64,000 nt of DNA, taken from positions 1 through 64,000 of IMG/VR virus record IMGVR_UViG_3300031992_000074; one strand, given 5' to 3'. The notes under the pieces were generated by a model. That model did not search any database. It had not been told where the DNA came from and was given only the letters and a program-made list of their open reading frames with translations. The translations under genes and the position numbers were made by a program. The DNA comes from a virus (Duplodnaviria > Caudoviricetes). Positions 1 through 64,000 of this stretch are shown in pieces. Each line of letters begins with the position of its first letter. Within the stretch, counting starts at the first letter, position 1.

Positions 1-2
1 TT

Positions 3-407
3 GATTTTATTGAAGATAAGCAATTAGGTTTTTGTTTAGGAAATGCTGTAAAATATATTTCAAGAGCAGGTAAGAAATATAAAGATAAAGAGATTGAAGA
101 CCTAGAAAAAGCAATTTGGTATATTAAACGCCGCATTAAAGAACTAAAAGATAATGAACAAAATTCGATAGATGAGTCAGAACAAGTTGACATCCATAGT
201 TTAACAAATGAAGATATAAATAAATTAAAACAAGAATACGATAAACAAATTGAAGAAGATAAGATATGGAATCCTTTCTATAAAACTCTTCATAATATAG
301 ACCCAACTTATACTCGTGAAGAATTTGAAAAAGATTTAGAAAAAGCAAAAAAGTTTACTGAAACAGAAATGTCTACTCTAATGGATTTTTCAAAAATTTT
401 AAAGTAA
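3..407 (+). CDS. DUF3310-like phage protein, 5'-truncated by window edge
   Basis: Frame 3 is open to TAA 405-407. Motif FCLGNAVKYISRAGKK...EDLEKAIWYI is typical of DUF3310; acidic C-terminal extension. Confidence 0.7.
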   Translation, partial: DFIEDKQLGFCLGNAVKYISRAGKKYKDKEIEDLEKAIWYIKRRIKELKDNEQNSIDESEQVDIHSLTNEDINKLKQEYDKQIEEDKIWNPFYKTLHNIDPTYTREEFEKDLEKAKKFTETEMSTLMDFSKILK

Positions 408-417
408 TTCGTATTTT

Positions 418-440
418 AACGGCGTTGAGCCGTTTTTTAA
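418..440 (+). terminator. Intrinsic terminator
   Basis: AACGGC-GTTGA-GCCGTT followed by a T run. Confidence 0.65.
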
Positions 441-505
441 ACTTGAGCAATGAATATGCAAACCATTCTAGCATATTTAACTCTTATACAGAAGGTGATT
501 AAAGG

Positions 506-3031
506 ATGGGACAACAAGTAAAAACAAAAAAGATTAGAAAAAGAAATGGCAGTGAACAAGCATTTGATATCAATAAGGTAAAAAATGCTATAAAGAAAGC
601 TAACGACTCTGTTGAAGAAGAATACAGATTAAATGAGCCTACTTTTAACAGTGTCATTAATACATTGATAGGAATATTAAATAGATATTCTGTTATTGAT
701 GTAGAAACAGTGCAAGATTTTGTAGAAAAAACACTTATGAAATATAATTGTTATCATGTTGCAAAATCATATGTATTGTATCGAGAAGAAAGAAAGAAAA
801 GCAAACTCTTAAATGATGATGAGGAAAAAATTGTATCTATTTGTAATACAACAAACGAAGATGTAAGCGGCGATAATGCAAACAAAAGACCTACACAAAA
901 TAATACTATGCGTGACTATATTGCTGGTGTAGAGTGTAAATCAATTGCACGTAAAACTTTACCAAAGGATATTATTCAAGCGCATGATGCAGGTTTAATT
1001 CATTATCACGATATGGATTATGCACCAGTACAACCAATGAGTAACTGTTGTTTAGTTAACACTTTTGATATGATAACAAATGGTTTTCAAATGGGTGATG
1101 CAAAAATTGAGCCACCTCATACTTTCTCAACAGGAGAAAATTTAATGGCACAAACTGCATTACATATTAGTAGTACTCAATATGGTGGACAAACACACTC
1201 TGTTGCCGCATTAGCTCACTTAGTTGAAAAAACAAGACAAAAGGCAAGACAAAAATATCAAGGATACACAAGTTTATCTGAAGAAGATAGACAATTATTG
1301 GTAGAGCAAGATGTATATGAAGATATTAAAAAAGGCGTTCAAACTTTCCAATATCAAGTAATTACAATGAGTTCTGCAAATGGTCAAACTCCTTTTATTT
1401 CTCTTGTTTTAAATTTAGCTGAAGCGATGACAGTAGAAGAAAGAAGAGATTTAGCCGCAATCATTGAAGAAGTATTAATTCAAAGAAAACAAGGTATTAA
1501 AAATAATCAAGGCAAATGGATTGGACCTTTATTTCCAAAACTATTGTACTTTATGTGTGATGGTTTAAATGTTGAACCAACTGACCCTTACTATTATTTA
1601 ACTGAACTTTCAGCAGAATGCGAAGTAACTCGTATGCAACCTGATATTGTTAGTGAAAAGAAAAGCCGTGAAGCAAAAGAAGGATTAATGGTACCAAGTA
1701 TGGGTTGTCGTAGTTTCTTAACTCCATATTGGAAGAAAATAACTTACACACAGCGTCGCGGCGAAAAAGGATTCATTCACGCAGAATTAAATAGTATTAA
1801 GACACTTGGTTTAAATGCAGAATTTTTAGATGAACCTGACAAAAACACTTTGTGTAAAAGTTTAAATCCACTTACTGCCGACGAGATATTAAATGCCGTA
1901 ATAAATAAATATAAACCAACTATCGCCGCAACCGATGTTGATAATTATTATCATATACAATTACCTGAACATTTAGTTATTTATAATTATTTAGGTAATA
2001 CTGGTTGGATAGATGAATTTGTTTGGAATAATAAAGAAATTAATATTGTATGCCACGAACCAAAAACATATGGACGTTGGAATCAAGGTGTTGTTACAAT
2101 TAATTTACCTTGGATTGCATTAGAATCAATAGAACAAGAAAGAAATTTCTTTGATGTATTAAGAGAACGTTCTGAATTAGTAAGAAAAGCATTACAAACA
2201 AGACATCAAAGATGCCGCGAAATTCGTGCAGAAAATGCGCCAGTGTTATGGATGTATGGAGCAATTTCTCGTTTACAACCAAAAGATGATTTAAGTAGTA
2301 TGTTAGATGATGTAGATTATACAACAATTTCTTATGGTTATGTAGGATTATATGAAACTTGTATGGCTTTAATTGGAAAATCAAATACTACTGAAGAAGG
2401 ACAAAAGTTATCTATTTTAATATTAAATTTTATAAATGATTTATTAGCTAAGTGGAAAAAAGAAGATGGTATTCCTTATTCTATTTATGGAACTCCTGAA
2501 GAACAAACTACTGAAAAATTCGCAAAAGCATTAAAGAAAAGATTTATTGAATTTGGAGAAGTAAAAGGAGTAACAGACCACGATTACGTAACAAATAGCT
2601 ACCACGTAAATCCTGCCGAAAAAATCAATGCTTTTGATAAACTACGTATTGAAGGTAAATTCTTACAATTAAGTAAGGGTGGTGCTGTTAGTTATGTTGA
2701 ATGTTCTAATGAATTAGATAGAAATTTAGCAGCTATCACAACATTATTTAAGTATATGTATGAAAATATATTATATAGTGAATTAAACTTCACAAATGAA
2801 GACTATTGTGATAATTGCGGTTACTATGGCGAATTAATATTAGACAATACTTTAAATGGTAAATTCTTATTCCATTGTCCAAAATGCGGATGTCACGATG
2901 CTACAAAGCTACATGCAAGACGTAGATTATGTGGTTATTTAGGCGAAGTTGCAAATGGTATTGGTCCAGATAGTCCTAATGCAAATCAAGGACGTTTAGC
3001 GGATATATTTGCAAGAGTAAAACATATTTAG
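506..3031 (+). CDS. nrdD: Anaerobic (class III) ribonucleotide reductase, 841 aa, with N-terminal ATP cone and ~109 aa insertion
   Basis: ATP cone (IRKRNGS..FDINKVKNAI), NCCLVN, MGCRSFL thiyl loop, GRWNQGVVTINL, Zn CxxC pairs, RRLCGYLG glycyl-radical motif. 8 Trp, all TGG. Confidence 0.95.
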   Translation: MGQQVKTKKIRKRNGSEQAFDINKVKNAIKKANDSVEEEYRLNEPTFNSVINTLIGILNRYSVIDVETVQDFVEKTLMKYNCYHVAKSYVLYREERKKSKLLNDDEEKIVSICNTTNEDVSGDNANKRPTQNNTMRDYIAGVECKSIARKTLPKDIIQAHDAGLIHYHDMDYAPVQPMSNCCLVNTFDMITNGFQMGDAKIEPPHTFSTGENLMAQTALHISSTQYGGQTHSVAALAHLVEKTRQKARQKYQGYTSLSEEDRQLLVEQDVYEDIKKGVQTFQYQVITMSSANGQTPFISLVLNLAEAMTVEERRDLAAIIEEVLIQRKQGIKNNQGKWIGPLFPKLLYFMCDGLNVEPTDPYYYLTELSAECEVTRMQPDIVSEKKSREAKEGLMVPSMGCRSFLTPYWKKITYTQRRGEKGFIHAELNSIKTLGLNAEFLDEPDKNTLCKSLNPLTADEILNAVINKYKPTIAATDVDNYYHIQLPEHLVIYNYLGNTGWIDEFVWNNKEINIVCHEPKTYGRWNQGVVTINLPWIALESIEQERNFFDVLRERSELVRKALQTRHQRCREIRAENAPVLWMYGAISRLQPKDDLSSMLDDVDYTTISYGYVGLYETCMALIGKSNTTEEGQKLSILILNFINDLLAKWKKEDGIPYSIYGTPEEQTTEKFAKALKKRFIEFGEVKGVTDHDYVTNSYHVNPAEKINAFDKLRIEGKFLQLSKGGAVSYVECSNELDRNLAAITTLFKYMYENILYSELNFTNEDYCDNCGYYGELILDNTLNGKFLFHCPKCGCHDATKLHARRRLCGYLGEVANGIGPDSPNANQGRLADIFARVKHI

Positions 3032-3047
3032 TAATGGAGGTATGGTT

Positions 3048-3548
3048 ATGAATTATATTAAAATTACTGAATGTGATACAATGAATGGTATAGGAGTAGG
3101 CATCGTGCTATGAGTTAGTGGATGCAGATGTAAATGTGAAGGTTGTTACAATCAAGAGTCTTGAGATTTTTGTGCAGGGCAACTTTTCACAAAAGAAACC
3201 GAAGAATATATAATTAACTTATTAAAAGAAAAGCCTTATTATACAAGAATAACTCTTTCTGGTGGACATCCATTTGAGCCAGAGAATGAACAAGCTTGTG
3301 AAGAATTGTGCGGCAAAATCAAACAAGAATGCCCTAACGTAAAAATTTGGGCTTATAGTGGTTTTTATTGGGATAAAATTAAAAATAGTCCAATAATGAA
3401 ATATGTCGATATTTTAGTCGATGGACCATTTATTGCCGCGCTATACAACGCAGACTTGAAATGGCGTGGAAGTTCTAATCAATCTGTTATTGATGTTCAA
3501 AAGACTATAAAACAAAATGAGATTGTAATTGCGGAGGAGTTGATATAA
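3048..3548 (+). CDS. nrdG: Class III RNR activating radical-SAM enzyme, 166 aa (needs TGA=Trp)
   Basis: GGAGG RBS at 3036-3040. Reads VLW(TGA 3111)[17 protein letters not shown](TGA 3162)DF with CxxxCxxC; then [21 protein letters not shown]. Confidence 0.93.
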
Positions 3549-3781
3549 TGAGTCAAAGAGTAGATAATTTAATAAATATGTTAGATGGATATGTCGGTGA
3601 TGGTGGTTTTCATCTTAATGTAAATGTTTTTAATAGAGATACTTTATTAGATGCACAAGCACATCCTGAAAAATATCCTCAATTAACAATAAGAGTTAGT
3701 GGTTATGCTGTAAATTTCATAAAATTAACAAAAGAACAACAAGATGAAGTAATAAGTAGAACCATTCACGAATCTATGTAG
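3548..3781 (+). CDS. grcA: Stand-alone glycyl-radical domain (GrcA/YfiD-like; equals PFL C-terminus), 77 aa
   Basis: GGFHLNVNV...[17 protein letters not shown]. Start overlaps the nrdG stop (TAATG). Confidence 0.9.
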
Positions 3782-3792
3782 GAGGTATTCTT

Positions 3793-5820
3793 ATGTGGAA
3801 TAAAGAATGGGAAGGATTTATTGCGGGAAAATGAAGTAATGATGAAATAGATGTTAGAGATTTTATTCAATTAAACTATCAACCATATGAGGGTGACGCC
3901 GCCTTTTTGGAAGGTCCGACAGATGCAACACAAACTTTATGAAAACAAATTCGTGAATTGCAACAAAAGGAACTTAAAAATGGTGGAGTTCTTCATGCTG
4001 ATACAGACATCATTTCTACTATTGATAGCCATAATCCTGGCTACATAAATAAAGGATTAGAAAAAATCGTTGGTTTACAAACTGACCAACCTTTTAAACG
4101 AGCTTTAATGCCTTTTGGTGGTATTCGTATGGCTCGTCAAGCGTGTGAAATGTATGGATATGAAGTAAGTGACAGAGTTAATGATATTTTTAAATATCGT
4201 AAAACTCATAATGACGGAGTGTTTGATGTTTACACAGATGAAATGAGAATGGCAAGAAAATCACATATCCTAACAGGTTTACCTGATACTTATGGTAGAG
4301 GTAGAATTGTTGGAGATTATAGAAGAATTGCGTTGTATGGTGTTGATTATCTTATTCAAAAAAAGAAAGAAGATATGAATTTATTGTGCGGCGAAATGAC
4401 ACCTGATAAGGTAAGAGATAGAGAAGAAGTCGCCGAACAAATTAAAGCACTTAAAGCGTTAAAAAATATGGCAGCTAAATATGGTTGTGATATATCTAGA
4501 CCCGCTAAAAATGCACAAGAAGCAATTCAATGGTTGTATTTTGGTTATCTTGGTGCTGTAAAAGACCAAAATGGCGCCGCAATGAGTATTGGTCGTAATA
4601 GCACATTTTTAGATATTTATATTGAAAGAGATTTAAAGAACAAAGCTTTAACAGAGCAAGCGGCGCAAGAATTAATTGATCACTTTATAATGAAGCTTCG
4701 TATAGTAAAATTTATGCGTATTCAATCATATAACGAACTATTCTCAGGCGACCCTGTATGAGTAACTGAATCTATTGGTGGTATGGGTATTGATGGTAGA
4801 ACATTAGTAACTAAAACATCTTTTAGAGTTTTACATACTCTTGATAATCTCGGTCCTGCCCCTGAACCAAATTTAACTGTTTTATGGGATAAAAATTTAC
4901 CTAGACATTTTAAAGAATTCTGTGCAGACTTATCTATTAGAACAAGTGCAATACAATATGAATCTGATAAATTAATGAGAGAAAAAATGGGTGATGATTA
5001 CTGTATTGCTTGTTGTGTATCTTCAATGAGAGTTGGTAAAGATATGCAATTCTTTGGTGCAAGAGCTAATTTAGCAAAATGTTTATTATATGCACTAAAT
5101 GGCGGAAAAGATGAATTAATGAAAGATGAAAATGGTAAACATATACAAATCGGACCTAAATTAAGAACTATTGATTCAGATGAACCATTAAATTATCAAG
5201 AAGTTATAGAAAAATATACTGATATGATGGAATGGTTAGCCGATTTATATGTTAATACATTAAATGTAATCCACTATATGCACGATAAATATTCTTATGA
5301 AGCATTAGAAATGGCATTACACGATACAAAAGTACATAGGTTCTTTGCAACAGGTATTGCAGGATTATCTTGTGCGGTTGATTCATTATCTGCAATTAAA
5401 TATGCAATGGTTTATCCAATTAGAGATACAGATGGAACAATAATTGATTTCTCTATTGCTGGTGATTATCCAAAATATGGCAATAATGATGATAGAGTTG
5501 ATGAAATTGCCGTTTGGTTGGTTAAAACTTTTATGAATATGATAAAGAAACATCAAACTTATAGAGATAGCGAACCAACAATGTCTATCTTAACTATAAC
5601 TTCTAATGTTGTGTATGGTAAAAAGACAGGTAATACGCCTGATGGTAGACGTGAGGGTGAACCTCTTGCTCCAGGTGCAAATCCAATGCATGGTAGAGAT
5701 TCACACGGAGCGTTAGCTTCATTAAGTTCAGTAGCAAAAATACCTTATGATTATGCACGAGATGGTATTTCTAATACTTTCTCAACAACACCTCAGTCAT
5801 TAGGTAAGGAGGAAGATTAA
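3793..5820 (+). CDS. pflB: Pyruvate formate-lyase catalytic body lacking the glycyl-radical domain, 675 aa (3 TGA=Trp)
   Basis: RBS GGAGG at 3781. WEGFIAGKW(TGA 3832)..[12 protein letters not shown](TGA 3940), [23 protein letters not shown](TGA 4759)[12 protein letters not shown] catalytic Cys pair. Ends [19 protein letters not shown]. Confidence 0.95.
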
Positions 5821-5822
5821 AA

Positions 5823-6050
5823 ATGTACAATTTGCAGTTAGGAGATAACTTATTTGTTGAAATAGATTGCGGAGATCTGTTCATTTATAGATATGATAAT
5901 GAAAATTTATCAGTAGTAAAAGAAGTAACTAAAGATTATCTCCCACCTGTGAATGAGTATGCCGTAGAAATTATTTCTTTTCATAGTAAGCGTCATTTTC
6001 TTTTTAAACGCCAAAATGGCGCTTATTGGTGGGAAGAAATTAAATATTAG
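5823..6050 (+). CDS. Hypothetical protein, 75 aa
   Basis: ORF directly downstream of pflB; GGAGG upstream within the pflB 3' end. Confidence 0.6.
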   Translation: MYNLQLGDNLFVEIDCGDLFIYRYDNENLSVVKEVTKDYLPPVNEYAVEIISFHSKRHFLFKRQNGAYWWEEIKY

Positions 6051-6060
6051 AGGTAAGAAT

Positions 6061-6492
6061 ATGAAAAAAGTAATATTATATACATTATATTGAATTTGGT
6101 CTTTCACTTGAGGAATTATTATGACATTAATAGGATTTTTCGCCGCTTGCGGTCTTGCAATCTCAGGCCATAAACCAAAACATTTAGGTCCAAATATTTA
6201 TTTCGTTGTTGGTAAAAATTGAGGTGGAGTAAATTTTGGTCCATTCTTCTTAACTAGTGAGTATGGAGAAAATTCGACTAAATATCACGAATCTGGTCAC
6301 GGATTGCAAAATTTAATATGAGGACCTTTATTCCCATTTGTTATAGCAATACCAAGCGCAATTAGATATTGGTATAGAGAATTAAAATATTATCGTAAAG
6401 GACAAAGTCCAAAAACTTCATATGATAGTATTTGGTTTGAAGGTCAAGCAACAAGATGAGGAAGAAAAGTTTATAGAAAGGAAAATAATTAA
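6061..6492 (+). CDS. Membrane protein with HExxH (HESGH) motif, 143 aa (5 TGA=Trp); absent from ORF track
   Basis: GAGG RBS. Hydrophobic N-terminus LYW*IWSFTW*GIIMTLIGFF, YHESGHGLQNLIW*GPLFPFVIAIPS, IWFEGQATRW*G (*=TGA). The stop overlaps the thyX ATG. Confidence 0.75.
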
Positions 6493-7157
6493 TGATAGAT
6501 AAAAGCAAAATTAAAGTAGAAATACTAAAACACCCTACTGAACAAGATTGGTTGTGGGCAAAAACTTGTACTTTAAATACAGTAGGTAAAAAGTTAAAAT
6601 CTTCAACTACATCAGTAGATTTAGAATATAAACAAAAATTACTTGCTTCTGAACATAGTCCAATAAGAGAATTGTGGTTTGGTATTAAATTAACTATTCC
6701 ATATTTTATTTCAGTTCATATTGTTCGTCATCATATTGGTTGTAATCACTATGTTTCGACTCAAAGAGATGATAGACACCCAGAAAGAGAAGTTTCTCGT
6801 GAAGATTTACCGCAAGGGACTTTTGTTTCTCACATATTATCAATAAATGCACAAGAATTAATGTTTTTTATGAGAAAAAGATTGTGCAATCAAGCGGACC
6901 CACTTATGCGATATGTAGCAAATTTGATTAAGAAAGCCGTACTAGAAACAAATCCTGAGTTTGAAGGTTTACTTGTGCCACTTTGTGAATACAGAAATGG
7001 AATGTGTACAGAAATGTTCCCTTGCGAAAAAGCAAAAACTTTCCGTACTGGTTTCTCTCAAATTTTAAAAATTCTTGATAATGACGAACTTTCAAAAGAT
7101 GAGCTTGAAAATATTATTGAAATTCTATATAAAGTAAAAGAAAAAGAGTCTATATAG
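6492..7157 (+). CDS. thyX: FAD-dependent thymidylate synthase (ThyX-like)
   Basis: EHSPIRE, RHH-x7-S (VRHHIGCNHYVSTQR), FMRKRLC. Confidence 0.8.
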   Translation: MIDKSKIKVEILKHPTEQDWLWAKTCTLNTVGKKLKSSTTSVDLEYKQKLLASEHSPIRELWFGIKLTIPYFISVHIVRHHIGCNHYVSTQRDDRHPEREVSREDLPQGTFVSHILSINAQELMFFMRKRLCNQADPLMRYVANLIKKAVLETNPEFEGLLVPLCEYRNGMCTEMFPCEKAKTFRTGFSQILKILDNDELSKDELENIIEILYKVKEKESI

Positions 7158-7167
7158 GCTCTTTTTT
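7142..7167 (+). terminator. Intrinsic terminator after thyX
   Basis: AAAAGAGTC-TATATA-GGCTCTTTTT. Confidence 0.55.
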
Positions 7168-7241
7168 GATTCATTTTTGAACCAAATTTTATTCTGTTTT
7201 TAGAAACTTTATAAAACACTAATATAGAAGTGAAAAAATAT

Positions 7242-7270
7242 TTGACAAAAAGGAAATTTTATCATATAAT
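7242..7270 (+). promoter_or_regulatory. sigmaA/sigma70 consensus promoter
   Basis: TTGACA 7242-7247, 17 bp, TATAAT 7265-7270. Confidence 0.8.
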
Positions 7271-7310
7271 ATATTTGTAAATAAAAGTAAAGGAGTAATA
7301 ATAGATAATT

Positions 7311-9260
7311 ATGGCTGTAAGATATGATGAGAACAGTATAACCACATTAGATTATCGTGAAGCCGCTCGTCAATCTATAGGTATGTATATTGGTGGTAAT
7401 AGTGCCGAAAATATGCAACATTTAGTAACAGAAATTGTTTCTAATGCTATGGACGAAGCCGCAGAAGGTTATGGTAAATTAATTCAAGTAATTGTTAATA
7501 CAGATAATAATTCAGTAGAAGTAATTGACCAAGGTCGTGGTATACCTTACAAGAAAAATAAATCAGGTAAATTCGCAATTGTTGAAATGTGTACTAGTTT
7601 ACACTCAGGAGGAAAATTTGAAGGACAAGGAAATTACAAATCTTCTCTTGGTTTAAATGGTGTAGGTGCAACGATAACAAATGCATTATCAACAACATTT
7701 ATAATTAATGTATGGAGAGATGGCGAACATTGTACATTCTCTGTATTAGATGGAAAACATGGCGACCCAGTCGTTGAAAAATATAGCGGCACAAAACAAG
7801 GTTCAAGTGTATATTTTATTCCAGATGCAAAAGTATTTAATAATGCAAAATGGGATATTGAAAAGATTAGAGAAGAACTTCAACTTCACGCATTACTTAA
7901 CAATGGTATCACTTTTGAGCTTATTGTTAATACTGATGGAAAGAAAGTTCAAGACATTAAATATTTATATAAGTCTGGTTTAAAGGATTTATTATTAATC
8001 AAGAGTGAAGGAAAGAAGATGTTAACTGACATTACTTACTTCAAGACAACTACTGAACATGATAGCGAAAATGTATCCGCTGACGTAGAAATTGCTTTTG
8101 CTTATACTGATGAACCAGGCGAGCGTATTTATTCATTCGTTAATGGCGGTTATACACCAAATGATGGAACTCACGTAACAGGATTTAAGACTGCATTTAC
8201 TTCATTAATGAATAAAATGGGTAAAGAATTAGGTTATTTAAAAGATGATAAGAAATTTAGCGGCGACAGTGTTAGACGTGGATTAGTTTTATGTTTAAGT
8301 ATTAAAATGACACAAAGACCAATGTTTGCTGAACAAACTAAGAAAACTTTAAATAGCCCTTGTGCTAGACAATTAGTAAGTAAGGCAGTTGGTAAATTAC
8401 AAATAGAAAATAATGTAATTAAACAAATATTAAAGAAAATTGAAAATGAGCAAAAAGCCGAGGAAGCAGCACAACGTAAACGTGAAGCACAAGAAAAAAT
8501 AGCTAAGGGTGGTCATTCAATGAATAGTTTAAGAGACTTACCTGAAAAGTTAGCGGACGCAAGTGACTTCACAAATGCAGAAATCTTTTTCTGTGAGGGA
8601 GATTCAGCCGCTGGTGGTGCAAAGACAGTTAAGGCTAAAAATCAAGCAATTATGCCTTTAAGAGGTAAGATTTTAAACACAACTTGTAAAGAACTTGCGG
8701 ACATAATTAAGTCAGATATCATTAAAGACATCTTAACTTGTTTAGGTTGCGGAATTGGAGATAATTTTAATATAAAAAATTTACGTTATGATAAGTTAAT
8801 TATTATGACAGATGCGGACTCAGATGGTAAGCATATTGAACTATTGTTAATGACATTATTTTTACATCACTTACCTGAATTAGTAAAGCAAGGTAAAGTT
8901 TATGTAACAACACCACCATTATTTAAGACTACAACAGGTCGCGGCGAAATTAAGTATTGGTATGAAGAAAATAGTGAATTTAAAAAATATGTAAGAAATC
9001 ACTCTGGATTAGATATAATTCGTTATAAAGGTCTTGGAGAACAAGATGCAAAAGAATTATATGCAACTACAATGGATCCAGCAAATCGTAAACTAGTTCA
9101 ATTAACTACTAATGATATTGAAAAAACATTAGAATTATATTCAAAATTAATGGGTAAGAGTGCCGCAGAGCGCCGCAACTATATCATTTCTCATAATATG
9201 TTGGCTTATGATGCCGCAGATGATGATTTTGAAGATTTCGATGATTTTGATGAAGAATAA
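7311..9260 (+). CDS. gyrB: Type IIA topoisomerase B subunit (GyrB/ParE-like)
   Basis: GHKL motifs (EIVSNAMDE, DQGRGIP, GLNGVG), TOPRIM EGDSA, PLRGKILN, IMTDADSDG, YKGLGE; acidic tail. Confidence 0.93.
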   Translation: MAVRYDENSITTLDYREAARQSIGMYIGGNSAENMQHLVTEIVSNAMDEAAEGYGKLIQVIVNTDNNSVEVIDQGRGIPYKKNKSGKFAIVEMCTSLHSGGKFEGQGNYKSSLGLNGVGATITNALSTTFIINVWRDGEHCTFSVLDGKHGDPVVEKYSGTKQGSSVYFIPDAKVFNNAKWDIEKIREELQLHALLNNGITFELIVNTDGKKVQDIKYLYKSGLKDLLLIKSEGKKMLTDITYFKTTTEHDSENVSADVEIAFAYTDEPGERIYSFVNGGYTPNDGTHVTGFKTAFTSLMNKMGKELGYLKDDKKFSGDSVRRGLVLCLSIKMTQRPMFAEQTKKTLNSPCARQLVSKAVGKLQIENNVIKQILKKIENEQKAEEAAQRKREAQEKIAKGGHSMNSLRDLPEKLADASDFTNAEIFFCEGDSAAGGAKTVKAKNQAIMPLRGKILNTTCKELADIIKSDIIKDILTCLGCGIGDNFNIKNLRYDKLIIMTDADSDGKHIELLLMTLFLHHLPELVKQGKVYVTTPPLFKTTTGRGEIKYWYEENSEFKKYVRNHSGLDIIRYKGLGEQDAKELYATTMDPANRKLVQLTTNDIEKTLELYSKLMGKSAAERRNYIISHNMLAYDAADDDFEDFDDFDEE

Positions 9261-9269
9261 TAAAAATTC

Positions 9270-9298
9270 TTGACAAAAGCGAAAAAATATAATATACT
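9270..9298 (+). promoter_or_regulatory. sigmaA-type promoter between the topoisomerase subunit genes
   Basis: TTGACA 9270-9275, 17 bp, TATACT 9293-9298. Confidence 0.7.
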
Positions 9299-9331
9299 AT
9301 ATTAGTAAAAGAAAATAATAAAAAATAAAGG

Positions 9332-9649
9332 ATGGAAAGAAAAATGGAAGAAAACAAACAACAAACACCTCAATTCAATGGATGGAAGGATGCAAAGATT
9401 GATGGCAATATGCCTATTGAAGGCTTAATTCAATTTTTAAATATTTTAAATCAAAGACTAATTTTAATTGAAGACCAATTAACTATAAAAGTTGGTAATG
9501 AAGAAAATAGTCAAAATATTACTCTTACTCAATATTGGATTGAAGTACAAAAACAAGAGTATCAAAAGATGATGGAAGAATATCAAAAGCAAATGGAAGC
9601 TCAAGCAAAAGCAAAAGAGCAAACTGATAATCAATCTGACGTACAATAA
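9332..9649 (+). CDS. Hypothetical Q/E-rich coiled-coil protein, 105 aa
   Basis: ORF with upstream promoter and RBS; exact start uncertain (9332 or 9344). Confidence 0.65.
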   Translation: MERKMEENKQQTPQFNGWKDAKIDGNMPIEGLIQFLNILNQRLILIEDQLTIKVGNEENSQNITLTQYWIEVQKQEYQKMMEEYQKQMEAQAKAKEQTDNQSDVQ

Positions 9650-9671
9650 TTAAGAAAGGGCATAGATAACA

Positions 9672-11909
9672 ATGGATATAAAAGATGAAAATTATTTAGA
9701 TGAGCGTAGCTCTCAAGACTTTGGTATTTATGCCAATAGTGTAATTAAAGCAAGAGCAATAAGTAGTGTAGAAGATAATTTAAAACCTATTCATAGAAAA
9801 GTTCTTTGGACTTTATTTGAAGATAAGGTTTATGATAAAGGTAAAACTGTAAAATGTGCTAGAGTTGTCGGTGATGCAATGAAATATTCACCACACGGCG
9901 ACTCTTCAATTTATGGTGCATTAGTTCGTTTAGGACAATGGTGGAAATTAAAATATCCACTTATCACTATGCAAGGTAATATGGGTAATATATTAGGTGA
10001 CGGTCCTGCGGCAATGCGTTATACTGAGTGTAAGTTAAGTCCTATTGGAATGGCAATGCTTGATGGTATCAAGAATGATTGTGTTCCATTTAAGAAAAAT
10101 TATGATGGCACTTGCGAAGAACCAATAATGCTACCATCTAAGTTCCCATTCTTATTATGTGGAAACAATATGGGTATTGCAGTAGGTTTAAGTGCTAGTT
10201 TAGTTTCGCATAATTTTGGTGAAGTATATAATGCAATTTGTTATTATATGGAACATAAAGATTGTTCTGTTGCGGACTTACTTCAGTTCATTCAAGGTCC
10301 AGATTTCCCAACTGGCGGAAAAATATTAAATGGTGAAGATTTGCTATCGATTTACACTAATGGTGTTGGTGCAGTAAAAGTTCAAGCACATTATGAAATT
10401 TTGAAAGAAAATCAAAAGACTAAAATTGTTTTTACTGATTTACCTTATGGTGTTGAAGTAGAAAATGGTGTTAAAAAGCAACTTAAAAAATTAGTTTTAG
10501 ATGAAGGTAATACTGAATTTGAAGATATTATCGTAGAAGGTGGAGATACCTTAGATAGTTTAAAAATAACAGTAGTATTATCAAAAAATGCTAATGTTGG
10601 TAAATGTTTAGAAATATTATTCCAAAAGACAGGTTTACAATCAACTATTAAAATTAATCAAACAGTAATTGTTAATGGTCAACCAAGAACATTATCTTTA
10701 AAGGAAATGTTATCTTCTTGGGTTGATTATAGAAGTGCAATTATTAAAAAGATAAAAGAAGACGAGTATGGTAAGACAAATCACAAATTAACAGTTGTAA
10801 TTGGTTTACAAAAATGTATGAGTGATATTGATAAGTTAATTAGTCTTATCCGTAATGCCGCAAATCGTACATATGCTCGTGATGCAATTATGAAAGAATT
10901 TGAACTTAATCTTGAACAAGCAGATGCGGTATTAGATATGAAATTAAGTAAGTTAAGTAAATTAGATTTAACTGAACTTAATGATGAAGAAACTAATTTG
11001 GAGCAAACTTTAGCTGCATTAAAGAAGATTATTGAAGACGAAACATTACGTTTCGATATAATCAAAAAAGAACTTCAAGAGATTAAGAAAAGTATTGGTG
11101 AAGATAACCGTTTAACTGAAATTTTATATAACAGACCTGTTGAAGGAACTGTTGCCGCAGAAATTGCAGTTAAAAAAGAATATCTAGTATATCCTAATGG
11201 ATTAAGACCATTTATTGATGGAAACTTTACAGTAGACAATGATTTAGTCGCATCTGTTATGAGTTATAACTCACAAGATATTTATGGTTTTAATAAAGTT
11301 GGAGATATTATGCCAATTAATATAGCATCTGATATAATTGGTGCTTGTGTTAAGAATGATAAGAAAGATAAAATTGTTAGTGTTACAAAGAATGGTAATG
11401 TAAAAGTTTCATTAGTATCTCAATATAAGTTAAATAAAGCTGAAAAAGTTATGAAACTTAAAGATGATGATGAACTAGTATTTGCATCGTTCTGCGGCGA
11501 TAATGACTACTTAATCTTATTTGATGCACAAGAATGTAAAGTATTGAAGTTAGCAATAAAAGATTTACCTATTGCAAGTAAAGCTACTTTAGGCGTAAAG
11601 AGCGGCCATGAATCTATCACTAGCGCCGCAATAGTTACTGACAATGATGTACTACTTTGTGTAGTAGGTGGAAATAAAGGTAAATTTACTTCAGTAAAAG
11701 ATTTCTCTGTTGATAGTCGAGGTAATAAAGGACAAACTGTCACAGAAAATACAACATCTATCACTTCATTTGAAAATGGTAGAACTAATGTATATGTAAT
11801 TCCAAAGATGGGAAAAACAGCATTAGTAGATAGCAAAAAGTTGTCAATTAAAGGCAAGACAGCAAGCGGCGCTAGTTTGTCAAATAAAGTTGTTGTAAAA
11901 ACTATATAA
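9672..11909 (+). CDS. gyrA: Type IIA topoisomerase A subunit (GyrA/ParC-like)
   Basis: DNLKPIHRK, KCARVVG, SPHGDSSIY, AAMRYTE catalytic Tyr, GPDFPTGG. No QRRGGKG GyrA box recognised. Confidence 0.92.
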   Translation: MDIKDENYLDERSSQDFGIYANSVIKARAISSVEDNLKPIHRKVLWTLFEDKVYDKGKTVKCARVVGDAMKYSPHGDSSIYGALVRLGQWWKLKYPLITMQGNMGNILGDGPAAMRYTECKLSPIGMAMLDGIKNDCVPFKKNYDGTCEEPIMLPSKFPFLLCGNNMGIAVGLSASLVSHNFGEVYNAICYYMEHKDCSVADLLQFIQGPDFPTGGKILNGEDLLSIYTNGVGAVKVQAHYEILKENQKTKIVFTDLPYGVEVENGVKKQLKKLVLDEGNTEFEDIIVEGGDTLDSLKITVVLSKNANVGKCLEILFQKTGLQSTIKINQTVIVNGQPRTLSLKEMLSSWVDYRSAIIKKIKEDEYGKTNHKLTVVIGLQKCMSDIDKLISLIRNAANRTYARDAIMKEFELNLEQADAVLDMKLSKLSKLDLTELNDEETNLEQTLAALKKIIEDETLRFDIIKKELQEIKKSIGEDNRLTEILYNRPVEGTVAAEIAVKKEYLVYPNGLRPFIDGNFTVDNDLVASVMSYNSQDIYGFNKVGDIMPINIASDIIGACVKNDKKDKIVSVTKNGNVKVSLVSQYKLNKAEKVMKLKDDDELVFASFCGDNDYLILFDAQECKVLKLAIKDLPIASKATLGVKSGHESITSAAIVTDNDVLLCVVGGNKGKFTSVKDFSVDSRGNKGQTVTENTTSITSFENGRTNVYVIPKMGKTALVDSKKLSIKGKTASGASLSNKVVVKTI

Positions 11910-11916
11910 AAAAATA

Positions 11917-11945
11917 TTGACAACAATAAAATTTTATGCTATAAT
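11917..11945 (+). promoter_or_regulatory. sigmaA promoter with extended -10
   Basis: TTGACA 11917-11922, 17 bp, TGc-TATAAT 11940-11945. Confidence 0.8.
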
Positions 11946-11979
11946 ATATATGTAACAAAGTTACAAAGGAGTTTTATAA

Positions 11980-12264
11980 ATGGAAAATTTCATTTTAACC
12001 CCAAATTGTAGGATAGTATTAGATTATATGTATAAAAATGAACAAACTTTTGTCGGCAAGGACTTAATTGAACTTGTCGGCATAAAGGGAATTTATCCTG
12101 TCTTGAGGTCTTTATGTGATAAAGGTTTAATAGAAAAGAAAGAACCAATAATAAGAGATTTCACATCAAAAGACGGAAAAGTTTGTCAAAATGAATATAA
12201 GACTTATCGAATAACTGATAGCGGAAAAAGTTATATTGATAGTGGCTTAAATAAATTAGTATAA
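11980..12264 (+). CDS. Small winged-helix-like DNA-binding protein
   Basis: Helix-helix-LCDKGLIEK-beta hairpin-YRITDSG pattern resembling wHTH. Confidence 0.5.
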   Translation: MENFILTPNCRIVLDYMYKNEQTFVGKDLIELVGIKGIYPVLRSLCDKGLIEKKEPIIRDFTSKDGKVCQNEYKTYRITDSGKSYIDSGLNKLV

Positions 12265-12317
12265 AATAACACTAACCAAAGAAAAATTTTTAAGGAAAAG
12301 AAAGAGAGAAAAGAAAA

Positions 12318-13214
12318 ATGGCAGAAAAGAAAAATTTAACAAACACATTTACAGTAGTAGGACATTTAAAGTCAGTTGAATTAAGAAACAAGGATAAGTT
12401 AGCAGAACAAGTATCTGCAAGAGCTATTGTTGAATCTGAAATCGGCGGACAAACAAAAGAGTATGAAATCGAGTTCTTCTCAAAGGCAACAACAAGTGCT
12501 GGCGCACCTAACAAATTATATGCTGCTTATGTAGATTTAGAGAAGAATATTGGTAAGAAAATTAAGGTAACAGGTGAATTTAGAGAGAACCGTTATTATA
12601 GTTCAACTAAAGAAGCTGTAGTTAGCGTTAATGTATTAAGCGGACGTTTTATTAACTATGATGTTAAAGATGCCGATAGTGCAACATTTGAATTTCAAGG
12701 TTTTGTAATTAAAGAATTAACTGAAAAGCAAAACAAGAATGGTGAAGTATATCAATACAATATTGGTATCGCACAAGAGGGATATAAAGAAAATTCTTTA
12801 ACAGTAATTAATTTTAACGTATCACCTGAACCTGAGTGCGCAGAAATCGTTAATGTTATAAGAGATCAATATACAGTTGGTGCATCAGTAACTATCACTG
12901 GTGACTTAGACTTCCATACTGAAGTTTCAACATCTGAAATTTCTCAAGAGGGTGGTTTTGGTAAGCCAATTGTAAGAGAATATACAAATACTTATAGAAA
13001 TTACTTCATTACTGGTGGTTTAGCTCCATTCTCACCTGATGATGAAAAAGCATTCTATAATGATGAAAAGATTGCTACTTTAGTACAAGCTTATAAAGCT
13101 AATGATGTAGAATTGGAGAAGGCAGCAACTGAAAAAGCAAACACTGTAACTCCTAGTCAATCTACAACTCCTGCGGCAAAACCTGCTGCTAAGAGAACTG
13201 GTAGTTTAATTTAA
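12318..13214 (+). CDS. Putative single-stranded DNA-binding protein (tandem OB-fold type)
   Basis: Beta-rich repeats (TFTVVGHLKS.., TFEFQGFVIK..), low-complexity tail, position before AAA ATPase/helicase as in SPbeta-like replication modules, strong terminator after it. Confidence 0.6.
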   Translation: MAEKKNLTNTFTVVGHLKSVELRNKDKLAEQVSARAIVESEIGGQTKEYEIEFFSKATTSAGAPNKLYAAYVDLEKNIGKKIKVTGEFRENRYYSSTKEAVVSVNVLSGRFINYDVKDADSATFEFQGFVIKELTEKQNKNGEVYQYNIGIAQEGYKENSLTVINFNVSPEPECAEIVNVIRDQYTVGASVTITGDLDFHTEVSTSEISQEGGFGKPIVREYTNTYRNYFITGGLAPFSPDDEKAFYNDEKIATLVQAYKANDVELEKAATEKANTVTPSQSTTPAAKPAAKRTGSLI

Positions 13215-13216
13215 TT

Positions 13217-13245
13217 GAAGGGGAGTAATCCCCTTCTTATTTTTT
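13217..13245 (+). terminator. Intrinsic terminator
   Basis: GAAGGGG-AGTAAT-CCCCTTC then T-rich tail. Confidence 0.75.
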
Positions 13246-13289
13246 AAAATGACAAATGATAAATGACAAACAACGAGAGGAGATAAAGT

Positions 13290-14231
13290 ATGAATCTTTG
13301 GGAAATAGAACCACACAAAATAACTGCAACATTAAATGATAAAATTATTCAATTTTATGGTGCAAACTCAACAAGAAAGACAAGTGTTGCCGCAAAGTTT
13401 CCAAAAAGTTTAATTTTTGGTTTTGAAAAAGGTTATCAATGTATCGACGGCGTAATGGCAATTCCTGTTGATAGTTGGGGAAAATTTAAGGATTATTTAA
13501 GACAATTAAAAGATCCACGTTCAAAAGCAAAGTTTGAGACAGTTGTTATTGATACCACTAGAATAGCATATGATTGCTGCACAACCTATCTTTTAGCTCA
13601 ATATGAGAAAACTGACATCACTGATATTGGTACAAAAGGTAAAGGTTGGTCTTTATTAAAAAAAGAATTTAGTGATGTTTTAAATAGTATTCCTAAAATG
13701 GGATATGGTTTAGTTTTAATAACTCACGCTAATGAAGAAGAGAAAAATGGCGTTTTATCTATTAAAACTGACTTAGATAAAGTAGCAACTGATGTTATCA
13801 ATAAGTTAGTTGACTTTCAATTTTATGTAAGAAAAGAAGAAAAAGAAGTTGATGGAAATAAAGAGCTAACTGTTTTTGCTTATGCAGATGTAGCATTTGC
13901 AGACACAAAGAATAGACTTCGTTACTTCCCTAAACACTTTGAGTTTACATATGAAAACTTGTTAAATGCATATCAAACTGCTCTTGATGAAGAAGTTAAG
14001 CATGGAGCAACTTTAGACACAGATGTATCATCTAAACAAGTTAATGCGGAGTCGTTAGAAGATTTAAGAAATGAAGTTATTGAATTAGTAAAGAAAGAAC
14101 CTGAAAATGAGCAAATGGTAGATTATATATCATCTCATTTTGATAAGAAACTTAGTGCAACAGATGATAGTGATTATGATAAGTTAATTGCGGCTAGAGA
14201 TTTCTTAAAGTCACTATTTAATATTGAATAG
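13290..14231 (+). CDS. P-loop ATPase (AAA_24/Sak4-like recombination protein)
   Basis: YGANSTRKTS (variant Walker A), FEKGY, VVIDT Walker B, LVLITH. Confidence 0.75.
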   Translation: MNLWEIEPHKITATLNDKIIQFYGANSTRKTSVAAKFPKSLIFGFEKGYQCIDGVMAIPVDSWGKFKDYLRQLKDPRSKAKFETVVIDTTRIAYDCCTTYLLAQYEKTDITDIGTKGKGWSLLKKEFSDVLNSIPKMGYGLVLITHANEEEKNGVLSIKTDLDKVATDVINKLVDFQFYVRKEEKEVDGNKELTVFAYADVAFADTKNRLRYFPKHFEFTYENLLNAYQTALDEEVKHGATLDTDVSSKQVNAESLEDLRNEVIELVKKEPENEQMVDYISSHFDKKLSATDDSDYDKLIAARDFLKSLFNIE

Positions 14232-14659
14232 TGGACCCAAGACTTTTTACTAAGACACAACTTGAAGAACTAATATTGGAGTTGTCTGGTTTAACTAAGA
14301 TAACTCCAATGATTAGTAAACAAATTAGCCGCTTTGTTATTGACAATAAAATGTCATATCTAGAAATAGCAAGATGTGTAGATTATTATGTAGAAATTTT
14401 AGGACATGATATTAAGCCAGAGTATGGAATTGCTTTTGTAACAAGCATTCGTGAACCTGCGGCAGAATATTTTAAAAAGCTTGAGCTTGACAAGCAAAAA
14501 CAGCAAAAAGAAGCTGACAAAGTTATTAAATATCAAGACAAAAATATTATTATCAACATCAAGTCATATAGTCTATTGAATAAACCTAGACCACCTAAAA
14601 GTTTTGATATGGGTGCGATAGATGTAAGTGAAGACGATGACATAAACGATTCTAATTAA
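14231..14659 (+). CDS. Hypothetical replication-module protein, 142 aa (GTG start)
   Basis: ORF coupled to the ATPase stop, directly before the helicase. Confidence 0.6.
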   Translation: MDPRLFTKTQLEELILELSGLTKITPMISKQISRFVIDNKMSYLEIARCVDYYVEILGHDIKPEYGIAFVTSIREPAAEYFKKLELDKQKQQKEADKVIKYQDKNIIINIKSYSLLNKPRPPKSFDMGAIDVSEDDDINDSN

Positions 14660-14681
14660 ATAATAAAAAGGAGTAGGTCTG

Positions 14682-16286
14682 ATGTATCAAAAAGGTAAGT
14701 TAGATAAACTATATGATAGCCAGGCAGCATTATATGTATTAAGTAGTATAATGAAAGACCCTCTTCTTATTCAGAATGAAAGTTATGTATTAGACCCAAG
14801 TGACTTTTTTAAGCCTATACATAAAATGATTTTTGTTGCAATTTTTAATTTAGAGCAACAAGGTATCGAAACTATTGAACCATCTGGTATTGATTTATAT
14901 TTAAGTCACTATGATGCACAATATAGTTATTATAAGGCACAAAATGGTTATACATTAGTACAAGAATGTTCTCGTATGGCAATTAGTATGGATCCGAAAG
15001 AATTCTTGTATTATTATAGTCGTTTAAAAAAGTTCTCATTATTAAGAGATTTAGAATGTAGCGGTATTGATACAAACACTTTTTACAACACAGAAGTTAG
15101 TGCTTTAGATAAGGATGCAGAAGAGGATAAATTAGATAAGACTGCAATTGAAGCTATCCCTAATGCCGTTAGAGGTATTCTAGTTAATATCGAGAAAAAG
15201 CACATTGGTAAAGATACAGGTACAGCTCAAAATGCAAGTAAAGGATTAAGAGAATTAGTTCAAAGATATAGAGAGCTACCTGAAGTCGGTTTACCACTTG
15301 AGGGTTCTATTGTAAACTTTGCATTAAGAGGTTTGCGTTTAGGTAAATTATATACTTATTCAGCACCAACAGGAGCAGGTAAAACTCGTTTTATGTTAAG
15401 TGCGGCCGCATCTATTAGTATGCCATATATAGATAAAAATGGTCAAGTAGTAATGCGTGGTGAAGCAGGAGACGAGTATGAAAAAGTGTTGTTTGTAACA
15501 ACAGAGCAAGCAGCAGATGAAATTCAAACAATGTTATTAGCATATGTTAGTGGAGTTCCTGAGAACAAAGTATTAATGGGTGATTATACACCTGAAGAAT
15601 TGGTTAGAATTAACCAAGCATTAAATATAATAGAAGAACATAAAGATAAATTTTTAATTGAAGCAGTACCAGACCCATCAATTGCGGAAATAAAAGTATT
15701 ATTAACAAAATATATTATTCAAGACCAAGTTAGATATATATTTTATGATTATATCTTTTCAAGTCCAGGATTATTAAGTGAATTTAGAGATGTTGCAGTT
15801 CGTGAGGATGTAGCGTTAATGATGTTATCTAATAGTTTAAAAGAAATAGCAATGGTTCATAATATTCATATTACTTCTGCTACACAATTAAATGGAGATT
15901 GGTCAAAAAAAGAAATAGGACCTCGTGATCAAAATGTATTAAGAGGCTCAAAAGCAATTGCGGATAAAATTGATGGTGGTTTAATTGGTGTAAGATTAGC
16001 ACCAGCAGAAAAAGAAAAAATTCAAGAGCTTTGGAATAAAATAAAAGCGGCAAAAGGATATGAAAAAGACCCTAATGTAGTTATAGATGTTTATAAAAAT
16101 AGACGTGGAGAATTAAATTGCGTTAAGATTTTTAGATATTTTGATTATGCAACTTGTCATTGTATTGATTATTTTGTGACAGATGGAGAATATCATATAG
16201 TCGAAAATATAAAAGAGATAAAGTGCATAGAAAAAATAGTTGATTATAAAGAATTGAACTATGAAGAAGGGAAGGAAATAGTATAG
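14682..16286 (+). CDS. dnaB: DnaB-like replicative helicase
   Basis: Walker A APTGAGKT, FVTTEQ, YIFYDYI, TSATQLN, LRGSKAIADKID, YKNRRG. Confidence 0.9.
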   Translation: MYQKGKLDKLYDSQAALYVLSSIMKDPLLIQNESYVLDPSDFFKPIHKMIFVAIFNLEQQGIETIEPSGIDLYLSHYDAQYSYYKAQNGYTLVQECSRMAISMDPKEFLYYYSRLKKFSLLRDLECSGIDTNTFYNTEVSALDKDAEEDKLDKTAIEAIPNAVRGILVNIEKKHIGKDTGTAQNASKGLRELVQRYRELPEVGLPLEGSIVNFALRGLRLGKLYTYSAPTGAGKTRFMLSAAASISMPYIDKNGQVVMRGEAGDEYEKVLFVTTEQAADEIQTMLLAYVSGVPENKVLMGDYTPEELVRINQALNIIEEHKDKFLIEAVPDPSIAEIKVLLTKYIIQDQVRYIFYDYIFSSPGLLSEFRDVAVREDVALMMLSNSLKEIAMVHNIHITSATQLNGDWSKKEIGPRDQNVLRGSKAIADKIDGGLIGVRLAPAEKEKIQELWNKIKAAKGYEKDPNVVIDVYKNRRGELNCVKIFRYFDYATCHCIDYFVTDGEYHIVENIKEIKCIEKIVDYKELNYEEGKEIV

Positions 16287-16287
16287 T

Positions 16288-17370
16288 ATGCCAACATTAG
16301 CTGAATTAAGAGAACAATTAACTGATGAAACAATTAAGGACATACTTATACAATATGATGTAGAGTACGTTGAAGAAACTGAAGATTATATAGTATTTCC
16401 TACTTGTTGTCATAATTTAATAGGTGGTAGTCCAAAGCTATATTATTATAAAAATAACCATCTATTCCACTGCTATACAGAATGTAATAGTAGTTTTGAT
16501 ATTTTTGATTTATTAATAAAAATGCATAAATTAAGAGGTGAAGAGATTACTCTTAAACAAGCAATTAGTTTATGTAATTTAGATACAAGTTATCTACAAG
16601 ATGCTGACTTAATGAAATATGATGTTAGTAAAGATTTACGTTTCTTAAAGATAAGTAATAATAGTAAATTGGTAAATGTAGATGAACTTCAATTTAAAAC
16701 TTATGATAAAGATATTTTAAGAAAATTTTCTTTTGATTATTTAGGTTTACAACCTTGGATGCAAGAGGGAATTAGTATAGAAATGTTGCAAAAATTTAAT
16801 ATAAAGTGGGACCCTTTTAGACAATGCATTATCATTCCTAACTTTGATGTAAAAGGAAATTTAATAGGTTTAAGAGGAAGATTCTTCCGCTCTGAAGATA
16901 TAGCAAAAGGAAAATATCGACCTATATTTGATAATGGAACTTTGTATAGTTATCCAACAGGAAAGAGTTTCTATGGTATTTATGAAAATCATAAAGCAAT
17001 AGAAAAGAAGAAAATGTGTATTATATTTGAAGGAGAAAAGTCTGTATTATTATTTGGTAGTATATATGGTGCAGATAATAATATTGGATTAGCAACATTA
17101 GGACAAAACATAACAAGAGAACAAATTCAATATTTAAGAGAAATGAAAGTAAGAGATGTAATTTTAGCATATGATACAGATTATGAAGATATAGAACAAC
17201 TTAAACAAGTTAAAAATAATTATGTTGAAAAAGCAAGAATTTTAGCACCTTACTTTAATGTTAGTATTTTAATTGATTATCACTTCCTATTGCCATATAA
17301 AAGTAGTCCTATTGATGGCGGTAGAGAAATATTTGAAAAAATATTAGGTGAACAATTAAAAATAAGTTAG
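16288..17370 (+). CDS. dnaG: DNA primase (Zn-binding + TOPRIM)
   Basis: TCCHN..FHCYTEC Zn site, IFEGEKS, LAYDTD. Confidence 0.85.
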   Translation: MPTLAELREQLTDETIKDILIQYDVEYVEETEDYIVFPTCCHNLIGGSPKLYYYKNNHLFHCYTECNSSFDIFDLLIKMHKLRGEEITLKQAISLCNLDTSYLQDADLMKYDVSKDLRFLKISNNSKLVNVDELQFKTYDKDILRKFSFDYLGLQPWMQEGISIEMLQKFNIKWDPFRQCIIIPNFDVKGNLIGLRGRFFRSEDIAKGKYRPIFDNGTLYSYPTGKSFYGIYENHKAIEKKKMCIIFEGEKSVLLFGSIYGADNNIGLATLGQNITREQIQYLREMKVRDVILAYDTDYEDIEQLKQVKNNYVEKARILAPYFNVSILIDYHFLLPYKSSPIDGGREIFEKILGEQLKIS

Positions 17371-17379
17371 AGGTAAAAA

Positions 17380-19185
17380 ATGAAGCCAATTAAGTTAAAG
17401 CAACATTATTTAGAAAATGGTATAAATATGAAAAATTATCTACAATTATGCGGCATCAGAGAAGCTGATTGTGATAGTTTTATAGTAGCTCCAAAAGAGT
17501 CTGATGAACTAAACCCAATCTTATTAAAAAATATGCATCTTGCGGCAAGAACAGTATATGAAAGATTAAGTGATGACAATACTGTTGTGTTCGTGCAAGT
17601 TGATAGCGATATGGATGGTTGGACGTCCGCTTGCGAATTTATTCAATATGTTCACATTCGCTTTCCTAAGATTAAGTTAATTTGGAGATTACATACAGGT
17701 AAACAACACGGAGTAATTTTAGATACGGTGCCAGCAGAAGCGAATCTAATTATTATTCCAGATGCGGGTTCAAATCAGGTGGAAGAATTAACTACATTAG
17801 TTAATATGGGAAAAACAGTCGTTGTTCTTGACCACCACCAAGTTGAAGACGAAGCTGCGAGTGAAGCAAGCGGAGCAATTATCGTTAATAATCAAATAAG
17901 TCCTGACTTCCCTAATAAATCATTAAGTGGAGCAGGAGTAGTATATAAATTTTTACAATATTTTGATACTTATTATTATAAGTCCGATTTATATAAACAA
18001 TTTGCTGATATTGCCACTTTTGGTATATTAGCAGATGCTATGGATATGAGAGAATTAGATAATAATTTTATTGCTTATGAAGGATTAAATCATATTCATA
18101 ATAAACTAATAAGAGCAGTTATAAATCGTCAAGCTGGAGATGGTTTATATGCTAGAATATTAGATAAAGAGTCACCAACAAAGACTGAAGCAGTTTTCTA
18201 TGTTGCTCCTGTATTTAACGGTTTAATTAGATATGGAGAACAAGAGGAAAAAGAAAAAGTATTTGATGCTTTCACTACTCCTGATAGTAGCGAAATTATT
18301 GAAACTATTTATAGAGGAACTAAACGTAGCGAAAGTTTGTATGATTACTGCGCAAGAATTGCAGTTAATGCTAAAAGTAGACAAGATAATGCTAAAAAGA
18401 AAAGTATGGCAGTACTTGCCGAAAAAATTAATGAAGAAAATCACGATAAAGATAATTTAATTATAGTAACTTTGGCTGGTAAAGAAACTGAAAAGGTTAG
18501 TCCTAACATTACAGGTCTTGTAGCTATGGATTTAGTTAAAGAATATAATCGTCCTGCTCTAGTTTTACGTGAAGTTGAAGTTGATGGTAAAAAATTATTT
18601 AGTGGTAGTGGTAGAAATGGTAATTTTAATGGACTTGAAAGTTTGTTAGACTTCTTACACGAAAGCGGATTAGTTGACTTTGCACAAGGTCATGATGGAG
18701 CTTTTGGTGTAATGGTAGAACCTGATAAAGTTGAACAACTACGCGAATATGCGGAAACTCATATAGATAAAAAGATGTTTGATGATCAAAATATTTTTGT
18801 GGATTATTATTTCTATGGTTTAGATAGCGTAGATGTAAATGGACTTGCAGAGTTTGCTGAAGGACAAAAGATTTATTGCGGCACAATTCCTTCTCCAACA
18901 TTCGCATTTGAGTTCGATATTGATACAAATGATTGTAGTTTAATGGGTAAAGAGTTAACTTCAATAAAATTTACAAATAAATTTAACGATTTTATTGTAT
19001 TTAAGCGTCCAGATATCGCCGCTTTAATTATGGACAATAGAGGAAGTAAAATTCATGTTACTATGGTAGGTAAACCATCAATGTCACCATATGGTAGATT
19101 GCAAATAACTGCTAGTGACTGCGAAGTTAGTAAAATAGTAGCACAAACAACACCTGTAAAAAGGTCAGCATTAGATTTAATTTAA
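17380..19185 (+). CDS. recJ: RecJ-like DHH ssDNA exonuclease
   Basis: VDSDMDG, IIPDAGS, VLDHH, LSGAGV, SGSGR, GHDGAFG (DHHA1). Confidence 0.88.
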   Translation: MKPIKLKQHYLENGINMKNYLQLCGIREADCDSFIVAPKESDELNPILLKNMHLAARTVYERLSDDNTVVFVQVDSDMDGWTSACEFIQYVHIRFPKIKLIWRLHTGKQHGVILDTVPAEANLIIIPDAGSNQVEELTTLVNMGKTVVVLDHHQVEDEAASEASGAIIVNNQISPDFPNKSLSGAGVVYKFLQYFDTYYYKSDLYKQFADIATFGILADAMDMRELDNNFIAYEGLNHIHNKLIRAVINRQAGDGLYARILDKESPTKTEAVFYVAPVFNGLIRYGEQEEKEKVFDAFTTPDSSEIIETIYRGTKRSESLYDYCARIAVNAKSRQDNAKKKSMAVLAEKINEENHDKDNLIIVTLAGKETEKVSPNITGLVAMDLVKEYNRPALVLREVEVDGKKLFSGSGRNGNFNGLESLLDFLHESGLVDFAQGHDGAFGVMVEPDKVEQLREYAETHIDKKMFDDQNIFVDYYFYGLDSVDVNGLAEFAEGQKIYCGTIPSPTFAFEFDIDTNDCSLMGKELTSIKFTNKFNDFIVFKRPDIAALIMDNRGSKIHVTMVGKPSMSPYGRLQITASDCEVSKIVAQTTPVKRSALDLI

Positions 19186-19203
19186 TTTAAAGGAGTAGAA
19201 AAA

Positions 19204-19395
19204 ATGATCAGTTGGGAAACATTAGAAAAAGAATTTGGTATCAAGTTTAAACTTGCTGATGGCAGTTTTAGACCAGTAAATGAATGGTTAGATGATATTT
19301 ATTTACAAAATCCTAGTCGTTTTGAAGAATTAATGGAAACAATATTCTATTATGGTGATGTTTTATTCGCGGATTTAACTACACATAAGAAGTAA
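19204..19395 (+). CDS. Hypothetical protein, 63 aa
   Basis: AGGAG RBS; fills the gap before the dnaE promoter. Confidence 0.6.
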   Translation: MISWETLEKEFGIKFKLADGSFRPVNEWLDDIYLQNPSRFEELMETIFYYGDVLFADLTTHKK

Positions 19396-19401
19396 TTTTT
19401 C

Positions 19402-19430
19402 TTGACAAAAAGCAAAAAATATTCTATAAT
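19402..19430 (+). promoter_or_regulatory. sigmaA consensus promoter for dnaE
   Basis: TTGACA 19402-19407, 17 bp, TATAAT 19425-19430. Confidence 0.8.
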
Positions 19431-19457
19431 AATAATATAGAAAGGAAGTTGTGATTT

Positions 19458-22400
19458 ATGAAAAGAGATTATATATCTATCCACAATCACACCGAATTCT
19501 CTAACATTAAAGTTATTGATAGTATCAACAGAGCTTCTGAGCTAATTGATTATGCTTGGGAGCTTAATTTAGGAGGACTAGCAATCACTGAACATGATTG
19601 TTTAAGCGGTGTAATTAAATTAATAGAAGCATATAGAAAGAAATTAGATAAAGAATGGGAAAATGCTTTCCCTGATAAAGAAAATGTTCACAATTATGAA
19701 CAAATGTCAAAAGATTTAGATTTTAAAGTGATTATTGGTAATGAGATTTATCTTAGTGAAGAAGGACTATGCGAAGGTGGGTATGGTCATTTTTGGCATT
19801 TAATTTTATTAGCAAAAGATGAAGAAGGTTGGAAACAATTAAAGCAATTAAGCTCTGCCGCATGGAAACGTGCGTGGTTTAGAGGAATTTTAAGAACTCC
19901 AACTTATCCAAGTGATTTATTTAAGTTTGTTAAAGGTGGACATTTAATTTGTTCTACTGCTTGTTTAGGTAGTTATCCTGCATGGTGTTGGAAACAAATT
20001 AAATCAGCACGTGAAGGAGATGGATTTTTAGACTATCCTGAAGAGGGACATGATGAGCAATATTATCTTGATAAATTAGATAATCATTTAGCAGGAATGC
20101 AAGAACTATTTGGTGCAGATAACTTCTTTATTGAACTTCAACCTAATGAACCAGGTAGCGAACAAAATGAATATAATGAATTTATGATTAATAGATATAA
20201 AGGAATTTATCCTTTTGTATTTAGTACAGACTCTCATTATATGAAAGAAGAATTAAGACAAATACATACTGACTTTTTAGCATCAAAAAGTTCAGAAGAT
20301 AGAGAAATAACTTCATTTTATAAGTATGCTTATATGATGAGTCAAGATGAAGTTCATAACCGTATGAGTGATTATGCTGACGAAGAGTTCTTTAATAAAA
20401 TGGTAGAGAACACAAAATATATTGGTGAACAATGCCATTATTATCCTCTTGAGCAACCTAAAGTTATAGCAAAAGTAGAATATGAACATTATGATGATTA
20501 TGAGCAAGATTTAGAAGTATTTAATGATGTAACTAAAGAAGAATATCCTTATTTTTATGAATATCTTCATACAGATAATAAAGCAGACCATTATTTTATG
20601 GAATTGATTGCTCACGGTTTTATTAAAAAATATCAAGAAGATTGGAACACTGAAACTTATTATAAACGACTTGAAGAAGAATTATGGACAATTCGTGAAG
20701 TAGGTAATGGTATTAATCAATCAATGAGCGACTACTTTACTTGTATGAGTAAAATGGTTAATTTAATGTGGGAAGCCGGTTCTTTGGTTGGTCCAAGCCG
20801 TGGTTCCGCAGGAGCATTATTAATAAATTATTTATTAGATATAACACAAATTGATCCGATATTTTTAGATTTGCCTTATGTATGGCGTTTTATGCATCCA
20901 TCTAGACCAGACTATCCAGATATTGATGTTGACTCTGAGTCAGATAAGCGTCAAGCAGTATTTAATAAAATAAGAGATTATTTTAGAAGTATTGGTGGAG
21001 ATGTTATTAATGTTTGTACATTTGGTACTGAAGGAACTAAGTCCGCATTAAAAACTGCGGCAAGAGGTCTTAATATTAATTTGGACGAAGTTGCTTATGT
21101 AAGTTCAATGGTTCCGAATGAAAGAGGTTTCGATTGGAGCTTACATGATTGTTATTATGGTAATGGCGACGATCGTTCACCTATTAGCGCTTTTAAAAAA
21201 GAAATGAATGCAAATCCGCAATGGTGGAAATTAGCACAAAGTATCGAAGGATTAGTAACAAGACTTGGTGTTCACGCATCAGGAGTTGTCTGTGTAAATG
21301 GAGATTTTATTGAACACGGAAGTTATATGAAAACTAATAGTGAACAATTAGTAACAGCTTTTGACTTACACGACCAAGAAAAATGTGCATTAATTAAATA
21401 TGATATGTTAACTGTTTCTGCTCTTGACCGTATTCATCAATGTATGAATTATATGTTGGAAACAGGAGATATGGAATGGAAAGGTTCATTAAAAGAAACT
21501 TATGATTATTATATTAATCCTAATAAGTTAGATTATAAAACACCTGAAATGTGGGATATGGCAGCGCAAGGTAAGATTCGTGCATTGTTCCAGTTCGATA
21601 CAATCGTAGGTGGTCAAAGTATTAAATATATTGAACCTAAAAACTTACAACAATTGGCTATCGCAAACTCAATAATGAGATTAATGGCACCAGAAGGTGA
21701 AGATCAGCCAATAGATATTTATGTTAAATATAAGAGAGTTCCGCAATTATGGTATAATGATATGAAAAATGCGGGATTAAATGATGATGAAATAAAAGTG
21801 CTTGAAAAGTATTTAAAAGTTAAAAATGGTGTTGCGGACTCACAAGAAGTAGTTATGCAGCTATCAATGGACCCACAAATTAGTGGATTCTCAATGAAAG
21901 ACGCCAATAGATTAAGAAAAATTATTGCAAAGAAAAACTTTAAAGATATTGAAAGTATGCATGAGTTCTATCTTGAAAGCGGCGAAAAACTTGGTACAAG
22001 TAAAGCAATGTTAAATTATGTTTGGGACAAACAATTTAAGTTATCATTTGGTTATTCATTCTCGACAATTCATACAACAGGTTATAGTGTTATTGCTGTT
22101 CAAGAAATGAATTTAGCTTATCATTATCCATCAATTTATTGGAACTGTGCTTGTTTAAGTGTAGATAGTAGTGCGATTAGTGCGCAAGACTTCTATAACT
22201 TAATTGATGATGGCGTAATTGAAGTAGATGAAGATGAAAAGAAAAAAGTAGCAAGTAAGATGGATTATTCAAAGATTGCGGCAGCACTTAGTGATTTCCG
22301 TAGTAATACATCAATTTTATTGCCAGATATAAATAAGTCTAGATTGAGTTTTACACCAGATGCAGAAGATAACACAATTTTATATGGTTTAAAGGGTATC

Positions 22401-23474
22401 ACAAAAGTAACTGACCCAGCAATAGAAGAAATAATGATGAATAGACCATTCTCATCATTAAATGACTTTTTAGATAGAACAACTAAAAAGACAGTATCAT
22501 CTGATAAAGTATTAAACTTAATTAAAGCAGGTGCATTTAATGAAATTGAGGGTAAATCAACAAGAGAGATATTAGTAAATTATATTGATATGACAAGTGA
22601 TAAAAAGAGTAAATTAACTTTACAAAATGCAAATGCATTAATAGATAGAAACTTGTTTCCTGAAGAATTATATAAAGAGTGTGAAGTATATAAATTAACA
22701 AAAGAATTAAGAAAGCATAGAAGTGCGGACAAACTTTGGTATAGAGTAGATTTTGGTTTTCCAGGTGAAAAAGAAGAAATTTGGAGAGAAGTATTTAAAG
22801 CATCTAAACCTAAAATCGAATATATTGACGATGTCCCTGTTATTAACTCTGATGCGTGGGATAATTATTATGACCGCAATATGGATAAGTTAAGAGCATA
22901 TATTAAAAATAATAGTGCAGAACTATTAGAGAAATTAAATAACTCATTGTTTCAAGAAAGATGGGATAAATATTGTCAAGGAGACGAACTTGATTGGCAA
23001 CTTGAAAGTTTAAATTTCTTCTTTGACGGACATCCATTAAATAGAGCAATAAAAGAAATTAGTATAGATTTAACTCCTTTAAAATATTTAGAGGAAGATG
23101 CTCAAGATGGTTTCTTTGTTATAAAAGGTAAAGAGATACCTAAAATGAAATTGTATAGTATTGCTGGAACAGTTATTGATAGTAACACAACAAAAAGTAC
23201 AGTAACTATTCAAACTCCTGATGGCGTTATAACTTTAAAGATTTTTAAGAGTTTATACTCAATATTTGATAAAGTTGTATATAGTGTAGATGGAATGGAC
23301 GTAGTTCAAGATAGTTTCTTTGCAAAAGGAACAAATTTATTGATAACTGGTATTAAAAGAGGTTCGACTTTTGTACCAAAGGTATATAAATCAACAGGTA
23401 GAAAAGCAATATTAAAAATAAACTTAACTAAGGATAGACATTTTAAAAATTTTGAAGAAAAATTGGAGATTTAA
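19458..23474 (+). CDS. dnaE: DNA polymerase III alpha subunit (family C), 1338 aa
   Basis: PHP domain (IHNHTEFS, AITEH, DSHY), GPSRGSAG, PDYPDIDVD, GVHASG, KYDML, GYSFSTIH. 25 Trp, all TGG. Confidence 0.95.
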   Translation: MKRDYISIHNHTEFSNIKVIDSINRASELIDYAWELNLGGLAITEHDCLSGVIKLIEAYRKKLDKEWENAFPDKENVHNYEQMSKDLDFKVIIGNEIYLSEEGLCEGGYGHFWHLILLAKDEEGWKQLKQLSSAAWKRAWFRGILRTPTYPSDLFKFVKGGHLICSTACLGSYPAWCWKQIKSAREGDGFLDYPEEGHDEQYYLDKLDNHLAGMQELFGADNFFIELQPNEPGSEQNEYNEFMINRYKGIYPFVFSTDSHYMKEELRQIHTDFLASKSSEDREITSFYKYAYMMSQDEVHNRMSDYADEEFFNKMVENTKYIGEQCHYYPLEQPKVIAKVEYEHYDDYEQDLEVFNDVTKEEYPYFYEYLHTDNKADHYFMELIAHGFIKKYQEDWNTETYYKRLEEELWTIREVGNGINQSMSDYFTCMSKMVNLMWEAGSLVGPSRGSAGALLINYLLDITQIDPIFLDLPYVWRFMHPSRPDYPDIDVDSESDKRQAVFNKIRDYFRSIGGDVINVCTFGTEGTKSALKTAARGLNINLDEVAYVSSMVPNERGFDWSLHDCYYGNGDDRSPISAFKKEMNANPQWWKLAQSIEGLVTRLGVHASGVVCVNGDFIEHGSYMKTNSEQLVTAFDLHDQEKCALIKYDMLTVSALDRIHQCMNYMLETGDMEWKGSLKETYDYYINPNKLDYKTPEMWDMAAQGKIRALFQFDTIVGGQSIKYIEPKNLQQLAIANSIMRLMAPEGEDQPIDIYVKYKRVPQLWYNDMKNAGLNDDEIKVLEKYLKVKNGVADSQEVVMQLSMDPQISGFSMKDANRLRKIIAKKNFKDIESMHEFYLESGEKLGTSKAMLNYVWDKQFKLSFGYSFSTIHTTGYSVIAVQEMNLAYHYPSIYWNCACLSVDSSAISAQDFYNLIDDGVIEVDEDEKKKVASKMDYSKIAAALSDFRSNTSILLPDINKSRLSFTPDAEDNTILYGLKGITKVTDPAIEEIMMNRPFSSLNDFLDRTTKKTVSSDKVLNLIKAGAFNEIEGKSTREILVNYIDMTSDKKSKLTLQNANALIDRNLFPEELYKECEVYKLTKELRKHRSADKLWYRVDFGFPGEKEEIWREVFKASKPKIEYIDDVPVINSDAWDNYYDRNMDKLRAYIKNNSAELLEKLNNSLFQERWDKYCQGDELDWQLESLNFFFDGHPLNRAIKEISIDLTPLKYLEEDAQDGFFVIKGKEIPKMKLYSIAGTVIDSNTTKSTVTIQTPDGVITLKIFKSLYSIFDKVVYSVDGMDVVQDSFFAKGTNLLITGIKRGSTFVPKVYKSTGRKAILKINLTKDRHFKNFEEKLEI

Positions 23475-23476
23475 TT

Positions 23477-24589
23477 ATGAACATAATGATATGAGATATA
23501 GAATGATACTATGCCGCAGATAAAACTAATTTAATAAATGTTGATGCTATGAAAATAAGTAGCTATCACAAACAACGCGGCGATAATGTCTATCTAGTCA
23601 AATCAAAGTTCGATATTAAAAGAGAGTGGGATATAATGTATATCTGTAAAGAAAATATGGATAGTCCCACTCCTCCGTTAAGTTTAACATTAAATAATCC
23701 AAAAATAATAAAAATTGGTAATGGCTGAAAAAAATCAGACTCATTAAGCAAAATTGTTGCCGCTTGCCGTCCAGATTATTTATTATATCCTAATATGCAG
23801 AAACAAAATAATACTGCTATTGAAAGGTCTGAATATTGACGTTTCCTTGATGATGAAGGAAATTTGTTGCCGCTTATTCAAGATGCTTCAAGACAAGAGA
23901 AAAAGAATTTTGTTGTAGTATCCGATAAAAATTTATGGAGTAAAAATGAAGAAATTATTTTACAAGTTCTCAAAAAAATACAGGATTTAGGAAAATATGT
24001 TTCATTTTTAGAACCAATTTCAATAGAAAAATTGTTGTCTAATAAAATACTAACACAACAATTTTTAGAATTAAAATTCAAACAAAATAATAATATTAGA
24101 TGGACTGAATTAAATCTTGATAATATAGATAGTTTTATTTATTTCTATCAAGAGTTTAAAAGAGAACATAAAAATATTATATTTCAACCATTAGAAATAA
24201 ACCTAGATAATTTCACAATAGAAAAAATATTAGAATATACAAATATGATTGCAAGATGTTTCTTATGTGGTTTACCTATAACAATAAAATGTAATAAAAA
24301 TAAAAAGTATCCTCAAATTGTGAATATACTAAGCGATTACATAAATAGCGGCAAAAAATTGTCTTGATTAGAATACATTACATATCGTTATCATAAAAAT
24401 ATTAAGGATAATTCGTCCGCTGTTAAGTTATGGCTTAGTCCTAATAAGTGGAATAGTAATTTTAGAGAATTATTAAGATTAACTTATAAAAATATATCTT
24501 TTTTATGTATTAGACCAAATAAAACATTTCTAAATAAAAATGATATTCCTTTTAATACCTTTGAAAAAACTTTTAAATACAATATATAG
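23477..24589 (+). CDS. Hypothetical protein, 370 aa (5 TGA=Trp); N-terminus resembles phage radical-SAM-associated proteins but has no CxxxCxxC
   Basis: Continuous frame from ATG 23477 to TAG 24587 when TGA=W; motifs MKISSYHKQRGDNV and CRPDYLLYP. Confidence 0.6.
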
Positions 24590-24599
24590 GAGTGGTAAA

Positions 24600-25193
24600 A
24601 TGAAATTAAAGAAAAGTAAATTTATATGTATCTTAGATACTGAAACAACAGATGTCTATTGAAATACTTGCGCACCAATCCAAATCGCCGCAGAAATATG
24701 TGATGCTGAAGGAAATATAGTTGATACTTTCAATGAAAGAATTAAGACAACTCATAGAATTGATCCAGGTGCAAGTGAAGTTCATGGAATTTATGCTGAA
24801 GATTTAGTGAATTGCCGTAAAGAAAGTGAAGTAATATTAGATTTTTGTGCATGAATGCAAAACTGAAATTGTGATACAATATTAACTTATAATGGTGAAG
24901 TTTTTGATAGACCAATGCTTAATTTGAGATGTAAGTTATTTAAGATTGACACTCCTTATTTTGATAAAGATAAATATGGTATTGATGTATATGCAAGAGA
25001 TGTTAAAGATGCAAAAAAATTAAATTTGTATGGTTTAAAATCATTAGGAAGAAAATGAAAATTAACATTAGTAAGTGAATTATTAGGCATAAATACAGAG
25101 CATGCTCACGATGCACTTGCGGATGTAGATATGACTAGACAGGTATTTTATAAACTTGACCCGCTAATTCATCCTGAGGATTGAGAAAAATAA
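24600..25193 (+). CDS. dnaQ: DEDDh 3'-5' exonuclease (Pol III epsilon-like), 197 aa (5 TGA=Trp); absent from ORF track
   Basis: ExoI LDTETT, VHGI, ExoII YNGEVFDRPML, ExoIII HAHDALADV. TGAs at 24660, 24852, 24864, 25056, 25182. Confidence 0.9.
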
Positions 25194-25220
25194 AAGAGCG
25201 ATTACTCGCCCTTTTTTATT
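25192..25220. terminator. Probable bidirectional terminator at convergent gene ends
   Basis: AAAAGAGCGA-TTAC-TCGCCCTTTTTT between dnaQ (+) and holin (-). Confidence 0.55.
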
Positions 25221-25224
25221 TTAT

Positions 25225-25596
25225 CTATTTATTTTTTGACTTTTTAATAGCAACTTCAATTTGTCCTTTAATCCATTGTTCTACATCACCGTAATTTTCA
25301 GTAATAAATTCAATAGATTTTGGAGCTAATTGATTTTTAACATAAGTAACAGTATCATTTAATGCTTTTTCTTGTGCTTCTTTATCTCATAAATTTGTTC
25401 CTTTAATTGCTTCAACATATGTTTGATATGTATAATCAACTCCATCAGAGATTAAATTTAATGCACCAGTAAGAATTTTTTGTGCTTTTTCGTTTTTGAT
25501 TTTGGTTCTAATTAAATTCATTACAAAAGCGCCAACTCCTGTAATAATTGCACCAACAATTCAAATAACAATCTTAGTTACTATATCTTGCCACAT
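25225..25596 (-). CDS. Putative holin (single N-terminal TM, LL-H-like), 123 aa (2 TGA=Trp)
   Basis: MWQDIVTKIVIW*IVGAIITGVGAFVM.. TM, VDYTYQTYVEAIK..W*DKEAQEKA..YGDVEQWIKGQIE; GGGAG RBS. Confidence 0.65.
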
Positions 25597-25611
25597 ATTT
25601 TCATCTCCCTT

Positions 25612-26049
25612 TTATTTTAATAATGCTATTATTATAGCTGTAATTCCGCTTATTACTGCAGCTATGGTCGCAGCATAAAAAGCTCATTTACCTTTTATTT
25701 TTTCTCTTTTTTCTTCTGAACTTAACTTTTGTTGTTCTTGCATGGCTTTTATTTGACCTTCAAGATTACTTACTCTCCCTTCTAAAACATCACTTTTTTG
25801 AAATAATTCTTTAGCTTTATTTCTGTTTGTTAAATATTTATTTTCAATCTCTTCATCGATTTTTTTTATTTCTTCTTGTTGAGATAGTTGCAATTGTAAC
25901 AATTTCTCTTGATTAACAACTACATCATCTAATTTTTTTGATACATTATCTAATGATTTTGTAGTTGTAGCAAGACTCGCTTCTGTATGTCCTATTGTCT
26001 CAGTTAGCGAGAAAAGTCGAGTAAGAATAGTTTGTTCATCTATTGGCAT
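25612..26049 (-). CDS. Coiled-coil protein with C-terminal TM helix (XhlA/holin-accessory-like), 145 aa (1 TGA=Trp)
   Basis: The track ORF continues through TGA 25684 into AFYAATIAAVISGITAIIIALLK-TAA. Confidence 0.7.
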
Positions 26050-26098
26050 AATTAATCACCACCGCAAATAAATGCTTCTCTTATCCTATTTATATTAT

Positions 26099-26134
26099 AA
26101 TTCGCCGACGCGAAATTAGCAATTTTCGAAAATT
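26099..26134. promoter_or_regulatory. Two adjacent dyads in a divergent intergenic gap (operator-like)
   Basis: TTCGC-CGAC-GCGAA (26101-26114) and perfect palindrome AATTTTCGAAAATT (26121-26134). Confidence 0.4.
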
Positions 26135-26160
26135 AATACTATACTATTTATATACAGGAG

Positions 26161-26346
26161 ATGATAATTATGGAAATTAAAATCAATGGAATCGAACAAA
26201 ATATTTGCGATTTTTCAACAGATATTTTGATTATAGAAAAAAGTAGAATAGAGAAAAAAATTTGTAATATGGAATACATTTCTGCAGAAGAAATAACATC
26301 ACTTGCAGTCATTGAACAAGAGTTAGAAAGAAGAAGTGAGTGCTAA
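26161..26346 (+). CDS. Small hypothetical protein
   Basis: AGGAG RBS; stop overlaps the next ATG. Confidence 0.55.
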   Translation: MIIMEIKINGIEQNICDFSTDILIIEKSRIEKKICNMEYISAEEITSLAVIEQELERRSEC

Positions 26347-27074
26347 TGGCAAAGTTATCTGCGGAAAAAATCAATGAAGAACTACAAGAAAAAGGATTTG
26401 AATTAGTAGATAGTAGTGGATATGAAAATTTAACAAGTTTTATTACTATTAAATGTCCTAAAGGTCATATCACTCAAACTAATTTAAAAAGTTTTAGACA
26501 TGAAAGTTATCAATGTCCAGAATGTGATAAAAGCGTAGATTTTAGTAATCCTACCAATGTACCTGATAAGGGAGATAAATTCCGTGTTATTGCTTTTGAC
26601 CAAGCAACAGAGCATTTTGGATTAAGTATTTTTGATGATGGAAAATTAGTATATTATAAATTATTTGTATTTACTGGTTCTGCTATCAATAGAATGGTAA
26701 AAATTAGAAAGATGATAGATGAACTTGTAATTAAACAATGAAAACCAGACTATATTGTTTTTGAAGATATACAATATCAAAATGGATACATAACTTTTAA
26801 AACTCTTGCTATGTTATTAGGTGTAGTTCACGAAGTATGCCAAGCTAATGATGTTCCTTTTGAATGTGTTAGTCCTAATGTCTGACGTAAATATGCAGGA
26901 ACGTGCGGCAAAACTAGACAAGAAGAAAAAATGTTATCAATAGCAGTAGTAAAAGAAAAATATAATGTGTCTGTAACTGACGATGTTGCGGAAGCAATAT
27001 TGATTGGTCGATACGGCGCGGCACATCACTACGCTCAAGGACAAGTTTTATTTGGAAAGAAAAAAACCTCTTAA
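26346..27074 (+). CDS. ruvC: RuvC-like Holliday junction resolvase with N-terminal Zn ribbon, 242 aa (2 TGA=Trp)
   Basis: CPKGH..CPEC; IAFDQAT, W*KPDYIVFEDIQ, VSPNVW*RK, TDDVAEAILIG. Confidence 0.8.
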
Positions 27075-27090
27075 TTGAGGTTTTTATTTT
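27062..27090. terminator. Bidirectional intrinsic terminator
   Basis: AAAAACCTC-TTAATT-GAGGTTTTT at convergent gene ends. Confidence 0.75.
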
Positions 27091-28109
27091 TGTGTTAATT
27101 TATTAACTAAACTAATTAATTGATTAATTTGTTCTTGTTGATTATCAATAATTGCTTGTTGCTCTTGAATAGCCTTCCAAGCAATATATACAAGCTTTGA
27201 TTCTTTTACTGACATATAATCACCATTTTCGCCGCTTGCTTGTTGATTTGCAACTAAACTAAAAGTTCCTGCATTAACTTTTAATGCTTCTTGCGCAATA
27301 AGACCGATTGAGTCAGTATTATCTGATTTATATTTAAAATTATAAACTGGAAGTGATTTAATAATATCTAATGCGGAAAAATTTGACTTACCTATATCAG
27401 TTTTTGCTCGTCTATCTGAAGTTGCATTAAAATATGTTGCTTCAATATAACTATCTGAATGAATATAATTTTGAACAAATAAATATCCATTATTTGCACC
27501 TGAACTTGATTTTCTAATTACTGCATAGTTTTGAATATATAATGGAATATTAAATAATCCTTTAGTATATGATATATCAGCTGATGGTGAATAGGTTCCT
27601 CCACTATCACTGAAAGCGGCTATTGAAAAACCATAATAATTAGTATTATTAGTTAATGCAAAACATATTGGATTATTTTGAAAATAGCTTTGAGAATAGT
27701 CTACAGTAGGAGTAGTAAGCAATATCTTAGTTCCTGAAACTCCTTCAAAAAATAATTGTGTATTATTTATTGATAGTGTTGCCTTACTGCTATCTGTTCC
27801 ACCTTTAAGATAAATACCATTATTATTATGACCAATCTCGCCTTTATATGCACCAATTGTATTATTACTATTTACATTAAAAATTAAAGTACTTAATATG
27901 TGAAAATCGTTATTTAATCTACCATTAGATGCATTTGTTGTAATAATATTACCAAAATCAGTAGTACTTTGATTACTTTCTTTAATTATTGTAGGAGTAA
28001 TCATATTACCAGCAGTAGGATCGTCTATTTGTTCAAAATCTATTTTAAAAGATGTTGCTCGACTTGTTAATCCTTTAATATGTTTATAAAAATATGCCAT
28101 TTTTATCAC
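27084..28109 (-). CDS. Tail fibre/spike with C-terminal Peptidase_S74 intramolecular chaperone
   Basis: TSDRRAKTDI...YNFKYK...IGLIAQE...AWKAIQEQQ coiled coil. Confidence 0.8.
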   Translation of the reverse strand: MIKMAYFYKHIKGLTSRATSFKIDFEQIDDPTAGNMITPTIIKESNQSTTDFGNIITTNASNGRLNNDFHILSTLIFNVNSNNTIGAYKGEIGHNNNGIYLKGGTDSSKATLSINNTQLFFEGVSGTKILLTTPTVDYSQSYFQNNPICFALTNNTNYYGFSIAAFSDSGGTYSPSADISYTKGLFNIPLYIQNYAVIRKSSSGANNGYLFVQNYIHSDSYIEATYFNATSDRRAKTDIGKSNFSALDIIKSLPVYNFKYKSDNTDSIGLIAQEALKVNAGTFSLVANQQASGENGDYMSVKESKLVYIAWKAIQEQQAIIDNQQEQINQLISLVNKLTQK

Positions 28110-28132
28110 CCGTTTTAATTATAATATTTATT

Positions 28133-28166
28133 GGAGGAGAAATCAAATTCTCCTCCTTTTATTTTT
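28133..28166. terminator. Intrinsic terminator
   Basis: GGAGGAGAA...TTCTCCTCC inverted repeat flanked by A/T runs. Confidence 0.7.
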
Positions 28167-31100
28167 AATTTAATGGATTATTTCTAATCATTTTTGCTAA
28201 TCTACGAATTAATTTATCTTGATATTTAATAGTATTTACTGTTAATTGACAATCTCCATCATTACGTAAATCTCTTGAAATATCAGTTATAAATAATAAT
28301 TGAGATAATGCATTATAAATATCATCTCTATCACTTGTATAGTCTTCTGCAGATATTCTTATGCCTTCACCAATTTGTAGTTCAGGTCAGCGATAATATT
28401 TAGGATTATAAGTTCCATCTTCATTGTCTAAAGTTTCTACATCTTGAACTAAATCAATTAAAGATATAGAATAACTTTTTTCAGGATATTTTTGATCCTC
28501 AAATGCATACTTAGCCATCATCAATAAATCTTCTGAAGTAGTAACTGAATCATTAGAATATGAAGTTTCAAGGAATAAATATGGATATTCTTCATAAAAA
28601 TCTCTCCATAAATCCTCTCTTTTTTGTAATAGTTTTTCATAACTACTTATTCCAGCATCTACAAAATGAGAAGTTAAATATGTAATTGCTATACCATTTC
28701 AACCTACATAATCTATAAAATTTAAACCAAGAGCTTGATTAAGAAAATCATTCCAAGTACATCCTCCAGTTTGAATTGTATAGAAAGATACTTTATCTGC
28801 AATCTTATTAAATCATAAATATTCAGTAGAAACATTTTGAGTACGTTTTAACATATTATCAACTTCTGATTGTTGTTCAATAGATAATTGACTGTATGTA
28901 TAAATCTCACTATTTTCTAATTGCGGAGCCATATCCTTTCAAATTACAATAAATTGTTTATCAATAGTTTGATTTATAATAGGAACGTATGCTGTATTAA
29001 TATCAACATAACTAAAATTCTTATTTTCATCATAAACTGGGAATATTACAGAGAAATGGTTTGTCACTTTTTCTTCTTTTATTCTTCAGTCACTAGGAAC
29101 AAAGATATCGCATAATAAACTTGCTGCATAAGCCTCATTTCAATATAATTGAAGGTTTGACTCAATTAGCGCCGCACGTTCTCTCATTGGGACTAAGTTA
29201 TTACCAGTATCCTCAATAGTATATTTGTATCAGAAATCTCCATTGGTAGCATTATTAAGTGCTACTCCATTAGATTGAATTGTTACTTCATATTTAAAAT
29301 CTCCATAAGGACCATAACCGTGTAATTCATGAGGTTGATTGTCATCTGGTATATTAGATATATCCATATCATAAGCTATTATATCTGGAGTTATTGATTC
29401 ACTATTATAACGATATAAACGAATAGTCTGACTTATAGTTTTATCAAATACATCATAATTATATGTTTGATTAGTTTTATATAATAAGTTATTGAAAATT
29501 TGATTTATAGTATAAACTCGTTCATCTTGATCATTATACAATTCATATGTGTTATCTAATAAATGAGCTTTTAAATCATATCCAATTGATGATGGAGAAA
29601 CTTTAACATTTTCTTTAATATAATATAAATTTTTAACTATATCAGTTTTATCATATTCTTTAGTTATATTAAAACTTCGTCCATTTTCATCACATAACTC
29701 ACTTGTAAAAAACTCTTTAAAAGAAGATGCTATATTTTCAACGACTCCATTTAAAATCAAATATATTACATAATTATATTCATCATATTCATCATCTGCT
29801 TTAATTCTACTTCCAGAAAGAAATTCTCCTTCTTTTATTATATCATAATCAGTATATTCATTTAAATTATCTGGTCATGTATAATTAGGAAACGTGTTTT
29901 TGTATATTATTAAATAGCTTAAATCATCTTCAAGTGTGTTAAAAGTTGTTTTCTTTATATAAGTTTTTGTTTGTCTATATGTATAATTTTTAAATTTACT
30001 ACCTTCCTCACCTTTACCTTTAGCATTAAAATCTGCGGCAATATTACCAAAAGTGTATGCTAAAAATTCACTAGGATCATTTCCATCTACTGGCTTTGTT
30101 GTATAGAAAAACAAATAAGGGAAATCACTAATAAAATCTTCATGAAGTTCAGTAAGGCTTTCAGCTACCTTCGCAGTATCATCAACACTGCAATAAGTTC
30201 CGTTTCCTGCTAAATTATAGTCGCTTGCATTATTGTTTTTATTAGATATCCTTGTATAGAAATTTTGATAATTAGTATTAGTAACTAATTGCATTTCTTT
30301 TCCATTTTTATCAAAAATAGATGCTAATGGATATTCTTTTATGTAAAGTGAATCATTTTTACCTTTAGGACTAATATATGGACTATATTGTTTAAAAACT
30401 CTATCACTATCTTGACGATGTGTAGGTGTTTTAGTATATCCACCTTGAACTAGAATATATTCTTTTCAATCAAGAATAGGAATTTGAGTTCAAGACAATA
30501 AACCTGATACAATATACCATGACATAGTTTGGAAGTTATTAATTATACCTCAACCAGGATAATTTGTATGACCACTTAATTCATCTGGTCCATAATATGT
30601 TCTATTGGCAGTTTTAGGTTCAAAAGTACTATTAGTTTCAATTATTAAACTATCATTGTTATAAAACAAATCAGTTAAAGGTAAATTTTTAAATTTTTTA
30701 TGAGCTTTAACATTTAATGTATTACGATTACGATATAAGTAGTTTCTTAATATTTCAGAAGGGCTAATTTCTTGATAAAAAATATTTTTATTTTTAGAAA
30801 AATCTATTGTACCATCAATCTCATTAAGTCCTTCTCTATCTTTATAAATTATATTATCTAATGCTATATCACTTTCTTGCTCAATTTTTTGTCCATTTAT
30901 AACTATATAAGTTTCATTTGATGAATAGAAAGTTGCATCCGCAAAAGGTCTTCCATCTTCATATAATTTGTTAAAGATTATATAATTTGAATCTCAATCA
31001 TAGAATTTTCCAGTACACCAATATTTATTATTATCACCATTATACTTAATATAAAAAGAGAAGAAAGTATTAGCTTCAGTTACTAATGTATGATCTAAGT

Positions 31101-33486
31101 TTTCAACATCATTAAAACATATATTTAAGAAATCTTCTTTTTTTATAAAGCATACTTCACGTAAATAATTTATATCTTTATTATAATTATCTTCTGAACC
31201 GGTTTTTTCTAAAATATCTTGATAACAATATACATTTATATCTTTATAATTGTTTTCAGTTAGTAAATGACTATCTTTATTAAAAATTGTATGTTGAGTA
31301 TTGTTATAATATAGTTGAATATTATTATAATCCTTTACTCGATGTTCTTCATCGAAAATGAAGAAATTGCTATAATTATTTACAAAATCACTAGATAACA
31401 TAGCATATTTGTCTTCTCTAAATGGCTCAAAATAATAGAAATTCTTTCTGTCATTACCTGAATCATTTTTAATATCAATAACAACGTGATAGTAATTATT
31501 ATATAGCGGATCTAATGGAGTTTCAAAGTATTTTCTAAAATTATATAAATTTTTTAAACATCTTTGTCTTGCATCTAAATATTTTCTCATATAATCTGAA
31601 GTTGTTCCATATAAATCCATAAAAGTAGATGATAGATAAGAACCTTTTATATCTGTTTGAGATGCGTCTGTGGCGCCGCTAATATTAGATTGAAGTAAAT
31701 TCCATCTTTGAAGTAAATTATCCTTATCATAAGATTCAGCTTTTCCTTTTTTCTTATAAATGTCTTCTATGCTTGATACTTCAGCTCCAACCATATCTAT
31801 ATTATTAGTCATTTCCGCTATATATTTTGTTTGTGAATGTAATCTACTATAATAATTCTCTGCATTTAGTAATATATCAGAATTAATTTTTCTTAAATCA
31901 TTATAAATTCTATTATTAATATCTTTTTCTTGAATCTTAGATAATAACCCTGCATTAATAAAATAGTTAAAATCAATCAATTTATTCTCTAATCAAGGAA
32001 GTTGATCCGCGATTCGTGCAAATTGTATATCTTCATCAGAATATTCTACTTTAAAGAATATAGAAATATCGTAATCTTTCAAATCACTATAATCAGCAAA
32101 ATCATTTTCATTTTTTACTGATATAATAATATTTGAACCACTTATTTCCATAGAAAAATTAGAATTATCTGGTGTTATAATTTTTAAATCACCAAAAATA
32201 GTACTAAATTGAATTTGACTAACAGTGTTTTGTGTTTTAAAAACTTGTAAAGGATATAGTTTAAATAAGTTAATTTCTTCATTAGATAATGTATATGAAG
32301 TAAATTTTATACCAATAATTCTATTGTTTTTTCTTATTAATGTAAAAGTTCCATTTGGTTTGGTTAATCTATACTGTGGTCCGTATAATATGTTTGTATA
32401 CATTCCAGTATAATATTTACTAAATTTTCTTCAATAAGTGCTATCAAAATAAGTTATGAAAAAAGGACTTACTTTTGGTAAAGCAGTTATTACTTCATCA
32501 GAACTTAATGTCCTACTATTTATATTTAAAACAGTTACTAATGAATCGGCTTGTTGAGATAAACTAAAAGTTTTTATATTTCTAAAAGGAGAATATTGTA
32601 ATCCATTTACCATATCTTTTTTAGAAGGTTCAAATCAGAAATATGTTACTAATGTAATAAAATTACTCATATTTTCTGGTTCAAGTAATACAGTAGCAGT
32701 ATTTAGTACCATACCTATTTGTTCGCCTAATGATATTAATGCGCCATTTGCAGTTGTTGATGAACAACTAAAAGGTATAGTTTCATATAAATCTGCATTT
32801 TTCATAGTATTTGAATAACTATTTTTTAATGTTTTTACTATTTTTTTATTTGAACTTTTTCTTGCAGTTGTATTTATTACAGTTCCATCATCACACAAAT
32901 ATAGAGGAACTTCTAATTTTAAGTATTTATATGATATTTTACACTCATTAACAATCTTTTCTGTCCAATTGTCAATATTTAATGCACCAATAAAATCTTT
33001 TGAATTTATATCATTATTTATTGTATATCCATCACTTTGTTTTGCTAATTGATAAGAGAAACTATCTTGACAAGTAAAATTATAAACAATGTTATTTTCA
33101 GTTATTGTATATGTGACACTTTTTACTGAAAATAATATTTTATTATTATAACTATATTCAAGTAATAATTGACTACCAATTTTAATTTTAGATGCGAAAG
33201 GATTATCTTTTCAAGTATCATCATCTAAAATCATCTTATCAAGAGAAAAAGTTAAATCTTTTTGAGCTTGTTGGTGGATATTTAATTTTTCATTATAAGT
33301 ATAAGTTTTTGTATATATATTAGTTAAATTATCTTTTAAATTTTTTGTGTTATTTTCTTTTTCATATTGTAATAAGTCTTGATTAACATTATTACTATAA
33401 AATTCAGATATAACATTCTTAATATACTTATTAAGATTATCTTGGTCATATGCTTTTGTTAATAAGCTTAATTTAAAATATGCCAT
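28165..33486 (-). CDS. Large tail tip / baseplate hub (Tal-like) protein, 1773 aa (16 TGA=Trp)
   Basis: Seven track ORFs plus the gaps between them are one frame, interrupted only by TGA. C-terminus YSISFIDL..ELQIGEGIRI..LFITDISRDL resembles tail-tip proteins; lies downstream of TMP/Dit. Confidence 0.8.
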
Positions 33487-33497
33487 AAAACCACCTT

Positions 33498-35192
33498 CTA
33501 ACTAAATATTATTTCAAAATTTTCTTCTATTGTTGGTGTACTTTCATCTCTATTTCAATTAAGACGAACTTGAAATTCACTTTCTTGTGCAGGTCTTTGA
33601 TATGTAATAACATCTGCAATTAAATCTTCATATGAATTATCATCAGAATCTTTGAATACTGATTGAGTAACAATTGATGAATTTCCTTGCCAACGTTGAT
33701 AACGAGGATTGTTTGGTTCGTTTTGCGGAACAAATGTGTCATCATTTTGTTTAACTTGTAGGTTAATATTATTATAATCAAAAATTGTTCCAGACTCAAA
33801 AGCGTCATTTCTATATCTTATTTTATAATCATAACCACTATTTTGTGAATGATAATAATATCTAGGAGCCATAACCGCAATTTGTATTGCATATGATAAA
33901 CCAAAATCTAATTCATCACAAGGAACACAATTGTAAATAATTACAGGGTCTCCATCCTTATCAAATCCTCCTATAAAATTCCAATTATAATATTGAGCAA
34001 GTGCGGATTCAAATATCATAAAATGAGATACAGAAGGAATCGAATTTCTATCTAACTGATATTGAATATATCTATCAAAATAATTAATATTATCTTCTTC
34101 GTCTATTCAAACTGAACGTCCATAAAATGCTGATTGATTTTTCCAATATTTAAAATATCAAATATCACTTTTTCTATTTAATACATATTGGTCTGTATTA
34201 TATGAATAATAAATGTTTTCTCCATCTGTTCATACATATGCGCCATTAAAATTTGTTAAACCATTTCAAGTTTTTTTAGACCAAGTTGAAGTTGATTTGT
34301 CTAATACATATTGAGTAAGACCATTTGAATAATAAATATTATCTCCGTCTCTTCAAATTGCTCCACCACTAAAATTTGTTAATCCACTTCAAGTCTTATT
34401 TGTTCAGTATGGTTCTGGTTCTTCATCATCATTTACAATTAAGACTTTGTGTTTACTTGAAAGAGAATAATATATATTTTCACCATCTGTTCATATATCT
34501 GTACCATAAAAACTAGTATCATCTAATCCAGTTCAAGTTTTTTCCTTTCAAGTTAAATCTACTGGATCTAATTTATATTGATAAGTACCACTTGAATAAT
34601 AGGTGTCTTTACCATCTGTCCATATATTATATCCTTGTCCTTGTAAAGTACCGCCGCCTTCTACAGCTCATTCTTTAACTATTCATTTGCTTGTTGTTTT
34701 ATCGAACATATAACTATTTCTACCATTTAAATAATAAGTATTATTGTCATAAGTTCAAATACAAGAGCCGTTACTAATAGGTAAATCAATTGTATCTCTT
34801 ATAAATCATCTAGATTCTAAATCATAAGCATCTTTTTTATAAATTGATGCACCTATATTCAAAGTCTCACTGTAATCTGCACCATATTGATATACATGAG
34901 TTGTTCTATTTTTAAAACCTCATCTAAAAAATAACTTATAAATATCAATAGCATCATTTTCATTTTCATTAATTATGCTATCTTCTGTAATAACTGTATC
35001 ATCTTTCTTAATAAAAGTATAAGTATTATCGTTATTCTCATTATATCCCAATAGTCTTCATTCAGGATTATAATAATGTAAATATTCATATAATGAATCA
35101 ATACTATTTTCTAAAGACAAAATATATTCTTTGTGAATTGCTTGTCTTTGTTGACTTAGAGGCCTTTGAACTGTAATATTAAAAAATTTCAT
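33498..35192 (-). CDS. Tail protein with six Trp-rich ~40 aa repeats (beta-propeller-like), 564 aa (17 TGA=Trp)
   Basis: Single frame checked codon by codon; repeat GxxIWTDGxNIYYSxGxxQYxLDKxxxxWxxKTWxGL. Confidence 0.8.
34060..34769 (-). repeat. Six tandem degenerate protein repeats
   Basis: Repeat starts GSCIWTYD / GYNIWTDG / GTDIWTDG / GGAIWRDG / GAYVWTDG / GRSVWIDE. Confidence 0.8.
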
Positions 35193-35917
35193 TATCTCAC
35201 CCTCATAACAATATCACTAAAAATAGGTTCGCTCGTATTAAAATATTCAATTTTAACTACAATTTCATCTTCAACATCATCATAAGTCCATTTTCAATTA
35301 GCATAAAATTCTTCATACCCTGATTCTGATTTAATATAAAATTTAATTAATGGTTTTAATATTGATATTCCATCAATTTTCACACTTGAAAAACGCTTTA
35401 TAAGATATGTTGGATTTTGTTCTGGACTTGGTGTAAAACTACTAATAGGTTCATCTAATAGATAAGCAGATTGTGATGTATCTATTTTTATAACACTCTC
35501 TATCGAACCTTCCTCAGGAGTGCTATTATATGTATAACTTAATTTTAATTGGTCATTGTCAGTATCATAAGTAATTGTTGGTTGATAAATACCTTTATTT
35601 TCAGCAGGTATATATAATAAATTGCCATCTAATTGCTTATAAATTACATCTCCACGATAATATGTATCTTTACCATTAGTAATAGAATTTGCATTAACAA
35701 TAGCGGATTCACCTATATTTAATAATGCTAATTTTGAAGTAATATCACTATCACTTAATAATACTTGTGTAACATTGTATATATCTCAGAAGGAAACTTG
35801 TCTAGTAACATTTTCTAATTTATCATATAATTTATTTAAAGCTTCTTTAATATCGTCAATTTCTTCAAATTTTTGTGTATTATAAAATTGAGTTTCTGTA
35901 TGTTGTAAATTACTCAT
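35192..35917 (-). CDS. Tail/baseplate-region hypothetical protein, 241 aa (2 TGA=Trp); absent from ORF track
   Basis: GAGGTG RBS; the stop overlaps the next ATG. Confidence 0.7.
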
Positions 35918-35927
35918 ATAATCACCT

Positions 35928-37067
35928 CTACACTAAAATAGCTTTTGCTCTACCATATGATACTGCTTTTATTTTACTATCTTCTGATAATGGAGACAAC
36001 TTATAAAACTCTCAATATAAATATATATCTCCAACTTCTTCATTCTTATTTACTTTCATCTTAGTAGTTTTCATATCATTAACCATTAAATCTCCATAGG
36101 TATTAGTTAATAATAAATTTAATACTTTATAATCTGAATCTCCATATTGTAAAAATACCAATCCTGAAGTCGAATCATACTTAATTGAAATAGTTCTATC
36201 TAATTGATTAAAAGAAGTTGGTTCGCCATTTATTTGTTCTGTATCTTGCCAATTTTCAGTTTGCGGCATAAAATCTACTTCACATAATAAATCACAGTAT
36301 TTTGTAACTTTATTTGCAGTTTCAGTATCTACTATTTCATTAACATCTGGTCCTATGTATAAACGTAATGATGGATAAGCATTAGTACTGGTATCTCCAG
36401 TAAAATAGAAAGACACTTCACTAACTATTCCAAAAGATAATTCTGAAAATGGTAATAAATCACTTGGTAATAAGCCACTAGAATTTTTTGGTAATCCAAG
36501 AATATAATAAGTATTAACGTTACCATCAGTAATATAAGTATCTGTTTGAGTTCATACATATTGTCTTTGAGCTAATGCACATTGTTCTCCTTGAATTTCA
36601 AAAGTAATTGTATTTTCAGCCATATATAAATCTTTACCATTATCAACACCAATTACGGTTTTTACGGCTTCTTTCATACCAGTAGTCTTTGCTAAATAAC
36701 ATAAATTATTATCATAAGCAAAAGAAAGATAATCAATTTCATACGGACCTAGTGCCGCAATTAAACTACGATATTCTTCTGCGGTAACTCCATAAGTACA
36801 AATAGTAAAACTTACTTGCATTCTACTGAATTTTACGCCTGTTAAATTACCCATTGCGTGATCATATTGTGGTGAACTGTACTCATTAGAGAAGGAAGGC
36901 CCATTAACAAACTTAAGGGCACTTCCGTTATTTGTAATAAATGTATGATATGTATCTCACATATCTTCACCACGCCAATAAAATTTAGCATATTTATCAA
37001 GTCTACGACCAAGATATTCTTGTTGCTTTTTTATTGTATTAACTTGTGAATAACTTTTTGTACTCAT
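35928..37067 (-). CDS. Distal tail (Dit)-like protein, 379 aa (3 TGA=Trp)
   Basis: Immediately after the tape measure gene; joins track ORFs 36552-36854 and 36012-36416; GAGGTG RBS. Confidence 0.65.
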
Positions 37068-37078
37068 TATAACACCTC

Positions 37079-40000
37079 TTATGCAGATACATTTATACCA
37101 CTTTGAATTATTGCGGCGATAATTGCATCTTTCAAATTACGTCCTTGCATTTCATTTCCACTTAATTGAATTACTTGGTCACCAATATTTAATGTTAAAT
37201 TTCCACCTGTATCATTAACGCTAATTTGACTTGAATCAATATTAGATACTTGACTACCAAAAGTAGCAAAGAAATTATTTAAGTCTAATTGCGCTTCATT
37301 CGCTGTTTTTGCTAAGAAACTGTCTGAAGTTAAGAAACTTGCTAATAATTCTTCACTTTCAGTTCCTCTTAATAAATTTAATAATTCTCTGTTATTTGCT
37401 AAAAGCTCATCGAATTTCTCACTAATCTCTGAAATTGAATCTTCAATATTTTGAATAACTGCTTCTTGTGCACGTTCACGTAAAGTATTTAATCTTTCTT
37501 TTTCTAATTCAGCAAAAGAATTTGTAAGTTCTTCTATTTGTGCTTTTGAAGACATACTTGTAGAACCAGCAAGTTTAGTTAAATTAGATACGAATAATTC
37601 TGCTTTTTCTTCATACTCTTCATCTTCTTGAGCTTGATTAATTGATTCAAAATATTTTTGATAAGCATCTTTTCTTTCTTCAAGAGATTTAGTTAAAGCA
37701 TCTTGTTCTTCTTTAAGAAGTTCCTTATACGCTTCAATACGCTTATTTTCTTGTTCAACTAAAGTTTCTAAATCTACACTGAAGAAATCCTTACTTTCTA
37801 ACTCTCTCATTTGTTGCTCTAAATATGTGACTAATGCCGCATTATATTCAGAGCCTTTTCTTGCCCTTTCAACTTCTCATTCTGCTCTCAATTCGTCAAG
37901 TTGTCTTTTTCTATTTTCTTGTAAAGTTTTATTTGAAGCAAGAGCTTGTTCAATTTGTTGATAATCTTGTGAGTTAAAAGCAGCTAATAATCTTTCTCCA
38001 TCTTTACCTGAGAATAACTCTCCATGCTCACTTAAGAATGTTGTCTTATCAGTCTCTGTCATAGTAGACCATTTTGATGCTGTTTCATAGAAACTTTTTA
38101 CTGAATTTGTTAATTTATCTACATTTTGTCCTATATTTTGAATACCAACTTGAATTGTATTACCAATTTGATTTAAAATTACATTATATGCTTCATCATA
38201 ATCTTCCAATCCAGATAATATTCCACCAAAAGATTCTTTCATTGCCATAGTAATGTTGCCATTATTTGCTGCAAGAGATTTAAAGAATGTGTCTGATATT
38301 ATATTTTTATATTGTTCTTCAGATAATACTTCTTCAAGTTGTCCACTCACGCCTTGTTCTTTTAAGGTACGTAAAATTGATTGATATCCAGTATATAAAT
38401 CATTTATTTCTTCATTAGTAATATTTAATTTGTCAATTAAATCTAATGCAGAAGCTCCCATTTGTTCAAATACATTAAACTCTTTAAATGCAGTAGAAAT
38501 TGCTTTAAATTCCTCTGAAAATTCTCCTAAAGAATCTTTTAACATAACAAATGCTTCTGTTCTCTCTTTTAAAGATAAACTTTCATCTTGAAGGATATCC
38601 GCGGCAACACTTCCATTTATTTTTATAGAAGCAATTTCTTTTAATATATCTCTTATTTTAGTTGAATCTTTTAAAAATTCTTTTAACGTCTCATCTGAAA
38701 CTGATTCAATGATTTTTTCCATCATTGTTCGTCTTGAAGTTTTTTCAACACTTGTTAAAGACGTGTCTTCATCTAAATAAGAATATAATGATTGTTTTGC
38801 TATAGTACGAGCACTTAATCTATAAGAAGCATTTTCTTTTCAATCGTTAGAATTTGTCCTTAAAAGTACACCAGATAATTTTTCTCTATCTTCTCTTAAT
38901 TTTTCATCTAATAATGTTTGATAATATTTTAAATATTCTTGTTTCTCACTATCATTTAAACCTTCATAATAGTCTTTTTCTGACATTGATAAAGAAGTAT
39001 CAAGATTTTCTTCTTTAACTGAAGATAAATTATCTGCAACTTCTTTTAAACTATCAGAAAGTTTTTGTGCGTCATCACTAGTTTTTATTAATTTATTATC
39101 TAAGTCTTCAATACTACTAACTGCAGTTTTAATACTTTCTGCTCTTTTAGTTAAATTATAAATTTCAGCATTAATTTCATTCATTTCATCTTCTGCTGAT
39201 TCACTACTACCTGCTATCGATGCAGCTATTGCAACACCAATTAATGAAGCAAGTATTGCAGCACCAACTACTCATCCCGCAGCCATAGTAGCACTACCTG
39301 CCATTTTTCAAGCAGTTTTTGCTCTTTCTAATCCAACAGATTTTTGTAATTCAGCATTTTCTTTCTTAGTATATATAATTGCAGCATTAATAGCTCTTGC
39401 AATTAATTTTCAAAGACCTCATACAGCTAAAATTGGAGCAGCTAAACCAAGAACAGTAGATTTTAAATTATCTACTAAATGTTCTTGACTTTCTAATAAT
39501 GATAATTGTTCTCCATATGATTCAGAAACTGCTTGAGTTTGTTCATACTTTAATTGTTCTGCTTTGTAATTGTTAAGTTGTTGCTCTTGTATTAATATCT
39601 CTTTATCTAATTCTTCAGTAGATTCTTTATTTTCTAATGCTTGAAGTCTTTGTTTTTTTAATTCTATTAAATAATCTTCTGTTTGTGTAATAAGTCCCTT
39701 ACGTTTTTCGTAATTTTCTTTTTGAGACATAATATAAGCATCTGCTTGTATCTTTTTTCTTTTTAATTCTATTTTAGCTTCTTGTTGTGTATACTGTAAT
39801 TGTAACTTTGCTATTTTTGCTTGTCTCATTTTATTGCCTAACATAGTCACAGCCACACCAGCAAGCACAACTGCAAGTGATACTAAAACCCATTCCTGAC
39901 TAAGAATTTGATTAAGAAGATTTAATACACCAGTTACTTGATTAACTAAAAATACAATAAAATCACTATTACTTACAGTTGAAATAATTTTTTCCCAAGA

Positions 40001-41818
40001 AGTAGCTAATCTATTTAAAGCAGCTTCTAGTCCTTGAGTATAAGTCGCCATTTGTGCCATTGTAGCACCAGCTGAACGAGCAGATATTTCTTGTAATTCA
40101 ATAACTCTTTCGTAATCACTCATCATTGCAATTAAACGTGATTGTTGACGAGTACCTGCCAATGCTTTTGCAATAGCAGCTTGTTGATTAGAATTTAATG
40201 AATCCCATTTTTTACCCAAATCATCCAACACATCTTCAGTAGAACGTAAATCTCCATTAGCGTTTCTTAACTGAATACCTACATATTCTAATTGACTTTC
40301 AACATTATTTAAATTAATACCATCTTCAAGCGTTTCACCATAGTCTGTAATTTCACGCATACGCGCAATAACTGTCTTTAACGCAGTACCTATAGTTTCT
40401 GGCGCTTCACGTGTTGTTTCAAGACCTTTAGCAAGTAACGCAGTAGTATAATCAATTGACATACCTGCTAAATTAGCTTGAGATGCAACCTTACTTAATG
40501 CTATCGCAATTTCCTCATAAGATGTAGCGGCATTTGCTGATACTGCTGCAAACTTATCTGAAACAATCATAGCTTGATCAGTACTTAGTCTAAAACCATT
40601 TAATGCAGTAGTTAAATAATTAATTGAATCTGAAGTGTTAATTGCAGCAACTTTTGCGGCAGAAATCGCAGCTTTAGCAAGTACTAATGCATCTTCAGTA
40701 CTTTTACCTTGACGTACGAATTCTGTTACGGCTGCTGATACTTCTTTTGTTGTACCACCAATTTCAATAGCTAAATCTTGATAACTTTTTAATAGTTGAT
40801 AAACTTCTTTACGAGTTTTACCAGTAACCATCGCTTGTTCAGTTAAAGATTTATCCAAGTCTATTACTGTACTTCTAACTTCACTCATCGCTCTACGAAC
40901 TAATCTTAACCCAACAGTTCAAAGACTTAATTGCTTAGTTAATTTTCCTATAGATGAAGCAGAATTAGAAATACTCTTAACATTTGTATCAAGAAGAGTT
41001 GATTCTCCATTAAGTATAGTTTGATTACGCTCTGATTCATTTAAATTATTATACATATTTTGAATATCAGTTGAAGTGTCATGTAATGCTGGATTTACAA
41101 CTGTATTTCTATATGCATCATCGCTATCTATTTTATTTTTCTTTTCAAATTGTCTTCTTTCTTTAATTGCATCTTGTGTCTCTTTTAATTTATTACCGTA
41201 TTGTTCTATATCTTTATTAGCTTTATCTTGCTCTTCAATCGTTTCATTATAAGTATTAATAAGTTCCTGTAATTTTGATGTAAAAGTTTTATTAAGAACT
41301 CTACCATCTTTTATTTGATTACCTTCTGAATCGTAATAAGTTAATTTATCAAAGCCTGTTTTTGCTACAGTACTTAATCTTTTAAGATCATGCCCTCCAT
41401 TTGGACCTTTTACTGAAATACCTTTAGTTGATAAAAGATTAAAAAATTCTTCGTCTTTATTTTTTAATTTAACAGTTGTTTTAGATTTTGTTGCTTTCGC
41501 TTCATCAATCTTTTTGGTATATTCATCTTCTGATTCATATAATTTTTGCATTTTTTCAGTAACTGTCGTCGCATTCTTAGATACTTTTTCTAGTATCTCT
41601 TGAACTTGTTTAAAAGCGTGATTGAATTTATCTAAATCACTTCTTGACATTTCAGTCTGTTTAGCAAGTTCTTGCATTTCTGATATATATGCATTAAAAT
41701 TATTTATTGATTTTTCAGATGGAAAGGCATTTTTTGCTATTCCTTGTTTTCCAGCTTCACTTAAATTTTTAACATCAGTTTCAATGGAGCCATCAACTTT
41801 TATTTTTAATTCTGCCAT
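37079..41818 (-). CDS. Tail tape measure protein, 1579 aa (7 TGA=Trp)
   Basis: TP901-type core (DLDKSLTEQAMVTG..ATSYEEIAIAL..APETIGTALKTV..AGTRQQSRL), hydrophobic segments, long helical region. Five track ORFs are in one frame. Confidence 0.92.
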
Positions 41819-41845
41819 CTATCATCACCTCTATGGCAATTAAAA

Positions 41846-42247
41846 TTAGTTAATTTCTTTATTTTTATCTCTTTCGTTTAAAATCCTTTGATTTTTAATA
41901 ATATCAGCACCGCCCAATTCTTTAAACTCTTCCAATTGAGTTAATGTCGCTTCATTATTGGCTTCTAAAATAGATCCACCTTTATCAAGTATATCTGCAA
42001 GTTTTTCAGCATCTAAATTATTAATAATATCATTAATTTTATCACTTATTGCTTTTATATTAGTTAAATAGAATACTCTAGCATCTTTTACTAAATCCAT
42101 TAAATTAATTTTAGTAATTTTATAAAAATCACTTTGCTTATATTCTTTTTCAAAATCTTTTAATTTTAATAATACATCAAAGAAATTATCAGTTTCTTCA
42201 AGTATTTCTTTTAATTTATTGTTTAAATATTCATTAGTTAATTCCAT
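41846..42247 (-). CDS. Putative tail assembly chaperone
   Basis: Directly upstream of TMP; RBS GAAAGGA favours ATG 42247 over the track start 42307. Confidence 0.5.
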   Translation of the reverse strand: MELTNEYLNNKLKEILEETDNFFDVLLKLKDFEKEYKQSDFYKITKINLMDLVKDARVFYLTNIKAISDKINDIINNLDAEKLADILDKGGSILEANNEATLTQLEEFKELGGADIIKNQRILNERDKNKEIN

Positions 42248-42266
42248 AATATCATTTTCCTTTCTT

Positions 42267-42986
42267 TTAATCTTCTCAACCAATATAATTTTCGGTTGTA
42301 TCATCATTTATAACTAAAAAAGTTAAATCAACTGCGTTAGCATTTGAATTAAAATATAAAGATTTATTTACTTGAACTACCGCTTTATCTATATGTATCC
42401 AAGTTTCAGTAGTTTCATCATCTTCATTAGAAATAGTAGATATATCTAAAGTTACATAAACATTGTTTCTTTTATCAAGAGAATAAAGATTATTTGTAAT
42501 AACTTCATATACAACTGTATAATATGCATCTGCATTATCTACTACAATTTCGTCCTCATCTAATGTTGAATATGCTTTTTCAAGCGTTGGCGCCGCATTT
42601 TCATCATCAGCATAGAAAACATATACTAATTTCTTTTGTTTTCCTAAACCTTTAGTAAGATATAATTTATAATCTTCAGAAGATAAGATTTTTTCCTGGA
42701 AAGTTACCGAAAATCCTTCTTTTTTTAAATAAATTAGATTCAAAATCTTATCTGTGAGTGTTACATTATATATTGAAAAACTATTAATTTTTTCTGTTGC
42801 GTATCCAGCATTTCTGTCTGTTCCAGCCATATCAACACTACGAGAATTAAAATTAATAACACCATTTTCACCATGTATGATAGTATATGGCTCGTGGTCA
42901 TATGTTATTTTATAATCTCCAATTGGGTCAGAACTGTATGCACGAATAATACAATCGATTTGATTTCCTATCTTATGTGTTGCCAT
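42267..42986 (-). CDS. Tail-region structural/hypothetical protein, ~239 aa
   Basis: GAGGTG RBS before ATG 42986; TGA at 42276 is followed two codons later by TAA 42267. Confidence 0.6.
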
Positions 42987-43063
42987 ACTAACACCTCTTC
43001 TTTTCTCTAATAATAGTATAGACCACAAAATTGAAAATATCAACTATGGAGATGTGGCAAAAT

Positions 43064-43094
43064 AAAAAGACTCACGATTTTCATCGTAAGTCTT
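43064..43094 (-). terminator. Terminator after major tail gene
   Basis: AAGACTCACGAT-TTTC-ATCGTAAGTCTT imperfect hairpin. Confidence 0.5.
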
Positions 43095-43104
43095 AAATTA
43101 GTTA

Positions 43105-44004
43105 TTAGTCTTTTAGACCGTTATCCTCTATAATTTGTGCATTAGTAGCATAATCTAATCTAGGTAAAATAGTATAGAATGTACCAGTTATAACGCCATC
43201 TTCGTCTCCTGCTGTTTCATCATCACCGATAAGAATTTTAACTTCATTTAAGTCACCATTCATATCAAATACAGTAGCATCTCCTTCTGCATCTTGAGTT
43301 AATGATAATAATGAGTCAGATAAGAAGTCATAGAAAATAATATATGCTTGAACTTGCTTACCAGTGTTAGCATCAACAAGGAAAGTATCACCAACAACAG
43401 TTTTATGACCTGCAAAAGTAGTTGTAGCATGTAATGCATCAGTAGCACCTTTAGTTAAAGTAGCATCAGTCGCTAAATCTGTTCTAAAATATTCAACAGT
43501 TAAACCTGTTAAAGCTTCTAGAGCTTCTGCGTTACCTAATGCATTTTGCATTTCAAGACGAGCAGTCTTACCATATTTAACTAATGGAGAAGCGTTTTGT
43601 CCACCAGTAATAGTTTTAGTAGGACCTTCTTGAGTAGCATTTGCAGTCTTTAAGTACTTTAAGTAAGAAATTTCCTTAGTCATTAAATATAATGCAATAA
43701 TTTCATTAGCTTTTAAATCTTCAAAATTAATTTTTGCATTTTCATTTAACTCATAAGTGTAAGATCCTTCAGATTCTTCAGATTCACTTCTAGTAACAAA
43801 AGTATTCTTAATATTATATAAAGCTTCTAATTGAGTATTGGTAAAAGTTTTTGTTGCTGTATGATCTTGAAGTTCTTTCATTGTCATACCATCATAAACA
43901 TCATAAATCTTTGCGTTCATAACGGTAACAATACCAAAGTTTCTTAAAGCAGAGTTCCAAGCTGCACTACTATTTTTTAAATTACTATAAGAATTTGTAG
44001 CCAT
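43105..44004 (-). CDS. Major tail tube protein (SPbeta-like family)
   Basis: TITGGQNASPLVK..ARLEMQNAL, FAGHKTVVGDT, LTQDAEGDATVFDM; high-expression codon style; no TGA. Confidence 0.7.
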   Translation of the reverse strand: MATNSYSNLKNSSAAWNSALRNFGIVTVMNAKIYDVYDGMTMKELQDHTATKTFTNTQLEALYNIKNTFVTRSESEESEGSYTYELNENAKINFEDLKANEIIALYLMTKEISYLKYLKTANATQEGPTKTITGGQNASPLVKYGKTARLEMQNALGNAEALEALTGLTVEYFRTDLATDATLTKGATDALHATTTFAGHKTVVGDTFLVDANTGKQVQAYIIFYDFLSDSLLSLTQDAEGDATVFDMNGDLNEVKILIGDDETAGDEDGVITGTFYTILPRLDYATNAQIIEDNGLKD

Positions 44005-44023
44005 CTTTATACCTCATTTTTAA

Positions 44024-44758
44024 TTATTTTATAAAGAAATTGGGTGTTTGTCCCTTTTTCAAATTGCCGGAAGCGTAAGCCATTTTGGTTACGTCATAAG
44101 ACACTGACTGTGCGGCATAGGTATATAATCAGTGAATTTGAGCCATTGTTTGATTAAATAAATAATCAAATGTGAGAGCAGGAATTTGATAAGATATAGT
44201 AAGCAAAATTTTTAAAATTTGCTCAGTATCTCCACCGTTCTTGTTTTTGATTTTATTGACTTGCTTTTCAAACTCTTTTTGAGCCAGATAGAGTTGTCTA
44301 GCAGCCTCATTTTCAAAAACAGGTGTTTTTTCCTCTTTTTCTCCACAAGATAATTTTAAAATATTTATGATATAATTTCAAATATCTGATGTAATAATAA
44401 CATCATTTGCAATAAGTTCTTTTTTCTTAAAATCAAAAAATAAATTATGAATTAATGTACTTAATTGCTCACGTAATAATGATACTATTTTAGTATATTG
44501 AGCATACATACCAAATTCAAAAATTAAATTTTTAATTTCTGTTAAGCTATCTTCTGATTGAAATTGAGTTGGTAATAATTTCTTTCTATACTCATCTCTA
44601 CAAATTATTGTATAACAAGTTGCTCATTCTTCATTAGAGAAAAAATTTTTTAAAGATTTTAAATATAAAATAATTACTTGATTACCAATAAAAATTTTTA
44701 CTTCTTTATTGTCTTTTATAAATAAATTTAAAATCGAATAATTACTATTAATTTCCAC
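44024..44758 (-). CDS. Hypothetical tail-region protein, 244 aa (GTG start, 3 TGA=Trp); absent from ORF track
   Basis: Open frame from GTG (overlapping the upstream TAG) to TAA 44024; GAAAGGGG RBS. Confidence 0.7.
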
Positions 44759-45279
44759 TATAAATCAGCCCCTTTCGAAGGTTGGTCTGAAATTTGGAAT
44801 TCAATCTTATAACCAAATAGATAATTAGAATATGAAATAGCAGTAGAAGAAAGAACTTCAAGTTGTCCTGAGCAACTGAACTTTGTACCATCTATTAAAT
44901 CAACTATTTCTGATTCTAATTCCATTAAACGTAAATTATGGTCTTTTAATACTAAATGGTCTAAATCTGAACAAATAAAAATAGAACCAGAAAATAAATT
45001 ATTATTATCTTTCTTATCTAATGTTACATCTGTTGCAACATTAATTACCATAAAAGTATTTCGTCCCATTTCTTTTATTCCTGTTTCACTCAAGGGAGAA
45101 ATAGAAATATACTTGTTATCCATTAATTGTTTGAAAGTAAGCGGAGTAAAATCGATTGATAATGCATCAATCGAATCTACCACTAATAATCTTTGAATAA
45201 TTTCATTTTGTGAAAAAAGACGGCTTAACTCTAATGGTAATTTTTTAATGTTCTTAAAATTTTTAACCATCCTATTCAC
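44758..45279 (-). CDS. Putative tail terminator / head-tail completion protein
   Basis: Position between head-completion and tail-tube genes; start may be 45270. Confidence 0.5.
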   Translation of the reverse strand: MNRMVKNFKNIKKLPLELSRLFSQNEIIQRLLVVDSIDALSIDFTPLTFKQLMDNKYISISPLSETGIKEMGRNTFMVINVATDVTLDKKDNNNLFSGSIFICSDLDHLVLKDHNLRLMELESEIVDLIDGTKFSCSGQLEVLSSTAISYSNYLFGYKIEFQISDQPSKGADL

Positions 45280-46102
45280 CGTCCTTTGTATAAGTTATAG
45301 TAACTATTGTACCTTGTTGCTTAACTTCAATTTCAACTATATCAATTCCAAAAGGAATTGAGAATTTAACTAAATTGCTTGTTCTAGAAACAACATTTAA
45401 TACATTACAAGAAGTTCTAAAATATCCATTTTCAGTTTCAACTTCATATATCTTATTTGGAATAATTATATAATCTGAATCATCATCATATTGAACTTCT
45501 TCCGCTTGCTCTATTATAGGCTCTTTGTCTACACGAGTTTCAATAACATCTTTACTCATAGTAGTTGGAGTAACTGAATAATATGTTACGCCTGGATGAG
45601 TATAATTATCAAACTCTTGAATTAATCAAGCTCTATCAGCAATCATTACTTTATCATTGTAATCAAATGGTTTTCCTGCGGTAACTAATAAAGGTTTTGC
45701 TAGTGATTTAATAAAAGATTTTTCTCTTAAACTTACATCAATATAATCATCTTTCTTAAAATACCATCAAGTACCATCAGCTTCTATATTACATAAAAGG
45801 GCATGATATTTTCTAAATTTTACATCTTTAATAATAATGATTTCTTCATCAATTAAAAAATGTAAACCTTTAGCGTTCCAACAAGAGCCAATTTGAATTG
45901 GTTCGTTGTATGGAGTATAAATATATCCCTCATCATTTTCTTGTTTATTATATACATAAGCAAGTTGAGTAACTGTATCGTCTGCATCACTAATCATAGT
46001 AATAGATGCATAACCTAATGCGACAAAATCCGCATTTACACTCTTTTCCGATTTGTTCATCAACTCATTACGTTGTTTAAATCTCTCAAACGAACTAGCC
46101 AT
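45272..46102 (-). CDS. Putative head-closure protein, 276 aa (2 TGA=Trp)
   Basis: Joins track ORFs 45767-46111 and 45272-45559 in one frame. Confidence 0.6.
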
Positions 46103-46604
46103 TAATATCACCTACCGCTGGACGCTTTGATGTATTAACTCTACTATAATGCTCTTCTAACTCTCTTGCATCCGCACGATAAGTGCTATATTGTTTAATC
46201 CACTTATCTATTGCATTAGCTTTTGAGAAAGTTTTTATGTTTGAATCAGTATAAATGTCTTCATAATTATTGGAATTAGACATTAATCTTTCGCACCAAT
46301 ATACTTTCATTCATGCGATGATAATCGATACCTCAGCATACTTAACTTCATCTGAGTTGAAATATGCATGAGGTACTCCATCTTGATCATCATCAGTAAC
46401 TTCTACGGTATTACCGTTGTCGTCGGTTTTCGCATAATAAGTGGTGTAGTCTAATGAGGTATGAGGAAATTTAAAAGCAGATATGGCACGACATGCTAAA
46501 TAATAGCATTCTTCATCTAACATATCTTTTGTAATTACGCCATAATATGAACCTCTTATTGTATCCCTAAAAGCGGGATATAAACAATCATCTCATCTTT
46601 GCAT
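46095..46604 (-). CDS. Head-tail connector/adaptor-like protein, 169 aa (2 TGA=Trp)
   Basis: MQRW*DD.., AISAFKFP, IIIAW*MKVYWCER..SNIKTFSKAN; GAGGTG RBS. Confidence 0.65.
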
Positions 46605-46627
46605 ATATTACACCTCTTTACTTATTT

Positions 46628-47128
46628 TTATTCTTCGTTCAAAGAGAATGATACTTTTAATGTTTGTTCAAGCATTTGCTTTACACCAACAGTAAGTTTA
46701 TCAATGTTTGCTTTTGCTATATCCATAACTTTGTCTTTACCAAAATCTTTTATTGCAGATTCGATTGCTGCTCTGTTACCCTTTTGTAGGCGGGTAAGAA
46801 TAGTTTCATTTGTTTTTTCATCTGCGGGTACAAAGTCTAATTCATCTGCGAAATAAAGATTGGCTTCTTTTGCAGCTTGTAACAATTCATTGGTGTCACT
46901 AAAAGTGAAATACCCTTTCTTAAATAATCTATAAACATCGTTATTAGTAAAAACGCCTAATGCTAAACTGATTGGCATAATTATTTCTTTATTTGTATTG
47001 CTTGCACCTAACTTAATTAATCTTACATTTGAAGGATTATCATAAGGTGATAAATTAAAGATAATTAAATTTGGTGTTGTGTTAATCATTCTAATTGTTT
47101 TGTTAAAATTTACTTCGGACATATTCAA
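46628..47128 (-). CDS. Hypothetical protein downstream of capsid gene
   Basis: Intact ORF; the RBS suggests a start at 47119. Confidence 0.6.
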   Translation of the reverse strand: MNMSEVNFNKTIRMINTTPNLIIFNLSPYDNPSNVRLIKLGASNTNKEIIMPISLALGVFTNNDVYRLFKKGYFTFSDTNELLQAAKEANLYFADELDFVPADEKTNETILTRLQKGNRAAIESAIKDFGKDKVMDIAKANIDKLTVGVKQMLEQTLKVSFSLNEE

Positions 47129-47188
47129 AGTCCCCTTTCTGATAATTTTTATTTTTGGATTTTTATTTTAAAATTAAATGAATAATCG

Positions 47189-47211
47189 GAAGAGTGGGGT
47201 TACCACTCTTC
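47189..47211 (-). terminator. Terminator after major capsid gene
   Basis: GAAGAGTGG-GGTTA-CCACTCTTC perfect 9 bp stem. Confidence 0.75.
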
Positions 47212-47225
47212 TTCATTTATTGCTA

Positions 47226-48323
47226 TTAGTTGTTTTGGATGAATTCAGAATCTTCTAATCCATCAACTGCAGCATCAGATACTTCGATAACTGCATAGTT
47301 GTTAGCCATAGCAAGACCAACACCTAACATTCTATGAATTTCCCACTTTTCTCCACCAACAGCGTTGTTGTTCTTTTGGATCATAGTGTCGCCCTTGAAT
47401 GCAACTTTAACTGGTTTAACGCCTGTAGGTAATAAGAATACCTTGTTAACGTCATAGAACCACTTAGTATTAGAGTTGTCTAGTAAGTAGTTAGGTAATT
47501 CAATTACTTGAGCACCCTTGTAAATAGTTACGTGACCTAAACGTCTAACATCTTCGTTGTCTTCACGAGTTGGATATTGGATTACTACACCACCAGTAGT
47601 TGTTGAAGCAACTGGGTTGTATAATTCAGAAATTGCTTGGTATGAACCAATAATTGTAGGTTGACCATAAGCTTTAACATATGGCATTACTACGTCGATA
47701 GCTTGACCTAATGTAGCCTTAGTAGCAACGATCTTACCACCTTGAGCTTCACCAATTCTAGCATATCCTGCAGCTGGAGTACCAGATGCTAATTCTTCGA
47801 AGATTTCCTTATAGATTTCTTCTTGGAATCCTTCAACGATTGTAGCAAACATTTCAGCTAGACTTACCTTACCAGCAAGTAATTCTTCTAATGAAATGAA
47901 TACTGCAGCAGTTTCAACGAAAGTAGGTAAACTGAATGTAGCAGATGTTAATCTAGCTGCACGGTAGATACCTTCTCTTGAACCTTTGCTAATAACTAAT
48001 TTAGCACGATTCTTACCTAACTTGTTAAGTTCGAATACAACTTCTTCATCTCTAGCAAAAGTTTTAACTTCAGCAAATTGACCTAAAACGTCTCTGATTT
48101 TTGCAGGAACGATTTCATCAACAGCTTCTTCGATTAATGCGAATGCAGCACCTTCTACTGCTCTGATGTCTCTAACAGATGCATTTTCAGGTAAACCTAA
48201 AGTTTCGCAAATTGCTTTAACAGCTGCTTCATTTACATCTAAAGCTGAGAAAGTTGTGTCGCCAAATGCTACAGGTTGGTTTTGGCAAGCGCCTTTAATT
48301 AATGTTAATAATTCTTTTTCCAT
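47226..48323 (-). CDS. Major capsid protein (HK97 fold), 365 aa
   Basis: FALIEEAVDEIVP..LGQFAEVKT, position after protease/decoration genes, strong codon bias, following terminator; no TGA. Confidence 0.85.
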   Translation of the reverse strand: MEKELLTLIKGACQNQPVAFGDTTFSALDVNEAAVKAICETLGLPENASVRDIRAVEGAAFALIEEAVDEIVPAKIRDVLGQFAEVKTFARDEEVVFELNKLGKNRAKLVISKGSREGIYRAARLTSATFSLPTFVETAAVFISLEELLAGKVSLAEMFATIVEGFQEEIYKEIFEELASGTPAAGYARIGEAQGGKIVATKATLGQAIDVVMPYVKAYGQPTIIGSYQAISELYNPVASTTTGGVVIQYPTREDNEDVRRLGHVTIYKGAQVIELPNYLLDNSNTKWFYDVNKVFLLPTGVKPVKVAFKGDTMIQKNNNAVGGEKWEIHRMLGVGLAMANNYAVIEVSDAAVDGLEDSEFIQNN

Positions 48324-48338
48324 TCTTTCTCACCTCTA

Positions 48339-48920
48339 TTACTTTAAGAATACATAAGTATATGATGGTTGACCATCAGCAAACTTATTGCAATCTAAGA
48401 AATCATCTAAACAATATTGAGCATGATCAGTCTTTGTAGAGTCACCATCAATATAGTTTCTAGTAATGCATGCGATACGACCATCAGCAATAGCATCTGC
48501 CATTTGATCGCTATCTGGAGCATAAGTAGTAGTGAATTCATCACCAGGAATTAATTGTACTAAACGAGCAGGATCTTCAGTGATTTCTGCAGCATAGTAG
48601 CTATATCCACCAAATGGTAATAATTCTTCAGTATAAGTTACAAATAATGGAGCTGTTTCATCAGCATTAGTTGCATAATCAATATAACCATCAGCAGTTA
48701 ATTGAGCTAATTGACCATTTTCAACAAATAATTTACCAGGTACTTTTGTAGTGTTGATTAACTTATTAGCTGCAGCGATTGCTGTTGCATCCTTTAATGT
48801 ACCATCAGCGTTATAAACACCTTTTGGTTCAACTTGTGCTACAACGAAGCCAGGTTGTAAACCTTTTAAGTTATTAGGTTCAATAATGTTGAATTTTGGT
48901 AAAAAATCAAAAATATTCAT
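48339..48920 (-). CDS. Capsid decoration/stabilising protein (putative)
   Basis: Between protease/scaffold and capsid genes; high-expression codon style; VENGQL..FVTYTEE..PGDEFTT. Confidence 0.55.
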   Translation of the reverse strand: MNIFDFLPKFNIIEPNNLKGLQPGFVVAQVEPKGVYNADGTLKDATAIAAANKLINTTKVPGKLFVENGQLAQLTADGYIDYATNADETAPLFVTYTEELLPFGGYSYYAAEITEDPARLVQLIPGDEFTTTYAPDSDQMADAIADGRIACITRNYIDGDSTKTDHAQYCLDDFLDCNKFADGQPSYTYVFLK

Positions 48921-48942
48921 TCTTATAACCTCATATATCTTT

Positions 48943-50472
48943 CTATTTATTTAGGACTTTTGCAACGATGTGTCCTAGATCATCGGTTTTATCTTGTGTT
49001 GAATCATTTTTTACCATTGGGTTACAGAAACCTCTAATGATAGTATTTTGAGAATTTTTATAGATTCTTAATAATTCAACGGTTAAATCAGCGAATTCAT
49101 ACTCATCTACTTTAGAAACAAATTCAGTAAATTGTTCATTACTTAATGCATCTTTATATTCATTAATTAGTTCGATTTTTTGCTTTCTCTGATTACTCTT
49201 AAGTTCTTCTTGTTCACTATTAGTAAATGTGGAAGCACTTGCGCCTTCTTCTTGTTTGTTGTTTTCATCTTCATTTACACTATAGGCAGATGAACTCTCT
49301 TGAACTTGCGAATCAGGTGTTTGCTCTTGATTTTCGTCTGCAGGAATTTCTTCCGCATTACTTACTTCTTCTGACTGAACTTGAGCTTGAGCTGGGTCGC
49401 CAATAGGTTGCTCAGGAGTAGGTTCTGTTTGAACTTCTTCTATAACTTCAGGCTCTGATTGTTCCTCTTCAGGAGCATCAAAATCTTCAGTAGGAGTTTG
49501 TTCTACAACTTCTTCTGGGCTAGCTTGGTTTTCTGGATTCACATTTGTTGGGTCTTCAAAAATTTGGCTAGGCTCACTTGCTGGTTCAACAGGAACGTAA
49601 GTAGGTCTAACTTCAACAACGTCACCTAAAGTGACTTCACCATTTTCTGTGCAAGTATATTGAATATCTAAATACTTTTTACCACCCATATAATAATATA
49701 TAACAAAAACGACATGATCGTTAAATGCATCTAATAAAATAGGGTATCCGTCTTCGCTATATTCTTGCATAATGGCTGATGAAACTTTTTCACTTATGTC
49801 ACCCCAAGAAAGCTCCATAAAATCAGAATTCATTTCTCCGCCTCCCTTTTCTACATCATTATTAATATTTGTAGAGTTATCGCAATATTCTCTTAATAAC
49901 TTCATTTTTTCTTCAAAATTAGAATTACTAAAGAAACCAGAACCAGTAAACGCAGGTCTTTGGTCATCGCCTAATATGCTAACACCAATGATTTCTCCCT
50001 CAGTAAACTCCATATTTTTGAAGTGTTTCTTTTCGTCATAGTTAATTTTGTACTTAACAGTACTTGGATTTAACTCTAAAGATTGACTATGACCAACAAT
50101 CTTTTTAGCTATTTCGCCAACTTCTCCAGGGCGTTCAGTGTATAATACTACATCACAAATAGCTCATACGTTACCGTCTTCCATAGTTACAAATGCTGGC
50201 TCACATTTAGGGTCAACGATACCATAAATTGCTTGTTCAGATGCATGACCAACAAAATCATCTTTTTCTCGATCATAATATCCAACGACTGGAGCATATG
50301 CTGCTGTCTTAACTACTGCTTCGGCAAATTCATCACTAAAATATCTTCCATCTGCGGTTGTACCTTTATAAAAAATATTTAGTTTACAACGACTAAAGCG
50401 TGTATCCTTTTCATCAGTAGTAAAATCATGCATACTGGCAGGTAAGCTAAAGTTTAATTTTTTCTTCTTCAT
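48943..50472 (-). CDS. Prohead protease + scaffold, 509 aa (1 TGA=Trp)
   Basis: Track ORFs 50164-50472 and 48943-50013 join via TGA 50164. APVVGYY..FVGH, HSQSLEL, GVSILG..PAF; acidic P/E/Q-rich scaffold region. Confidence 0.8.
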
Positions 50473-50503
50473 TGTTTACCTCTAGTTCTACTGTTCTTGA
50501 TTG

Positions 50504-52111
50504 CTATTCCTTAGTTTGCTTTTTATCATCTGATGGCTCAATTCCAGATTCTTTATCAGCCTGGTCGGAATTCTTACTACTTGATGAATCATCACCTTTG
50601 CTTTCATCACTTTTCTCATTTCCGCTCTGAGTATATGATGTTTGCATTGGTTTTAAATCATTAAGATGTAAGTAGTCTTCAAGAATAAGTTGATCTTGAA
50701 TATTTTTTTGTTTGGTTCCTGATGCTATAAAGTAATCAAGTTTATTAACTCCAAGAGTTGCATTATCCTTATATATCTTTATATCATCATTATAAGTATA
50801 GTTTGAAATTGGTAAAATTTCAATATCGGCTTGATAGTTTTTTCAGTCTCATCCATTGTTGACAGCGATAATATAGAAGTTAGTTATAGCTTCAACGTAT
50901 GTATAAATAACACTTTTATCTCTACGAATTGTCATTTTTAATGCTTCAACACTATCAGAAGTGAAAATTGTACTATTTAAACCTGCATTATTGAATATAT
51001 CTCTATATGCTTTTGCTGTTACATCACTATCTGAGTTTTCTGTATCACTAATTTTTTCGACATGAACTTCACCTCATGTAGTAATTAAACGAGCTTTATC
51101 ATCAACTTCAATTTTATTACGCAACGAACGGTGTAAATCTTGAACTTCATCAACAGTAAAAATTAAATCATTTTGGAAATGAGGCATTGTTTGAACAACT
51201 AAATATTTTAATAAATTGCCGTTACGCTCTAATTCATTATCTTGATATTGCTCATAATTACCAATAGAACCTAAAGTGTATAATAAATATGGAATACCTT
51301 CTGGATTTAACATAATTGCAGTTGAAAAACGAGGGTCTAATGTTTGCCATAAATCATTTTTAGGGTCTTTTTTATATTTTTTATATAATTCAGCAAATTC
51401 TTCAGAAAATGCAGTTTTGATATAATTTATAGTGTCTTTTTCATTTGCGTATCCTAAAGTATCAAAATAATCTAATCTAAATTGAATAATTGTAGTGCCA
51501 TATTGAGTTTGAGCAATAGTTTTACAATAGTGAGGTGGTAATAATAATGTACTTACACAAAATCTTTCTTTATCAAAAATAGCAGTAAGATATACGCTAC
51601 CTTGAGTATATAAATTAGTTAAAATTTCAGGATATATTGTTTCAATACCAATGCCATCAACTACTTCAAGCATTTCTTTATAAGTTAAATCATACTTTTT
51701 GTTCGCCGCACTAGTATTTAATTTTTTTACTCTACTATTAGTCATTAATTCATGAGGAATTACTTTATATCTATAAATAAAGAATTTCGCAAAATAATCT
51801 ACAATAGACTTATAAACGGGATTAGTCATATAAAGTCTAGTAGAAGTATCAATTAAAACTTGTTTTTGAGTACTTGCTATACCAGAATTAATTGCTTTTT
51901 GTAATATATTGCGGATTTCTTCTGCCTTTTTTAACTTTAAATTTTTATAGATGTATGGTTGGTTAGTTCTATTACCTCTAGTAGTTTCATCATCATAAAA
52001 AGTTTTTAAATTTTTTGCATCTACTCTTTTTGTAGAGAAATTAATAGCATCTTGTTGCTCTTTTACTTCTGTTGTTTTGCTATTATTGTTGCTTTTGTTA
52101 TTCTTACTCAT
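50504..52111 (-). CDS. Portal protein, 535 aa (3 TGA=Trp)
   Basis: Between TerL and protease; reads through TGA 51074; LKPMQTSYTQSG near the C-terminus. Confidence 0.8.
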
Positions 52112-52128
52112 TAAAATGACACCTCTTT

Positions 52129-53940
52129 CTAATTAAAAAATGCAATTTTGCGCTTTTTATTACTATTGCGCGCTTTATTTTTATAATACTCTAATTCTAT
52201 ATACTGATTTACACCTCATACAAGATATTCAGCCATAGAAAAGTAGTCTTTTTGTATTTTATCATTACGTCTAACAACTTTAACTTTATTAGATAAGTTA
52301 TCAGAAGTAGAAGCGATATCTAGATTTTTTAACTCCATCTCCATTTTATCCATTACTTTAAATGGTTGAAGATATGTTAGTTGCTTCTTTTGAGACATAT
52401 CCATAAATGTTTTGTTACGGCCAAATAGTTGGACTGCCTCTTGAGAACGAATTGGGAATGTTAATGCTCCTGTACTCATACGAGAAAAGAAAAATCAATG
52501 AATATGTTCAGTATTGCCGCTACCTGCTTTTATTTCATAACAAATAGTAGCTTCTTTTTCTCATTTATGTAATTCTTTTTCTACATCAGATGGCGGATTA
52601 ATAATTCCATAACCTCTATAAATTTCACCTGTCATTTCATCTTTTGTTTCCTTATTTAATCAGTCACGGATTGCCGCACCGATACCATTAGCATCGTATA
52701 TAAGCATTTTTGCATGATAAGTTATAACTGTATGCTTTAAAATATTTGCAACAGCTAAATAATCACTAATACTAATATCAAATAAATTAACAAACTTATA
52801 TGTAAAGAAGTGGTCTTTTGGTATAACTTTTGCTACACCAACTGCCGTATCCGCTTTACCATCTTTCGCCATATCGGCACATACTACATAAAAACAATCG
52901 TTTGACTCTTGTGCAGGAGAAAGATTATATTCTAATTCAACTTTTTTGATTTGTCTTAAAGTTGAAATTAATGATGCTGAGAAAGCCGCACCTGCTGGCG
53001 CATCAGACCAAACAGATTCATATTCACGCTCAAAAGAGTCTTTACTAAATGATGGCGAATTGATAACATCTTCAATTTGTTTACGAGATGTTAGTCCATT
53101 TTTTAATGGAATACGATATGTCGCACCAATTACGAAATATTTATCAGGTTCAATAACTGAACGACATAATATTTCTATCATCTTTTGATATGCGAACGTG
53201 CCCTGATATCCTGCCGTCGTAACATAGGTCTGTTGTGACTGAGGTTCATATGGATTTATTAAACCATTACTCATAGCACGAGGACGGTTTAACATTGGAA
53301 TTAAAACTTCGTTTACTTTTATTGGGTCTTGCTCAATAATTTCCTCGAAAATTAATGACTCTTTACGCAAACCACGGACACCACCAATTTGTAGTGATGA
53401 ACCATTACGGAAGTTAAATTCTACATAGTCAGTACCCATTTTATAGGCATCTAGGACTTTTCCACCTTTTTTAATCTTCTGCATTTCATTAGCTAAGAAA
53501 GGGAATTTAACCCATAAGTCATTAACAATCTTTTGTTTGGCAATTTCTGCCGCTTGTTTATTTGTACCCGCTGTTACCGCAGTATTGTGGTGCGGGATAA
53601 AAATACATTTTAAATATTTATCTAAGTCTGCAAGGAATGATTTTGAGAAACCACGCGAACAATATACATAAGTATTTATTCCACGAGCCATTACACGTAA
53701 AACAATACGTTGAATTGCAAATAAGTGGAATGAAGATTTTTTTGGAATAATTAAATCAACAAACATATCTGGATATGCAATAAAAGTATTTAATATTTCA
53801 GCTCATTCGTCAAAATGTTCATCAATACGCTCTTTTGTAATTGCACCGGTATGATCGTTTTCATCATCAGACATTAAATCCATTAATTCATAAACTTCAT
53901 CTTCAATATCAAAGTCTAAATCAGTAGAAGTAGAAAGCAT
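52129..53940 (-). CDS. Terminase large subunit, 603 aa (5 TGA=Trp)
   Basis: CSRGFSKSFL Walker A-like, GLRKESLIFEEI Walker B, nuclease VCADMA, DANGIG..W*, KDYFSM. Confidence 0.92.
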
Positions 53941-53943
53941 ATA

Positions 53944-54954
53944 CTATTCCTCCTTATTGAAATTTATACTTAATGCTTCTTCGTCTGATTCAGTATCTAC
54001 ATTAATCTCTGTATTTGCTTTAATTAAGTCTTCTAGAGTTACATCTCTCTCTACATCTTCAGATAAAGTTTGCTCAGTCTGTTCTTTCTTTTGTTCTATC
54101 ATTTCTTGTAATTGAGATTGTAAACCAGTAGCTTCCAAAATAGTTCTACGATTAGTATTTTGAATATCTTTTATTGCTACATCAATTTCATCCCTATCAA
54201 AATTATCATAAAATCTAAATTTGTGTCCTTTGTCTTCAAAATATTGGAACATTTCAGATAATGTTGTAATATCATCTGTTTTTGTATTAGCAATCATATC
54301 TTCTAGGTCTGCTTGTTTTGCTAATGTAGCCCAAGTATTACCAAAATCTTTAATTGCTTTTGCATCTTCTGCCTCAATTGCTTTATCCATTTCAATTTGC
54401 ACCTTACAAAGCGAACGGATTGCCGCTTTTTGAATTGGGTTTATTACAGCATTGGCTTTTAATGTCTTTGTATAAATATCATCAAGACGATATAATTCTT
54501 CAAAAGAATATTGAGGGCCCCATCTTAAATGGCCTCTGTCAATATAAGATTCTTTAATTGGTTCAATGCGTTTTAATATATCATATAATGAACGATTTTT
54601 TTCTCACTCTTTGTTCGTTAATGCTCATAAATCCGCAGTAGTAGAGGTATAATATAAATTATGTCTTTCTTCATCGTATCTAGTAAACATATATTCAGCA
54701 TAGATTGCAAAGGTTTCTTCTTTATATTCTTTACTTATTTCAATTCATTTATTTGGATCGAAAGGTAAATTATATGTTCTACAGAAAAAATCTGCGTGTT
54801 GAATATTATCATATTTTAATTGTTTATTAATACAAGAGAAACAAATAGTATTACCACTTAATGGATTATTTGAATACATTACCTTTGTTTTCTTACCACA
54901 AGAAGGACATGTTTTTGTGGGAAAACTAAAAATTTCTGCTTTTGATATTTCCAT
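53944..54954 (-). CDS. Putative terminase small subunit / packaging accessory with N-terminal CxxC pairs, 336 aa (3 TGA=Trp)
   Basis: Joins track ORFs 54745-54954 and 53944-54402; directly upstream of TerL; RWGPQYSFEEL motif. Confidence 0.6.
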
Positions 54955-55020
54955 TATATCACTCCTTCTTAAAAATATTATAGTCTAGTAAAAATAAAAT
55001 ATCAAAAATAGACTTTTTAC

Positions 55021-55060
55021 TTGACAATCTCTTGACTAAAAATTATAATAATATTATAAG
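55021..55060 (+). promoter_or_regulatory. Overlapping pair of sigmaA promoters
   Basis: TTGACA 55021-17bp-TATAAT 55044, and TTGACT 55032-17bp-TATAAG 55055. Confidence 0.75.
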
Positions 55061-55137
55061 GGAGATTATTTACTTAATGGATTAAGTATAAAATTTTAAA
55101 CCTGTAAAAAAGTGGATATTCAAAAGAGGAAAAATTA

Positions 55138-55166
55138 TTGACAAAACTATTGACAAAGACTATAAT
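55138..55166 (+). promoter_or_regulatory. sigmaA consensus promoter with second internal TTGACA
   Basis: TTGACA 55138-17bp-TATAAT 55161; extra TTGACA at 55150. Confidence 0.75.
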
Positions 55167-55227
55167 AATAATGTAGGGAATAAAGATAAATGAATAAGTA
55201 TGTTTATATAGATTAGGAGTGATACTT

Positions 55228-56262
55228 ATGACTACTGCTGAAATAATACTTTTGACCTGTTTAATTGCAATATGTGGCTTAGTACTATTTTTAATAATTA
55301 AATGGGTTTTTACAATAAAAGAAAATCAAGAGTTAAAACAAAAGAATAAACAAGACAATAAACGAATTGAAGAATTATCTGTTCTCTTAAAAACTGAACA
55401 AGAAGTTAGTAAGGTACATTTTGATAAAACAGTCCAACTTTCATTAGAAAAGGCAGAACTACAATCGCGCGTAGATAAATTTAATATTAGTCAAGAGTGA
55501 CAAGAACAACATCAAAAAGAAATGGCGGTTATTGATAAGGCTATACAAGATAAAATGCTGGAATTACAATCTCTTGCTTCTGCTTGCGATACTACTAAGA
55601 AAGAAGTTGAAGAACTTAAATTAAATAAAGAACAACTTCAACATAAAGAATTGCAAGTTAAGTCAGATATTGAAAATTTAAAAGTACTATTACAACAAAA
55701 ACAAGCGGCATGAAGTGCGGTTGATAGGTTCGAAAAATGCGGCTTCGGAGATGAATTACCTTATATTGACTATGAAGAGTATTTTTCTAAAAATAACTTT
55801 GAAATTGTATTAAAATTGCTTGATGATTGTATTGAAGTGGCGCCGCAATTTAAGTCCGAGCTTAGAAAAATTGAGTGGAATTTATGTTATTTGCCTTATA
55901 AAAAAGGATTTATTAAAGATTTTAGCCGCAGTGGTATTTATATGCTTGAAGTTAAAAATAAATATGAAAATGATGTGTTAAGGGAATTGGGGCTAAAACG
56001 AATAGATAATGAAGGTAATATTGTTTATATAGGTCAAGCAGTTAATATCTATGATAGATGAACTACGCATATTAAGAAAATGCTTGGAATTGAGGCTAGT
56101 GGCGGAGAAAAATTATATAAATTTAAGCCACTAATGTTTAAATGAAAAGTAATTGAATGATGCGATAGTAGTGAATTAAATGAAAGAGAAAAATTTTGGA
56201 TTGATAGTTTTAAAAGTGATGAATTTGGATTAAATAGCAAAGGCGGAAATAAAAAAGACTAG
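55228..56262 (+). CDS. TM + coiled-coil + C-terminal GIY-YIG nuclease, 344 aa (5 TGA=Trp)
   Basis: N-terminal hydrophobic helix IILLTCLIAICGLVLFLII; SGIYML..VYIGQAVNIYDRW*TTH..LNEREKFWI..GLN. Confidence 0.8.
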
Positions 56263-56280
56263 TTGGTTTCTAGTCTTTTT
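56252..56280. terminator. Bidirectional intrinsic terminator
   Basis: AAAAAGACTAG-TTGGTTT-CTAGTCTTTTT at convergent gene ends. Confidence 0.8.
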
Positions 56281-56296
56281 ATTTTTATATTGTTTA

Positions 56297-57646
56297 TTAA
56301 TCTCAATAGCAAGAATATGTATAATAAGGATCTTTATAATGACCTCAATCAACTTCCATTTTTACTGTATCATCATATGAATATATTTCATTCCAATTAG
56401 TTGAATTATCATAAGTTAAACCAGTAATACATGATTGATCATCATTACCAGCACCTGTCTCTTCATAAGATCTAATTTGGAAACCGATATAGCGACTATC
56501 TGCAACTCATATTCTTCAATCATGGTCTCCATATTCACCAAAATCATTAATCCAAGTATTAGCATCTTCTGCATTTGGTAAATCACTCGGTATTGCAACT
56601 GGACCAAACCAATCATTATAACCATCATAAGGGAATTTCATTCTTACGTGAGTTGCTGAAGAAGACCTTCTAAATGCGTGATAACTTGTCCATCCTTGTC
56701 CATCTATATACATTCCATTACCATCAGTATTTGACGATAGATAACTACGATTAGGCTTACTAGTAGATGAATAATAAGTATCACTAACTCATTCATTTTC
56801 ATGATATGTTGCATCTACTTCTGCTCAAATATCTGTATTTTGTGTTATTTGTCTAGTTAGAGATGTACTTGTAGAGCCTCCATAAGTGAAATAAACTGAG
56901 TCGCTATTTTGTTTATATGTATAATTGCCTATTAATACACTACTACCAGAATTTAATGTACCTCTATTTGAACCATTTACATAATAAGTAACATCATAAG
57001 CACTTTGATTATGAAGTGTTAAACTATAATATCTTGTACTTCTAGTTGCAACACCAGAAATAGTCATTTCACCTGTTACTATAGCAGTAGGTATTGAAAT
57101 TGTGTTAAAAGCATATGTATAATAATTATCAGCAGGATTTACAATAAAAGTATATGTGTTATTATTTAATGTTATTGTTTGACCAGAATTAGTAATTGTT
57201 GTAAAATGCGGAACATTATATATACTTGTTATTGTTATATTGTTTGAATCTTTTCAATAGCCATAAGTACTTGATAATTCTATTGTATAAGTTTTTAATG
57301 TTGTAGTTGGAGAATAAGAATAAGGAAGACCTTCTTCTAAAGTTTCCGTTGTGTCTTCTATTGACTCATATCCGTCCGCTGCGGCCGCACTACATGTGAT
57401 TGTAGTTACACGAGGAATTTCGACTGTGCCGCTAGTTGTCGCCGCATCTACATAAGTTATATTATCATCACCAATTATTGTGATAGAAGCAATACCAGTA
57501 CCTATAGTATATGAAACGGTACAAGTATTTTTTCAAATTATAACTCCGTTTTTTTGAATCTTTTTTACTTTACCACGTATACTTTCACCATTTTTAATAT
57601 ATGGCATTTCTAAAGATTTAATATCTTTTAAATCATTAAGGTTCAT
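56297..57646 (-). CDS. Tail fibre/adhesin-like protein B2, 449 aa (8 TGA=Trp); paralog of 58373-59989
   Basis: One frame when TGA=W; T/S/Y-rich beta repeats; shares RSTRYYxLTxHN and GHY..YYTYSCxW with the paralog. Confidence 0.75.
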
Positions 57647-57661
57647 AAATAATACAACCTC

Positions 57662-58246
57662 CTATGCTTCAACTAAGAATAACTTGGTAAAATTTGTACC
57701 ATCTTCCATTGTAATTTCTCATTCTTCTTCTAGATACTTAAAAATTTCTTCAGTTGTTGCTTTAACTACATTTGTACCTACAATGATATTTCCGCCGCTT
57801 GCGATGGCAGATGTGACTTTATATGGCGTATTATTATAAATTAATATATCACCTACTGCATACGCTTTACTTGCTGTTTGTGTTAGCTCAACAGTTACAG
57901 TTTTATATGCGGACATCTCATCTAATAGTAATGTATCAAGCTGTTGTAATATATACACTTGATTTGCTTTACAAGTAAGTAGATAAGTTTTATCAGATTT
58001 TACTTGAATATAATAATCATATGTCTCACATAATGAATCTGTTGAATTAAATGATATATCATTGATTTGTTTAAAAGATATTATATTGTTTTCTGTATTA
58101 TATTTTACATAGATATTTTGTCCATATTTAATTATCGCTGAATCTTTTAAACACTCTTGATATTGTTCATCTGTTAAAGTTCCAGAAGCTGATTGTATTT
58201 CAATATATCCAAAAGGTTGTTCAATTGAATCATTTAATTGTTCCAT
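57662..58246 (-). CDS. Tail fibre-associated protein B1, 194 aa (1 TGA=Trp); paralog of 60008-61393
   Basis: GYIEIQSASGTLTDEQY N-motif; reads through TGA 57719 to EW*EITMEDGTNFTK. Confidence 0.7.
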
Positions 58247-58277
58247 AATAACACCTCTTTTGTTATTAATTTAAAAA

Positions 58278-58315
58278 TATATTAAGGGCACGGATTAAAA
58301 GGTACCCTTAATATT
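58278..58315. terminator. Inverted repeat separating the two fibre cassettes
   Basis: ATATTAAGGG...CCCTTAATAT around a 16 nt loop. Confidence 0.45.
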
Positions 58316-58372
58316 ATATGATGTTTAATTTAATATATTAATAATTCCAAGAATATAGGCTTTAATATTTTA

Positions 58373-59989
58373 TTAACTCCACCAACAAGAATAAGTATAA
58401 TATGCTTCTGTATAATGTCCATAGGCTAAATCTGTAAGTAAATTTCTCCAATTAGAAGGGTAATTACCAACAACCAATTGAACAGCTATATCATACCAAT
58501 CGCTATCACCATCACTATCATATTTTGCATAGAACCATATTCTCATATTTTGTCCATTAGAACACCATACAGTGTAATCAAATTCACTACCATAACTATC
58601 ACCGTTCATACCAGAAGGTAAGCCAGAAGGTAAAGGTGCTATATAATCAGTTCCATTATATGTGATTTTTATATGTGTTGATGGTGGAGTGTTATGTTCA
58701 ATAGGGTTCATAGTCCAAGAGTAATAATCATAATCATCTTCATCCCATCCTACACAACTTTCTGAACCGTGAATATAACCCCAATTACCTTTATTATTAT
58801 CTTCTGTATATCCATCAGGTCTGTTATCGACAACGAATTCAGATGGATGATATGTAGAACTTACATTAGCATATATGGTTTGATTACCATTCATAGTTAC
58901 ATACTTAGTTCCTCCAGATGTCCCAGAATAACTGAATGATACGCTTGCACTAGAACCGTAAGTATAACTACTACCATAAGTATAATCACCATATCCTCCA
59001 ACAGTTGCACCATTTCCTAATGTAATTGTATAACTAGAGTTATTATGAACTGTTAATGTGTAGTATCTTGTACTTCTTGATAAAGTTCTTGTTGTAGGCG
59101 AAGAACCACTAGTTCCAAATTCAAAACTTCCTTCTCCTGAATAACTATAACTATTTGTATCTTTATTACTTAAAGATATGCTATTTTTGTTTCTAGTTGA
59201 ATTTTCACAATATAAAGTTACAACTGTACCATAACTTGAAGATATAGAATAAGATTTATTTGAACTTGAATTTGTTACAACAGCTGTGCAGTATGAATTA
59301 TTAGTTATTCTACCTGCCGAAGAATCAACTGCTGTAATTATAGTTGAAGTTACTGAACTTATTGTAGTATTAACTCTAACATAATTATAGCCAGTTCCTG
59401 AACCTAACCATAAAGAGCCTAAACTATTTGTTGAAGAATAAGTACCACTTACACCAGTTATAATTCTATCATCTTTACTATAGTCAGCATACACTTTTCT
59501 TGAACGAATATAAATGTCTATAGAAAGTGAACTTGTATAATAATAATTATTATTAACCACACCATTTAAATTAAGAATTTGACTATTAGCATTAAATGTT
59601 AATGAGCCGTCTGTATGGGTAGTTCCATCATTTAAAACATATCTATAATAAGGAACGGCTGTTGCATTTATTGTTATGTTTCCAGTAACTGTTCCTGTAT
59701 AAGTTATAGTTCTATATCTTGTTACATTATCACAAGTGAAACCATCCCCTCCTGAACCACCACTATCATAACTTGTAAAACAATAACTAGAATTAGCAGT
59801 TAAGGTTACTGTATAACTTGTTCCTTCTTCATATGTTCCTGCTCCTGTGTAAGTAAAGCCATTACCTACAACTGTTATTGTGTATTCTTTAGTACCAGAC
59901 CAAATAATATTCCCATTACTATCTTGAATTTGTTTAACAGTACCTTCTGGTATAGTTATAGATTTTACTTTAGAGAAATCAAAACTCAT
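58373..59989 (-). CDS. Tail fibre/adhesin-like protein A2, 538 aa (11 TGG, no TGA)
   Basis: MSFDFSKVKSITIPEGTVKQI N-motif; S/T/Y/G-rich beta structure. Confidence 0.7.
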   Translation of the reverse strand: MSFDFSKVKSITIPEGTVKQIQDSNGNIIWSGTKEYTITVVGNGFTYTGAGTYEEGTSYTVTLTANSSYCFTSYDSGGSGGDGFTCDNVTRYRTITYTGTVTGNITINATAVPYYRYVLNDGTTHTDGSLTFNANSQILNLNGVVNNNYYYTSSLSIDIYIRSRKVYADYSKDDRIITGVSGTYSSTNSLGSLWLGSGTGYNYVRVNTTISSVTSTIITAVDSSAGRITNNSYCTAVVTNSSSNKSYSISSSYGTVVTLYCENSTRNKNSISLSNKDTNSYSYSGEGSFEFGTSGSSPTTRTLSRSTRYYTLTVHNNSSYTITLGNGATVGGYGDYTYGSSYTYGSSASVSFSYSGTSGGTKYVTMNGNQTIYANVSSTYHPSEFVVDNRPDGYTEDNNKGNWGYIHGSESCVGWDEDDYDYYSWTMNPIEHNTPPSTHIKITYNGTDYIAPLPSGLPSGMNGDSYGSEFDYTVWCSNGQNMRIWFYAKYDSDGDSDWYDIAVQLVVGNYPSNWRNLLTDLAYGHYTEAYYTYSCWWS

Positions 59990-60007
59990 ATTTAATTCCT
60001 CCTTTTA

Positions 60008-61393
60008 TTAATTATCTAACAATAAAATTGTCTTTGTAACAGTAGAAGTTACTCCATTATTTTCAACTGTAAATGTCCAAGTTTCGCTTGAAACTGAAGT
60101 TCCATCGATTTTTAAACCTACTGTATCTATACCTGTAGATGTTACCTTTGCTACTTGTTCGCCTTCAATACCTAGTTCTATGCTAGGATTAGTTGCAGAG
60201 TCGCGTAGATAAATATGATTATTATCACTGGTAGCTATCTCAATTTCATCAGGATATTCTTGACCAATACGAAGATAATTTGTCCTTGATGTTCCTTGTT
60301 GTGTACCATAGTATTTTCTAGCCTCTATCCAAGGATCACCATCTATATCTAATGAATAAGAACAAACAGTTTCACCAGTAGTTTTATTATAATTATTTTC
60401 TAAGCTAAGGCCATTATTATCTGCCCACATTTCTGTTTTATAAATATTATTTGATGAGCTTTCTGTTTTTCCAGTTTGGAAACAATAATCAGAACTATCA
60501 TAACTAGTAAGTAAAGCATGTTTATAACTGTTAGTTCCTGAAGTATTAGAATATAATTCAAGATATACATCCGTATCAGCATTTTTAATGTATGATACAT
60601 TTTCTACTGTTCCTACACTTAGGCTTCCACTTATTGTTTGATTAGCTGTAAATGTATTGGCATTATTTTTGTATGCAACATTAGTCATAGATGGAATATC
60701 ACTCATAGTTGCTATTTTATTTGTTGAAGCATCATAAATACCATTAGTTTGTAATGTTGCTACTTTATTATTTACTATACTTGTAGTTCCTATTTTTACA
60801 TCAGTTACTGGAATGTCACTTGAAGTAATAAATCCTGCACCATTAGTTAAATCATTTGTATCTGCTGGTATTGTTGGTTTATTAGATAGGTTATTATAGT
60901 TTAAATAATAACTAGCATTTTGATTATTTAATTTAGTTGAATTTGCTGCAGTACCAGAAGTAGTTAAATAAGTATTAGTATCAATAGTTCCATCATTTTT
61001 TACTAAACCACTTGTAGATGATTTCTCAATAAAATTACTTACTAAGTTATTAATCTTAGTATAGTTATATGTACTACTTGAAGAATTAGTAATTGCATAT
61101 GCTTTGGTTGAATGTGTCACTTCACATTTTATTTTATTTGTCGTTATATAATCTCCAGAATTTGAAATATCAATTGATACAAACTCAATAAAATAATTAT
61201 CATCATTACTAATTTTATATAACCAAGATGCACCATCTAAATTTATAACGCAATAAGGTTTTAATGCTTCGGCATATTGTTCATTAGTTAATTTTCCACT
61301 AGTGCTCGTTAATTCAATATAACCTACTCTATTATCTTTTATATTTCTTGCCTCGGTATCACCAGGCAATTTAATTTTTGAAATATTCGCCAT
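60008..61393 (-). CDS. Tail fibre-like protein A1, 461 aa (no TGA)
   Basis: GYIELTSTSGKLTNEQY, YNNLSNKPTIP..TNDLTNGAGFIT fibre motifs, C-terminal SETWTFTVEN. Confidence 0.7.
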   Translation of the reverse strand: MANISKIKLPGDTEARNIKDNRVGYIELTSTSGKLTNEQYAEALKPYCVINLDGASWLYKISNDDNYFIEFVSIDISNSGDYITTNKIKCEVTHSTKAYAITNSSSSTYNYTKINNLVSNFIEKSSTSGLVKNDGTIDTNTYLTTSGTAANSTKLNNQNASYYLNYNNLSNKPTIPADTNDLTNGAGFITSSDIPVTDVKIGTTSIVNNKVATLQTNGIYDASTNKIATMSDIPSMTNVAYKNNANTFTANQTISGSLSVGTVENVSYIKNADTDVYLELYSNTSGTNSYKHALLTSYDSSDYCFQTGKTESSSNNIYKTEMWADNNGLSLENNYNKTTGETVCSYSLDIDGDPWIEARKYYGTQQGTSRTNYLRIGQEYPDEIEIATSDNNHIYLRDSATNPSIELGIEGEQVAKVTSTGIDTVGLKIDGTSVSSETWTFTVENNGVTSTVTKTILLLDN

Positions 61394-61419
61394 TTATTAA
61401 CCTCCGTAATTAAATGATT

Positions 61420-61443
61420 GGTAGGGAATATTATATCCCTACC
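61420..61443 (-). terminator. Intrinsic terminator
   Basis: GGTAGGGA-ATATTATA-TCCCTACC perfect 8 bp stem. Confidence 0.7.
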
Positions 61444-61481
61444 TTTCATTAAGATTAATATTTTTTATTTTTATTTTATTA

Positions 61482-62918
61482 TTATTCAGATGCATCTGCG
61501 CTTACTGTAATAGTTACTGCACTACCTGTGAATGTAGGAGTAGTTGTTGTTGTAGTAGGTAAGCTATTTGCAACGAATGTATCTTCACCTTGTTCAAATG
61601 AAGGTAATGTACCAGGATTGAAGAAATCTGAACCAATTGATGCAGGAGTGAAATCAAATGTAATTGAACTTACTTCTTGTGAAGTGTAATTTACATTTCC
61701 AGAAACTTCTGCCCAAATATCACTTTCTGATATATATGGGAAGTTAGCATCTGCTGTATCATAAGAATCTGTTCCTTGAGTAAATGAAGGTAATGTTCCT
61801 TGAGTAAATGCACCTTCAGTGAATGAAGGTAATGTACCTGGATTGAATGATCCTTCTGTAAAGCTTGGTAATGTACCTTGACTAAATGTTGTAGAAGGAG
61901 TTAAAGCAGTACCAGGAGTTGCAGCACTAAATACTAACATTTCATCATCACTAGCATCAACTGCTACTGTAACACCAGTTGTTGCAAAAGTTCCGCTTGA
62001 AGGTGTAAATACAGGCAATGTACCGGCTGAGAATGTATCTGCAGTTTTACTTGGTAATGTACCAGCAGTAAATGTATCTGAAGCTTTAGTTGGCAATGTA
62101 CCAGCTGAGAATGTATCTTCGCCTTGTGAGAATGATGGCCATGTACCGCCATATAAGAAGCCTTCGCCAACATGTATGTCAGCGCTTAAATTTTCTAATT
62201 CAACTGAACCATCTGTTAAAACAACAGAAACATTAGTTAAATCACCACCATCAAATTCACTTTCATCAATAGATGGTAGAGTACCTTCATCGAATGAGTC
62301 AGTTCCTTGAGTGAATGAAGCAGAAGTACCAACAGTACTAATTGTAGTAAATGGTGAAATTGTACCTGTTGGAGTATAGCTTGTTGAAGCTGTATCAGCA
62401 TCTGCTAAATCACCAAAAGTGTGAACGTCAGTAGTTGAATTATCTTTAGTTTTAGTTAAAGTGTGAGTACTATCTACATAATTAATATCAGTTAAATAAT
62501 CACTTAAATCTACTTGAGTTGAACCGATTTGTTCGTTAGTGTATCTTTGAGCAGCTTCTTCTCCATTATCAACAGTAATATATTCTAGATAAGTACCTGC
62601 GGCAGCTTGTGCATCTGCAATTAAATAAATAACATACATTGTTTCTGCACTTGGTGTAGGTAAAGTTGTAACTACTTCATAGCTAAAAGCGTGAACTCCT
62701 GCAACTGCAGCATCAACATAAGATTTAATATTTTGAGAATAAACGAATTTGTCTTGTTCGTTCATTGCTCCGATTTGACCTTTAATTATATCTTCATTGA
62801 AACCTTCAACAATTTTTCTAAGGTCTGCATCCTTTAAATACTTGACGTCATTTGCGCCTTCGCCAAGTTTAATTTTTGATAAGACATTATCATGTCCATA
62901 ATTTGGTGTCCAAGACAT
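61482..62918 (-). CDS. Repeat-rich fibre-like structural protein, 478 aa
   Basis: Acidic, T/S/F-rich; EYIT..EQIGSTQVDLSDY motif; about ten GTLP(S/T/V) repeats. Confidence 0.7.
   Translation of the reverse strand: MSWTPNYGHDNVLSKIKLGEGANDVKYLKDADLRKIVEGFNEDIIKGQIGAMNEQDKFVYSQNIKSYVDAAVAGVHAFSYEVVTTLPTPSAETMYVIYLIADAQAAAGTYLEYITVDNGEEAAQRYTNEQIGSTQVDLSDYLTDINYVDSTHTLTKTKDNSTTDVHTFGDLADADTASTSYTPTGTISPFTTISTVGTSASFTQGTDSFDEGTLPSIDESEFDGGDLTNVSVVLTDGSVELENLSADIHVGEGFLYGGTWPSFSQGEDTFSAGTLPTKASDTFTAGTLPSKTADTFSAGTLPVFTPSSGTFATTGVTVAVDASDDEMLVFSAATPGTALTPSTTFSQGTLPSFTEGSFNPGTLPSFTEGAFTQGTLPSFTQGTDSYDTADANFPYISESDIWAEVSGNVNYTSQEVSSITFDFTPASIGSDFFNPGTLPSFEQGEDTFVANSLPTTTTTTPTFTGSAVTITVSADASE
61600..62330 (-). 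repeat. GTLPSFxxG / GTLPSKxxDTFxA intragenic repeats
   Basis: Recurrent GGTAATGTACC / GGCAATGTACC on the + strand at about 30-39 nt spacing. Confidence 0.75.
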
Positions 62919-62982
62919 ATTTTTTATAGCCTCCGAAAATTTTCTTGTTTTTATTTTTATAATAATCCTTTTTTAGGAATTA

Positions 62983-63486
62983 TTATCACGGTTTATTTAA
63001 TACTAAACACTCAGAATCTTCTTCATTCATTGTAAAATTAATTTCATCAATAGCATCTGTAACTGCTTTTTGAGTCATCGCACCGTCTGTGTTTTGACCA
63101 TGAATTGTATATAATTTTACATTTGTATTTAATATTGTAAATCTACCTATTGCTTTGAAATAATATACGTTGCCAGTTGGCAAGTCTTTATATAATTTTG
63201 TTAATCATTCAGTTAATTTCTGTTTAGTCGGATCATCTAATGGTTTATCATAAAAAGATTGAGTTACACTGTCGTAATACCCTTCTATGACAAGTTGATC
63301 ATTAACTTCACCACCAAAGTATGGTAAATCAATATAATTATTAATACCATCACCTATTTTCATTCGATTAGTATCTGTTTCTCAAACAGGTTCACCTTTT
63401 AATGGTTTCTTTGTACCAACTAAAACTTGATTTAAAGCGGTTTTTTCACCTCTTTTTAATTGAATAGAAGTTATTATATTACTCAA
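62983..63486 (-). CDS. Fibre-base-like protein (Mtd-N/hyaluronidase-N-like motif), ~167 aa (TTG start, 3 TGA)
   Basis: IQLKRGE..GEPVW*ETDTNRMKIGDG..YIDLPY; HGQNTDGAMTQKAVT; GGAGGTG RBS. Confidence 0.65.
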
Positions 63487-63859
63487 TTGTAATTTCACCT
63501 CCATCAACTAATAGAGTATCAATTTGTCCTTTAATATCATCAATATCATCTTCTATATTGTCAATTTTTTGATCTTCTGCATCAAATTTGTCATCAATAG
63601 AATCTTTACTATAGTAAGGATCTAAACCTCCTATGTAAACAAAATTATTATTTGTTCATTTATAATAAGATTGTCCATCATCGTGGTCTTCATCAACTAA
63701 TACTTTAACTATATCATTATCAGTAAGTTTTGAAGTATCATAATTGTCTAAATCACTTTTACTTTGTACGATATCGGCAACATCGGGATTATTTTTGAAC
63801 TCATCTAATGAATGCTTTGCACTTCCGGCTAATGCTCTTGCGATATAATCAATTGCCAT
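63479..63859 (-). CDS. Tail-fibre-associated hypothetical protein, 126 aa (1 TGA=Trp)
   Basis: DVADIV..DIVKVLVDE..SYYKW*TNNNFVYIG; continues to TAA 63479. Confidence 0.65.
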
Positions 63860-63875
63860 TTTTTATCACCCCATA

Positions 63876-64000
63876 TTAATCCACTTTTTGGATTGATATA
63901 GTTGCGACGTTAATTTTACTAATATCTGCAACATTGAAACGGAATCGCTTTGTTCCCGCAACTGAAATGTAATAAATGCCATTTTCAGTAATTTTATCTA
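63876..64000 (-). CDS. 3' end of a gene entering from beyond the window
   Basis: Open frame ..DKITENGIYYISVAGTKRFRF..QKVD-TAA. Confidence 0.5.
   Translation of the reverse strand, partial: DKITENGIYYISVAGTKRFRFNVADISKINVATISIQKVD

What the first reader, a model, noticed from the sequence alone, without database searches (positions are those of the whole stretch)
506..5820. nrdD-nrdG-grcA-pflB operon: phage may make its own formate to drive anaerobic dNTP synthesis
Seen: class III RNR, its activase, a glycyl-radical domain and a PFL catalytic body (intact CC pair) are packed head-to-tail with overlapping or near-overlapping starts, and thyX follows. Known: NrdD enzymes with the M-G-C-R loop (T4/E. 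coli type) use formate as reductant, and PFL makes formate from pyruvate. Inference: this is a self-contained reductant-supply module for phage dNTP production. Phage GrcA alone is known (T4), but a whole PFL coupled to NrdD is unusual to my knowledge.
Basis: partly seen in the sequence, partly recalled or inferred. Interest (0 to 1): 0.85.

Follow-up and report, generated by a model that had tools for sequence, protein, structure and literature searches.

The report
Phage NrdD operon with two-piece PFL
An uncultivated phage that reads TGA as tryptophan carries, in one operon with its oxygen-sensitive ribonucleotide reductase, a complete pyruvate formate-lyase made of two separately encoded pieces in swapped order; this most likely lets it make the formate that the reductase consumes when it makes DNA building blocks.

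Summary
On a 79-kb IMG/VR phage contig the genes run nrdD (506-3031), nrdG (3042-3548), a 77-aa glycyl-radical piece (3548-3781), a 675-aa PFL body (3793-5820), orf75, orf158 and thyX, ending at a terminator-like hairpin.

The "grcA" is not a spare part. Body and piece cover positions 1-664 and 665-744 of the PFL model, so together they form one enzyme.

This two-gene PFL is common in gut Bacillota, always as body then piece; this scan has already reported that bacterial form several times. The phage order, piece then body, is reversed. It recurs in three related metagenome contigs, with dN/dS of 0.09-0.15.

The block is not a host block: no bacterial locus had nrdD within 8 kb of PFL.

An unrelated phage (L115) carries nrdD, a fused pflB and nrdG, so the linkage arose twice. 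All linked NrdDs have the MGCRS loop of the formate-using E. coli/T4 type.

No PFL activase was found in any of the five PFL-bearing phage records searched, so the module is not self-contained.

Formate supply for dNTP synthesis is the best reading, but it is inferred, not shown. It is a new variant of known kinds.

The parts
506..3031 (+). nrdD, class III (anaerobic) ribonucleotide reductase, 841 aa. It has an ATP-cone, a SMGCRS finger loop, a Zn ribbon and the RRLCGYLG glycyl-radical motif. It has no TGA codon. It carries an extra stretch of about 110 aa after the finger loop.
   Evidence: NF006732 scores 701 bits against a cut-off of 657, and it aligns to T4 NrdD 1H78 and to 9D3X.
3042..3548 (+). 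nrdG, the NrdD activase (radical SAM, 168 aa). It has two in-frame TGA=Trp codons (W24, W41). The W41 TGA is conserved in three related phage contigs.
   Evidence: (TIGR02491, 164 bits against 126).
3548..3781 (+). 77-aa glycyl-radical subunit of PFL (GrcA3-like, motif RVSGYA). It equals positions 665-744 of the PFL model. Its ATG overlaps the nrdG stop.
   Evidence: NF038360, 157.1 bits against 158; dN/dS 0.11-0.15.
3793..5820 (+). PFL catalytic body, 675 aa. It equals positions 1-664 of the PFL model, has an intact Cys-Cys pair (C407/C408, IACCVS) and ends at ...LGKEED. It has three TGA=Trp codons. Its RBS, AGGAGG, overlaps the stop codon of the piece.
   Evidence: (TIGR01255, 1069 bits against 994).
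5823..6050 (+). orf75, a small protein of unknown family. In four other phage contigs that lack the body it lies 37-325 nt downstream of the piece.
   Evidence: (L088, L089, L092, L099).
6016..6492 (+). orf158, a predicted membrane protein with an HESGH (HExxH-like) motif and 5 TGA=Trp codons. It is conserved in relatives.
   Evidence: No family match was found.
6492..7157 (+). Divergent thyX-like gene (221 aa), the last gene of the unit.
   Evidence: Pfam Thy1, 39.7 bits against 24.8, partial match; TIGR02170, 28 bits, below its cut-off of 87.9.
7140..7167 (+). Terminator-like hairpin (12-bp stem followed by a T run) at the end of thyX. A perfect TTGACA-17-TATAAT promoter-like site at 7242-7270 follows, ahead of gyrB.
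   Evidence: consensus scan only.

Best explanation
This is a phage operon, nrdD-nrdG-piece-body-orf75-orf158-thyX, that pairs a formate-dependent class III ribonucleotide reductase with a complete, functional two-subunit pyruvate formate-lyase.

The 675-aa body carries the Cys-Cys active site. The 77-aa subunit carries the glycine that becomes the radical, and docks into the body where the C-terminal domain of one-chain PFL sits.

The PFL came from gut Bacillota, in which PFL is already encoded as two genes. In this phage clade the body lies downstream of a piece gene that sits directly after nrdG, so the order is reversed.

During anaerobic infection the enzyme cleaves pyruvate with CoA into acetyl-CoA and formate. 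The formate is the reductant the phage NrdD uses to turn NTPs into dNTPs, and thyX then serves dTMP synthesis.

The radical on the piece is most likely installed by the host's PflA, because the phage has none. Installation by the phage NrdG is not excluded.

Shown: gene content, integrity, selection, origin and linkage. Inferred: activity, which activase acts, and that the formate feeds NrdD.
For: 1. Body and piece cover TIGR01255 positions 1-664 and 665-744 with no overlap or gap. The CC pair and the RVSGY motif are intact.

2. The same permuted layout occurs in three diverged metagenome contigs (L133, L135, L136) with identical junctions. Pairwise dN/dS is 0.09-0.15 for the body and 0.11-0.15 for the piece, at dS 0.6-0.9 (for the piece, 0.15 between the window and L133).

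3. TGG-to-TGA changes accumulate at invariant Trp sites: 0, 1 and 3 in L136, L133 and the window. This indicates long residence in a recoded phage.

4. Complex prediction for the L136 pair gave ipSAE 0.93 against a best control of 0.00. That mark was reached by 58 of 80 solved complexes and by 2 of 110 mismatched pairs. Runs agreed in at least 94% of contacts and the partner's pLDDT was at least 84. The interface includes body residues 407-409 and piece residues 44-56. The pass may come from the model's memory of one-chain PFL structures.

5. The body sits in a clade with SH-aLRT support of 99, made up of 15 two-gene and one fused PFL of gut Bacillota plus one other viral contig. In five such bacterial genomes the split PFL is the only PFL that passes TIGR01255.

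6. The NrdD is of the E. coli/T4 type, which uses formate (PMC4493059; Mulliez 1995 as cited in PMC13689563). The MGCRS loop is also present in the NrdDs linked to the piece or to PFL in L087, L088, L094 and L115.

7. Linkage is phage-specific and recurrent. No nrdD lies near PFL in bacteria. L115, a phage contig with terminal repeats, has nrdD overlapping a fused pflB followed by nrdG, and its PFL belongs to a different clade. The piece alone lies within 8 kb of nrdD or nrdG in 7 of 20 viral contigs.

8. There is no strong terminator inside the unit, and one after thyX.
Against: - No enzymology or expression data exist.
- No PflA is on the contig, which CheckV rates 71% complete, so activation depends on an unidentified partner.
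- The likely hosts already have PFL, so the benefit of a phage copy is assumed, not shown.
- Gene clustering could reflect shared anaerobic regulation or shared radical chemistry, not metabolite supply.
- Several large viral contigs carry PFL far from nrdD. In T5-like phages grcA is not next to nrdD.
- PFL also yields acetyl-CoA and ATP, which could be the selected product.
Confidence: 0.55

Rival explanations
1. PFL is a general fermentation booster. The phage PFL raises acetyl-CoA, and hence acetate and ATP output, in the infected cell. It sits beside nrdD and nrdG only because both are glycyl-radical enzymes expressed under the same anaerobic programme. Formate is a by-product.
For: PFL is central to energy metabolism in the donor bacteria, where it is the only PFL in five genomes. 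Several viral contigs carry full-length PFL tens of kb from nrdD. A published survey lists phage PFL as a carbon-flow gene (PMC13644194).
Against: Tight operon linkage with nrdD and nrdG arose twice independently (window clade and L115). The unit otherwise holds nucleotide-metabolism genes: thyX here, and guanylate kinase and dUTPase in L115. The linked NrdDs are all of the formate type.
Confidence: 0.25
2. The main player is the 77-aa piece, acting on the host enzyme. It serves as a fresh radical subunit for the host's own two-piece PFL body, as T4 Y06I does for damaged E. coli PFL. The phage body is a later, dispensable addition in one clade.
For: Of 20 viral contigs with the piece, 19 have no body, including all 9 that are at least 90% complete. 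The piece has no TGA codon, so a standard-code host could translate it early. orf75 follows the piece directly in phages without a body, which suggests the body was inserted between them. GrcA-like genes occur in 1,585 cultured-phage records.
Against: In this clade the body is conserved in at least three diverged lineages with dN/dS of 0.09-0.15 and conserved coupled junctions, so it is not dispensable there. This reading also does not conflict with formate supply; it only changes which body is used.
Confidence: 0.15
3. The region is an artefact or is decaying: host DNA mis-assembled into a viral contig, or a PFL broken by stops and rearrangement and no longer functional.
For: Under the standard code the body and nrdG look fragmented. 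The gene order is scrambled relative to every bacterial locus.
Against: The TGA codons sit at invariant Trp columns and the whole phage uses TGA=Trp. The neighbours are phage genes: portal, DnaB, primase and polymerase. The same layout occurs on four independent contigs under purifying selection. No bacterial relative has an in-frame TGA.
Confidence: 0.03

Closest known systems
Naturally two-gene PFL of gut Bacillota and other gut anaerobes (body plus 'GrcA3', NCBIfam NF038360)
   Same: The split point is the same (...LGK-D/E | M-S-x-R-V-x-N-L) and the piece is the same size, 76-78 aa. Identity is 73-79% for the body and 77-94% for the piece. The window's body nests inside this clade. PDB 38LA is a 687-residue 'formate acetyltransferase' chain that ends at the same point.
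   Different: All split bacterial loci examined (about 65) have body then piece, usually with pflA adjacent and never with nrdD nearby. The phage has piece then body, no pflA, a position inside an nrdDG-thyX operon, and TGA=Trp codons. I found no paper on the bacterial form ('GrcA3' gave 0 papers; the June 2026 review PMC13450708 names only YfiD). This scan has reported it several times.
E. coli PflB with the spare-part protein GrcA/YfiD, and phage T4 Y06I
   Same: A small protein homologous to the PFL C-terminal glycyl-radical domain supplies the radical glycine to a PFL body that lacks one. GrcA-like genes are common in phages, with 1,585 records.
   Different: GrcA is 127 aa with a disordered N-terminal half and rescues an oxygen-cleaved full-length enzyme. 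Here the piece is 77 aa, begins exactly where the body ends, and its partner never had a radical domain. It scores 90 bits against a cut-off of 170 on the GrcA model TIGR04365. In T5-like phages grcA is not near nrdD.
Formate-dependent class III RNR NrdD/NrdG of E. coli and phage T4 (NrdD1 subtype)
   Same: Same catalytic motifs, an equivalog-level match, and an adjacent small NrdG activase. Formate is the reductant in this subtype (PMC4493059).
   Different: There is an insertion of about 110 aa after the finger loop, absent from T4, 9D3X and other phage NrdDs. nrdG carries TGA=Trp codons. A formate-producing enzyme is encoded in the same operon.
Phage L115 (IMG/VR contig of 108.9 kb with direct terminal repeats): nrdD, fused pflB, nrdG
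   Same: PFL is embedded in the phage nrdD/nrdG unit among nucleotide-metabolism genes. The NrdD has an MGCRS loop and there is no PflA.
   Different: The PFL is a single 756-aa chain from a different PFL clade and lies between nrdD and nrdG. The genome uses the standard code.

Membership tests
Pyruvate formate-lyase (formate C-acetyltransferase, TIGR01255) | Full-length match to the family model above its cut-off | tested here: met
   The body alone scores 1068.6 bits against a cut-off of 994.2 over positions 1-664. The piece covers positions 665-744.
Pyruvate formate-lyase (formate C-acetyltransferase, TIGR01255) | Adjacent catalytic cysteines (E. coli C418/C419) and conserved active-site residues | tested here: met
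   C407/C408 in IACCVS are invariant in 12-14 aligned PFLs. The body aligns end to end with E. coli 1H16.
Pyruvate formate-lyase (formate C-acetyltransferase, TIGR01255) | Radical glycine (E. coli G734) in an RVSGY motif on the same polypeptide | tested here: not met
   The motif is on a separate 77-aa protein encoded upstream. This is a two-chain variant of the family.
Pyruvate formate-lyase (formate C-acetyltransferase, TIGR01255) | A cognate PflA-type activase | tested here: not met
   No TIGR02493 match above its cut-off on the 79-kb contig; only nrdG appears, at 25 bits. The contig is rated 71% complete, and the host may supply PflA.
Pyruvate formate-lyase (formate C-acetyltransferase, TIGR01255) | Pyruvate plus CoA converted to acetyl-CoA plus formate | not testable with these tools
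   Needs anaerobic enzymology.
GrcA/YfiD spare-part protein (TIGR04365) | Match above the family cut-off, including the N-terminal region | tested here: not met
   90.4 bits against a cut-off of 170. Only profile positions 67-126 match.
GrcA3 (NCBIfam NF038360) | Match above the family cut-off over the whole 78-position profile | tested here: inconclusive
   157.1 bits against a cut-off of 158, over positions 3-78 of 78. Identity to bacterial members is 86-94%.
Class III RNR, formate-using NrdD1 type (E. coli/T4) | Finger-loop Cys preceded by Met (M-G-C-R), a bottom Cys (NCCL), and a C-terminal Zn ribbon with glycyl-radical motif | tested here: met
   SMGCRS, SNCCLV, two CxxC pairs and RRLCGYLG are present. 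NF006732 scores 701 bits against 657. It aligns to T4 1H78.
Class III RNR, formate-using NrdD1 type (E. coli/T4) | Absence of the third Cys and the Glu that define the thioredoxin-using NrdD2 | not tested
   I made no alignment to an NrdD2 reference. The subtype is inferred from the equivalog match and from motif identity with T4 and E. coli (PMC4493059).
NrdG activase (TIGR02491) | Match above cut-off with a CxxxCxxC radical-SAM cluster motif | tested here: met
   164.4 bits against 126.1. The motif reads [10 protein letters not shown].
ThyX (TIGR02170 / Pfam Thy1) | Match above cut-off | tested here: inconclusive
   Pfam gives 39.7 bits against 24.8, but only profile positions 133-190. NCBIfam gives 28.4 bits against 87.9.

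The most novel reading that the evidence does not exclude
The phage's small NrdG-type activase installs the glycyl radical on both NrdD and the 77-aa PFL subunit. One activase would then serve two glycyl-radical enzymes, which would make the formate-plus-reductase module truly self-contained. All five PFL-bearing phage records searched, two of them at least 96% complete, carry an NrdG-type activase or none, and no PflA. In L115 the activase gene follows both enzyme genes.
Probability: 0.2. Interest if true: 0.8.

Novelty: new variant of a known kind. Interest (0 to 1): 0.6.

Why it matters
Class III ribonucleotide reductases of the E. coli/T4 type need formate. Where a phage gets enough of it during a burst of DNA synthesis has not been asked.

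An operon that pairs this reductase with a formate-producing enzyme has arisen twice in unrelated phages. That points to reductant supply as a limiting step that phages solve by gene capture. It gives a directly testable system: replace formate with pyruvate plus CoA in a reconstituted assay.

The locus is also a natural example of a glycyl-radical enzyme that works from two chains encoded in reversed order. That is useful for studying how the radical domain is presented to its activase and docked into the barrel.

It further shows a metabolic gene being recoded step by step (0, 1, then 3 TGA codons) after transfer from a standard-code bacterium into a TGA=Trp phage.

Tried and rejected
- Intron hypothesis: the 100-400-nt gaps between body and piece in many bacteria are not introns. 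Rfam found no intron or other family there. The body ORF ends in a stop, and the piece has its own ATG.
- Suppressor tRNA: ARAGORN found no tRNA in the window or in the remaining 15 kb of the contig. Rfam found nothing in the window. Whether the host uses code 4 or the phage carries a suppressor on the missing part stays open.
- The AlphaFold2 model of the body from a 14-row alignment was poor (mean pLDDT 62, rmsd about 23 Å to E. coli PFL). I used it only to look up PDB titles. That library ends on 8 April 2026 and lacks 38LA and 38LB, so their titles remain unknown.
- orf75 and orf158 gave no hit in Pfam, NCBIfam or PHROGs.
- Literature searches for a naturally split PFL, or for a phage PFL-NrdD link, found nothing beyond lists of phage metabolic genes.
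- Most 'phage' PFL hits in the cultured-phage collection are unannotated fragments or enterobacterial-type full-length genes at 57-66% identity. I did not examine them, so they are not evidence either way.

Full report
**What is there**

The window is positions 1-64000 of a 79,069-bp IMG/VR viral contig that CheckV rates 71% complete. It is a tailed phage. It has a portal, a virion protein, a DnaB-like helicase, a primase, a RecJ-like exonuclease, a large DNA polymerase, topoisomerase II subunits and a Sak4-like protein.

The phage reads TGA as tryptophan. Under table 4, long ORFs appear that are broken under table 11. In 45 genes I counted 95 in-frame TGA and 129 TGG, and no gene ends in TGA.

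Under table 11, nrdG looks like an 80-aa fragment and the PFL body like two ORFs. Under table 4, nrdG is 168 aa (3042-3548) and the body is 675 aa (3793-5820). The three TGA codons of the body fall on Trp columns that are invariant across 12 PFLs, including the E. coli type.

thyX is separated from the PFL by two small genes. The reading depends on the alternative code.

**The PFL is one enzyme in two chains**

Against the curated PFL model TIGR01255, the body matches positions 1-664 (1069 bits, cut-off 994). The 77-aa protein matches positions 665-744.

The body ends at ...SLGKEED, and the piece begins MSQRVDNL.... In E. coli PFL the same residues run on without a break. The Cys-Cys pair is on the body and the RVSGY radical glycine is on the piece.

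The piece fails the classical GrcA model (90 bits against 170). It lands 0.9 bits under the cut-off of NCBI's 'GrcA3' model. It is therefore not a spare part next to a whole enzyme. It is the only radical-bearing subunit this PFL has.

A complex prediction for the TGA-free orthologues from L136 placed the glycine loop of the piece (residues 44-56) against the Cys-Cys residues (407-409). The ipSAE was 0.93, against 0.00 for the best of three controls. That mark was reached by 58 of 80 solved complexes and by 2 of 110 mismatched pairs. Runs agreed in at least 94% of contacts, and the partner's pLDDT was at least 84. One-chain PFL structures are solved, so this pass may reflect likeness to them and not independent evidence of binding.

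**Where it came from**

The 77-aa form is very common. In 80 bacterial loci retrieved with it, about 65 show a body ORF that ends in a stop, a spacer of 20-400 nt, and a piece with its own ATG. The order is always body then piece. Only three loci are fused. None of these bacterial genes has an in-frame TGA. Rfam finds no intron in the spacers.

In five of these genomes the split PFL is the only gene that passes the PFL model, and nrdD lies elsewhere.

In a maximum-likelihood tree, the window's body falls in a clade with SH-aLRT support of 99. The clade holds 15 two-gene and one fused PFL from gut Bacillota (Scatosoma, Borkfalkiaceae, Gallimonas, CAG:449, an Acholeplasmatales MAG) and one other viral contig, L086/L126. 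That viral contig keeps the bacterial order.

PDB 38LA is a 687-residue 'formate acetyltransferase' chain. It ends exactly at the split point and is the best structural match. Its title and citation were not available to me.

This scan has already reported the bacterial two-gene PFL several times on other genomes. I confirm it here independently, but it is not the new element.

**What is special in the phage**

The order is reversed: piece, then body.

Three metagenome contigs from related phages (L133, L135, L136) show the same string: nrdD, nrdG, piece, body, orf75, orf158, thyX, gyrB. The junctions are identical. The nrdG TAA overlaps the ATG of the piece. The TAG of the piece lies inside TAGGAGGT, 7 nt before the ATG of the body.

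Between these lineages the body is 83-88% identical, with dN/dS of 0.09-0.15 at dS 0.6-0.9. The piece has dN/dS of 0.11-0.15. Both genes are therefore maintained by selection inside phages.

The number of TGA codons in the body rises from 0 (L136) to 1 (L133) to 3 (window), always at conserved Trp sites. This is what one expects for a gene taken from a standard-code bacterium and slowly recoded.

In other phages the piece is followed closely (37-325 nt downstream) by orf75, with no body (L088, L089, L092, L099). A relative, L137, has nrdD-nrdG-orf158 with no PFL module at all. The simplest history is that a piece gene already sat after nrdG and the body was added downstream of it. This is inference.

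**Link to the reductase**

The NrdD passes the E. coli-type equivalog model (701 bits against 657). It aligns with T4 NrdD and 9D3X, and it has the NCCL cysteine, the SMGCRS finger loop and the RRLCGYLG radical site.

E. coli, L. lactis and T4 enzymes of this subtype use formate as reductant (PMC4493059). Formate generation is regarded as essential for anaerobic dNTP synthesis in E. coli (PMC13689563).

Three lines of evidence tie PFL to this enzyme in phages:

- The nrdD-PFL juxtaposition is absent from all bacterial loci examined, so it is not a copied host block.
- An unrelated phage contig with terminal repeats (L115, 108.9 kb) has nrdD overlapping a one-chain pflB followed by nrdG. These sit between guanylate kinase and dUTPase, and the PFL belongs to a different clade. 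The linkage therefore arose at least twice.
- Among 20 viral contigs carrying the piece, 13 encode nrdD (8 of the 9 that are at least 90% complete). In 7 of the 20 the piece is within 8 kb of nrdD or nrdG. Only one has a body. The linked NrdDs that could be aligned all have MGCRS.

A terminator-like hairpin follows thyX and a consensus promoter precedes gyrB, with nothing strong in between. This fits one transcription unit from nrdD to thyX.

**What is missing**

There is no PflA-type activase on this contig. There is none on four other PFL-bearing viral records either, two of which are at least 96% complete. Four of the five, this contig among them, have an NrdG-type activase; L086's record shows no activase at all.

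By precedent, T4 Y06I is activated by the host enzyme (Wagner et al. 2001, as cited in PMC13450708). The host PflA is therefore the likely activase. A dual role for NrdG is the more novel possibility and cannot be excluded.

**Verdict**

With high confidence (about 0.85), the genes form a functional two-piece PFL acquired from bacteria. With moderate confidence (0.55 for the whole mechanism), it is kept next to nrdD and nrdG because it supplies formate for phage dNTP synthesis.

The rival readings are a general energy gene, or a piece that mainly serves the host's PFL body. They are compatible with much of the data and are partly not exclusive.

Already known are phage GrcA-like genes (1,585 cultured-phage records), phage PFL in lists of metabolic genes (PMC13644194), two-gene PFL in bacteria (annotation level, plus this scan), and TGA-recoded phages. 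The new parts are the reversed two-gene PFL fixed in a phage clade, its recurrent operon linkage with a formate-type NrdD, and the consistent absence of PflA.

Noticed in passing
window 1736-2068 (NrdD residues about 411-521): An insertion of about 110 aa lies directly after the catalytic finger loop of NrdD. It has no counterpart in T4 NrdD, PDB 9D3X, or the NrdDs of L087, L088 and L115. It is conserved in the close relatives L094, L133 and L135. It has no family match and does not look like an intein.
   Followed up: partly
window 5823-6050; L088 8378-8584, L089 8556-8777, L092 8554-8772, L099 8269-8484: orf75, of unknown family, lies just downstream of the 77-aa radical piece in four other phage contigs that lack a PFL body. 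It may be functionally tied to the piece.
   Followed up: partly
window 6016-6492: orf158 is a predicted membrane protein with an HESGH (HExxH-like) motif. Five of its eight Trp codons are TGA, at positions conserved in L133. It overlaps the end of orf75.
   Followed up: no
window 3162-3164 (NrdG W41); L133, L135, L136: The TGA at NrdG Trp41 (CYNQESW-DF) is conserved in all four PFL-carrying relatives, while nrdD and the piece have no TGA. The relative without PFL (L137) has no TGA in nrdG. In a standard-code host the activase would be made only after TGA read-through begins.
   Followed up: partly
L115 5774-10756 (IMGVR_UViG_3300045594_000145): A standard-code phage with terminal repeats carries nrdD (739 aa) overlapping a one-chain pflB (756 aa), followed by a 144-aa NrdG-type activase. 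These sit between guanylate kinase and dUTPase, next to a split DNA polymerase III alpha.
   Followed up: partly
L109 and L117 (viral records of 220 kb and 233 kb, at least 96% complete): Jumbo-sized viral records carry full-length PFL together with nrdD and nrdG, but far apart and without PflA. I did not check whether these are true phages or misclassified elements.
   Followed up: partly
L086/L126 (IMGVR_UViG_3300028591_000126) 5941-8234: A second viral contig has a two-gene PFL in the bacterial order (81% and 91% identity). It lies after a DUF3310 gene and before an ECF-riboflavin-transporter-S-like gene and a PriA-like helicase. In the tree its body is sister to a bacterial MAG, which suggests a separate acquisition.
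   Followed up: partly
genome of L014 (CP091735.1) about 857,576-857,818: This complete bacterial genome has, besides its two-gene PFL operon, an extra stand-alone copy of the radical piece (open frame of 80 aa) 0.8 Mb away. It may be a true spare part for a two-piece enzyme.
   Followed up: no
PDB 38LA and 38LB: Two recently deposited 'formate acetyltransferase' chains (687 and 739 residues) are the best structural matches. 38LA ends exactly at the natural split point, so someone appears to be working on the two-gene form. Title and citation were not available.
   Followed up: partly
window 7140-7270: A 12-bp terminator-like hairpin at the thyX stop is followed by a perfect TTGACA-17-TATAAT site ahead of gyrB. 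This would mark an operon boundary if the host uses sigma-70-type promoters.
   Followed up: no

Follow-up and report, generated by a model that had tools for sequence, protein, structure and literature searches.

TGA as a tryptophan codon, and its uneven use, in a phage from the sheep and cattle gut

Annotation with genetic code table 11 truncates or loses half of the genes on a stretch of phage DNA from the gut of sheep and cattle. The questions addressed here are whether TGA is a sense codon in this phage, for which amino acid it stands, and whether it is used alike in all modules of the genome. The stretch analysed, referred to as the window, covers positions 1 to 64,000 of a contig of 79,069 bp, which has a GC content of 30% and a completeness of 71% as estimated by CheckV. 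A second assembly (ENA ERZ27257202) contains, besides a contig of 10.9 kb, a 63.9-kb contig which encodes an identical pyruvate formate-lyase (PFL). Of the sequence words sampled, 89% were recovered in runs from the sheep gut.

At about 26 kb of the window, strand and GC skew switch. Hundreds of homologues of the terminase-like protein were identified in the clade, on contigs of 110-139 kb; a prophage copy was searched for with this protein in 185,579 species genomes, and none was found. The DnaE/YorL-type polymerase is 37% identical over 98% of its length to that of SPbeta-like siphophages of the Bacillota, and the capsid protein is 22-30% identical to those of SPbeta-like Enterococcus, Clostridioides, Bacillus and related phages. 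This kinship is very distant, and SPbeta phages use the standard code. We propose that the window represents most of a tailed phage of about 110-130 kb from the ruminant gut, which is distantly SPbeta-like.

TGA as a sense codon for tryptophan

ORFs of at least 50 amino acids were called greedily and without overlap on the whole 79-kb genome. With table 11, coverage was 78.5% (119 ORFs, 44 of them with TGA as stop), and with table 4 it rose by 14 points to 92.9% (92 ORFs, all ending with TAA or TAG). Table 15 gave 82.8%, so that reassignment of TAG brings little gain; stop-to-stop frames agreed with these calls. The stop set of table 25 is identical to that of table 4. An earlier reading of the sequence alone had assigned the genome to code 4, and among these four tables coding density was highest with the stop set shared by tables 4 and 25. 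The same reading had counted by hand about 108 in-frame TGAs and about 26 genes hidden from standard annotation, which is close to the 111 TGAs in 27 of the 55 genes of the window found here. Genome-wide, 43 of 92 genes contain TGA (47-49% for window and genome), and about half of the phage tryptophans are spelled TGA, mostly in late genes.

As had also been claimed, genuine stops are essentially TAA and TAG: of the 90 ORFs that are complete under table 4, 63 have TAA and 27 have TAG as their stop, and the TGA-free genes terminate likewise. This terminator test is low in power, since the candidate host, too, seldom ends its genes with TGA (1/19). Family matches cross the TGAs without interruption, for example the Pfam PFL-like match from residue 17 to 609 of 675, and contiguous single matches were obtained for PFL, NrdG, portal, tape measure and exonuclease. 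TGA is thus a sense codon, and termination requires no codon other than TAA and TAG. With half of the genes broken under table 11, table 4 is required wherever this phage or its large clade is annotated, assigned to a host or included in protein clusters.

The amino acid was identified by alignment. Four motifs named in the earlier reading were located on TGA codons (bracketed), namely GIVL[W]VSGC in NrdG, GDPV[W]VTES in PFL, SPNV[W]RKYA in the RuvC-like protein and IYDR[W]TTHI in the GIY-YIG endonuclease. The terminase, cited there as a further case, carries five TGAs, but its identity is only putative. All three TGAs of PFL lie at tryptophan sites which are invariant among 119 homologues and are tryptophan in alignments to PFL structures in the PDB. 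Compared with E. coli PflA (PDB), codon 41 of nrdG corresponds to tryptophan and codon 24 to phenylalanine. In 123 aligned codon pairs from six related contigs, the TGAs were matched by TGG (38%), TGA (31%), Tyr (10%), Phe (7%) and Gly (0%), a spectrum like that of the TGG codons of the window. Related phages could be aligned at 63 TGA sites, and at 33 of these at least one relative has TGG. BLOSUM62 scores summed over the 63 sites placed tryptophan first by a wide margin (W 510, Y 183, C -138, G -206). Table 25, in which TGA encodes glycine as in phages of Absconditabacteria/Gracilibacteria, was rejected, with GGN at 0 of 63 sites and the G sum given above.

Within the 564-aa repeat protein, for which no relatives were found in IMG/VR, one repeat has TGG at equivalent positions where the others have TGA. 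The relatives L001, L002 and L008/L103, which come from other samples and are 81-94% identical to the window phage in amino acid sequence per gene, have TGA at many identical codons. Such shared positions in independent assemblies bear out the earlier judgement that sequencing errors are implausible. By these alignments, repeats and substitution scores, TGA stands for tryptophan.

Partition of TGA between modules

The features of the window are listed in Table 1. The large terminase stays putative: it was assigned from its place beside the portal and from a motif pair, its family matches being confined to PHROGs without a known function, and a sequence search of the PDB gave no match.

Table 1. 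Genes and modules of the window with their tryptophan codons
Feature	Position	Strand	Assignment	TGA	TGG
nrdD, anaerobic ribonucleotide reductase	506-3031	+	PHROG 487, E=1e-178; readable in standard code	0	8
nrdG activase	3042-3548	+	PHROG 626	2 (codons 24, 41)
Stand-alone glycyl-radical domain protein, 77 aa	3548-3781	+	Pfam Gly_radical, E=3e-22, profile 52-106 of 106	0
PFL body, 675 aa	3793-5820	+	Pfam PFL-like, E=6e-207	3 (codons 14, 50, 323)
158-aa protein	6016-6492	+	no family match	5	3
Replication block, 13 genes: ThyX-like, topoisomerase II subunits, Sak4-like, DnaB helicase, primase, RecJ, DnaE/YorL-type polymerase	6492-23474	+	PHROG/Pfam	0	48
Radical-SAM-like protein; DnaQ/RNase_T-type exonuclease	23477-25193	+		5; 5	; 0 (exonuclease)
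Three small genes, 123/151/67 aa	25225-26319	-	no significant family	2 each
HNH/RuvC-like resolvase	26340-27074	+	PHROG 159	2
Tail fibre protein	27084-28109	-	PHROG 1980	0	1
1773-aa late protein	28165-33486	-	no family assigned	16	6
564-aa Trp-rich repeat protein	33498-35192	-		17	5
Tape measure protein	37079-41818	-	PHROG 4211 and others	7	4
Head and tail structural genes	41846-50472	-	few Trp	mixed
Probable major capsid protein	47226-48323	-		0
Portal protein	50504-52111	-	PHROG 2739, E=1e-44	3
Putative large terminase	52129-53940	-	adjoins portal; motif pair SRGFSKS / LIFEE	5
GIY-YIG endonuclease	55219-56262	+	Pfam GIY-YIG	5	3
Cassette B, two genes (449 + 194 aa)	56297-58246	-	paralogue of cassette A	9	4
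Three genes (538, 461, 478 aa), cassette A included	58373-62918	-		0	18
Two small genes	62983-63859	-	one with Mtd_N domain	3 and 1

Although the assignment of TGA to tryptophan held, the description as a code-4 genome does not extend to uniform use of the codon. Three modules are free of TGA, namely nrdD, the replication block (17 kb, 5466 codons) and the three-gene block at 58373-62918, and other modules are rich in it; in structural, nuclease and several accessory genes, TGA accounts for about two thirds of the tryptophans. The boundary between the two codes is unusually sharp, with TGA at 0 of 48 tryptophan codons in the replication block versus 73 of 111 in the late genes (73 TGA, 38 TGG; Fisher p=3e-17). 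For the three-gene block, the difference to the late genes is likewise significant (Fisher p=5e-8). The replication block is also TGA-free in G001, a distant, complete relative with 45-65% amino acid identity to the window phage and a GC content of 40%. Exceptions to a standard code in early genes are the TGAs in nrdG, PFL and the exonuclease. A simple split into early and late genes is therefore too crude, since these three share apparent operons with TGA-free early genes.

It is conceivable that this partition is not selected for timing, but reflects mosaic ancestry and mutational drift from TGG to TGA under AT pressure in the presence of a suppressor, the TGA-free genes being the ones most strongly constrained by purifying selection or the newest acquisitions. 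In line with this, swaps between TGG and TGA are common among close relatives (PFL has three TGAs here and one in L103, nrdG two and one), the GC-richer G001 has far fewer TGAs, and the paralogous cassettes A and B adjoin each other, the one TGA-free and the other TGA-rich. In the alignment of A2 with B2, the TGAs of B2 lie opposite Y, F or W (TGG) of A2. However, a TGA-free replication module is kept across distant relatives and across the published clade of "Agate" phages, and 0 of 48 is far from the expectation under drift. We consider drift and mosaicism an unlikely explanation, and retain a partition related to the timing of expression as the preferred one.

Decoding tRNA and probable host

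No tRNA was identified on the 79-kb contig (71% complete) by ARAGORN under two codes or by Rfam RF00005, and searches, Pfam scans among them, detected neither a release factor (RF-1) nor a tryptophanyl-tRNA synthetase (TrpRS) on this contig or on G001. G001 and near relatives of the window phage carry a 96-nt tRNA(UCA). In two close relatives, L113 and L103, which match the left end of the contig at 90% and 87% nucleotide identity, respectively, the tRNA-Trp(UCA) gene is located about 10 kb upstream of nrdD. By this synteny, the locus would fall just past the left end of the contig, in the unassembled part. When contigs of four sequencing runs were aligned to L113, the region of this tRNA and one variant of it were recovered from samples holding the phage; these samples are mixed metagenomes, so that the region is not tied to this genome.

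The tRNA(UCA) of the relatives has the tryptophan identity marks A1-U72 and G73. Its variable region contains a conserved extra hairpin, which is a copy of the anticodon loop of tRNA-Trp(CCA), with compensatory changes in five of six pairs among 20 distinct sequences. The relatives encode a tRNA-Trp(CCA) in addition. For this two-armed design, no describing paper was found in the literature. Since neither the contig nor the complete relative encodes a TrpRS, the enzyme of the host must charge tRNA(UCA), and it is plausible, as a conjecture, that the extra hairpin serves as a handle for it.

With respect to the host, the phage PFL shares 77-82% identity with those of Acholeplasmatales/Anaeroplasma-type metagenome-assembled genomes (GC 28-33%), in which the tryptophan codon of the PFL genes is TGG only. 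A stretch of 19 genes beside the cellular PFL contains 41 TGG, no in-frame TGA and one TGA stop. In the candidate host lineage, synthetase frames of 870-938 amino acids are nearly all without an in-frame stop, and one weak 646-aa synthetase match has a single TGA. By sequence, the nearest cellular PFL lineage is that of standard-code, Acholeplasmatales-like gut bacteria. PFL is thus a direct example of a gene which was captured from a standard-code lineage and in which conserved TGG codons have since become TGA. The host is probably a low-GC bacterium of the Acholeplasmatales/Anaeroplasma type which reads TGA as stop, a suggestion which rests on one acquired metabolic gene (PFL). When positions 1-20000 of the window were compared with 307 genomes belonging to the order of the candidate host, only PFL (at most 78% nucleotide identity) and no spacer-like match was found among the matches listed. 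Gut bacteria of this kind, little studied for phages, are thereby offered as a probable host lineage.

A native table-4 host, that is, a mollicute of the Mycoplasmatales/Entomoplasmatales type whose code the phage mirrors without any switch, would fit the GC content of 30%, the mollicute-related source of the PFL gene and the lack of a tRNA on the contig; the TGA-free blocks would then be recent imports from standard-code phages. Phages of Mycoplasma and Spiroplasma, to which table 4 is native, likewise use TGA for tryptophan and are low in GC. Uniform use of TGA is expected of them, because the host supplies the code. In contrast, a 17-kb block with 48 TGG is free of TGA here, only 47-49% of the genes contain TGA, and the relatives carry their own tRNA-Trp(UCA) besides tRNA-Trp(CCA). 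The nearest cellular genomes with this PFL use the standard code. Since the TGA-free block recurs in G001 despite its divergence in sequence and GC content, long-term selection is indicated rather than recent import. A table-4 host is therefore considered improbable, even more so than drift as the origin of the partition.

That TGA instead encodes glycine (table 25), cysteine or selenocysteine, or represents true stops, pseudogene lesions or sequencing errors, can practically be dismissed: ARAGORN labels the UCA tRNA of the relatives 'SeC' by default, but this tRNA has an ordinary tRNA score in Rfam and A1-U72/G73 without the 8/5 acceptor/T arm of the Sec type, glycine codons are absent from the alignable sites and the scores of G and C are negative, the same TGA codons recur across independent assemblies, and coding density gains 14 points.

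Proposed mechanism and comparison with other recoded phages

Overall, we regard it as likely that this is a TGA-to-Trp phage of the ruminant gut with a partitioned code and a standard-code host, in which a phage suppressor tRNA acts as a gate for late genes. As the host is inferred to read TGA as stop, the TGA-free genes would be translatable on entry, and TGA-bearing genes would be completed only after the phage-encoded suppressor tRNA-Trp(UCA) has built up. TGA would thus gate the translation of late genes and, for early enzymes, that of one partner each (NrdG and the DnaQ-like exonuclease). The suppressor tRNA would be charged by the host TrpRS, possibly with the CCA-bearing extra hairpin as a handle.

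A more specific version is put forward tentatively, and we would not expect all of it to hold: the phage may switch an Acholeplasmatales-like, standard-code host to code 4 in mid-infection with one tRNA-Trp(UCA), whose charging by the host TrpRS is enabled by the second, CCA-bearing 'anticodon' hairpin in the variable region, a design observed in the relatives only; TGAs may in addition serve as single-gene timers in one partner of early pairs (NrdG and not NrdD, the proofreading exonuclease and not the polymerase). If working as proposed, the two-armed suppressor tRNA would be a natural answer to a known engineering problem, in that synthetase identity is kept despite a changed anticodon.

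As the sequence-only reading had pointed out, TGA-to-Trp phages are already known, and the phage is a further case of the published "Agate"-type pattern of TGA-recoded gut phages. According to the preprint by Borges et al. (bioRxiv 10.1101/2021.08.26.457843), Agate phages of about 127 kb from the guts of cattle, pigs and other animals read TGA as tryptophan and seldom use it as a stop, a suppressor tRNA(UCA) being present in part of the genomes. Their replication machinery is in standard code, and structural, lysis and homing-endonuclease genes are recoded. A partition into TGA-free and TGA-rich modules is described there for recoded phages of standard-code hosts, in which 26-71% of the genes are recoded, compared to about 90% in code-matched phages (code 25). 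The window phage shares with Agate TGA for tryptophan, the animal gut, standard-code replication genes, the switch of strand and GC skew, and the rarity of TGA as a stop. The comparison covers shared traits of this kind; tRNA(UCA) is absent from this incomplete contig. In the available text of the same preprint, no mention was found of a PFL/nrdDG module or of an extra arm in the tRNA.

In TAG-to-Gln phages (crAss-like, Lak and phAss-1; PMC7886860, PMC10607447, PMC9523058), a stop codon is likewise reassigned in late genes, with standard-code hosts and a phage suppressor tRNA, but the codon and the amino acid differ. For code 15, metaproteomic proof exists; in the paper concerned, none was found for TGA-to-Trp phages. 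phAss-1 is also a weak relative of the window phage in its capsid protein, with 28% identity.

TGA as a sense codon

The virus record from which the window takes bases 1-64,000 is a single linear sequence of 79,069 bp with a GC content of 29.7% and a completeness of 71% (CheckV). A greedy call of non-overlapping ORFs over the whole genome gave 119 short ORFs covering 78.5% of the sequence when TGA was taken as a stop, with 44 of them "ending" in TGA. When TGA was read as sense, 92 ORFs covered 92.9%, every one terminating in TAA or TAG, while TAG as sense resulted in a coverage of just 82.8%; a comparison of stop-to-stop frames agreed with this result. In-frame TGAs number 111, spread over 27 of the 55 window genes. 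The sequence-only reading, which had counted about 108 TGAs in about 26 genes by hand, taken essentially all genuine stops to be TAA or TAG and proposed the coding-density comparison, is thereby confirmed on the in-frame TGAs, and the motifs that it quoted are all true TGA sites. The TGAs are not sequencing errors, which it had called implausible: many of the same codons are TGA in contigs from other samples (81-94% amino acid identity per gene; 87% nucleotide identity for NODE_1477, a close relative from ENA), and an identical pyruvate formate-lyase (PFL) is encoded in a second assembly.

The residue inserted was assigned by four concordant lines. First, PFL codons 14, 50 and 323 are Trp in 119 of 119 homologues and in solved PFL structures, and NrdG codons 41 and 24 align with a Trp and a Phe of PflA, respectively. 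Second, in 123 aligned codon pairs from six related phage contigs, the window TGAs face TGG (38%), TGA (31%), Tyr (10%), Phe (7%) or Leu (5%), never Gly, and window TGG codons have the same partner spectrum. Third, at the 63 TGA sites alignable to relatives, 33 of which have TGG in at least one relative, the summed BLOSUM62 score is 510 for Trp, 183 for Tyr and 119 for Phe. Fourth, one repeat of a 564-aa protein has TGG where other repeats have TGA at the equivalent position, and in the paralogous two-gene cassettes A (A1/A2) and B (B1/B2), the TGAs of B2 align to Tyr, Phe or Trp (TGG) of A2. The proposed reading of TGA as Trp is thus supported by sequence comparison. Cys scores -138 against 510 for Trp; Gly (table 25) scores -206, with GGN at none of the 63 sites; Sec and a true stop are ruled out by the same four lines.

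In five genes, a TGA lies within the last 1-4 codons and is followed shortly by TAA (chance expectation about 1.6). Such codons may once have served as stops, with translation now continuing to a back-up stop; the near-terminal TGA of at least one of the genes, B2, aligns to a C-terminal Trp of its paralogue. Trp accounts for 22 residues (3.9%) of the 564-aa protein, spread over about five repeats that carry the motifs W-T-D-G-x-x-I-Y-Y and K-T-W-x-G-L-T; neither a family match nor a relative in IMG/VR was found for it.

Partition of Trp codons between gene modules

The gene map was obtained from PHROG and Pfam scans of the table 4 translation, and strand and GC skew switch at about 26 kb. The plus-strand left arm encodes NrdD, NrdG, a 77-aa glycyl-radical protein, a 675-aa PFL body, a ThyX-like protein, two topoisomerase II subunits, Sak4-like, DnaB, primase and RecJ proteins, a 1338-aa DnaE/YorL-type polymerase, a radical-SAM-like protein and a DnaQ-type exonuclease. 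On the minus strand follow a tail fibre, two very large unknown proteins, the tape measure, head and tail genes, a probable capsid protein, the portal and a putative terminase. With its counterparts in SPbeta-like phages, the polymerase shares 37% identity; for the capsid protein, identity is 22-30% to capsids of SPbeta-like phages (Enterococcus, Clostridioides, Bacillus and related phages) and of phAss-1, a TAG-recoded gut phage.

Trp codon use is sharply unlike between these modules.

Positions and Trp codon counts of the features discussed
Feature	Sequence	Position	Strand	TGA	TGG	Remarks
nrdD	window		plus	0	8	
Split PFL genes	window	3548-6050	plus			
Replication block	window	6492-23474		0	48	13 genes, 5466 codons; Fisher p versus late genes 3e-17
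Late genes	window	27084-57646	minus	73	38	reference for Fisher tests
564-aa protein	window	33498-35192	minus			
Putative terminase	window	52129-53940	minus			
Cassette B	window	56297-58246		9	4	
Cassette A	window	58373-61393		0	15	
Three genes	window	58373-62918		0	18	Fisher p versus late genes 5e-8
Near-terminal TGA gene	window	24540-25193				
Near-terminal TGA gene	window	42267-43043				
Near-terminal TGA gene	window	56297-57646				
Near-terminal TGA gene	window	62983-63507				
Near-terminal TGA gene	whole genome	68470-68739				
UCA tRNA, 96 nt	G001	87402-87497	minus			
UCA tRNA, 96 nt	NODE_1477 (L103)	5997-6092	plus			
UCA tRNA	L113	about 639-734				
PFL body (676 aa), then Gly_radical ORF (77 aa)	L007	10001-12280				

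The replication block is also TGA-free in G001 (IMGVR_UViG_3300014039_000001), a distant but complete relative of 112.8 kb with direct terminal repeats, 40% GC and 45-65% amino acid identity; avoidance of TGA is therefore of long standing and has been maintained. The modules do not divide cleanly into early and late genes, since TGAs are also present in the plus-strand arm, in nrdG, the PFL gene, the exonuclease gene and the radical-SAM-like gene. The adjoining cassettes A and B differ in codon use at low paralogue identity (A2/B2 28% over 269 aa; A1/B1 36% over 98 aa). In G001, with the same kind of suppressor tRNA, far fewer TGAs are present, and table 4 raises the coverage only from 84% to 92%; this comparison suggests more extensive recoding in AT-richer genomes.

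That TGA-to-Trp recoded gut phages had already been described, as the sequence-only reading stated, is borne out by the Agate phages, which come from the guts of cattle, pig and tortoise, have genomes of about 127 kb, and in which the replication machinery is in standard code, structural, lysis and homing-endonuclease genes are recoded, and TGA is nearly lost as a stop; one example is an 80-kb partial genome (10.1101/2021.08.26.457843). By these described traits, the window matches them feature for feature. Added here are the quantitative inference of Trp at TGA sites, the sharp two-code partition, the likely place of the missing suppressor tRNA with confirmation of a conserved CCA-loop hairpin on that of the clade, and evidence pointing to an Acholeplasmatales-like host lineage with the standard code. 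The metaproteomic validation in PMC9523058 extends to code 15 only, so that peptides showing Trp at TGA in phages would still be of value.

A suppressor tRNA in related phages

Suppressor tRNAs were found in just 35% of code-4 genomes (10.1101/2021.08.26.457843), and on the 79-kb contig no tRNA, RF-1 domain or TrpRS was found. G001 contains ten tRNAs, including tRNA-Trp(CCA) and a 96-nt tRNA with a UCA anticodon. NODE_1477, with 86% amino acid identity in PFL and 87% nucleotide identity over window positions 1-6624, carries, at 9.6 kb upstream of nrdD, a UCA tRNA that shares this architecture and is identical at 70 of 96 nt. A tRNA identical to that of NODE_1477 is present about 11 kb upstream on L113, an IMG/VR contig with 90% nucleotide identity to the first 1733 bases of the window. 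Since the contig studied begins about 500 bp before nrdD, the homologous locus falls in its unassembled part, and the decoder for TGA likely sits just off its end. Contigs from four runs in which the phage occurs cover the tRNA region, among them a variant whose extra arm carries a compensatory change; metagenomes being mixed, these are consistent with this placement and give no link to the contig itself.

The UCA tRNA is scored by Rfam as an ordinary tRNA. A1-U72 and G73 are present, the CCA end is encoded, and the anticodon loop reads CUUCAAA. Its variable region forms a hairpin of 22-23 nt, with a loop, N-U-C-C-A-A-A, that equals the loop bearing the anticodon in tRNA-Trp(CCA). Scanning IMG/VR by pattern identified the tRNA body in 33 contigs, and 24 of these also have the extra hairpin. 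When 20 distinct sequences were aligned, compensatory changes were seen in five of the six hairpin pairs, whereas the loop did not vary at its U, its two Cs and its first A; the extra arm is backed by covariation and occurs in near and distant relatives. Bacterial TrpRS recognises the CCA anticodon and G73, and it is plausible that the hairpin keeps recognition by the host TrpRS though the true anticodon has changed. A literature search found no publication describing such a two-armed suppressor tRNA.

The PFL gene and the candidate host lineage

PFLs of gut MAGs labelled Acholeplasmatales, Anaeroplasma or "uncultured Bacillales" (28-33% GC, 1.0-1.9 Mb) share 77-82% identity with the phage PFL. 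This lineage uses the standard code: in 13 low-GC genomes of this kind, all Trp codons of the PFL gene are TGG (7-8 per gene), a 19-gene PFL neighbourhood has 41 TGG, no TGA and one TGA stop, and Ile/Val/Leu-tRNA synthetase frames of 870-938 aa in five genomes are nearly all without in-frame stop, a single TGA occurring in a weak 646-aa match. The phage PFL therefore gained TGA at three of nine Trp codons, all invariant sites, after capture; that of a close relative shows one TGG-to-TGA change only. From the PFL gene, the host would be an Acholeplasmatales-like lineage. No prophage copy was found, and among the top matches listed in an order-wide DNA search with positions 1-20000, only the PFL gene appeared. 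TGA occurs in 47-49% of the phage genes; published shares of recoded genes are 26-71% in phages of standard-code hosts and about 90% when the code matches the host (10.1101/2021.08.26.457843).

The split of PFL into body and glycyl-radical gene is inherited rather than a phage invention, since it is also present in the candidate host lineage (L007), and a solved PFL of 687 aa (PDB 38la) likewise stops there. The sole difference is that the small gene lies upstream of the body in the phage, whose PFL has 80-82% identity to cellular ones.

The sequence occurs in public runs from gut metagenomes of sheep and cattle and in one sheep-gut metatranscriptome. The latter contains 37% of the sampled words of positions 1-10000, so that the early region is present in an RNA library, with DNA carry-over possible. 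A homologue of the putative terminase with 84% identity (P0132) is deposited as a Methanobrevibacter MAG protein, a label that most likely arose when a low-GC phage contig was wrongly binned; the tRNA of the clade bears the bacterial Trp identity marks A1-U72 and G73.

Follow-up and report, generated by a model that had tools for sequence, protein, structure and literature searches.

A replication gene block without in-frame TGA in an SPbeta-like phage that reads TGA as tryptophan

Why would a phage that uses TGA as a sense codon keep a 17-kb run of replication genes completely free of it? The question is raised by positions 6492-23474 of the viral record IMGVR_UViG_3300031992_000074, a 79-kb contig with an estimated completeness of 71% (about 29% missing), of which positions 1-64,000 are called the window. 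The habitat of the phage is probably gut or rumen. An earlier note on this DNA had proposed that the genome is partitioned into two codes, with thirteen early genes, from thyX to dnaE, that must function in a standard-code host and a later code switch for packaging, assembly and lysis; this interpretation was found to be partly supported.

ORFs were called under codes 4 and 11, and codons were tallied for each gene: ORFs that were broken under code 11 were contiguous under code 4. In-frame TGA was present in 26 of the 51 curated genes of the window. All curated genes, the thirteen of the block included, stop at TAA or TAG only. All three TGA codons of the PFL gene align with conserved Trp residues of solved PFLs. 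Where TGA sites could be aligned to relatives, the relative showed TGG at 31 of 50, and the remainder were mostly F, Y or Q. These alignments show that TGA is decoded as Trp in this phage; Gly and Ser were discarded as meanings of the codon, since both the PFL and the relatives point to Trp. A Cys signal opposite TGA in an all-against-all tally proved spurious, originating from antisense ORFs, and the curated genes were used instead. TGA accounts for 55% of the Trp codons in permissive genes. The base following TGA shows a mild bias, T being depleted (p = 0.015).

The block gene set consisted of 12 ORFs with a minimum length of 80 aa plus one 63-aa ORF led by a Shine-Dalgarno (SD) sequence (Table 1). 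The count of 48 TGG and no in-frame TGA, on which the earlier note relied, was exact on recount (P(0/48) = 2e-17); the remaining 38 curated genes of the window carry 109 TGA and 89 TGG, and the Fisher test that the note had suggested gave p = 8.3e-15. When the 63-aa ORF was omitted, the observed run was of 46 TGG, against a longest run of 26 in 20,000 shuffles. The Trp codons of DnaE are all TGG, as had been claimed, given a start at ATG 19458, which is preceded by the ribosome-binding site GAAAGGAAG; the alternative start at TTG 19449 would bring in one TGA from the 5'-UTR. Heavy use of TGA elsewhere was also correctly described: 17 of the 22 Trp codons of the tail gene at 33498-35192 are TGA. 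Frame +2 TGA occurs at 63.9 per 1000 in the block and 64.6 in the rest of the window, and the preference for A is much alike in the two sets for twelve other A/G synonymous pairs. The depletion is restricted to in-frame TGA, codon usage being otherwise the same as in the rest. The codon split is real, but to speak of 'two codes' is an overstatement because the block is code-neutral: TGA serves there neither as sense codon nor as stop. For the AAA_24 ATPase, a recombination role is suggested by a syntenic gene matching Pfam SSAP_Sak in relatives (no blastp match).

Table 1. Genes, gene groups and promoter-like sites on the contig, with their tryptophan codons.
Feature	Position	Strand	Trp codons	Remarks
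nrdD	506..3031	+	8 TGG, 0 TGA	outside the block
nrdG, PFL body, 158-aa ORF	3042..6492	+	2, 3 and 5 TGA, respectively	same array
thyX	6492..7157	+	3 TGG, 0 TGA	Thy1 domain (Pfam)
Promoter-like site ahead of gyrB	7242..7270	+		perfect TTGACA-17-TATAAT; perfect site before gyrB in relative L025 too, at 14699
gyrB	7311..9260	+	3 TGG, 0 TGA	TGA-free in relatives too
Promoter-like site ahead of 105-aa ORF	9270..9298	+		11/12, TTGACA-17-TATACT
105-aa ORF	9332..9649	+	2 TGG, 0 TGA	unknown function
gyrA / topoisomerase IV subunit A	9672..11909	+	4 TGG, 0 TGA	
Promoter-like site ahead of PadR-like gene	11917..11945	+		perfect, extended -10 (TG); L025 homologue has a perfect site at 19373
PadR-like small regulator	11980..12264	+	none	under Pfam cut-off
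298-aa protein	12318..13214	+	none	homologue in relatives matches Pfam YorF (SPbeta-type)
AAA_24 ATPase	13290..14231	+	3 TGG, 0 TGA	
142-aa ORF	14231..14659	+	none	
DnaB-type helicase	14682..16286	+	2 TGG, 0 TGA	
Toprim primase-like protein	16288..17370	+	2 TGG, 0 TGA	
DHH/DHHA1 (RecJ-like) protein	17380..19185	+	2 TGG, 0 TGA	
63-aa SD-led ORF	19204..19395	+	2 TGG, 0 TGA	13th gene
Promoter-like site ahead of dnaE	19402..19430	+		perfect TTGACA-17-TATAAT
DnaE-type polymerase	19458..23474	+	25 TGG, 0 TGA	SPbeta YorL-like (37% identity)
370-aa ORF, dnaQ-like exonuclease	23477..25193	+	5 TGA, 5 TGG; 5 TGA, 0 TGG	directly 3' of dnaE
Virion and packaging module	27084..54954	-	most TGA codons	tape measure, portal, capsid-like genes
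Tail-fibre island	58373..62918	-	18 TGG, 0 TGA	three genes; P(0/18) = 6e-7

In the main, replication and early genes lack TGA, and it is enriched in genes for structure, lysis and other late functions, but the division between early replication genes and late genes did not hold as proposed. The TGA-bearing nrdG, PFL, gene at 23477 and dnaQ-like exonuclease lie in the + strand arrays, where nrdG, PFL and the exonuclease share apparent operons with TGA-free genes, and the TGA-free condition extends to nrdD, to small SD-led ORFs at 66-79 kb (11 TGG, 0 TGA) and to the island within the tail-fibre region. Both the shared operons and this island count against the explanation that we favour below. 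No endolysin was recognised; a class-3 lipase is encoded in the - strand gene array, adjoining the tail-fibre genes. Among the relatives, the gene richest in TGA (717-926 aa) had no Pfam or phage match, and its candidate identity as a YonO-like late polymerase was dropped for lack of support.

All relatives found, even those with a protein identity as low as about 57%, have the genes from gyrB to dnaE free of TGA. The relatives show 214 TGG and 0 TGA at the TGG sites of the block, compared with 55 TGG and 12 TGA (12/67) in other or neighbouring genes (p = 1.5e-8), site counts that overstate the number of events, the relatives being non-independent. The aligned stretches of DnaE in non-redundant relatives gave 129 TGG and 0 TGA, and nrdD 38 TGG and 0 TGA. 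Flanking genes exchange TGA and TGG freely among relatives, and in the two genes directly downstream from dnaE the counts of the two codons differ from relative to relative. The boundary of the block requires correction: TGA is absent from thyX to dnaE in this genome, but thyX has TGA in relatives, at five of the nine aligned Trp sites, and is not constrained against it.

The PFL encoded here, with its three TGA, is 77-81% identical to bacterial PFLs in which Trp is TGG only (7-8 per gene), so that TGG drifts to TGA in unconstrained genes. Because the TGA-free state is conserved across relatives, comparison of the sequences supports the view that TGA avoidance from gyrB to dnaE is selected and excludes recent import. 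The earlier note had considered that the block might simply be a recent acquisition from a code-11 donor; codon usage of the block is like that of the rest and the relatives' blocks are clean even at the lowest identity found, and recent import was abandoned given the matching A/G codon bias and the conserved clean state. The relatives found (about 20 contigs) are all themselves recoded, and no standard-code relative occurs among them. An exact look-up of the NrdD sequence returned no record.

Perfect TTGACA/TATAAT sites number 26 in the 79-kb genome, with 0.28 expected, and all are on the + strand. The perfect host-type sigmaA promoters that the earlier note had reported in the block were confirmed at 7242, 11917 and 19402, each within the gap preceding a gene, as is the 11/12 site at 9270. 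No motif common to the upstream regions of the - strand operons was seen. The TGA-free set maps onto consensus host-type promoters, although the sorting is imperfect: 5 TGA occur in the GIY-YIG gene at 55219 despite its two perfect promoters, and an 11/12 promoter precedes the head/packaging operon, both of which count against the favoured explanation.

No tRNA was found in the 79-kb contig by ARAGORN and Rfam, and neither a release factor nor a TrpRS by searches with PF03462 and PF00579, which counts against the favoured explanation. A Trp-like tRNA(UCA) is present in three close relatives, L111, L025 and L112, whose NrdD proteins are 94%, 85% and 71% identical, respectively. It occupies a syntenic site, approximately 9-11 kb upstream of nrdD, which here would fall past the left end of the contig. 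The tRNA scores 53.9 bits with the Rfam tRNA model, has A1-U72, G73 and the anticodon loop CUUCAAA, shows compensatory changes in its stems among relatives and carries an unusual long variable arm. In L111 and L026 the tRNA site is preceded by a perfect promoter at a distance of 750-790 bp, and a terminator-like hairpin lies 3' of the tRNA in L025. No tRNA was found at positions 29-77 kb of NODE_88, a distant relative of 116 kb, and IMG/VR yielded 0 matches when scanned for the exact pattern of the tRNA core. We infer that the phage itself carries tRNA(UCA) in the missing 29% or so of its genome.

For the host, positions 27-47 kb of the window were searched for CRISPR and prophage matches in 301 genomes from the order of a MAG titled Acholeplasmatales (G002). 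No spacer match linking the phage to a host was found, the matches obtained being short, AT-rich and attributable to chance, with no arrays, and this too counts against the favoured explanation; the search also returned one binned phage contig of 5.4 kb and one more distant phage-like contig. The 5.4-kb fragment was binned into a MAG of the Acholeplasmatales order. The closest PFL homologues are from MAGs titled Acholeplasmatales, Anaeroplasmataceae and 'Bacillales', which have the same split architecture as here and a matching GC content, and prfB was above cut-off in all five MAGs bearing the closest PFL. This Acholeplasmatales-type clade, the likely gene donor, has RF2. For the host, TGA is most likely a stop codon. 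The closest PFLs with their GC content, the binned fragment and a lipase without a recognised endolysin are hints in favour of a standard-code wall-less mollicute of the Acholeplasmatales/Anaeroplasma type, an identification that we regard as tentative and about which doubt outweighs confidence. If it is true, a phage with TGA = Trp would prey on the lineage that is sister to the code-4 mycoplasmas but keeps the standard code, and this would suggest that AT-rich mollicutes are continually supplied with UGA = Trp decoding by phage-borne opal suppressors.

We consider it probable that the clean block reflects translation by a standard-code host before, or independently of, phage suppression, the late genes being recoded. 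The genes from gyrB to dnaE and the ORFs at 66-79 kb, behind host-type promoters, together with nrdD, would be translated by the unmodified host apparatus; a TGG-to-TGA change in a clean gene would therefore be lethal, and purifying selection would purge it. A Trp-type tRNA(UCA) borne by the phage would then permit decoding of TGA as Trp, on which the late proteins depend, and AT-biased mutation would let TGA build up in genes needed only after suppression: the virion genes, the lysis candidates, the homing nucleases and part of the accessory metabolic set. The order of expression, clean genes early and recoded genes late, is the one that this model would predict. The tRNA(UCA) of the relatives is itself behind a consensus promoter, and any delay would therefore have to rest on accumulation of the tRNA, which weighs against the model.

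A host that natively reads TGA as Trp, as mycoplasmas do, with a block freshly imported from a standard-code donor and still awaiting its TGA codons, would account for the TAA/TAG stops throughout an AT-rich genome, for 79 kb without a suppressor tRNA and for a GC3 that is slightly higher in the block than in the - strand late genes. It is contradicted by the equal bias of the other A/G synonymous pairs, by the clean block of every recoded relative when neighbouring genes swap TGA and TGG, and by the share of TGA in permissive genes, just 55% when other pairs are about 90% A-ending. The case made in the earlier note against a natively code-4 host is strengthened by the tRNA(UCA) of the three relatives and by Mycoplasma phage P1, in which 39 of 41 Trp codons (95%) are TGA, the polymerase included. 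A natively code-4 host is unlikely, and in combination with recent import it is largely refuted, to the point of being hardly credible. The replication module might instead have been swapped repeatedly among code-11 and code-4 sister phages, remaining clean through its standard-code source and not through timing. Borges et al. describe 'Agate' phages of the standard code and TGA-recoded ones that share >90% ANI (10.1101/2021.08.26.457843), identity along the block is mosaic (against L007, 78% for AAA_24 and 95% for gyrA), and the island at 58373-62918 resembles a swapped cassette. Such exchange is nevertheless improbable when some 20 contigs combine recoding with a clean block and none is standard-code, when 0 of 214 sites changed where flanking genes often did, and when clean nrdD and the ORFs at 66-79 kb are left unexplained.

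Only slightly less unlikely is that timing is irrelevant: suppression would be incomplete against RF2, and TGA would be shunned where truncation is harmful or yield is critical. The under-use of TGA even in permissive genes, the depletion of T after TGA and a capsid-like gene whose Trp codons are 2/2 TGG, and are kept so in relatives, would all agree with this. The abundant, very long virion proteins with 16-17 TGA apiece are incompatible with poor read-through, however, and the proofreading exonuclease adjoining dnaE has TGA at 5/5 Trp codons; the coincidence of the clean set with consensus host promoters also speaks against this reading.

Mycoplasma phage P1 (NC_002515) resembles this phage in being AT-rich, with TGA = Trp and TAA and TAG as stops. 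It differs in having only 2 TGG across all genes and 3/3 TGA in its polymerase, whereas in the present phage no TGA occurs in the replication block, and only 55% of the Trp codons elsewhere are TGA. The replication module is shared with the SPbeta group of Bacillus, Enterococcus phage EF1 and phAss-1 (PMC10607447): YorL-type DnaE is 35-37% identical, a YorF-like protein is present and capsid-like proteins are 25-30% identical. SPbeta, however, uses the standard code, and phAss-1 recodes TAG, not TGA (PMC10607447). The crAss-like and Lak phages show block-wise reassignment of TAG or TGA, with host-compatible and incompatible blocks (10.1101/2022.06.29.495998, Mgcod), and have recoded late genes and suppressor tRNAs, with proteomic validation (PMC9523058); they belong to other phage orders, with mostly Bacteroidota hosts and mostly TAG = Gln, in contrast to the SPbeta-like character, TGA = Trp and Bacillota/Mollicutes-like signals found here.

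The closest resemblance, as judged from the published description, is to the TGA-recoded 'Agate' phages of animal guts described by Borges et al. (10.1101/2021.08.26.457843; later Nat Microbiol 2022), in which the replication machinery is without in-frame TGA and the recoded codons fall mainly in genes for structure and lysis. The features in common are TGA = Trp, clean replication genes, recoded structural and lysis genes, loss of TGA stops, a TGA-rich tail protein near the lysis cassette and homing-endonuclease genes with in-frame TGA inside early genes; some 'Agate' members carry a suppressor tRNA(UCA), and an 80-kb partial genome from cattle (Fig. 3B of 10.1101/2021.08.26.457843) has the same layout as the contig studied here. 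The window is part of an SPbeta-like phage, probably of this type. Both the pattern and the model have already been published by Borges et al. (10.1101/2021.08.26.457843), and this genome illustrates cleanly, and with overwhelming statistical support, how a recoding phage keeps its first-needed genes compatible with the host code. To that description the present analysis adds the conservation of the clean state among recoded relatives that have diverged, an argument for purifying selection over recency, the matching of the clean genes to a map of consensus host-type promoters, and the placement, from relatives, of a suppressor tRNA unit with a long variable arm just beyond the contig.

The IMG/VR record of this phage is a single linear contig of 79,069 bp without terminal repeat; the window covers its first 64 kb, and CheckV estimated the record to be 71% complete. 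G+C content is about 30%, and many genes are intact only when called under code 4 (TGA read as Trp) rather than code 11. DnaE shares 35-37% identity with its counterparts in Enterococcus phage EF1 and in Bacillus phages of the SPbeta group, and the capsid-like protein shares 25-30% with proteins encoded by EF1-type and SPbeta-like phages and by phAss-1; these identities make it a distant SPbeta-like phage.

Coordinates of features in the phage genome and in other loci (L-numbered; L013 is the phage's own genome from position 62001 onward)
Feature	Coordinates	Strand	Remarks
nrdD, nrdG, pyruvate formate-lyase (PFL) body; thyX, gyrB, gyrA, PadR-like protein; AAA_24 ATPase, DnaB helicase, Toprim primase, RecJ-like DHH protein; YorL-type DnaE, dnaQ-like exonuclease	0.5-25 kb array	+	
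PFL genes (split architecture)	3548-5820		compared with L027-L036
TGA-free block, 13 genes	6492-23474	+	48 TGG, 0 TGA
63-aa SD-led ORF (13th block gene)	19204-19395	+	
Tail, tape-measure, capsid-like, portal, probable terminase genes	27-64 kb	-	
Tail gene	33498-35192		TGA at 17/22 Trp codons
Region of the GIY-YIG nuclease gene at 55219	55021-56262	+	5 in-frame TGA
Paralogous-looking pair	56297-58246		9 TGA, 4 TGG
Tail-fibre-region island, 3 genes	58373-62918	-	18 TGG, 0 TGA
Class-3 lipase domain protein	64424-65161 (L013:2424-3161)	-	2 TGA, 4 TGG; in array adjoining tail-fibre genes
Promoter-like sites, TTGACA-16/17-TATAAT	65700-78650	+	tandem arrays, e.g. 70801-71257, 72268-72481; most with extended -10 TG
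tRNA(UCA), NrdD 94% identical	L111:4865-4960		
tRNA(UCA), NrdD 85% identical (L025/L026)	L025:759-851		
tRNA(UCA), NrdD 71% identical	L112:1461-1558		
TGA-richest ORF	L111:11276-13912; L025:4760-7540; L018:6672-8657	+	between uvrD and ligase gene, in an otherwise TGA-free array
Inserts of about 1 kb	L007:3109-4118, 12386-13565; L010:2972-4564; L014; L018; L021		

Alignments showed that TGA is read as tryptophan in this phage: in the PFL gene all three TGA codons fall at Trp positions conserved in solved bacterial PFLs, and relatives carry TGG at 31 of 50 sites aligned with window TGA codons, the remainder being mostly Phe, Tyr or Gln. Compared with the base following TGG, the base 3' of all in-frame TGA of the window was enriched in G and A and depleted in T (chi-square p = 0.015), a weak hint of selection on termination context.

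Recounting per gene gave exactly the block composition claimed in the earlier note, as well as its values for DnaE (25/25 TGG) and the tail gene. The sole TGA of the long dnaE frame lies between TTG 19449 and the real ATG 19458, within the 5' UTR. The 38 other curated genes of the window contain 109 TGA and 89 TGG (Fisher p = 8e-15; probability of 0/48 at the background rate, 2e-17). The longest TGG run, with the 63-aa ORF left out, was 46, against no more than 26 after shuffling of Trp codon identities. Out-of-frame TGA (frame +2) was equally frequent in the block and elsewhere (64 vs 65 per 1000 codons), and 12 other A/G-ending synonymous pairs showed a strong preference for A, similar in block and remainder; TGA avoidance therefore acts at the level of translation. 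No block gene terminates with TGA either, so that TGA is neither sense nor stop there and the block is better called TGA-free, or code-neutral, than an instance of a second, standard code.

Recent import of the block from a standard-code donor, the alternative that the earlier note had itself named, was checked in about 20 related contigs, whose proteins are between about 95% and about 57% identical to those of the window; TGA recoding was found in all of them. At window TGG sites from gyrB to dnaE the relatives carry 214 TGG and no TGA, compared with 55 TGG and 12 TGA in other genes (p = 1.5e-8), counts which overstate the number of events since the relatives are not independent. A DnaE at 61% identity has 26 TGG and no TGA, and the adjoining gene of the same contig 8 of each. 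Recent import is rejected by this conserved clean state and by TGA gain elsewhere. Where a relative has a Trp codon at a window TGA site, it is TGG in 27 of 49 cases; the phage PFL, 77-81% identical to bacterial PFLs using TGG throughout, has three TGA, and TGG-to-TGA conversion therefore occurs here where tolerated. The proposed boundary at thyX did not hold: thyX carries TGA at 5 of 9 Trp sites in relatives, and by their codon states the constrained unit begins at gyrB. Only four TGA occur in the relatives' gyrB/gyrA frames, at the ends of gene fragments flanking inserts with GIY-YIG ORFs.

Inserts of roughly 1 kb, several with TGA-bearing GIY-YIG ORFs, split gyrB, gyrA, the primase gene and nrdD of relatives; the window copies are uninterrupted. 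No group I intron reached the Rfam gathering score in L007 and L010. LAGLIDADG/Hint signatures in UvrD of relatives suggest an intein. The TGA-richest gene of the lineage, an ORF of 660-930 aa (20 TGA and 4 TGG in L111), matched neither Pfam nor any of 50,697 phage records.

No tRNA, release factor or TrpRS was found in the 79-kb record, itself 71% complete. Three relatives extending past the left end of the window each carry, at the same position, a tRNA with anticodon UCA, with a GIY-YIG gene and an ORF of 93/94 aa ahead of it. nrdD follows 9-11 kb downstream of this unit, and the syntenic site falls beyond window position 1; a perfect consensus promoter precedes the unit in L111 and L026, and a terminator-like hairpin lies 3' of the tRNA in L025. 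By this bracketing, the phage very probably carries the gene in its missing part. The tRNA (Rfam score 53.9 bits) has acceptor pair A1-U72, G73, an encoded CCA and anticodon loop CUUCAAA, and its acceptor and D stems show compensatory changes among copies; its acceptor stem and anticodon arm resemble those of bacterial tRNA-Trp. The variable arm, 20-27 nt and different in sequence in each copy, with a stem-loop predicted in L025 and L111, is long as in class II (Ser/Sec type) tRNAs. Given this arm and G73, charging by SerRS is conceivable, but the alignments give Trp.

The perfect promoters claimed for the block were confirmed: three TTGACA-17-TATAAT sites, each located in the gap before a gene, as is one further 11/12 site. 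L025 likewise has perfect sites ahead of gyrB and of the PadR-like gene, and an 11/12 site ahead of the ORF that follows gyrB. Genome-wide, 26 perfect sites were observed (0.28 expected), all on the + strand; about 20, often in tandem with spacing of about 90 bp, lie at 66-79 kb, where consensus promoters are thus unusually densely arrayed; many of these sites precede small SD-led ORFs, which contain 11 TGG and no TGA. Promoters and TGA-free genes correspond well, though with exceptions: the - strand head/packaging operon has an 11/12 site in front of it, and two perfect promoters precede the GIY-YIG nuclease gene at 55219, which would be transcribable by host polymerase and untranslatable without suppression, a situation also described for Agate intron endonucleases (Borges et al., 10.1101/2021.08.26.457843).

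These data argue against a natively code-4 host, because the lineage has its own UGA decoder, because TGA is selected against in genes behind consensus host-type promoters, and because TGA makes up only 55% of Trp codons in permissive genes, compared with about 90% for other A-ending codons. Mycoplasma phage P1, with a true code-4 host and 27% G+C, uses TGA almost throughout (39/41 Trp codons, 3/3 in DNA polymerase). TGA-bearing genes are 51% of window genes; published values are 26-71% for phages whose hosts use the standard code, a range that includes this figure, and 90%, far higher, for code-25 phages of code-25 hosts. A Pfam scan of 39 predicted proteins gave no match to a peptidoglycan hydrolase; in this incomplete genome, that would be in keeping with a host lacking a wall. 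The closest PFL homologues come from low-GC MAGs titled Acholeplasmatales, Anaeroplasma or "Bacillales", which share the split PFL architecture; prfB scored above the curated cut-off in 5/5 of those tested. A 5.4-kb fragment 89% identical to the phage capsid region was binned in a MAG of an Acholeplasmatales-type order. Both observations hint at the host but do not assign it.

In the phage, PFL consists of a 675-aa body that lacks the glycyl-radical domain; this domain forms a separate 77-aa ORF. Acholeplasmatales/Anaeroplasma-type MAGs have the same native split at 77-81% identity; the small ORF lies downstream of the body there and in L112, and upstream in the window. The best PDB match (38la) is also a 687-aa chain.

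The best-supported reading is that genes translated before or without suppression would be kept TGA-free by purifying selection, that a phage tRNA-Trp(UCA) would then make TGA readable, and that AT pressure would let TGA build up in genes needed only afterwards. That recoding serves as a timer is not shown by the data. TGA/TGG states switch between close relatives (nrdG has two TGA here but lacks them in L025; for the exonuclease the count is 5/5 TGA here and 0/4 in the 57% lineage), a pattern that seems closer to drift inside a permitted set than to designed switches. The tRNA itself stands behind a consensus promoter, and any delay would therefore rest on its accumulation versus RF2. As the tail-fibre-region island illustrates, TGA-free does not mean early; a relative using the standard code may have supplied this island as a swapped-in cassette.

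The earlier note was thus confirmed in its observation and largely right in its interpretation, and overstated in wording and novelty: the TGA-free replication block is a correct rediscovery of an already known phenomenon. The published TGA-recoded Agate gut phages have replication machinery without in-frame TGA, structural and lysis genes with TGA, and have lost TGA stops; their most recoded families are a tail protein adjoining the lysis cassette and, within an early gene, an intron homing endonuclease (10.1101/2021.08.26.457843). A TGA suppressor tRNA occurs in about one third of the code-4 genomes of that whole survey (10.1101/2021.08.26.457843), and the annotation tool Mgcod rests on block-wise dual coding (10.1101/2022.06.29.495998). 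By its published description, the 80-kb partial cattle genome of the Agate Fig. 3B (10.1101/2021.08.26.457843) has exactly the layout of this phage.

What the first reader, a model, noticed from the sequence alone, without database searches (positions are those of the whole stretch)
56297..61393. Duplicated two-gene fibre cassette: one copy in standard code, the other in TGA code
A1 (60008-61393) + A2 (58373-59989) is followed by B1 (57662-58246) + B2 (56297-57646), separated by a hairpin. A1/B1 share the GYIE..SG.LT.EQY start and a W-x-x-T-x-E end. A2/B2 share the N-motif, RSTRYYxLTxHN and GHY..YYTYSCxW. Cassette A has 15 TGG and 0 TGA; cassette B has 9 TGA and 4 TGG, with homologous Trp being TGG in A and TGA in B (NIIW/VIIW, SETW/EEEW, final W). 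Inference: the genetic code may choose which receptor-binding tip is built, so progeny from non-suppressing versus suppressing conditions or hosts differ in host range. The simpler alternative is that A was recently imported from a code-11 phage.
Basis: partly seen in the sequence, partly recalled or inferred. Interest (0 to 1): 0.88.

Follow-up and report, generated by a model that had tools for sequence, protein, structure and literature searches.

The report
Two swappable fibre-tip cassettes, recoded phage
A sheep-rumen phage that reads the stop codon TGA as tryptophan carries two distantly related fibre-plus-tip gene pairs, one spelled without any TGA; the TGA-free pair is most likely a recent arrival by gene swapping, not a device that lets the genetic code choose the host-binding tip.

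Summary
A1/A2 (60008-61393, 58373-59989) have 15 TGG and 0 TGA. B1/B2 (57662-58246, 56297-57646) have 9 TGA and 4 TGG. Other late genes use TGA for 69% of Trp, so 0 of 15 has P = 2.6e-8. A1/B1 and A2/B2 are true but old paralogues (36% and 28% identity), not a fresh duplication.

The "code chooses the tip" reading is not supported:
- Portal, tape measure and the Mtd_N gene just upstream all contain TGA, so no virion can form without TGA decoding.
- A near-identical relative (L015) carries a different fibre from about codon 28 of A1 onward.
- Recoded relatives have TGA-bearing cassettes at the same position (L012: 10 TGA).
- TGA and TGG interchange at least as fast as other synonymous changes.

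The best reading is a hypervariable fibre locus built from plug-and-socket modules, with a conserved fibre C-end motif and a conserved tip N-end motif. Cassette A arrived recently from a TGA-poor or standard-code relative. The closest A-like block (L004) sits in another recoded phage and is also TGA-free, so weak selection against TGA is not excluded.

The parts
62983..63507 (-). Mtd_N-domain protein (174 aa; 3 TGA, 0 TGG). It is the first gene of the conserved string Mtd_N protein, then a ~430-480 aa protein, then the fibre
   Evidence: Pfam Mtd_N, 30.2 bits against a cut-off of 26.3. PHROG tail-fibre/tail-spike N-termini. The synteny is kept in L004, L012, L014, L015, L018 and many metagenome loci.
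61482..62918 (-). 478-aa protein with GTLPSFTQG-type repeats (0 TGA, 3 TGG); function unknown, always found between the Mtd_N gene and the fibre gene
   Evidence: The L015 homologue (76-81% aa identity) has Trp3 as TGA; the homologues in L004, L012 and L014 have no Trp at all.
61420..61443 (.). 8-bp GC-rich palindromic hairpin between the 478-aa gene and A1
   Evidence: Terminator-like scan.
60008..61393 (-). A1, a 461-aa fibre. It has an N-terminal anchor motif (ISKIKLPGDTEARNIKD), the 'GYIE' domain shared with B1, a shaft, and a C-terminal dock motif (ETWTFTVENNGVTSTVTKTILL). 0 TGA, 4 TGG
   Evidence: There is 95.7% nt identity to L004 over 184 nt. Collinearity with L015 ends at 61309.
58373..59989 (-). 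A2, a 538-aa tip protein. It has an N-terminal dock motif (DFSKVKSITIPEGTVKQIQDSNGNIIW), an Ig-like domain and a beta-rich C-terminal domain shared with B2. 0 TGA, 11 TGG
   Evidence: It is 60% aa identical to P0006 (L004), with 83.5% nt identity over 1087 nt spanning the A1/A2 junction.
58279..58314 (-). 13-bp stem hairpin followed by a U run in the 126-nt A2-B1 spacer; a likely intrinsic terminator or attenuator
   Evidence: The first 57 nt after the A2 stop are 93% identical to the sequence after the A2-like gene of L004.
57662..58246 (-). B1, a 194-aa short fibre/adaptor. It has the GYIE domain, a CBM5/12-like SKAY..YKV knob and a diverged C-terminal dock motif (EEEWEITMEDGTNFTKLFL), but no N-terminal anchor motif. 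1 TGA, 0 TGG
56297..57646 (-). B2, a 449-aa tip protein. It has the N-terminal dock motif, two CnaB/Ig-like sandwiches and a C-terminal domain shared with A2. 8 TGA, 4 TGG
   Evidence: It is 47% identical to the TGA-free P0010 (L010/L011).

Best explanation
The region is the host-range (fibre) locus of a TGA=Trp recoded rumen phage and is built from exchangeable modules. Each cassette is a fibre or adaptor protein followed by a separate tip protein. The fibre ends in a conserved ~25-aa motif (E-x-W-T-F-T-x-x-D/N-G-T-x-x-T-K-x-I). The tip gene starts 12-18 nt downstream, and the tip begins with a conserved ~30-aa motif (D-F-S-x-V-K-x-I-T-I-P-E-G-x-V-K-x-I-x-D-x-x-G-N-x-x-W). I infer that the two motifs dock onto each other, so that any tip can be mounted on any fibre. 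This phage holds two such cassettes with different tips, probably giving two receptor specificities. The difference in codon spelling is a historical mark, not a control device. In recoded genomes TGG and TGA drift into each other about as fast as any synonymous A/G change, towards roughly 70% TGA. Cassette B has been resident long enough to reach that level (9 of 13). Cassette A was brought in recently by recombination at conserved flanks, namely the A1 anchor motif on one side and the spacer after A2 on the other. Its source was a relative in which Trp is spelled TGG, either standard-code or only lightly recoded. Shown here: the paralogy, the codon counts, the motif conservation, the swap in close relatives and the turnover rate. 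Inferred: the docking, incorporation of both tips into the virion, receptor binding, and the direction and date of the import.
For: (1) Statistics: 0 of 15 Trp codons in A are TGA, against 0.688 in the other late genes (P = 2.6e-8). A has the same A-ending bias in K/E/Q/L/R codons as the rest (0.91 against 0.87), so only the Trp codon is odd.
(2) Swapping: L015 is 89% nt collinear with the window from 64801 to 61309, and its upstream proteins are 96-98% identical. From about 85 nt into A1 it carries a different fibre, 34% identical. L009 has a 100% identical B2 next to genes that are only 90-92% identical. L012, an 85-kb recoded relative, has a single different cassette at this place.
(3) No positional ban on TGA: L012 fibre 1 TGA/2 TGG and tip 9/13; L014 fibre 5/23; L019 8/19; L023 and L024 6/0; L005 A2-like tip 2/3; Trp3 of the L015 478-aa homologue is TGA.
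(4) Fast neutral turnover: against L007, 5 of 15 conserved Trp sites differ in codon, compared with 54 of 274 K/E/Q sites. My rough calculation from these figures (inference) puts A's residence below about half the time since the window-L007 split.
(5) TGA-free or TGA-poor relatives with the same gene string exist as possible donors: L018 (1 TGA/45 TGG), L021, L072, L006 (uses a TGA stop) and L010 (0/35). Borges et al. (bioRxiv 10.1101/2021.08.26.457843) report recoded and standard-code phages at more than 90% ANI.
(6) Modularity: the most conserved stretch between the window and L004 is the A1-end/A2-start junction (83.5% nt over 1087 nt). The C-end motif is invariant at E, W, T, F, T, K and I in 6 fibres. 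The N-end motif is found on more than 130 protein clusters of very different lengths.
(7) Contigs from RNA libraries of sheep gut samples cover both A and B without differences. This is weak, because DNA carry-over is not excluded.
Against: No donor with near-identical A1-A2 in a proven standard-code phage was found. The closest A-like block (L004) lies in a phage that itself needs TGA=Trp, since its GrcA-like gene is full length only under that reading. That block is also TGA-free (0 TGA/10 TGG). If the two A versions had diverged inside recoded genomes, some TGA would be expected in both, by my rough estimate with joint P of about 5e-4 (inference). This hints at either two separate imports or selection against TGA in this module. 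TGA use in L004's late genes is unknown; its 16 kb shows only 4 TGA. The fibre/tip assignment rests on synteny, one Pfam domain in a neighbouring gene and weak fold matches. None of the four proteins hits Pfam, PHROGs or NCBIfam.
Confidence: 0.6

Rival explanations
1. Selection keeps cassette A free of TGA. One fibre/tip set is then translated fully whatever the efficiency of TGA decoding, or earlier or at higher yield than B. This would give a graded effect on the A:B ratio rather than an on/off switch.
For: Two diverged recoded phages (the window and L004) both have TGA-free A-type blocks, 15 and 10 TGG respectively. The most abundant virion genes of this phage also lack TGA: the capsid gene 47226-48323 and five others have 3 TGG and 0 TGA in total. 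This shows that avoidance can be gene-specific. B2, with 8 TGA, would lose yield steeply if decoding were incomplete.
Against: The Mtd_N gene just upstream in the same gene string has 3 TGA and no TGG. Two tail proteins carry 16-17 TGA, so particle yield would collapse together with B. Relatives tolerate many TGA in the cassette at this position. L015 shows that the A position was replaced very recently, which explains the pattern without invoking selection. Fibres are low-copy proteins, unlike capsid.
Confidence: 0.17
2. One reading: the state of the code (suppressing or non-suppressing host or condition) decides which receptor-binding tip is built, giving progeny with different host ranges.
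For: There is a sharp contrast between two paralogous cassettes (0/15 against 9/13). A terminator-like hairpin separates them.
Against: Without TGA decoding there is no portal (3 TGA, PHROG portal E 1e-44), no tape measure (7 TGA) and no Mtd_N protein, hence no progeny. The two-cassette layout was not found in any other lineage among 114 related loci.
Confidence: 0.04
3. The four genes are not tail receptor-binding proteins. They would instead be head or neck fibres, or other decoration, encoded just upstream of the packaging genes. The codon history would be the same, but the host-range meaning would fall away.
For: The locus lies upstream of the packaging and portal genes, about 15 kb from the tape-measure/baseplate block, which has its own large distal proteins and an S74-chaperone fibre. 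One Atlas look-alike cluster of A1 carries Phage_head_fibr in 19% of its members.
Against: Mtd_N is a tail-fibre N-terminal domain. The best Atlas look-alike of A1 is named tail fiber protein (score 0.91). The propeller-repeat module of the tail gene 33498-35192 occurs inside the fibre genes of L010 and L014 at this locus. The B2 model matches phage tail and baseplate models (E 1.7e-6, but low TM).
Confidence: 0.15

Closest known systems
TGA-to-Trp recoded gut phages with code-partitioned genomes ('Agate'-type and others; Borges et al., bioRxiv 10.1101/2021.08.26.457843)
   Same: The genome is low in GC. TGA is absent as a stop. Replication genes are almost free of TGA, while structural genes are rich in it. 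Recoded and standard-code or TGA-poor relatives are closely related and live in ruminant guts.
   Different: That paper describes the early/late partition. It does not describe a TGA-free fibre cassette embedded among TGA-rich late genes beside a TGA-rich paralogue. No suppressor tRNA was found in the 79 kb held. Clade membership was not tested.
Phages with two receptor-binding proteins sharing an N-terminal adaptor (e.g. coliphage K1-5 tailspikes, CBA120 tailspikes, staphylococcal Twort-like RBP pairs); from general knowledge
   Same: There are two tandem genes or cassettes for distal tail proteins with a shared N-terminal domain (A1/B1, E 3e-7) and unlike distal parts.
   Different: Here each unit is split into a fibre and a separate tip joined by conserved end motifs. 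B1 lacks the anchor motif that A1 and the fibres of relatives have. Incorporation of both was not shown.
Lactococcal baseplate BppU-BppL type assembly, where the C-terminal part of one protein holds the N-terminal 'shoulder' of a separate receptor-binding protein; from general knowledge
   Same: A separate tip protein has a conserved N-terminus that would dock on the conserved C-terminus of the preceding gene's product, with the distal domains freely exchanged.
   Different: No sequence or profile similarity was found. The stoichiometry and fold of the junction are unknown.
Tail fibre plus tail-fibre-assembly chaperone pairs (lambda Stf/Tfa, Mu, P2); from general knowledge
   Same: A fibre gene is followed immediately by a second gene that co-varies with it.
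   Different: A2 and B2 are large (449-538 aa) multi-domain beta proteins with Ig/CnaB-like domains, not small chaperones. There is no Tfa-type Pfam match.

Membership tests
TGA=Trp (code 4) recoded phage | In-frame TGA at conserved Trp positions of homologues | tested here: met
   Six of the 8 TGA sites in B2 align with TGG-Trp of L010. The conserved N-motif Trp is TGA in B2 and L012 and TGG elsewhere.
TGA=Trp (code 4) recoded phage | TGA not used as a stop; genes end in TAA or TAG | tested here: met
   All 48 listed ORFs end in TAA or TAG.
TGA=Trp (code 4) recoded phage | Early/replication genes TGA-poor and late genes TGA-rich | tested here: met
   Genes between 6492 and 19185 have 0 TGA and DnaE has 1/25, while late genes have 97 TGA and 44 TGG.
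TGA=Trp (code 4) recoded phage | Phage-borne UGA suppressor tRNA | tested here: inconclusive
   ARAGORN finds no tRNA in the 79,069-bp contig. The contig is estimated 71% complete.
Phage tail fibre / receptor-binding protein | Profile or sequence match to a described tail-fibre family | tested here: inconclusive
   A1, A2, B1 and B2 have no significant Pfam, PHROG or NCBIfam hits. The neighbouring gene has Mtd_N above threshold. Atlas features call A1 'Tail fiber protein' at 0.91.
Phage tail fibre / receptor-binding protein | Fibre or adhesin-like fold | tested here: inconclusive
   The A2 model is confident only for residues 1-115 (Ig-like, Z at most 5.3). In the B2 model (pLDDT 66), residues 40-119 match a CnaB2 domain (Z 8.4, rmsd 3.0 over 80 aligned residues). 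BFVD tail proteins match at E 1.7e-6 but with TM at most 0.24.
Phage tail fibre / receptor-binding protein | Presence in the virion and binding to a host receptor | not testable with these tools
   Needs proteomics and adsorption assays; the host is unknown.
Dual-RBP phage (two fibres on one adaptor) | Two distal-protein genes sharing an N-terminal attachment domain | tested here: met
   A1 residues 20-109 and B1 residues 9-98 are 36% identical (E 3e-7). The same domain occurs in the L015 fibre and inside the L019 fibre.
Dual-RBP phage (two fibres on one adaptor) | Both proteins assembled on the same particle | not testable with these tools
   RNA-library contigs cover both. That shows neither translation nor assembly.
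Diversity-generating retroelement (Mtd-type tropism switching) | Template/variable repeat pair and a reverse transcriptase near the Mtd-like gene | tested here: not met
   No long direct repeats lie in 55000-64000; the longest are 36-49 nt at 60-86% identity. Only the Mtd_N domain is present. No RT gene was seen among the ORFs profiled.
Fibre + Tfa-type assembly chaperone pair | Small downstream chaperone with a Tfa/Caudo_TAP profile | tested here: not met
   A2 and B2 are 538 and 449 aa with no such Pfam match.

The most novel reading that the evidence does not exclude
The TGG-only spelling of the A-type cassette is kept by selection in at least two recoded phages (this one and L004). One fibre/tip set is then always translated at full yield, while the TGA-rich set scales with suppressor activity. 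This would tune the A:B tip ratio, and so adsorption preference, to the state of the infected cell.
Probability: 0.08. Interest if true: 0.75.

Novelty: new member of a known kind. Interest (0 to 1): 0.3.

Why it matters
The codon contrast is real and striking. It is best read as a date stamp: in a recoded phage the TGG:TGA ratio of a gene records how long that gene has lived under the new code. If that holds generally, it gives a cheap way to spot recently imported modules in recoded phages. It also points to one-way gene flow. TGA-free genes can enter recoded genomes, but TGA-bearing genes cannot leave for standard-code phages.

Separately, the conserved fibre-end and tip-start motifs describe a widespread, unannotated plug-and-socket system for swapping host-range tips in gut and rumen phages of Gram-positive-type lineages. 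This would be useful for annotating such phages and for understanding host-range modularity. Neither point overturns current views.

Tried and rejected
- **Complex prediction:** The tool was then unreachable and finally declared unavailable, so docking is untested.
- **Atlas:** I did not send B1 to any other remote tool.
- **Database searches:** tblastn of A2 against deposited phages found nothing. IMG/VR scans with A2, B2 and the tip alignment found nothing. The PDB sequence search found nothing.
- **Structure models:** the A2 model is poor (pLDDT 45). Fold searches gave only generic Ig/CnaB-type sandwiches, so no fold claim is made for the shared C-terminal domain.
- **Laid reads:** joints had sides of 20-26 nt at 88% likeness (one of 43 nt), and I regard them as spurious. 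Contig depth cannot rank A against B expression.
- **Chance:** rejected (P = 2.6e-8).
- **Composition signal of import:** none, as expected if donors are equally AT-rich (GC3 0.11-0.12 in A and in late genes).
- **Recent in-situ duplication:** rejected (28-36% aa identity).
- **DGR:** rejected.
- **Wider locus scans:** the metagenome and IMG/VR scans with the Mtd_N alignment (114 loci) found no second lineage with two docked cassettes. Many of those contigs are short.

Full report
**What the window is.** The window is the first 64 kb of a 79,069-bp IMG/VR virus contig estimated at 71% complete. Near-identical DNA lies in sheep gut metagenomes and metatranscriptome libraries. GC is about 30%. 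Under table 4 the minus strand from about 65.2 kb down to 27 kb becomes one unbroken string of long genes. These include:
- a portal (PHROG E 1e-44, 3 TGA)
- a capsid-like protein
- a 1579-aa tape measure (7 TGA)
- large distal tail proteins (16 and 17 TGA)
- an S74-chaperone fibre

All ORFs end in TAA or TAG. No tRNA was found.

**Checking the observation.** The remaining late-strand genes hold 97 TGA and 44 TGG. Zero of 15 therefore has P = 2.6e-8, and A differs from B by Fisher's test at 1e-4. For other A/G-ending codon pairs, A is as A-biased as the rest of the genome (0.91 against 0.87), so only the Trp codon is unusual.

A1 and B1 share an N-terminal domain (36% identity, E 3e-7). A2 and B2 share the N-terminal motif and a 270-aa C-terminal region (28% identity, E 6e-20). 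TGA = Trp is confirmed: 6 of the 8 TGA sites in B2 align with TGG-Trp in a TGA-free homologue. The hairpin in the A2-B1 spacer is a 13-bp stem followed by a U run. At the DNA level the two cassettes share only 36-40 nt patches. They are therefore old paralogues or separately acquired modules, not a fresh duplication.

**Anatomy.** The gene string is conserved in many gut and rumen phages. It runs: an Mtd_N-domain protein (174 aa, Pfam above cut-off), then a ~430-480-aa repeat protein, then a fibre.

- **Fibre N-termini.** Fibres at this position start with an anchor motif (ISKIKLPG..T...IKD). It is present in A1, L004, L012, L013 and L015, and in looser form in L014. It is absent from B1.
- **Fibre C-termini.** Fibres that precede a tip gene end in E-x-W-T-F-T-x-x-D/N-G-T-x-x-T-K-x-I, which is invariant at 7 positions in 6 fibres. 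B1 carries a diverged version.
- **Tip N-termini.** The tip gene follows after 12-18 nt, and the tip opens with D-F-S-x-V-K-x-I-T-I-P-E-G-x-V-K-x-I-x-D-x-x-G-N-x-x-W.

A full-library HMM search found only 11 proteins related along most of their length. It found more than 130 clusters, of 31 to 948 aa, that share just that N-terminal motif. The junction (A1 end plus A2 start) is also the longest well-conserved DNA stretch between this phage and L004, at 83.5% over 1087 nt. I infer a plug-and-socket joint between fibre end and tip start.

Structure models add little:
- A2 is confident only for residues 1-115, covering the motif plus an Ig-like sandwich.
- B2 (pLDDT 66) shows CnaB/Ig-like sandwiches. 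The best match is Z 8.4, rmsd 3.0 over 80 residues, which is in the range the tool calls common.
- B2 also gives weak matches to phage tail and baseplate models.

**Relatives and the code question.**
1. *L015.* It has upstream proteins 96-98% identical to the window and is 89% nt collinear down to 61309, about 85 nt into A1. From there it carries a different fibre, 34% identical. Its copy of the 478-aa gene spells Trp3 as TGA. The A position was therefore replaced very recently in one of the two lineages, and TGA is tolerated in the adjacent gene.
2. *L012.* This 85-kb recoded relative has one cassette at this position, with an 833-aa fibre (1 TGA/2 TGG) and a 748-aa tip (9/13).
3. *Other recoded relatives.* The fibres of L014, L019 and L023/L024 carry 5, 8 and 6 TGA. 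The A2-like tip of L005 has 2 TGA.
4. *B-type modules.* They also occur without TGA: L010/L011 have a tip with 0/14 and a fibre with 19 TGG.
5. *TGA-free or TGA-poor phages with the same gene string.* These exist: L018 (1 TGA/45 TGG), L021, L072, and L006, which uses a TGA stop.
6. *Turnover.* Among close relatives, Trp codons flip between TGA and TGG at least as often as K/E/Q codons change. Against L007 the figures are 5 of 15 and 54 of 274.

The spelling therefore drifts neutrally towards about 70% TGA. A 0-of-15 state means short residence, or selection. A rough relaxation estimate (my inference) puts A's residence below about half the window-L007 divergence time. This agrees with the swap seen in L015.

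**Why the switch idea fails.** Every particle needs the portal, the tape measure, the 16- and 17-TGA tail proteins and, probably, the 3-TGA Mtd_N protein encoded in the same gene string as A. Without efficient TGA decoding there are no virions, so no 'non-suppressed' progeny carrying only tip A can exist. With partial decoding, the 17-TGA tail protein would fall faster than B2 does.

**What remains open.** The closest A-like block (L004) has an A2 that is 60% aa identical and a 184-nt A1 stretch at 95.7% nt identity. It lies in a phage that itself reads TGA as Trp, because its GrcA-like gene is full length (77 aa, 61% identical to the window's) only with TGA = Trp. The four fibre-locus genes of L004 nevertheless have 0 TGA and 10 TGG. 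Either both phages took the module from TGA-free donors, or L004's lineage is only lightly recoded (4 TGA in 16 kb), or this module resists TGA. The contig ends 105 nt after the A2-like gene, so what follows is unknown. I give the selection reading 0.17 and the strict switch 0.04. Whether the proteins are tail tips or head/neck fibres is also not proven.

**Comparison with what is known and verdict.** The code partition is the published pattern for recoded gut phages. Borges et al. also report recoded and standard-code genomes at more than 90% ANI. Two tandem distal-protein cassettes and mosaic fibre loci are ordinary phage biology. What is mildly new is the use of the TGG:TGA ratio as a residence clock for modules, and the unannotated fibre-end/tip-start motif pair. 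The same avoidance is visible here.

Noticed in passing
window 58373-58470 and 56297-57646 (tip N-termini); proteins P0011-P0144: The ~30-aa N-terminal motif DFSxVKxITIPEGxVKxIxDxxGNxxW heads more than 130 protein clusters of 31-948 aa and has no Pfam, PHROG or NCBIfam model. Many clusters continue into PYRRLEYI-type or ...TKIEQYY-ending domains. It looks like a widespread docking peptide of exchangeable phage tips.
   Followed up: partly
window 55219-56262 (+): A GIY-YIG endonuclease gene lies antisense between B2 and the packaging genes. In L009, B2 is 100% identical, but the endonuclease and the next gene are only 92% and 90% identical. In L008 the endonuclease is 54% identical. A mobile nuclease here could drive the local mosaicism.
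   Followed up: partly
window 41846-42307, 43105-44004, 44758-45279, 46628-47128, 47226-48323, 48339-48920: Six structural genes, including the capsid-like gene, contain no TGA at all and only 3 TGG in total. They mostly avoid Trp altogether. This matches the pattern that abundant virion proteins avoid the recoded codon.
   Followed up: partly
window 33498-35192 (-); L010:26-1228; L014:11269-13751: A W-x-x-K-T-W-S-G...W-T-D-G-D-N-I-Y-Y-S repeat (propeller-like) module sits in a tail-block gene here with 17 TGA. The same module sits inside fibre genes of the Mtd_N locus in L010 (19 TGG, 0 TGA) and L014 (5 TGA/23 TGG). This is another module at different stages of TGA accumulation.
   Followed up: partly
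L005:10744-11733; L010:2660-3352; L012:20226-21164: Radical-SAM genes (a CxxxCxxC motif is seen in L010) lie directly or closely downstream of the tip genes in three relatives. There is none at that place in the window.
   Followed up: no
window 57662-58246 (-): B1 lacks the N-terminal anchor motif (KIKLPG..T...IKD) that A1 and the fibres of relatives carry. How the B unit attaches is unexplained. It might attach through the shared GYIE domain, or as a branch on A1.
   Followed up: no
L016:4266-4499 and 4532-4747: The L004 contig was gene-called in the standard code. Two small genes, one GrcA-like and one 71 aa long, are truncated at TGA there and are full length only with TGA = Trp. This phage is therefore lightly recoded, with 4 in-frame TGA in 16 kb.
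   Followed up: yes
window 27084-28109 (-): A further tail-fibre gene with a Peptidase_S74 intramolecular-chaperone domain (Pfam E 5e-12) lies at the end of the tail block. It has 0 TGA and 1 TGG.
   Followed up: no
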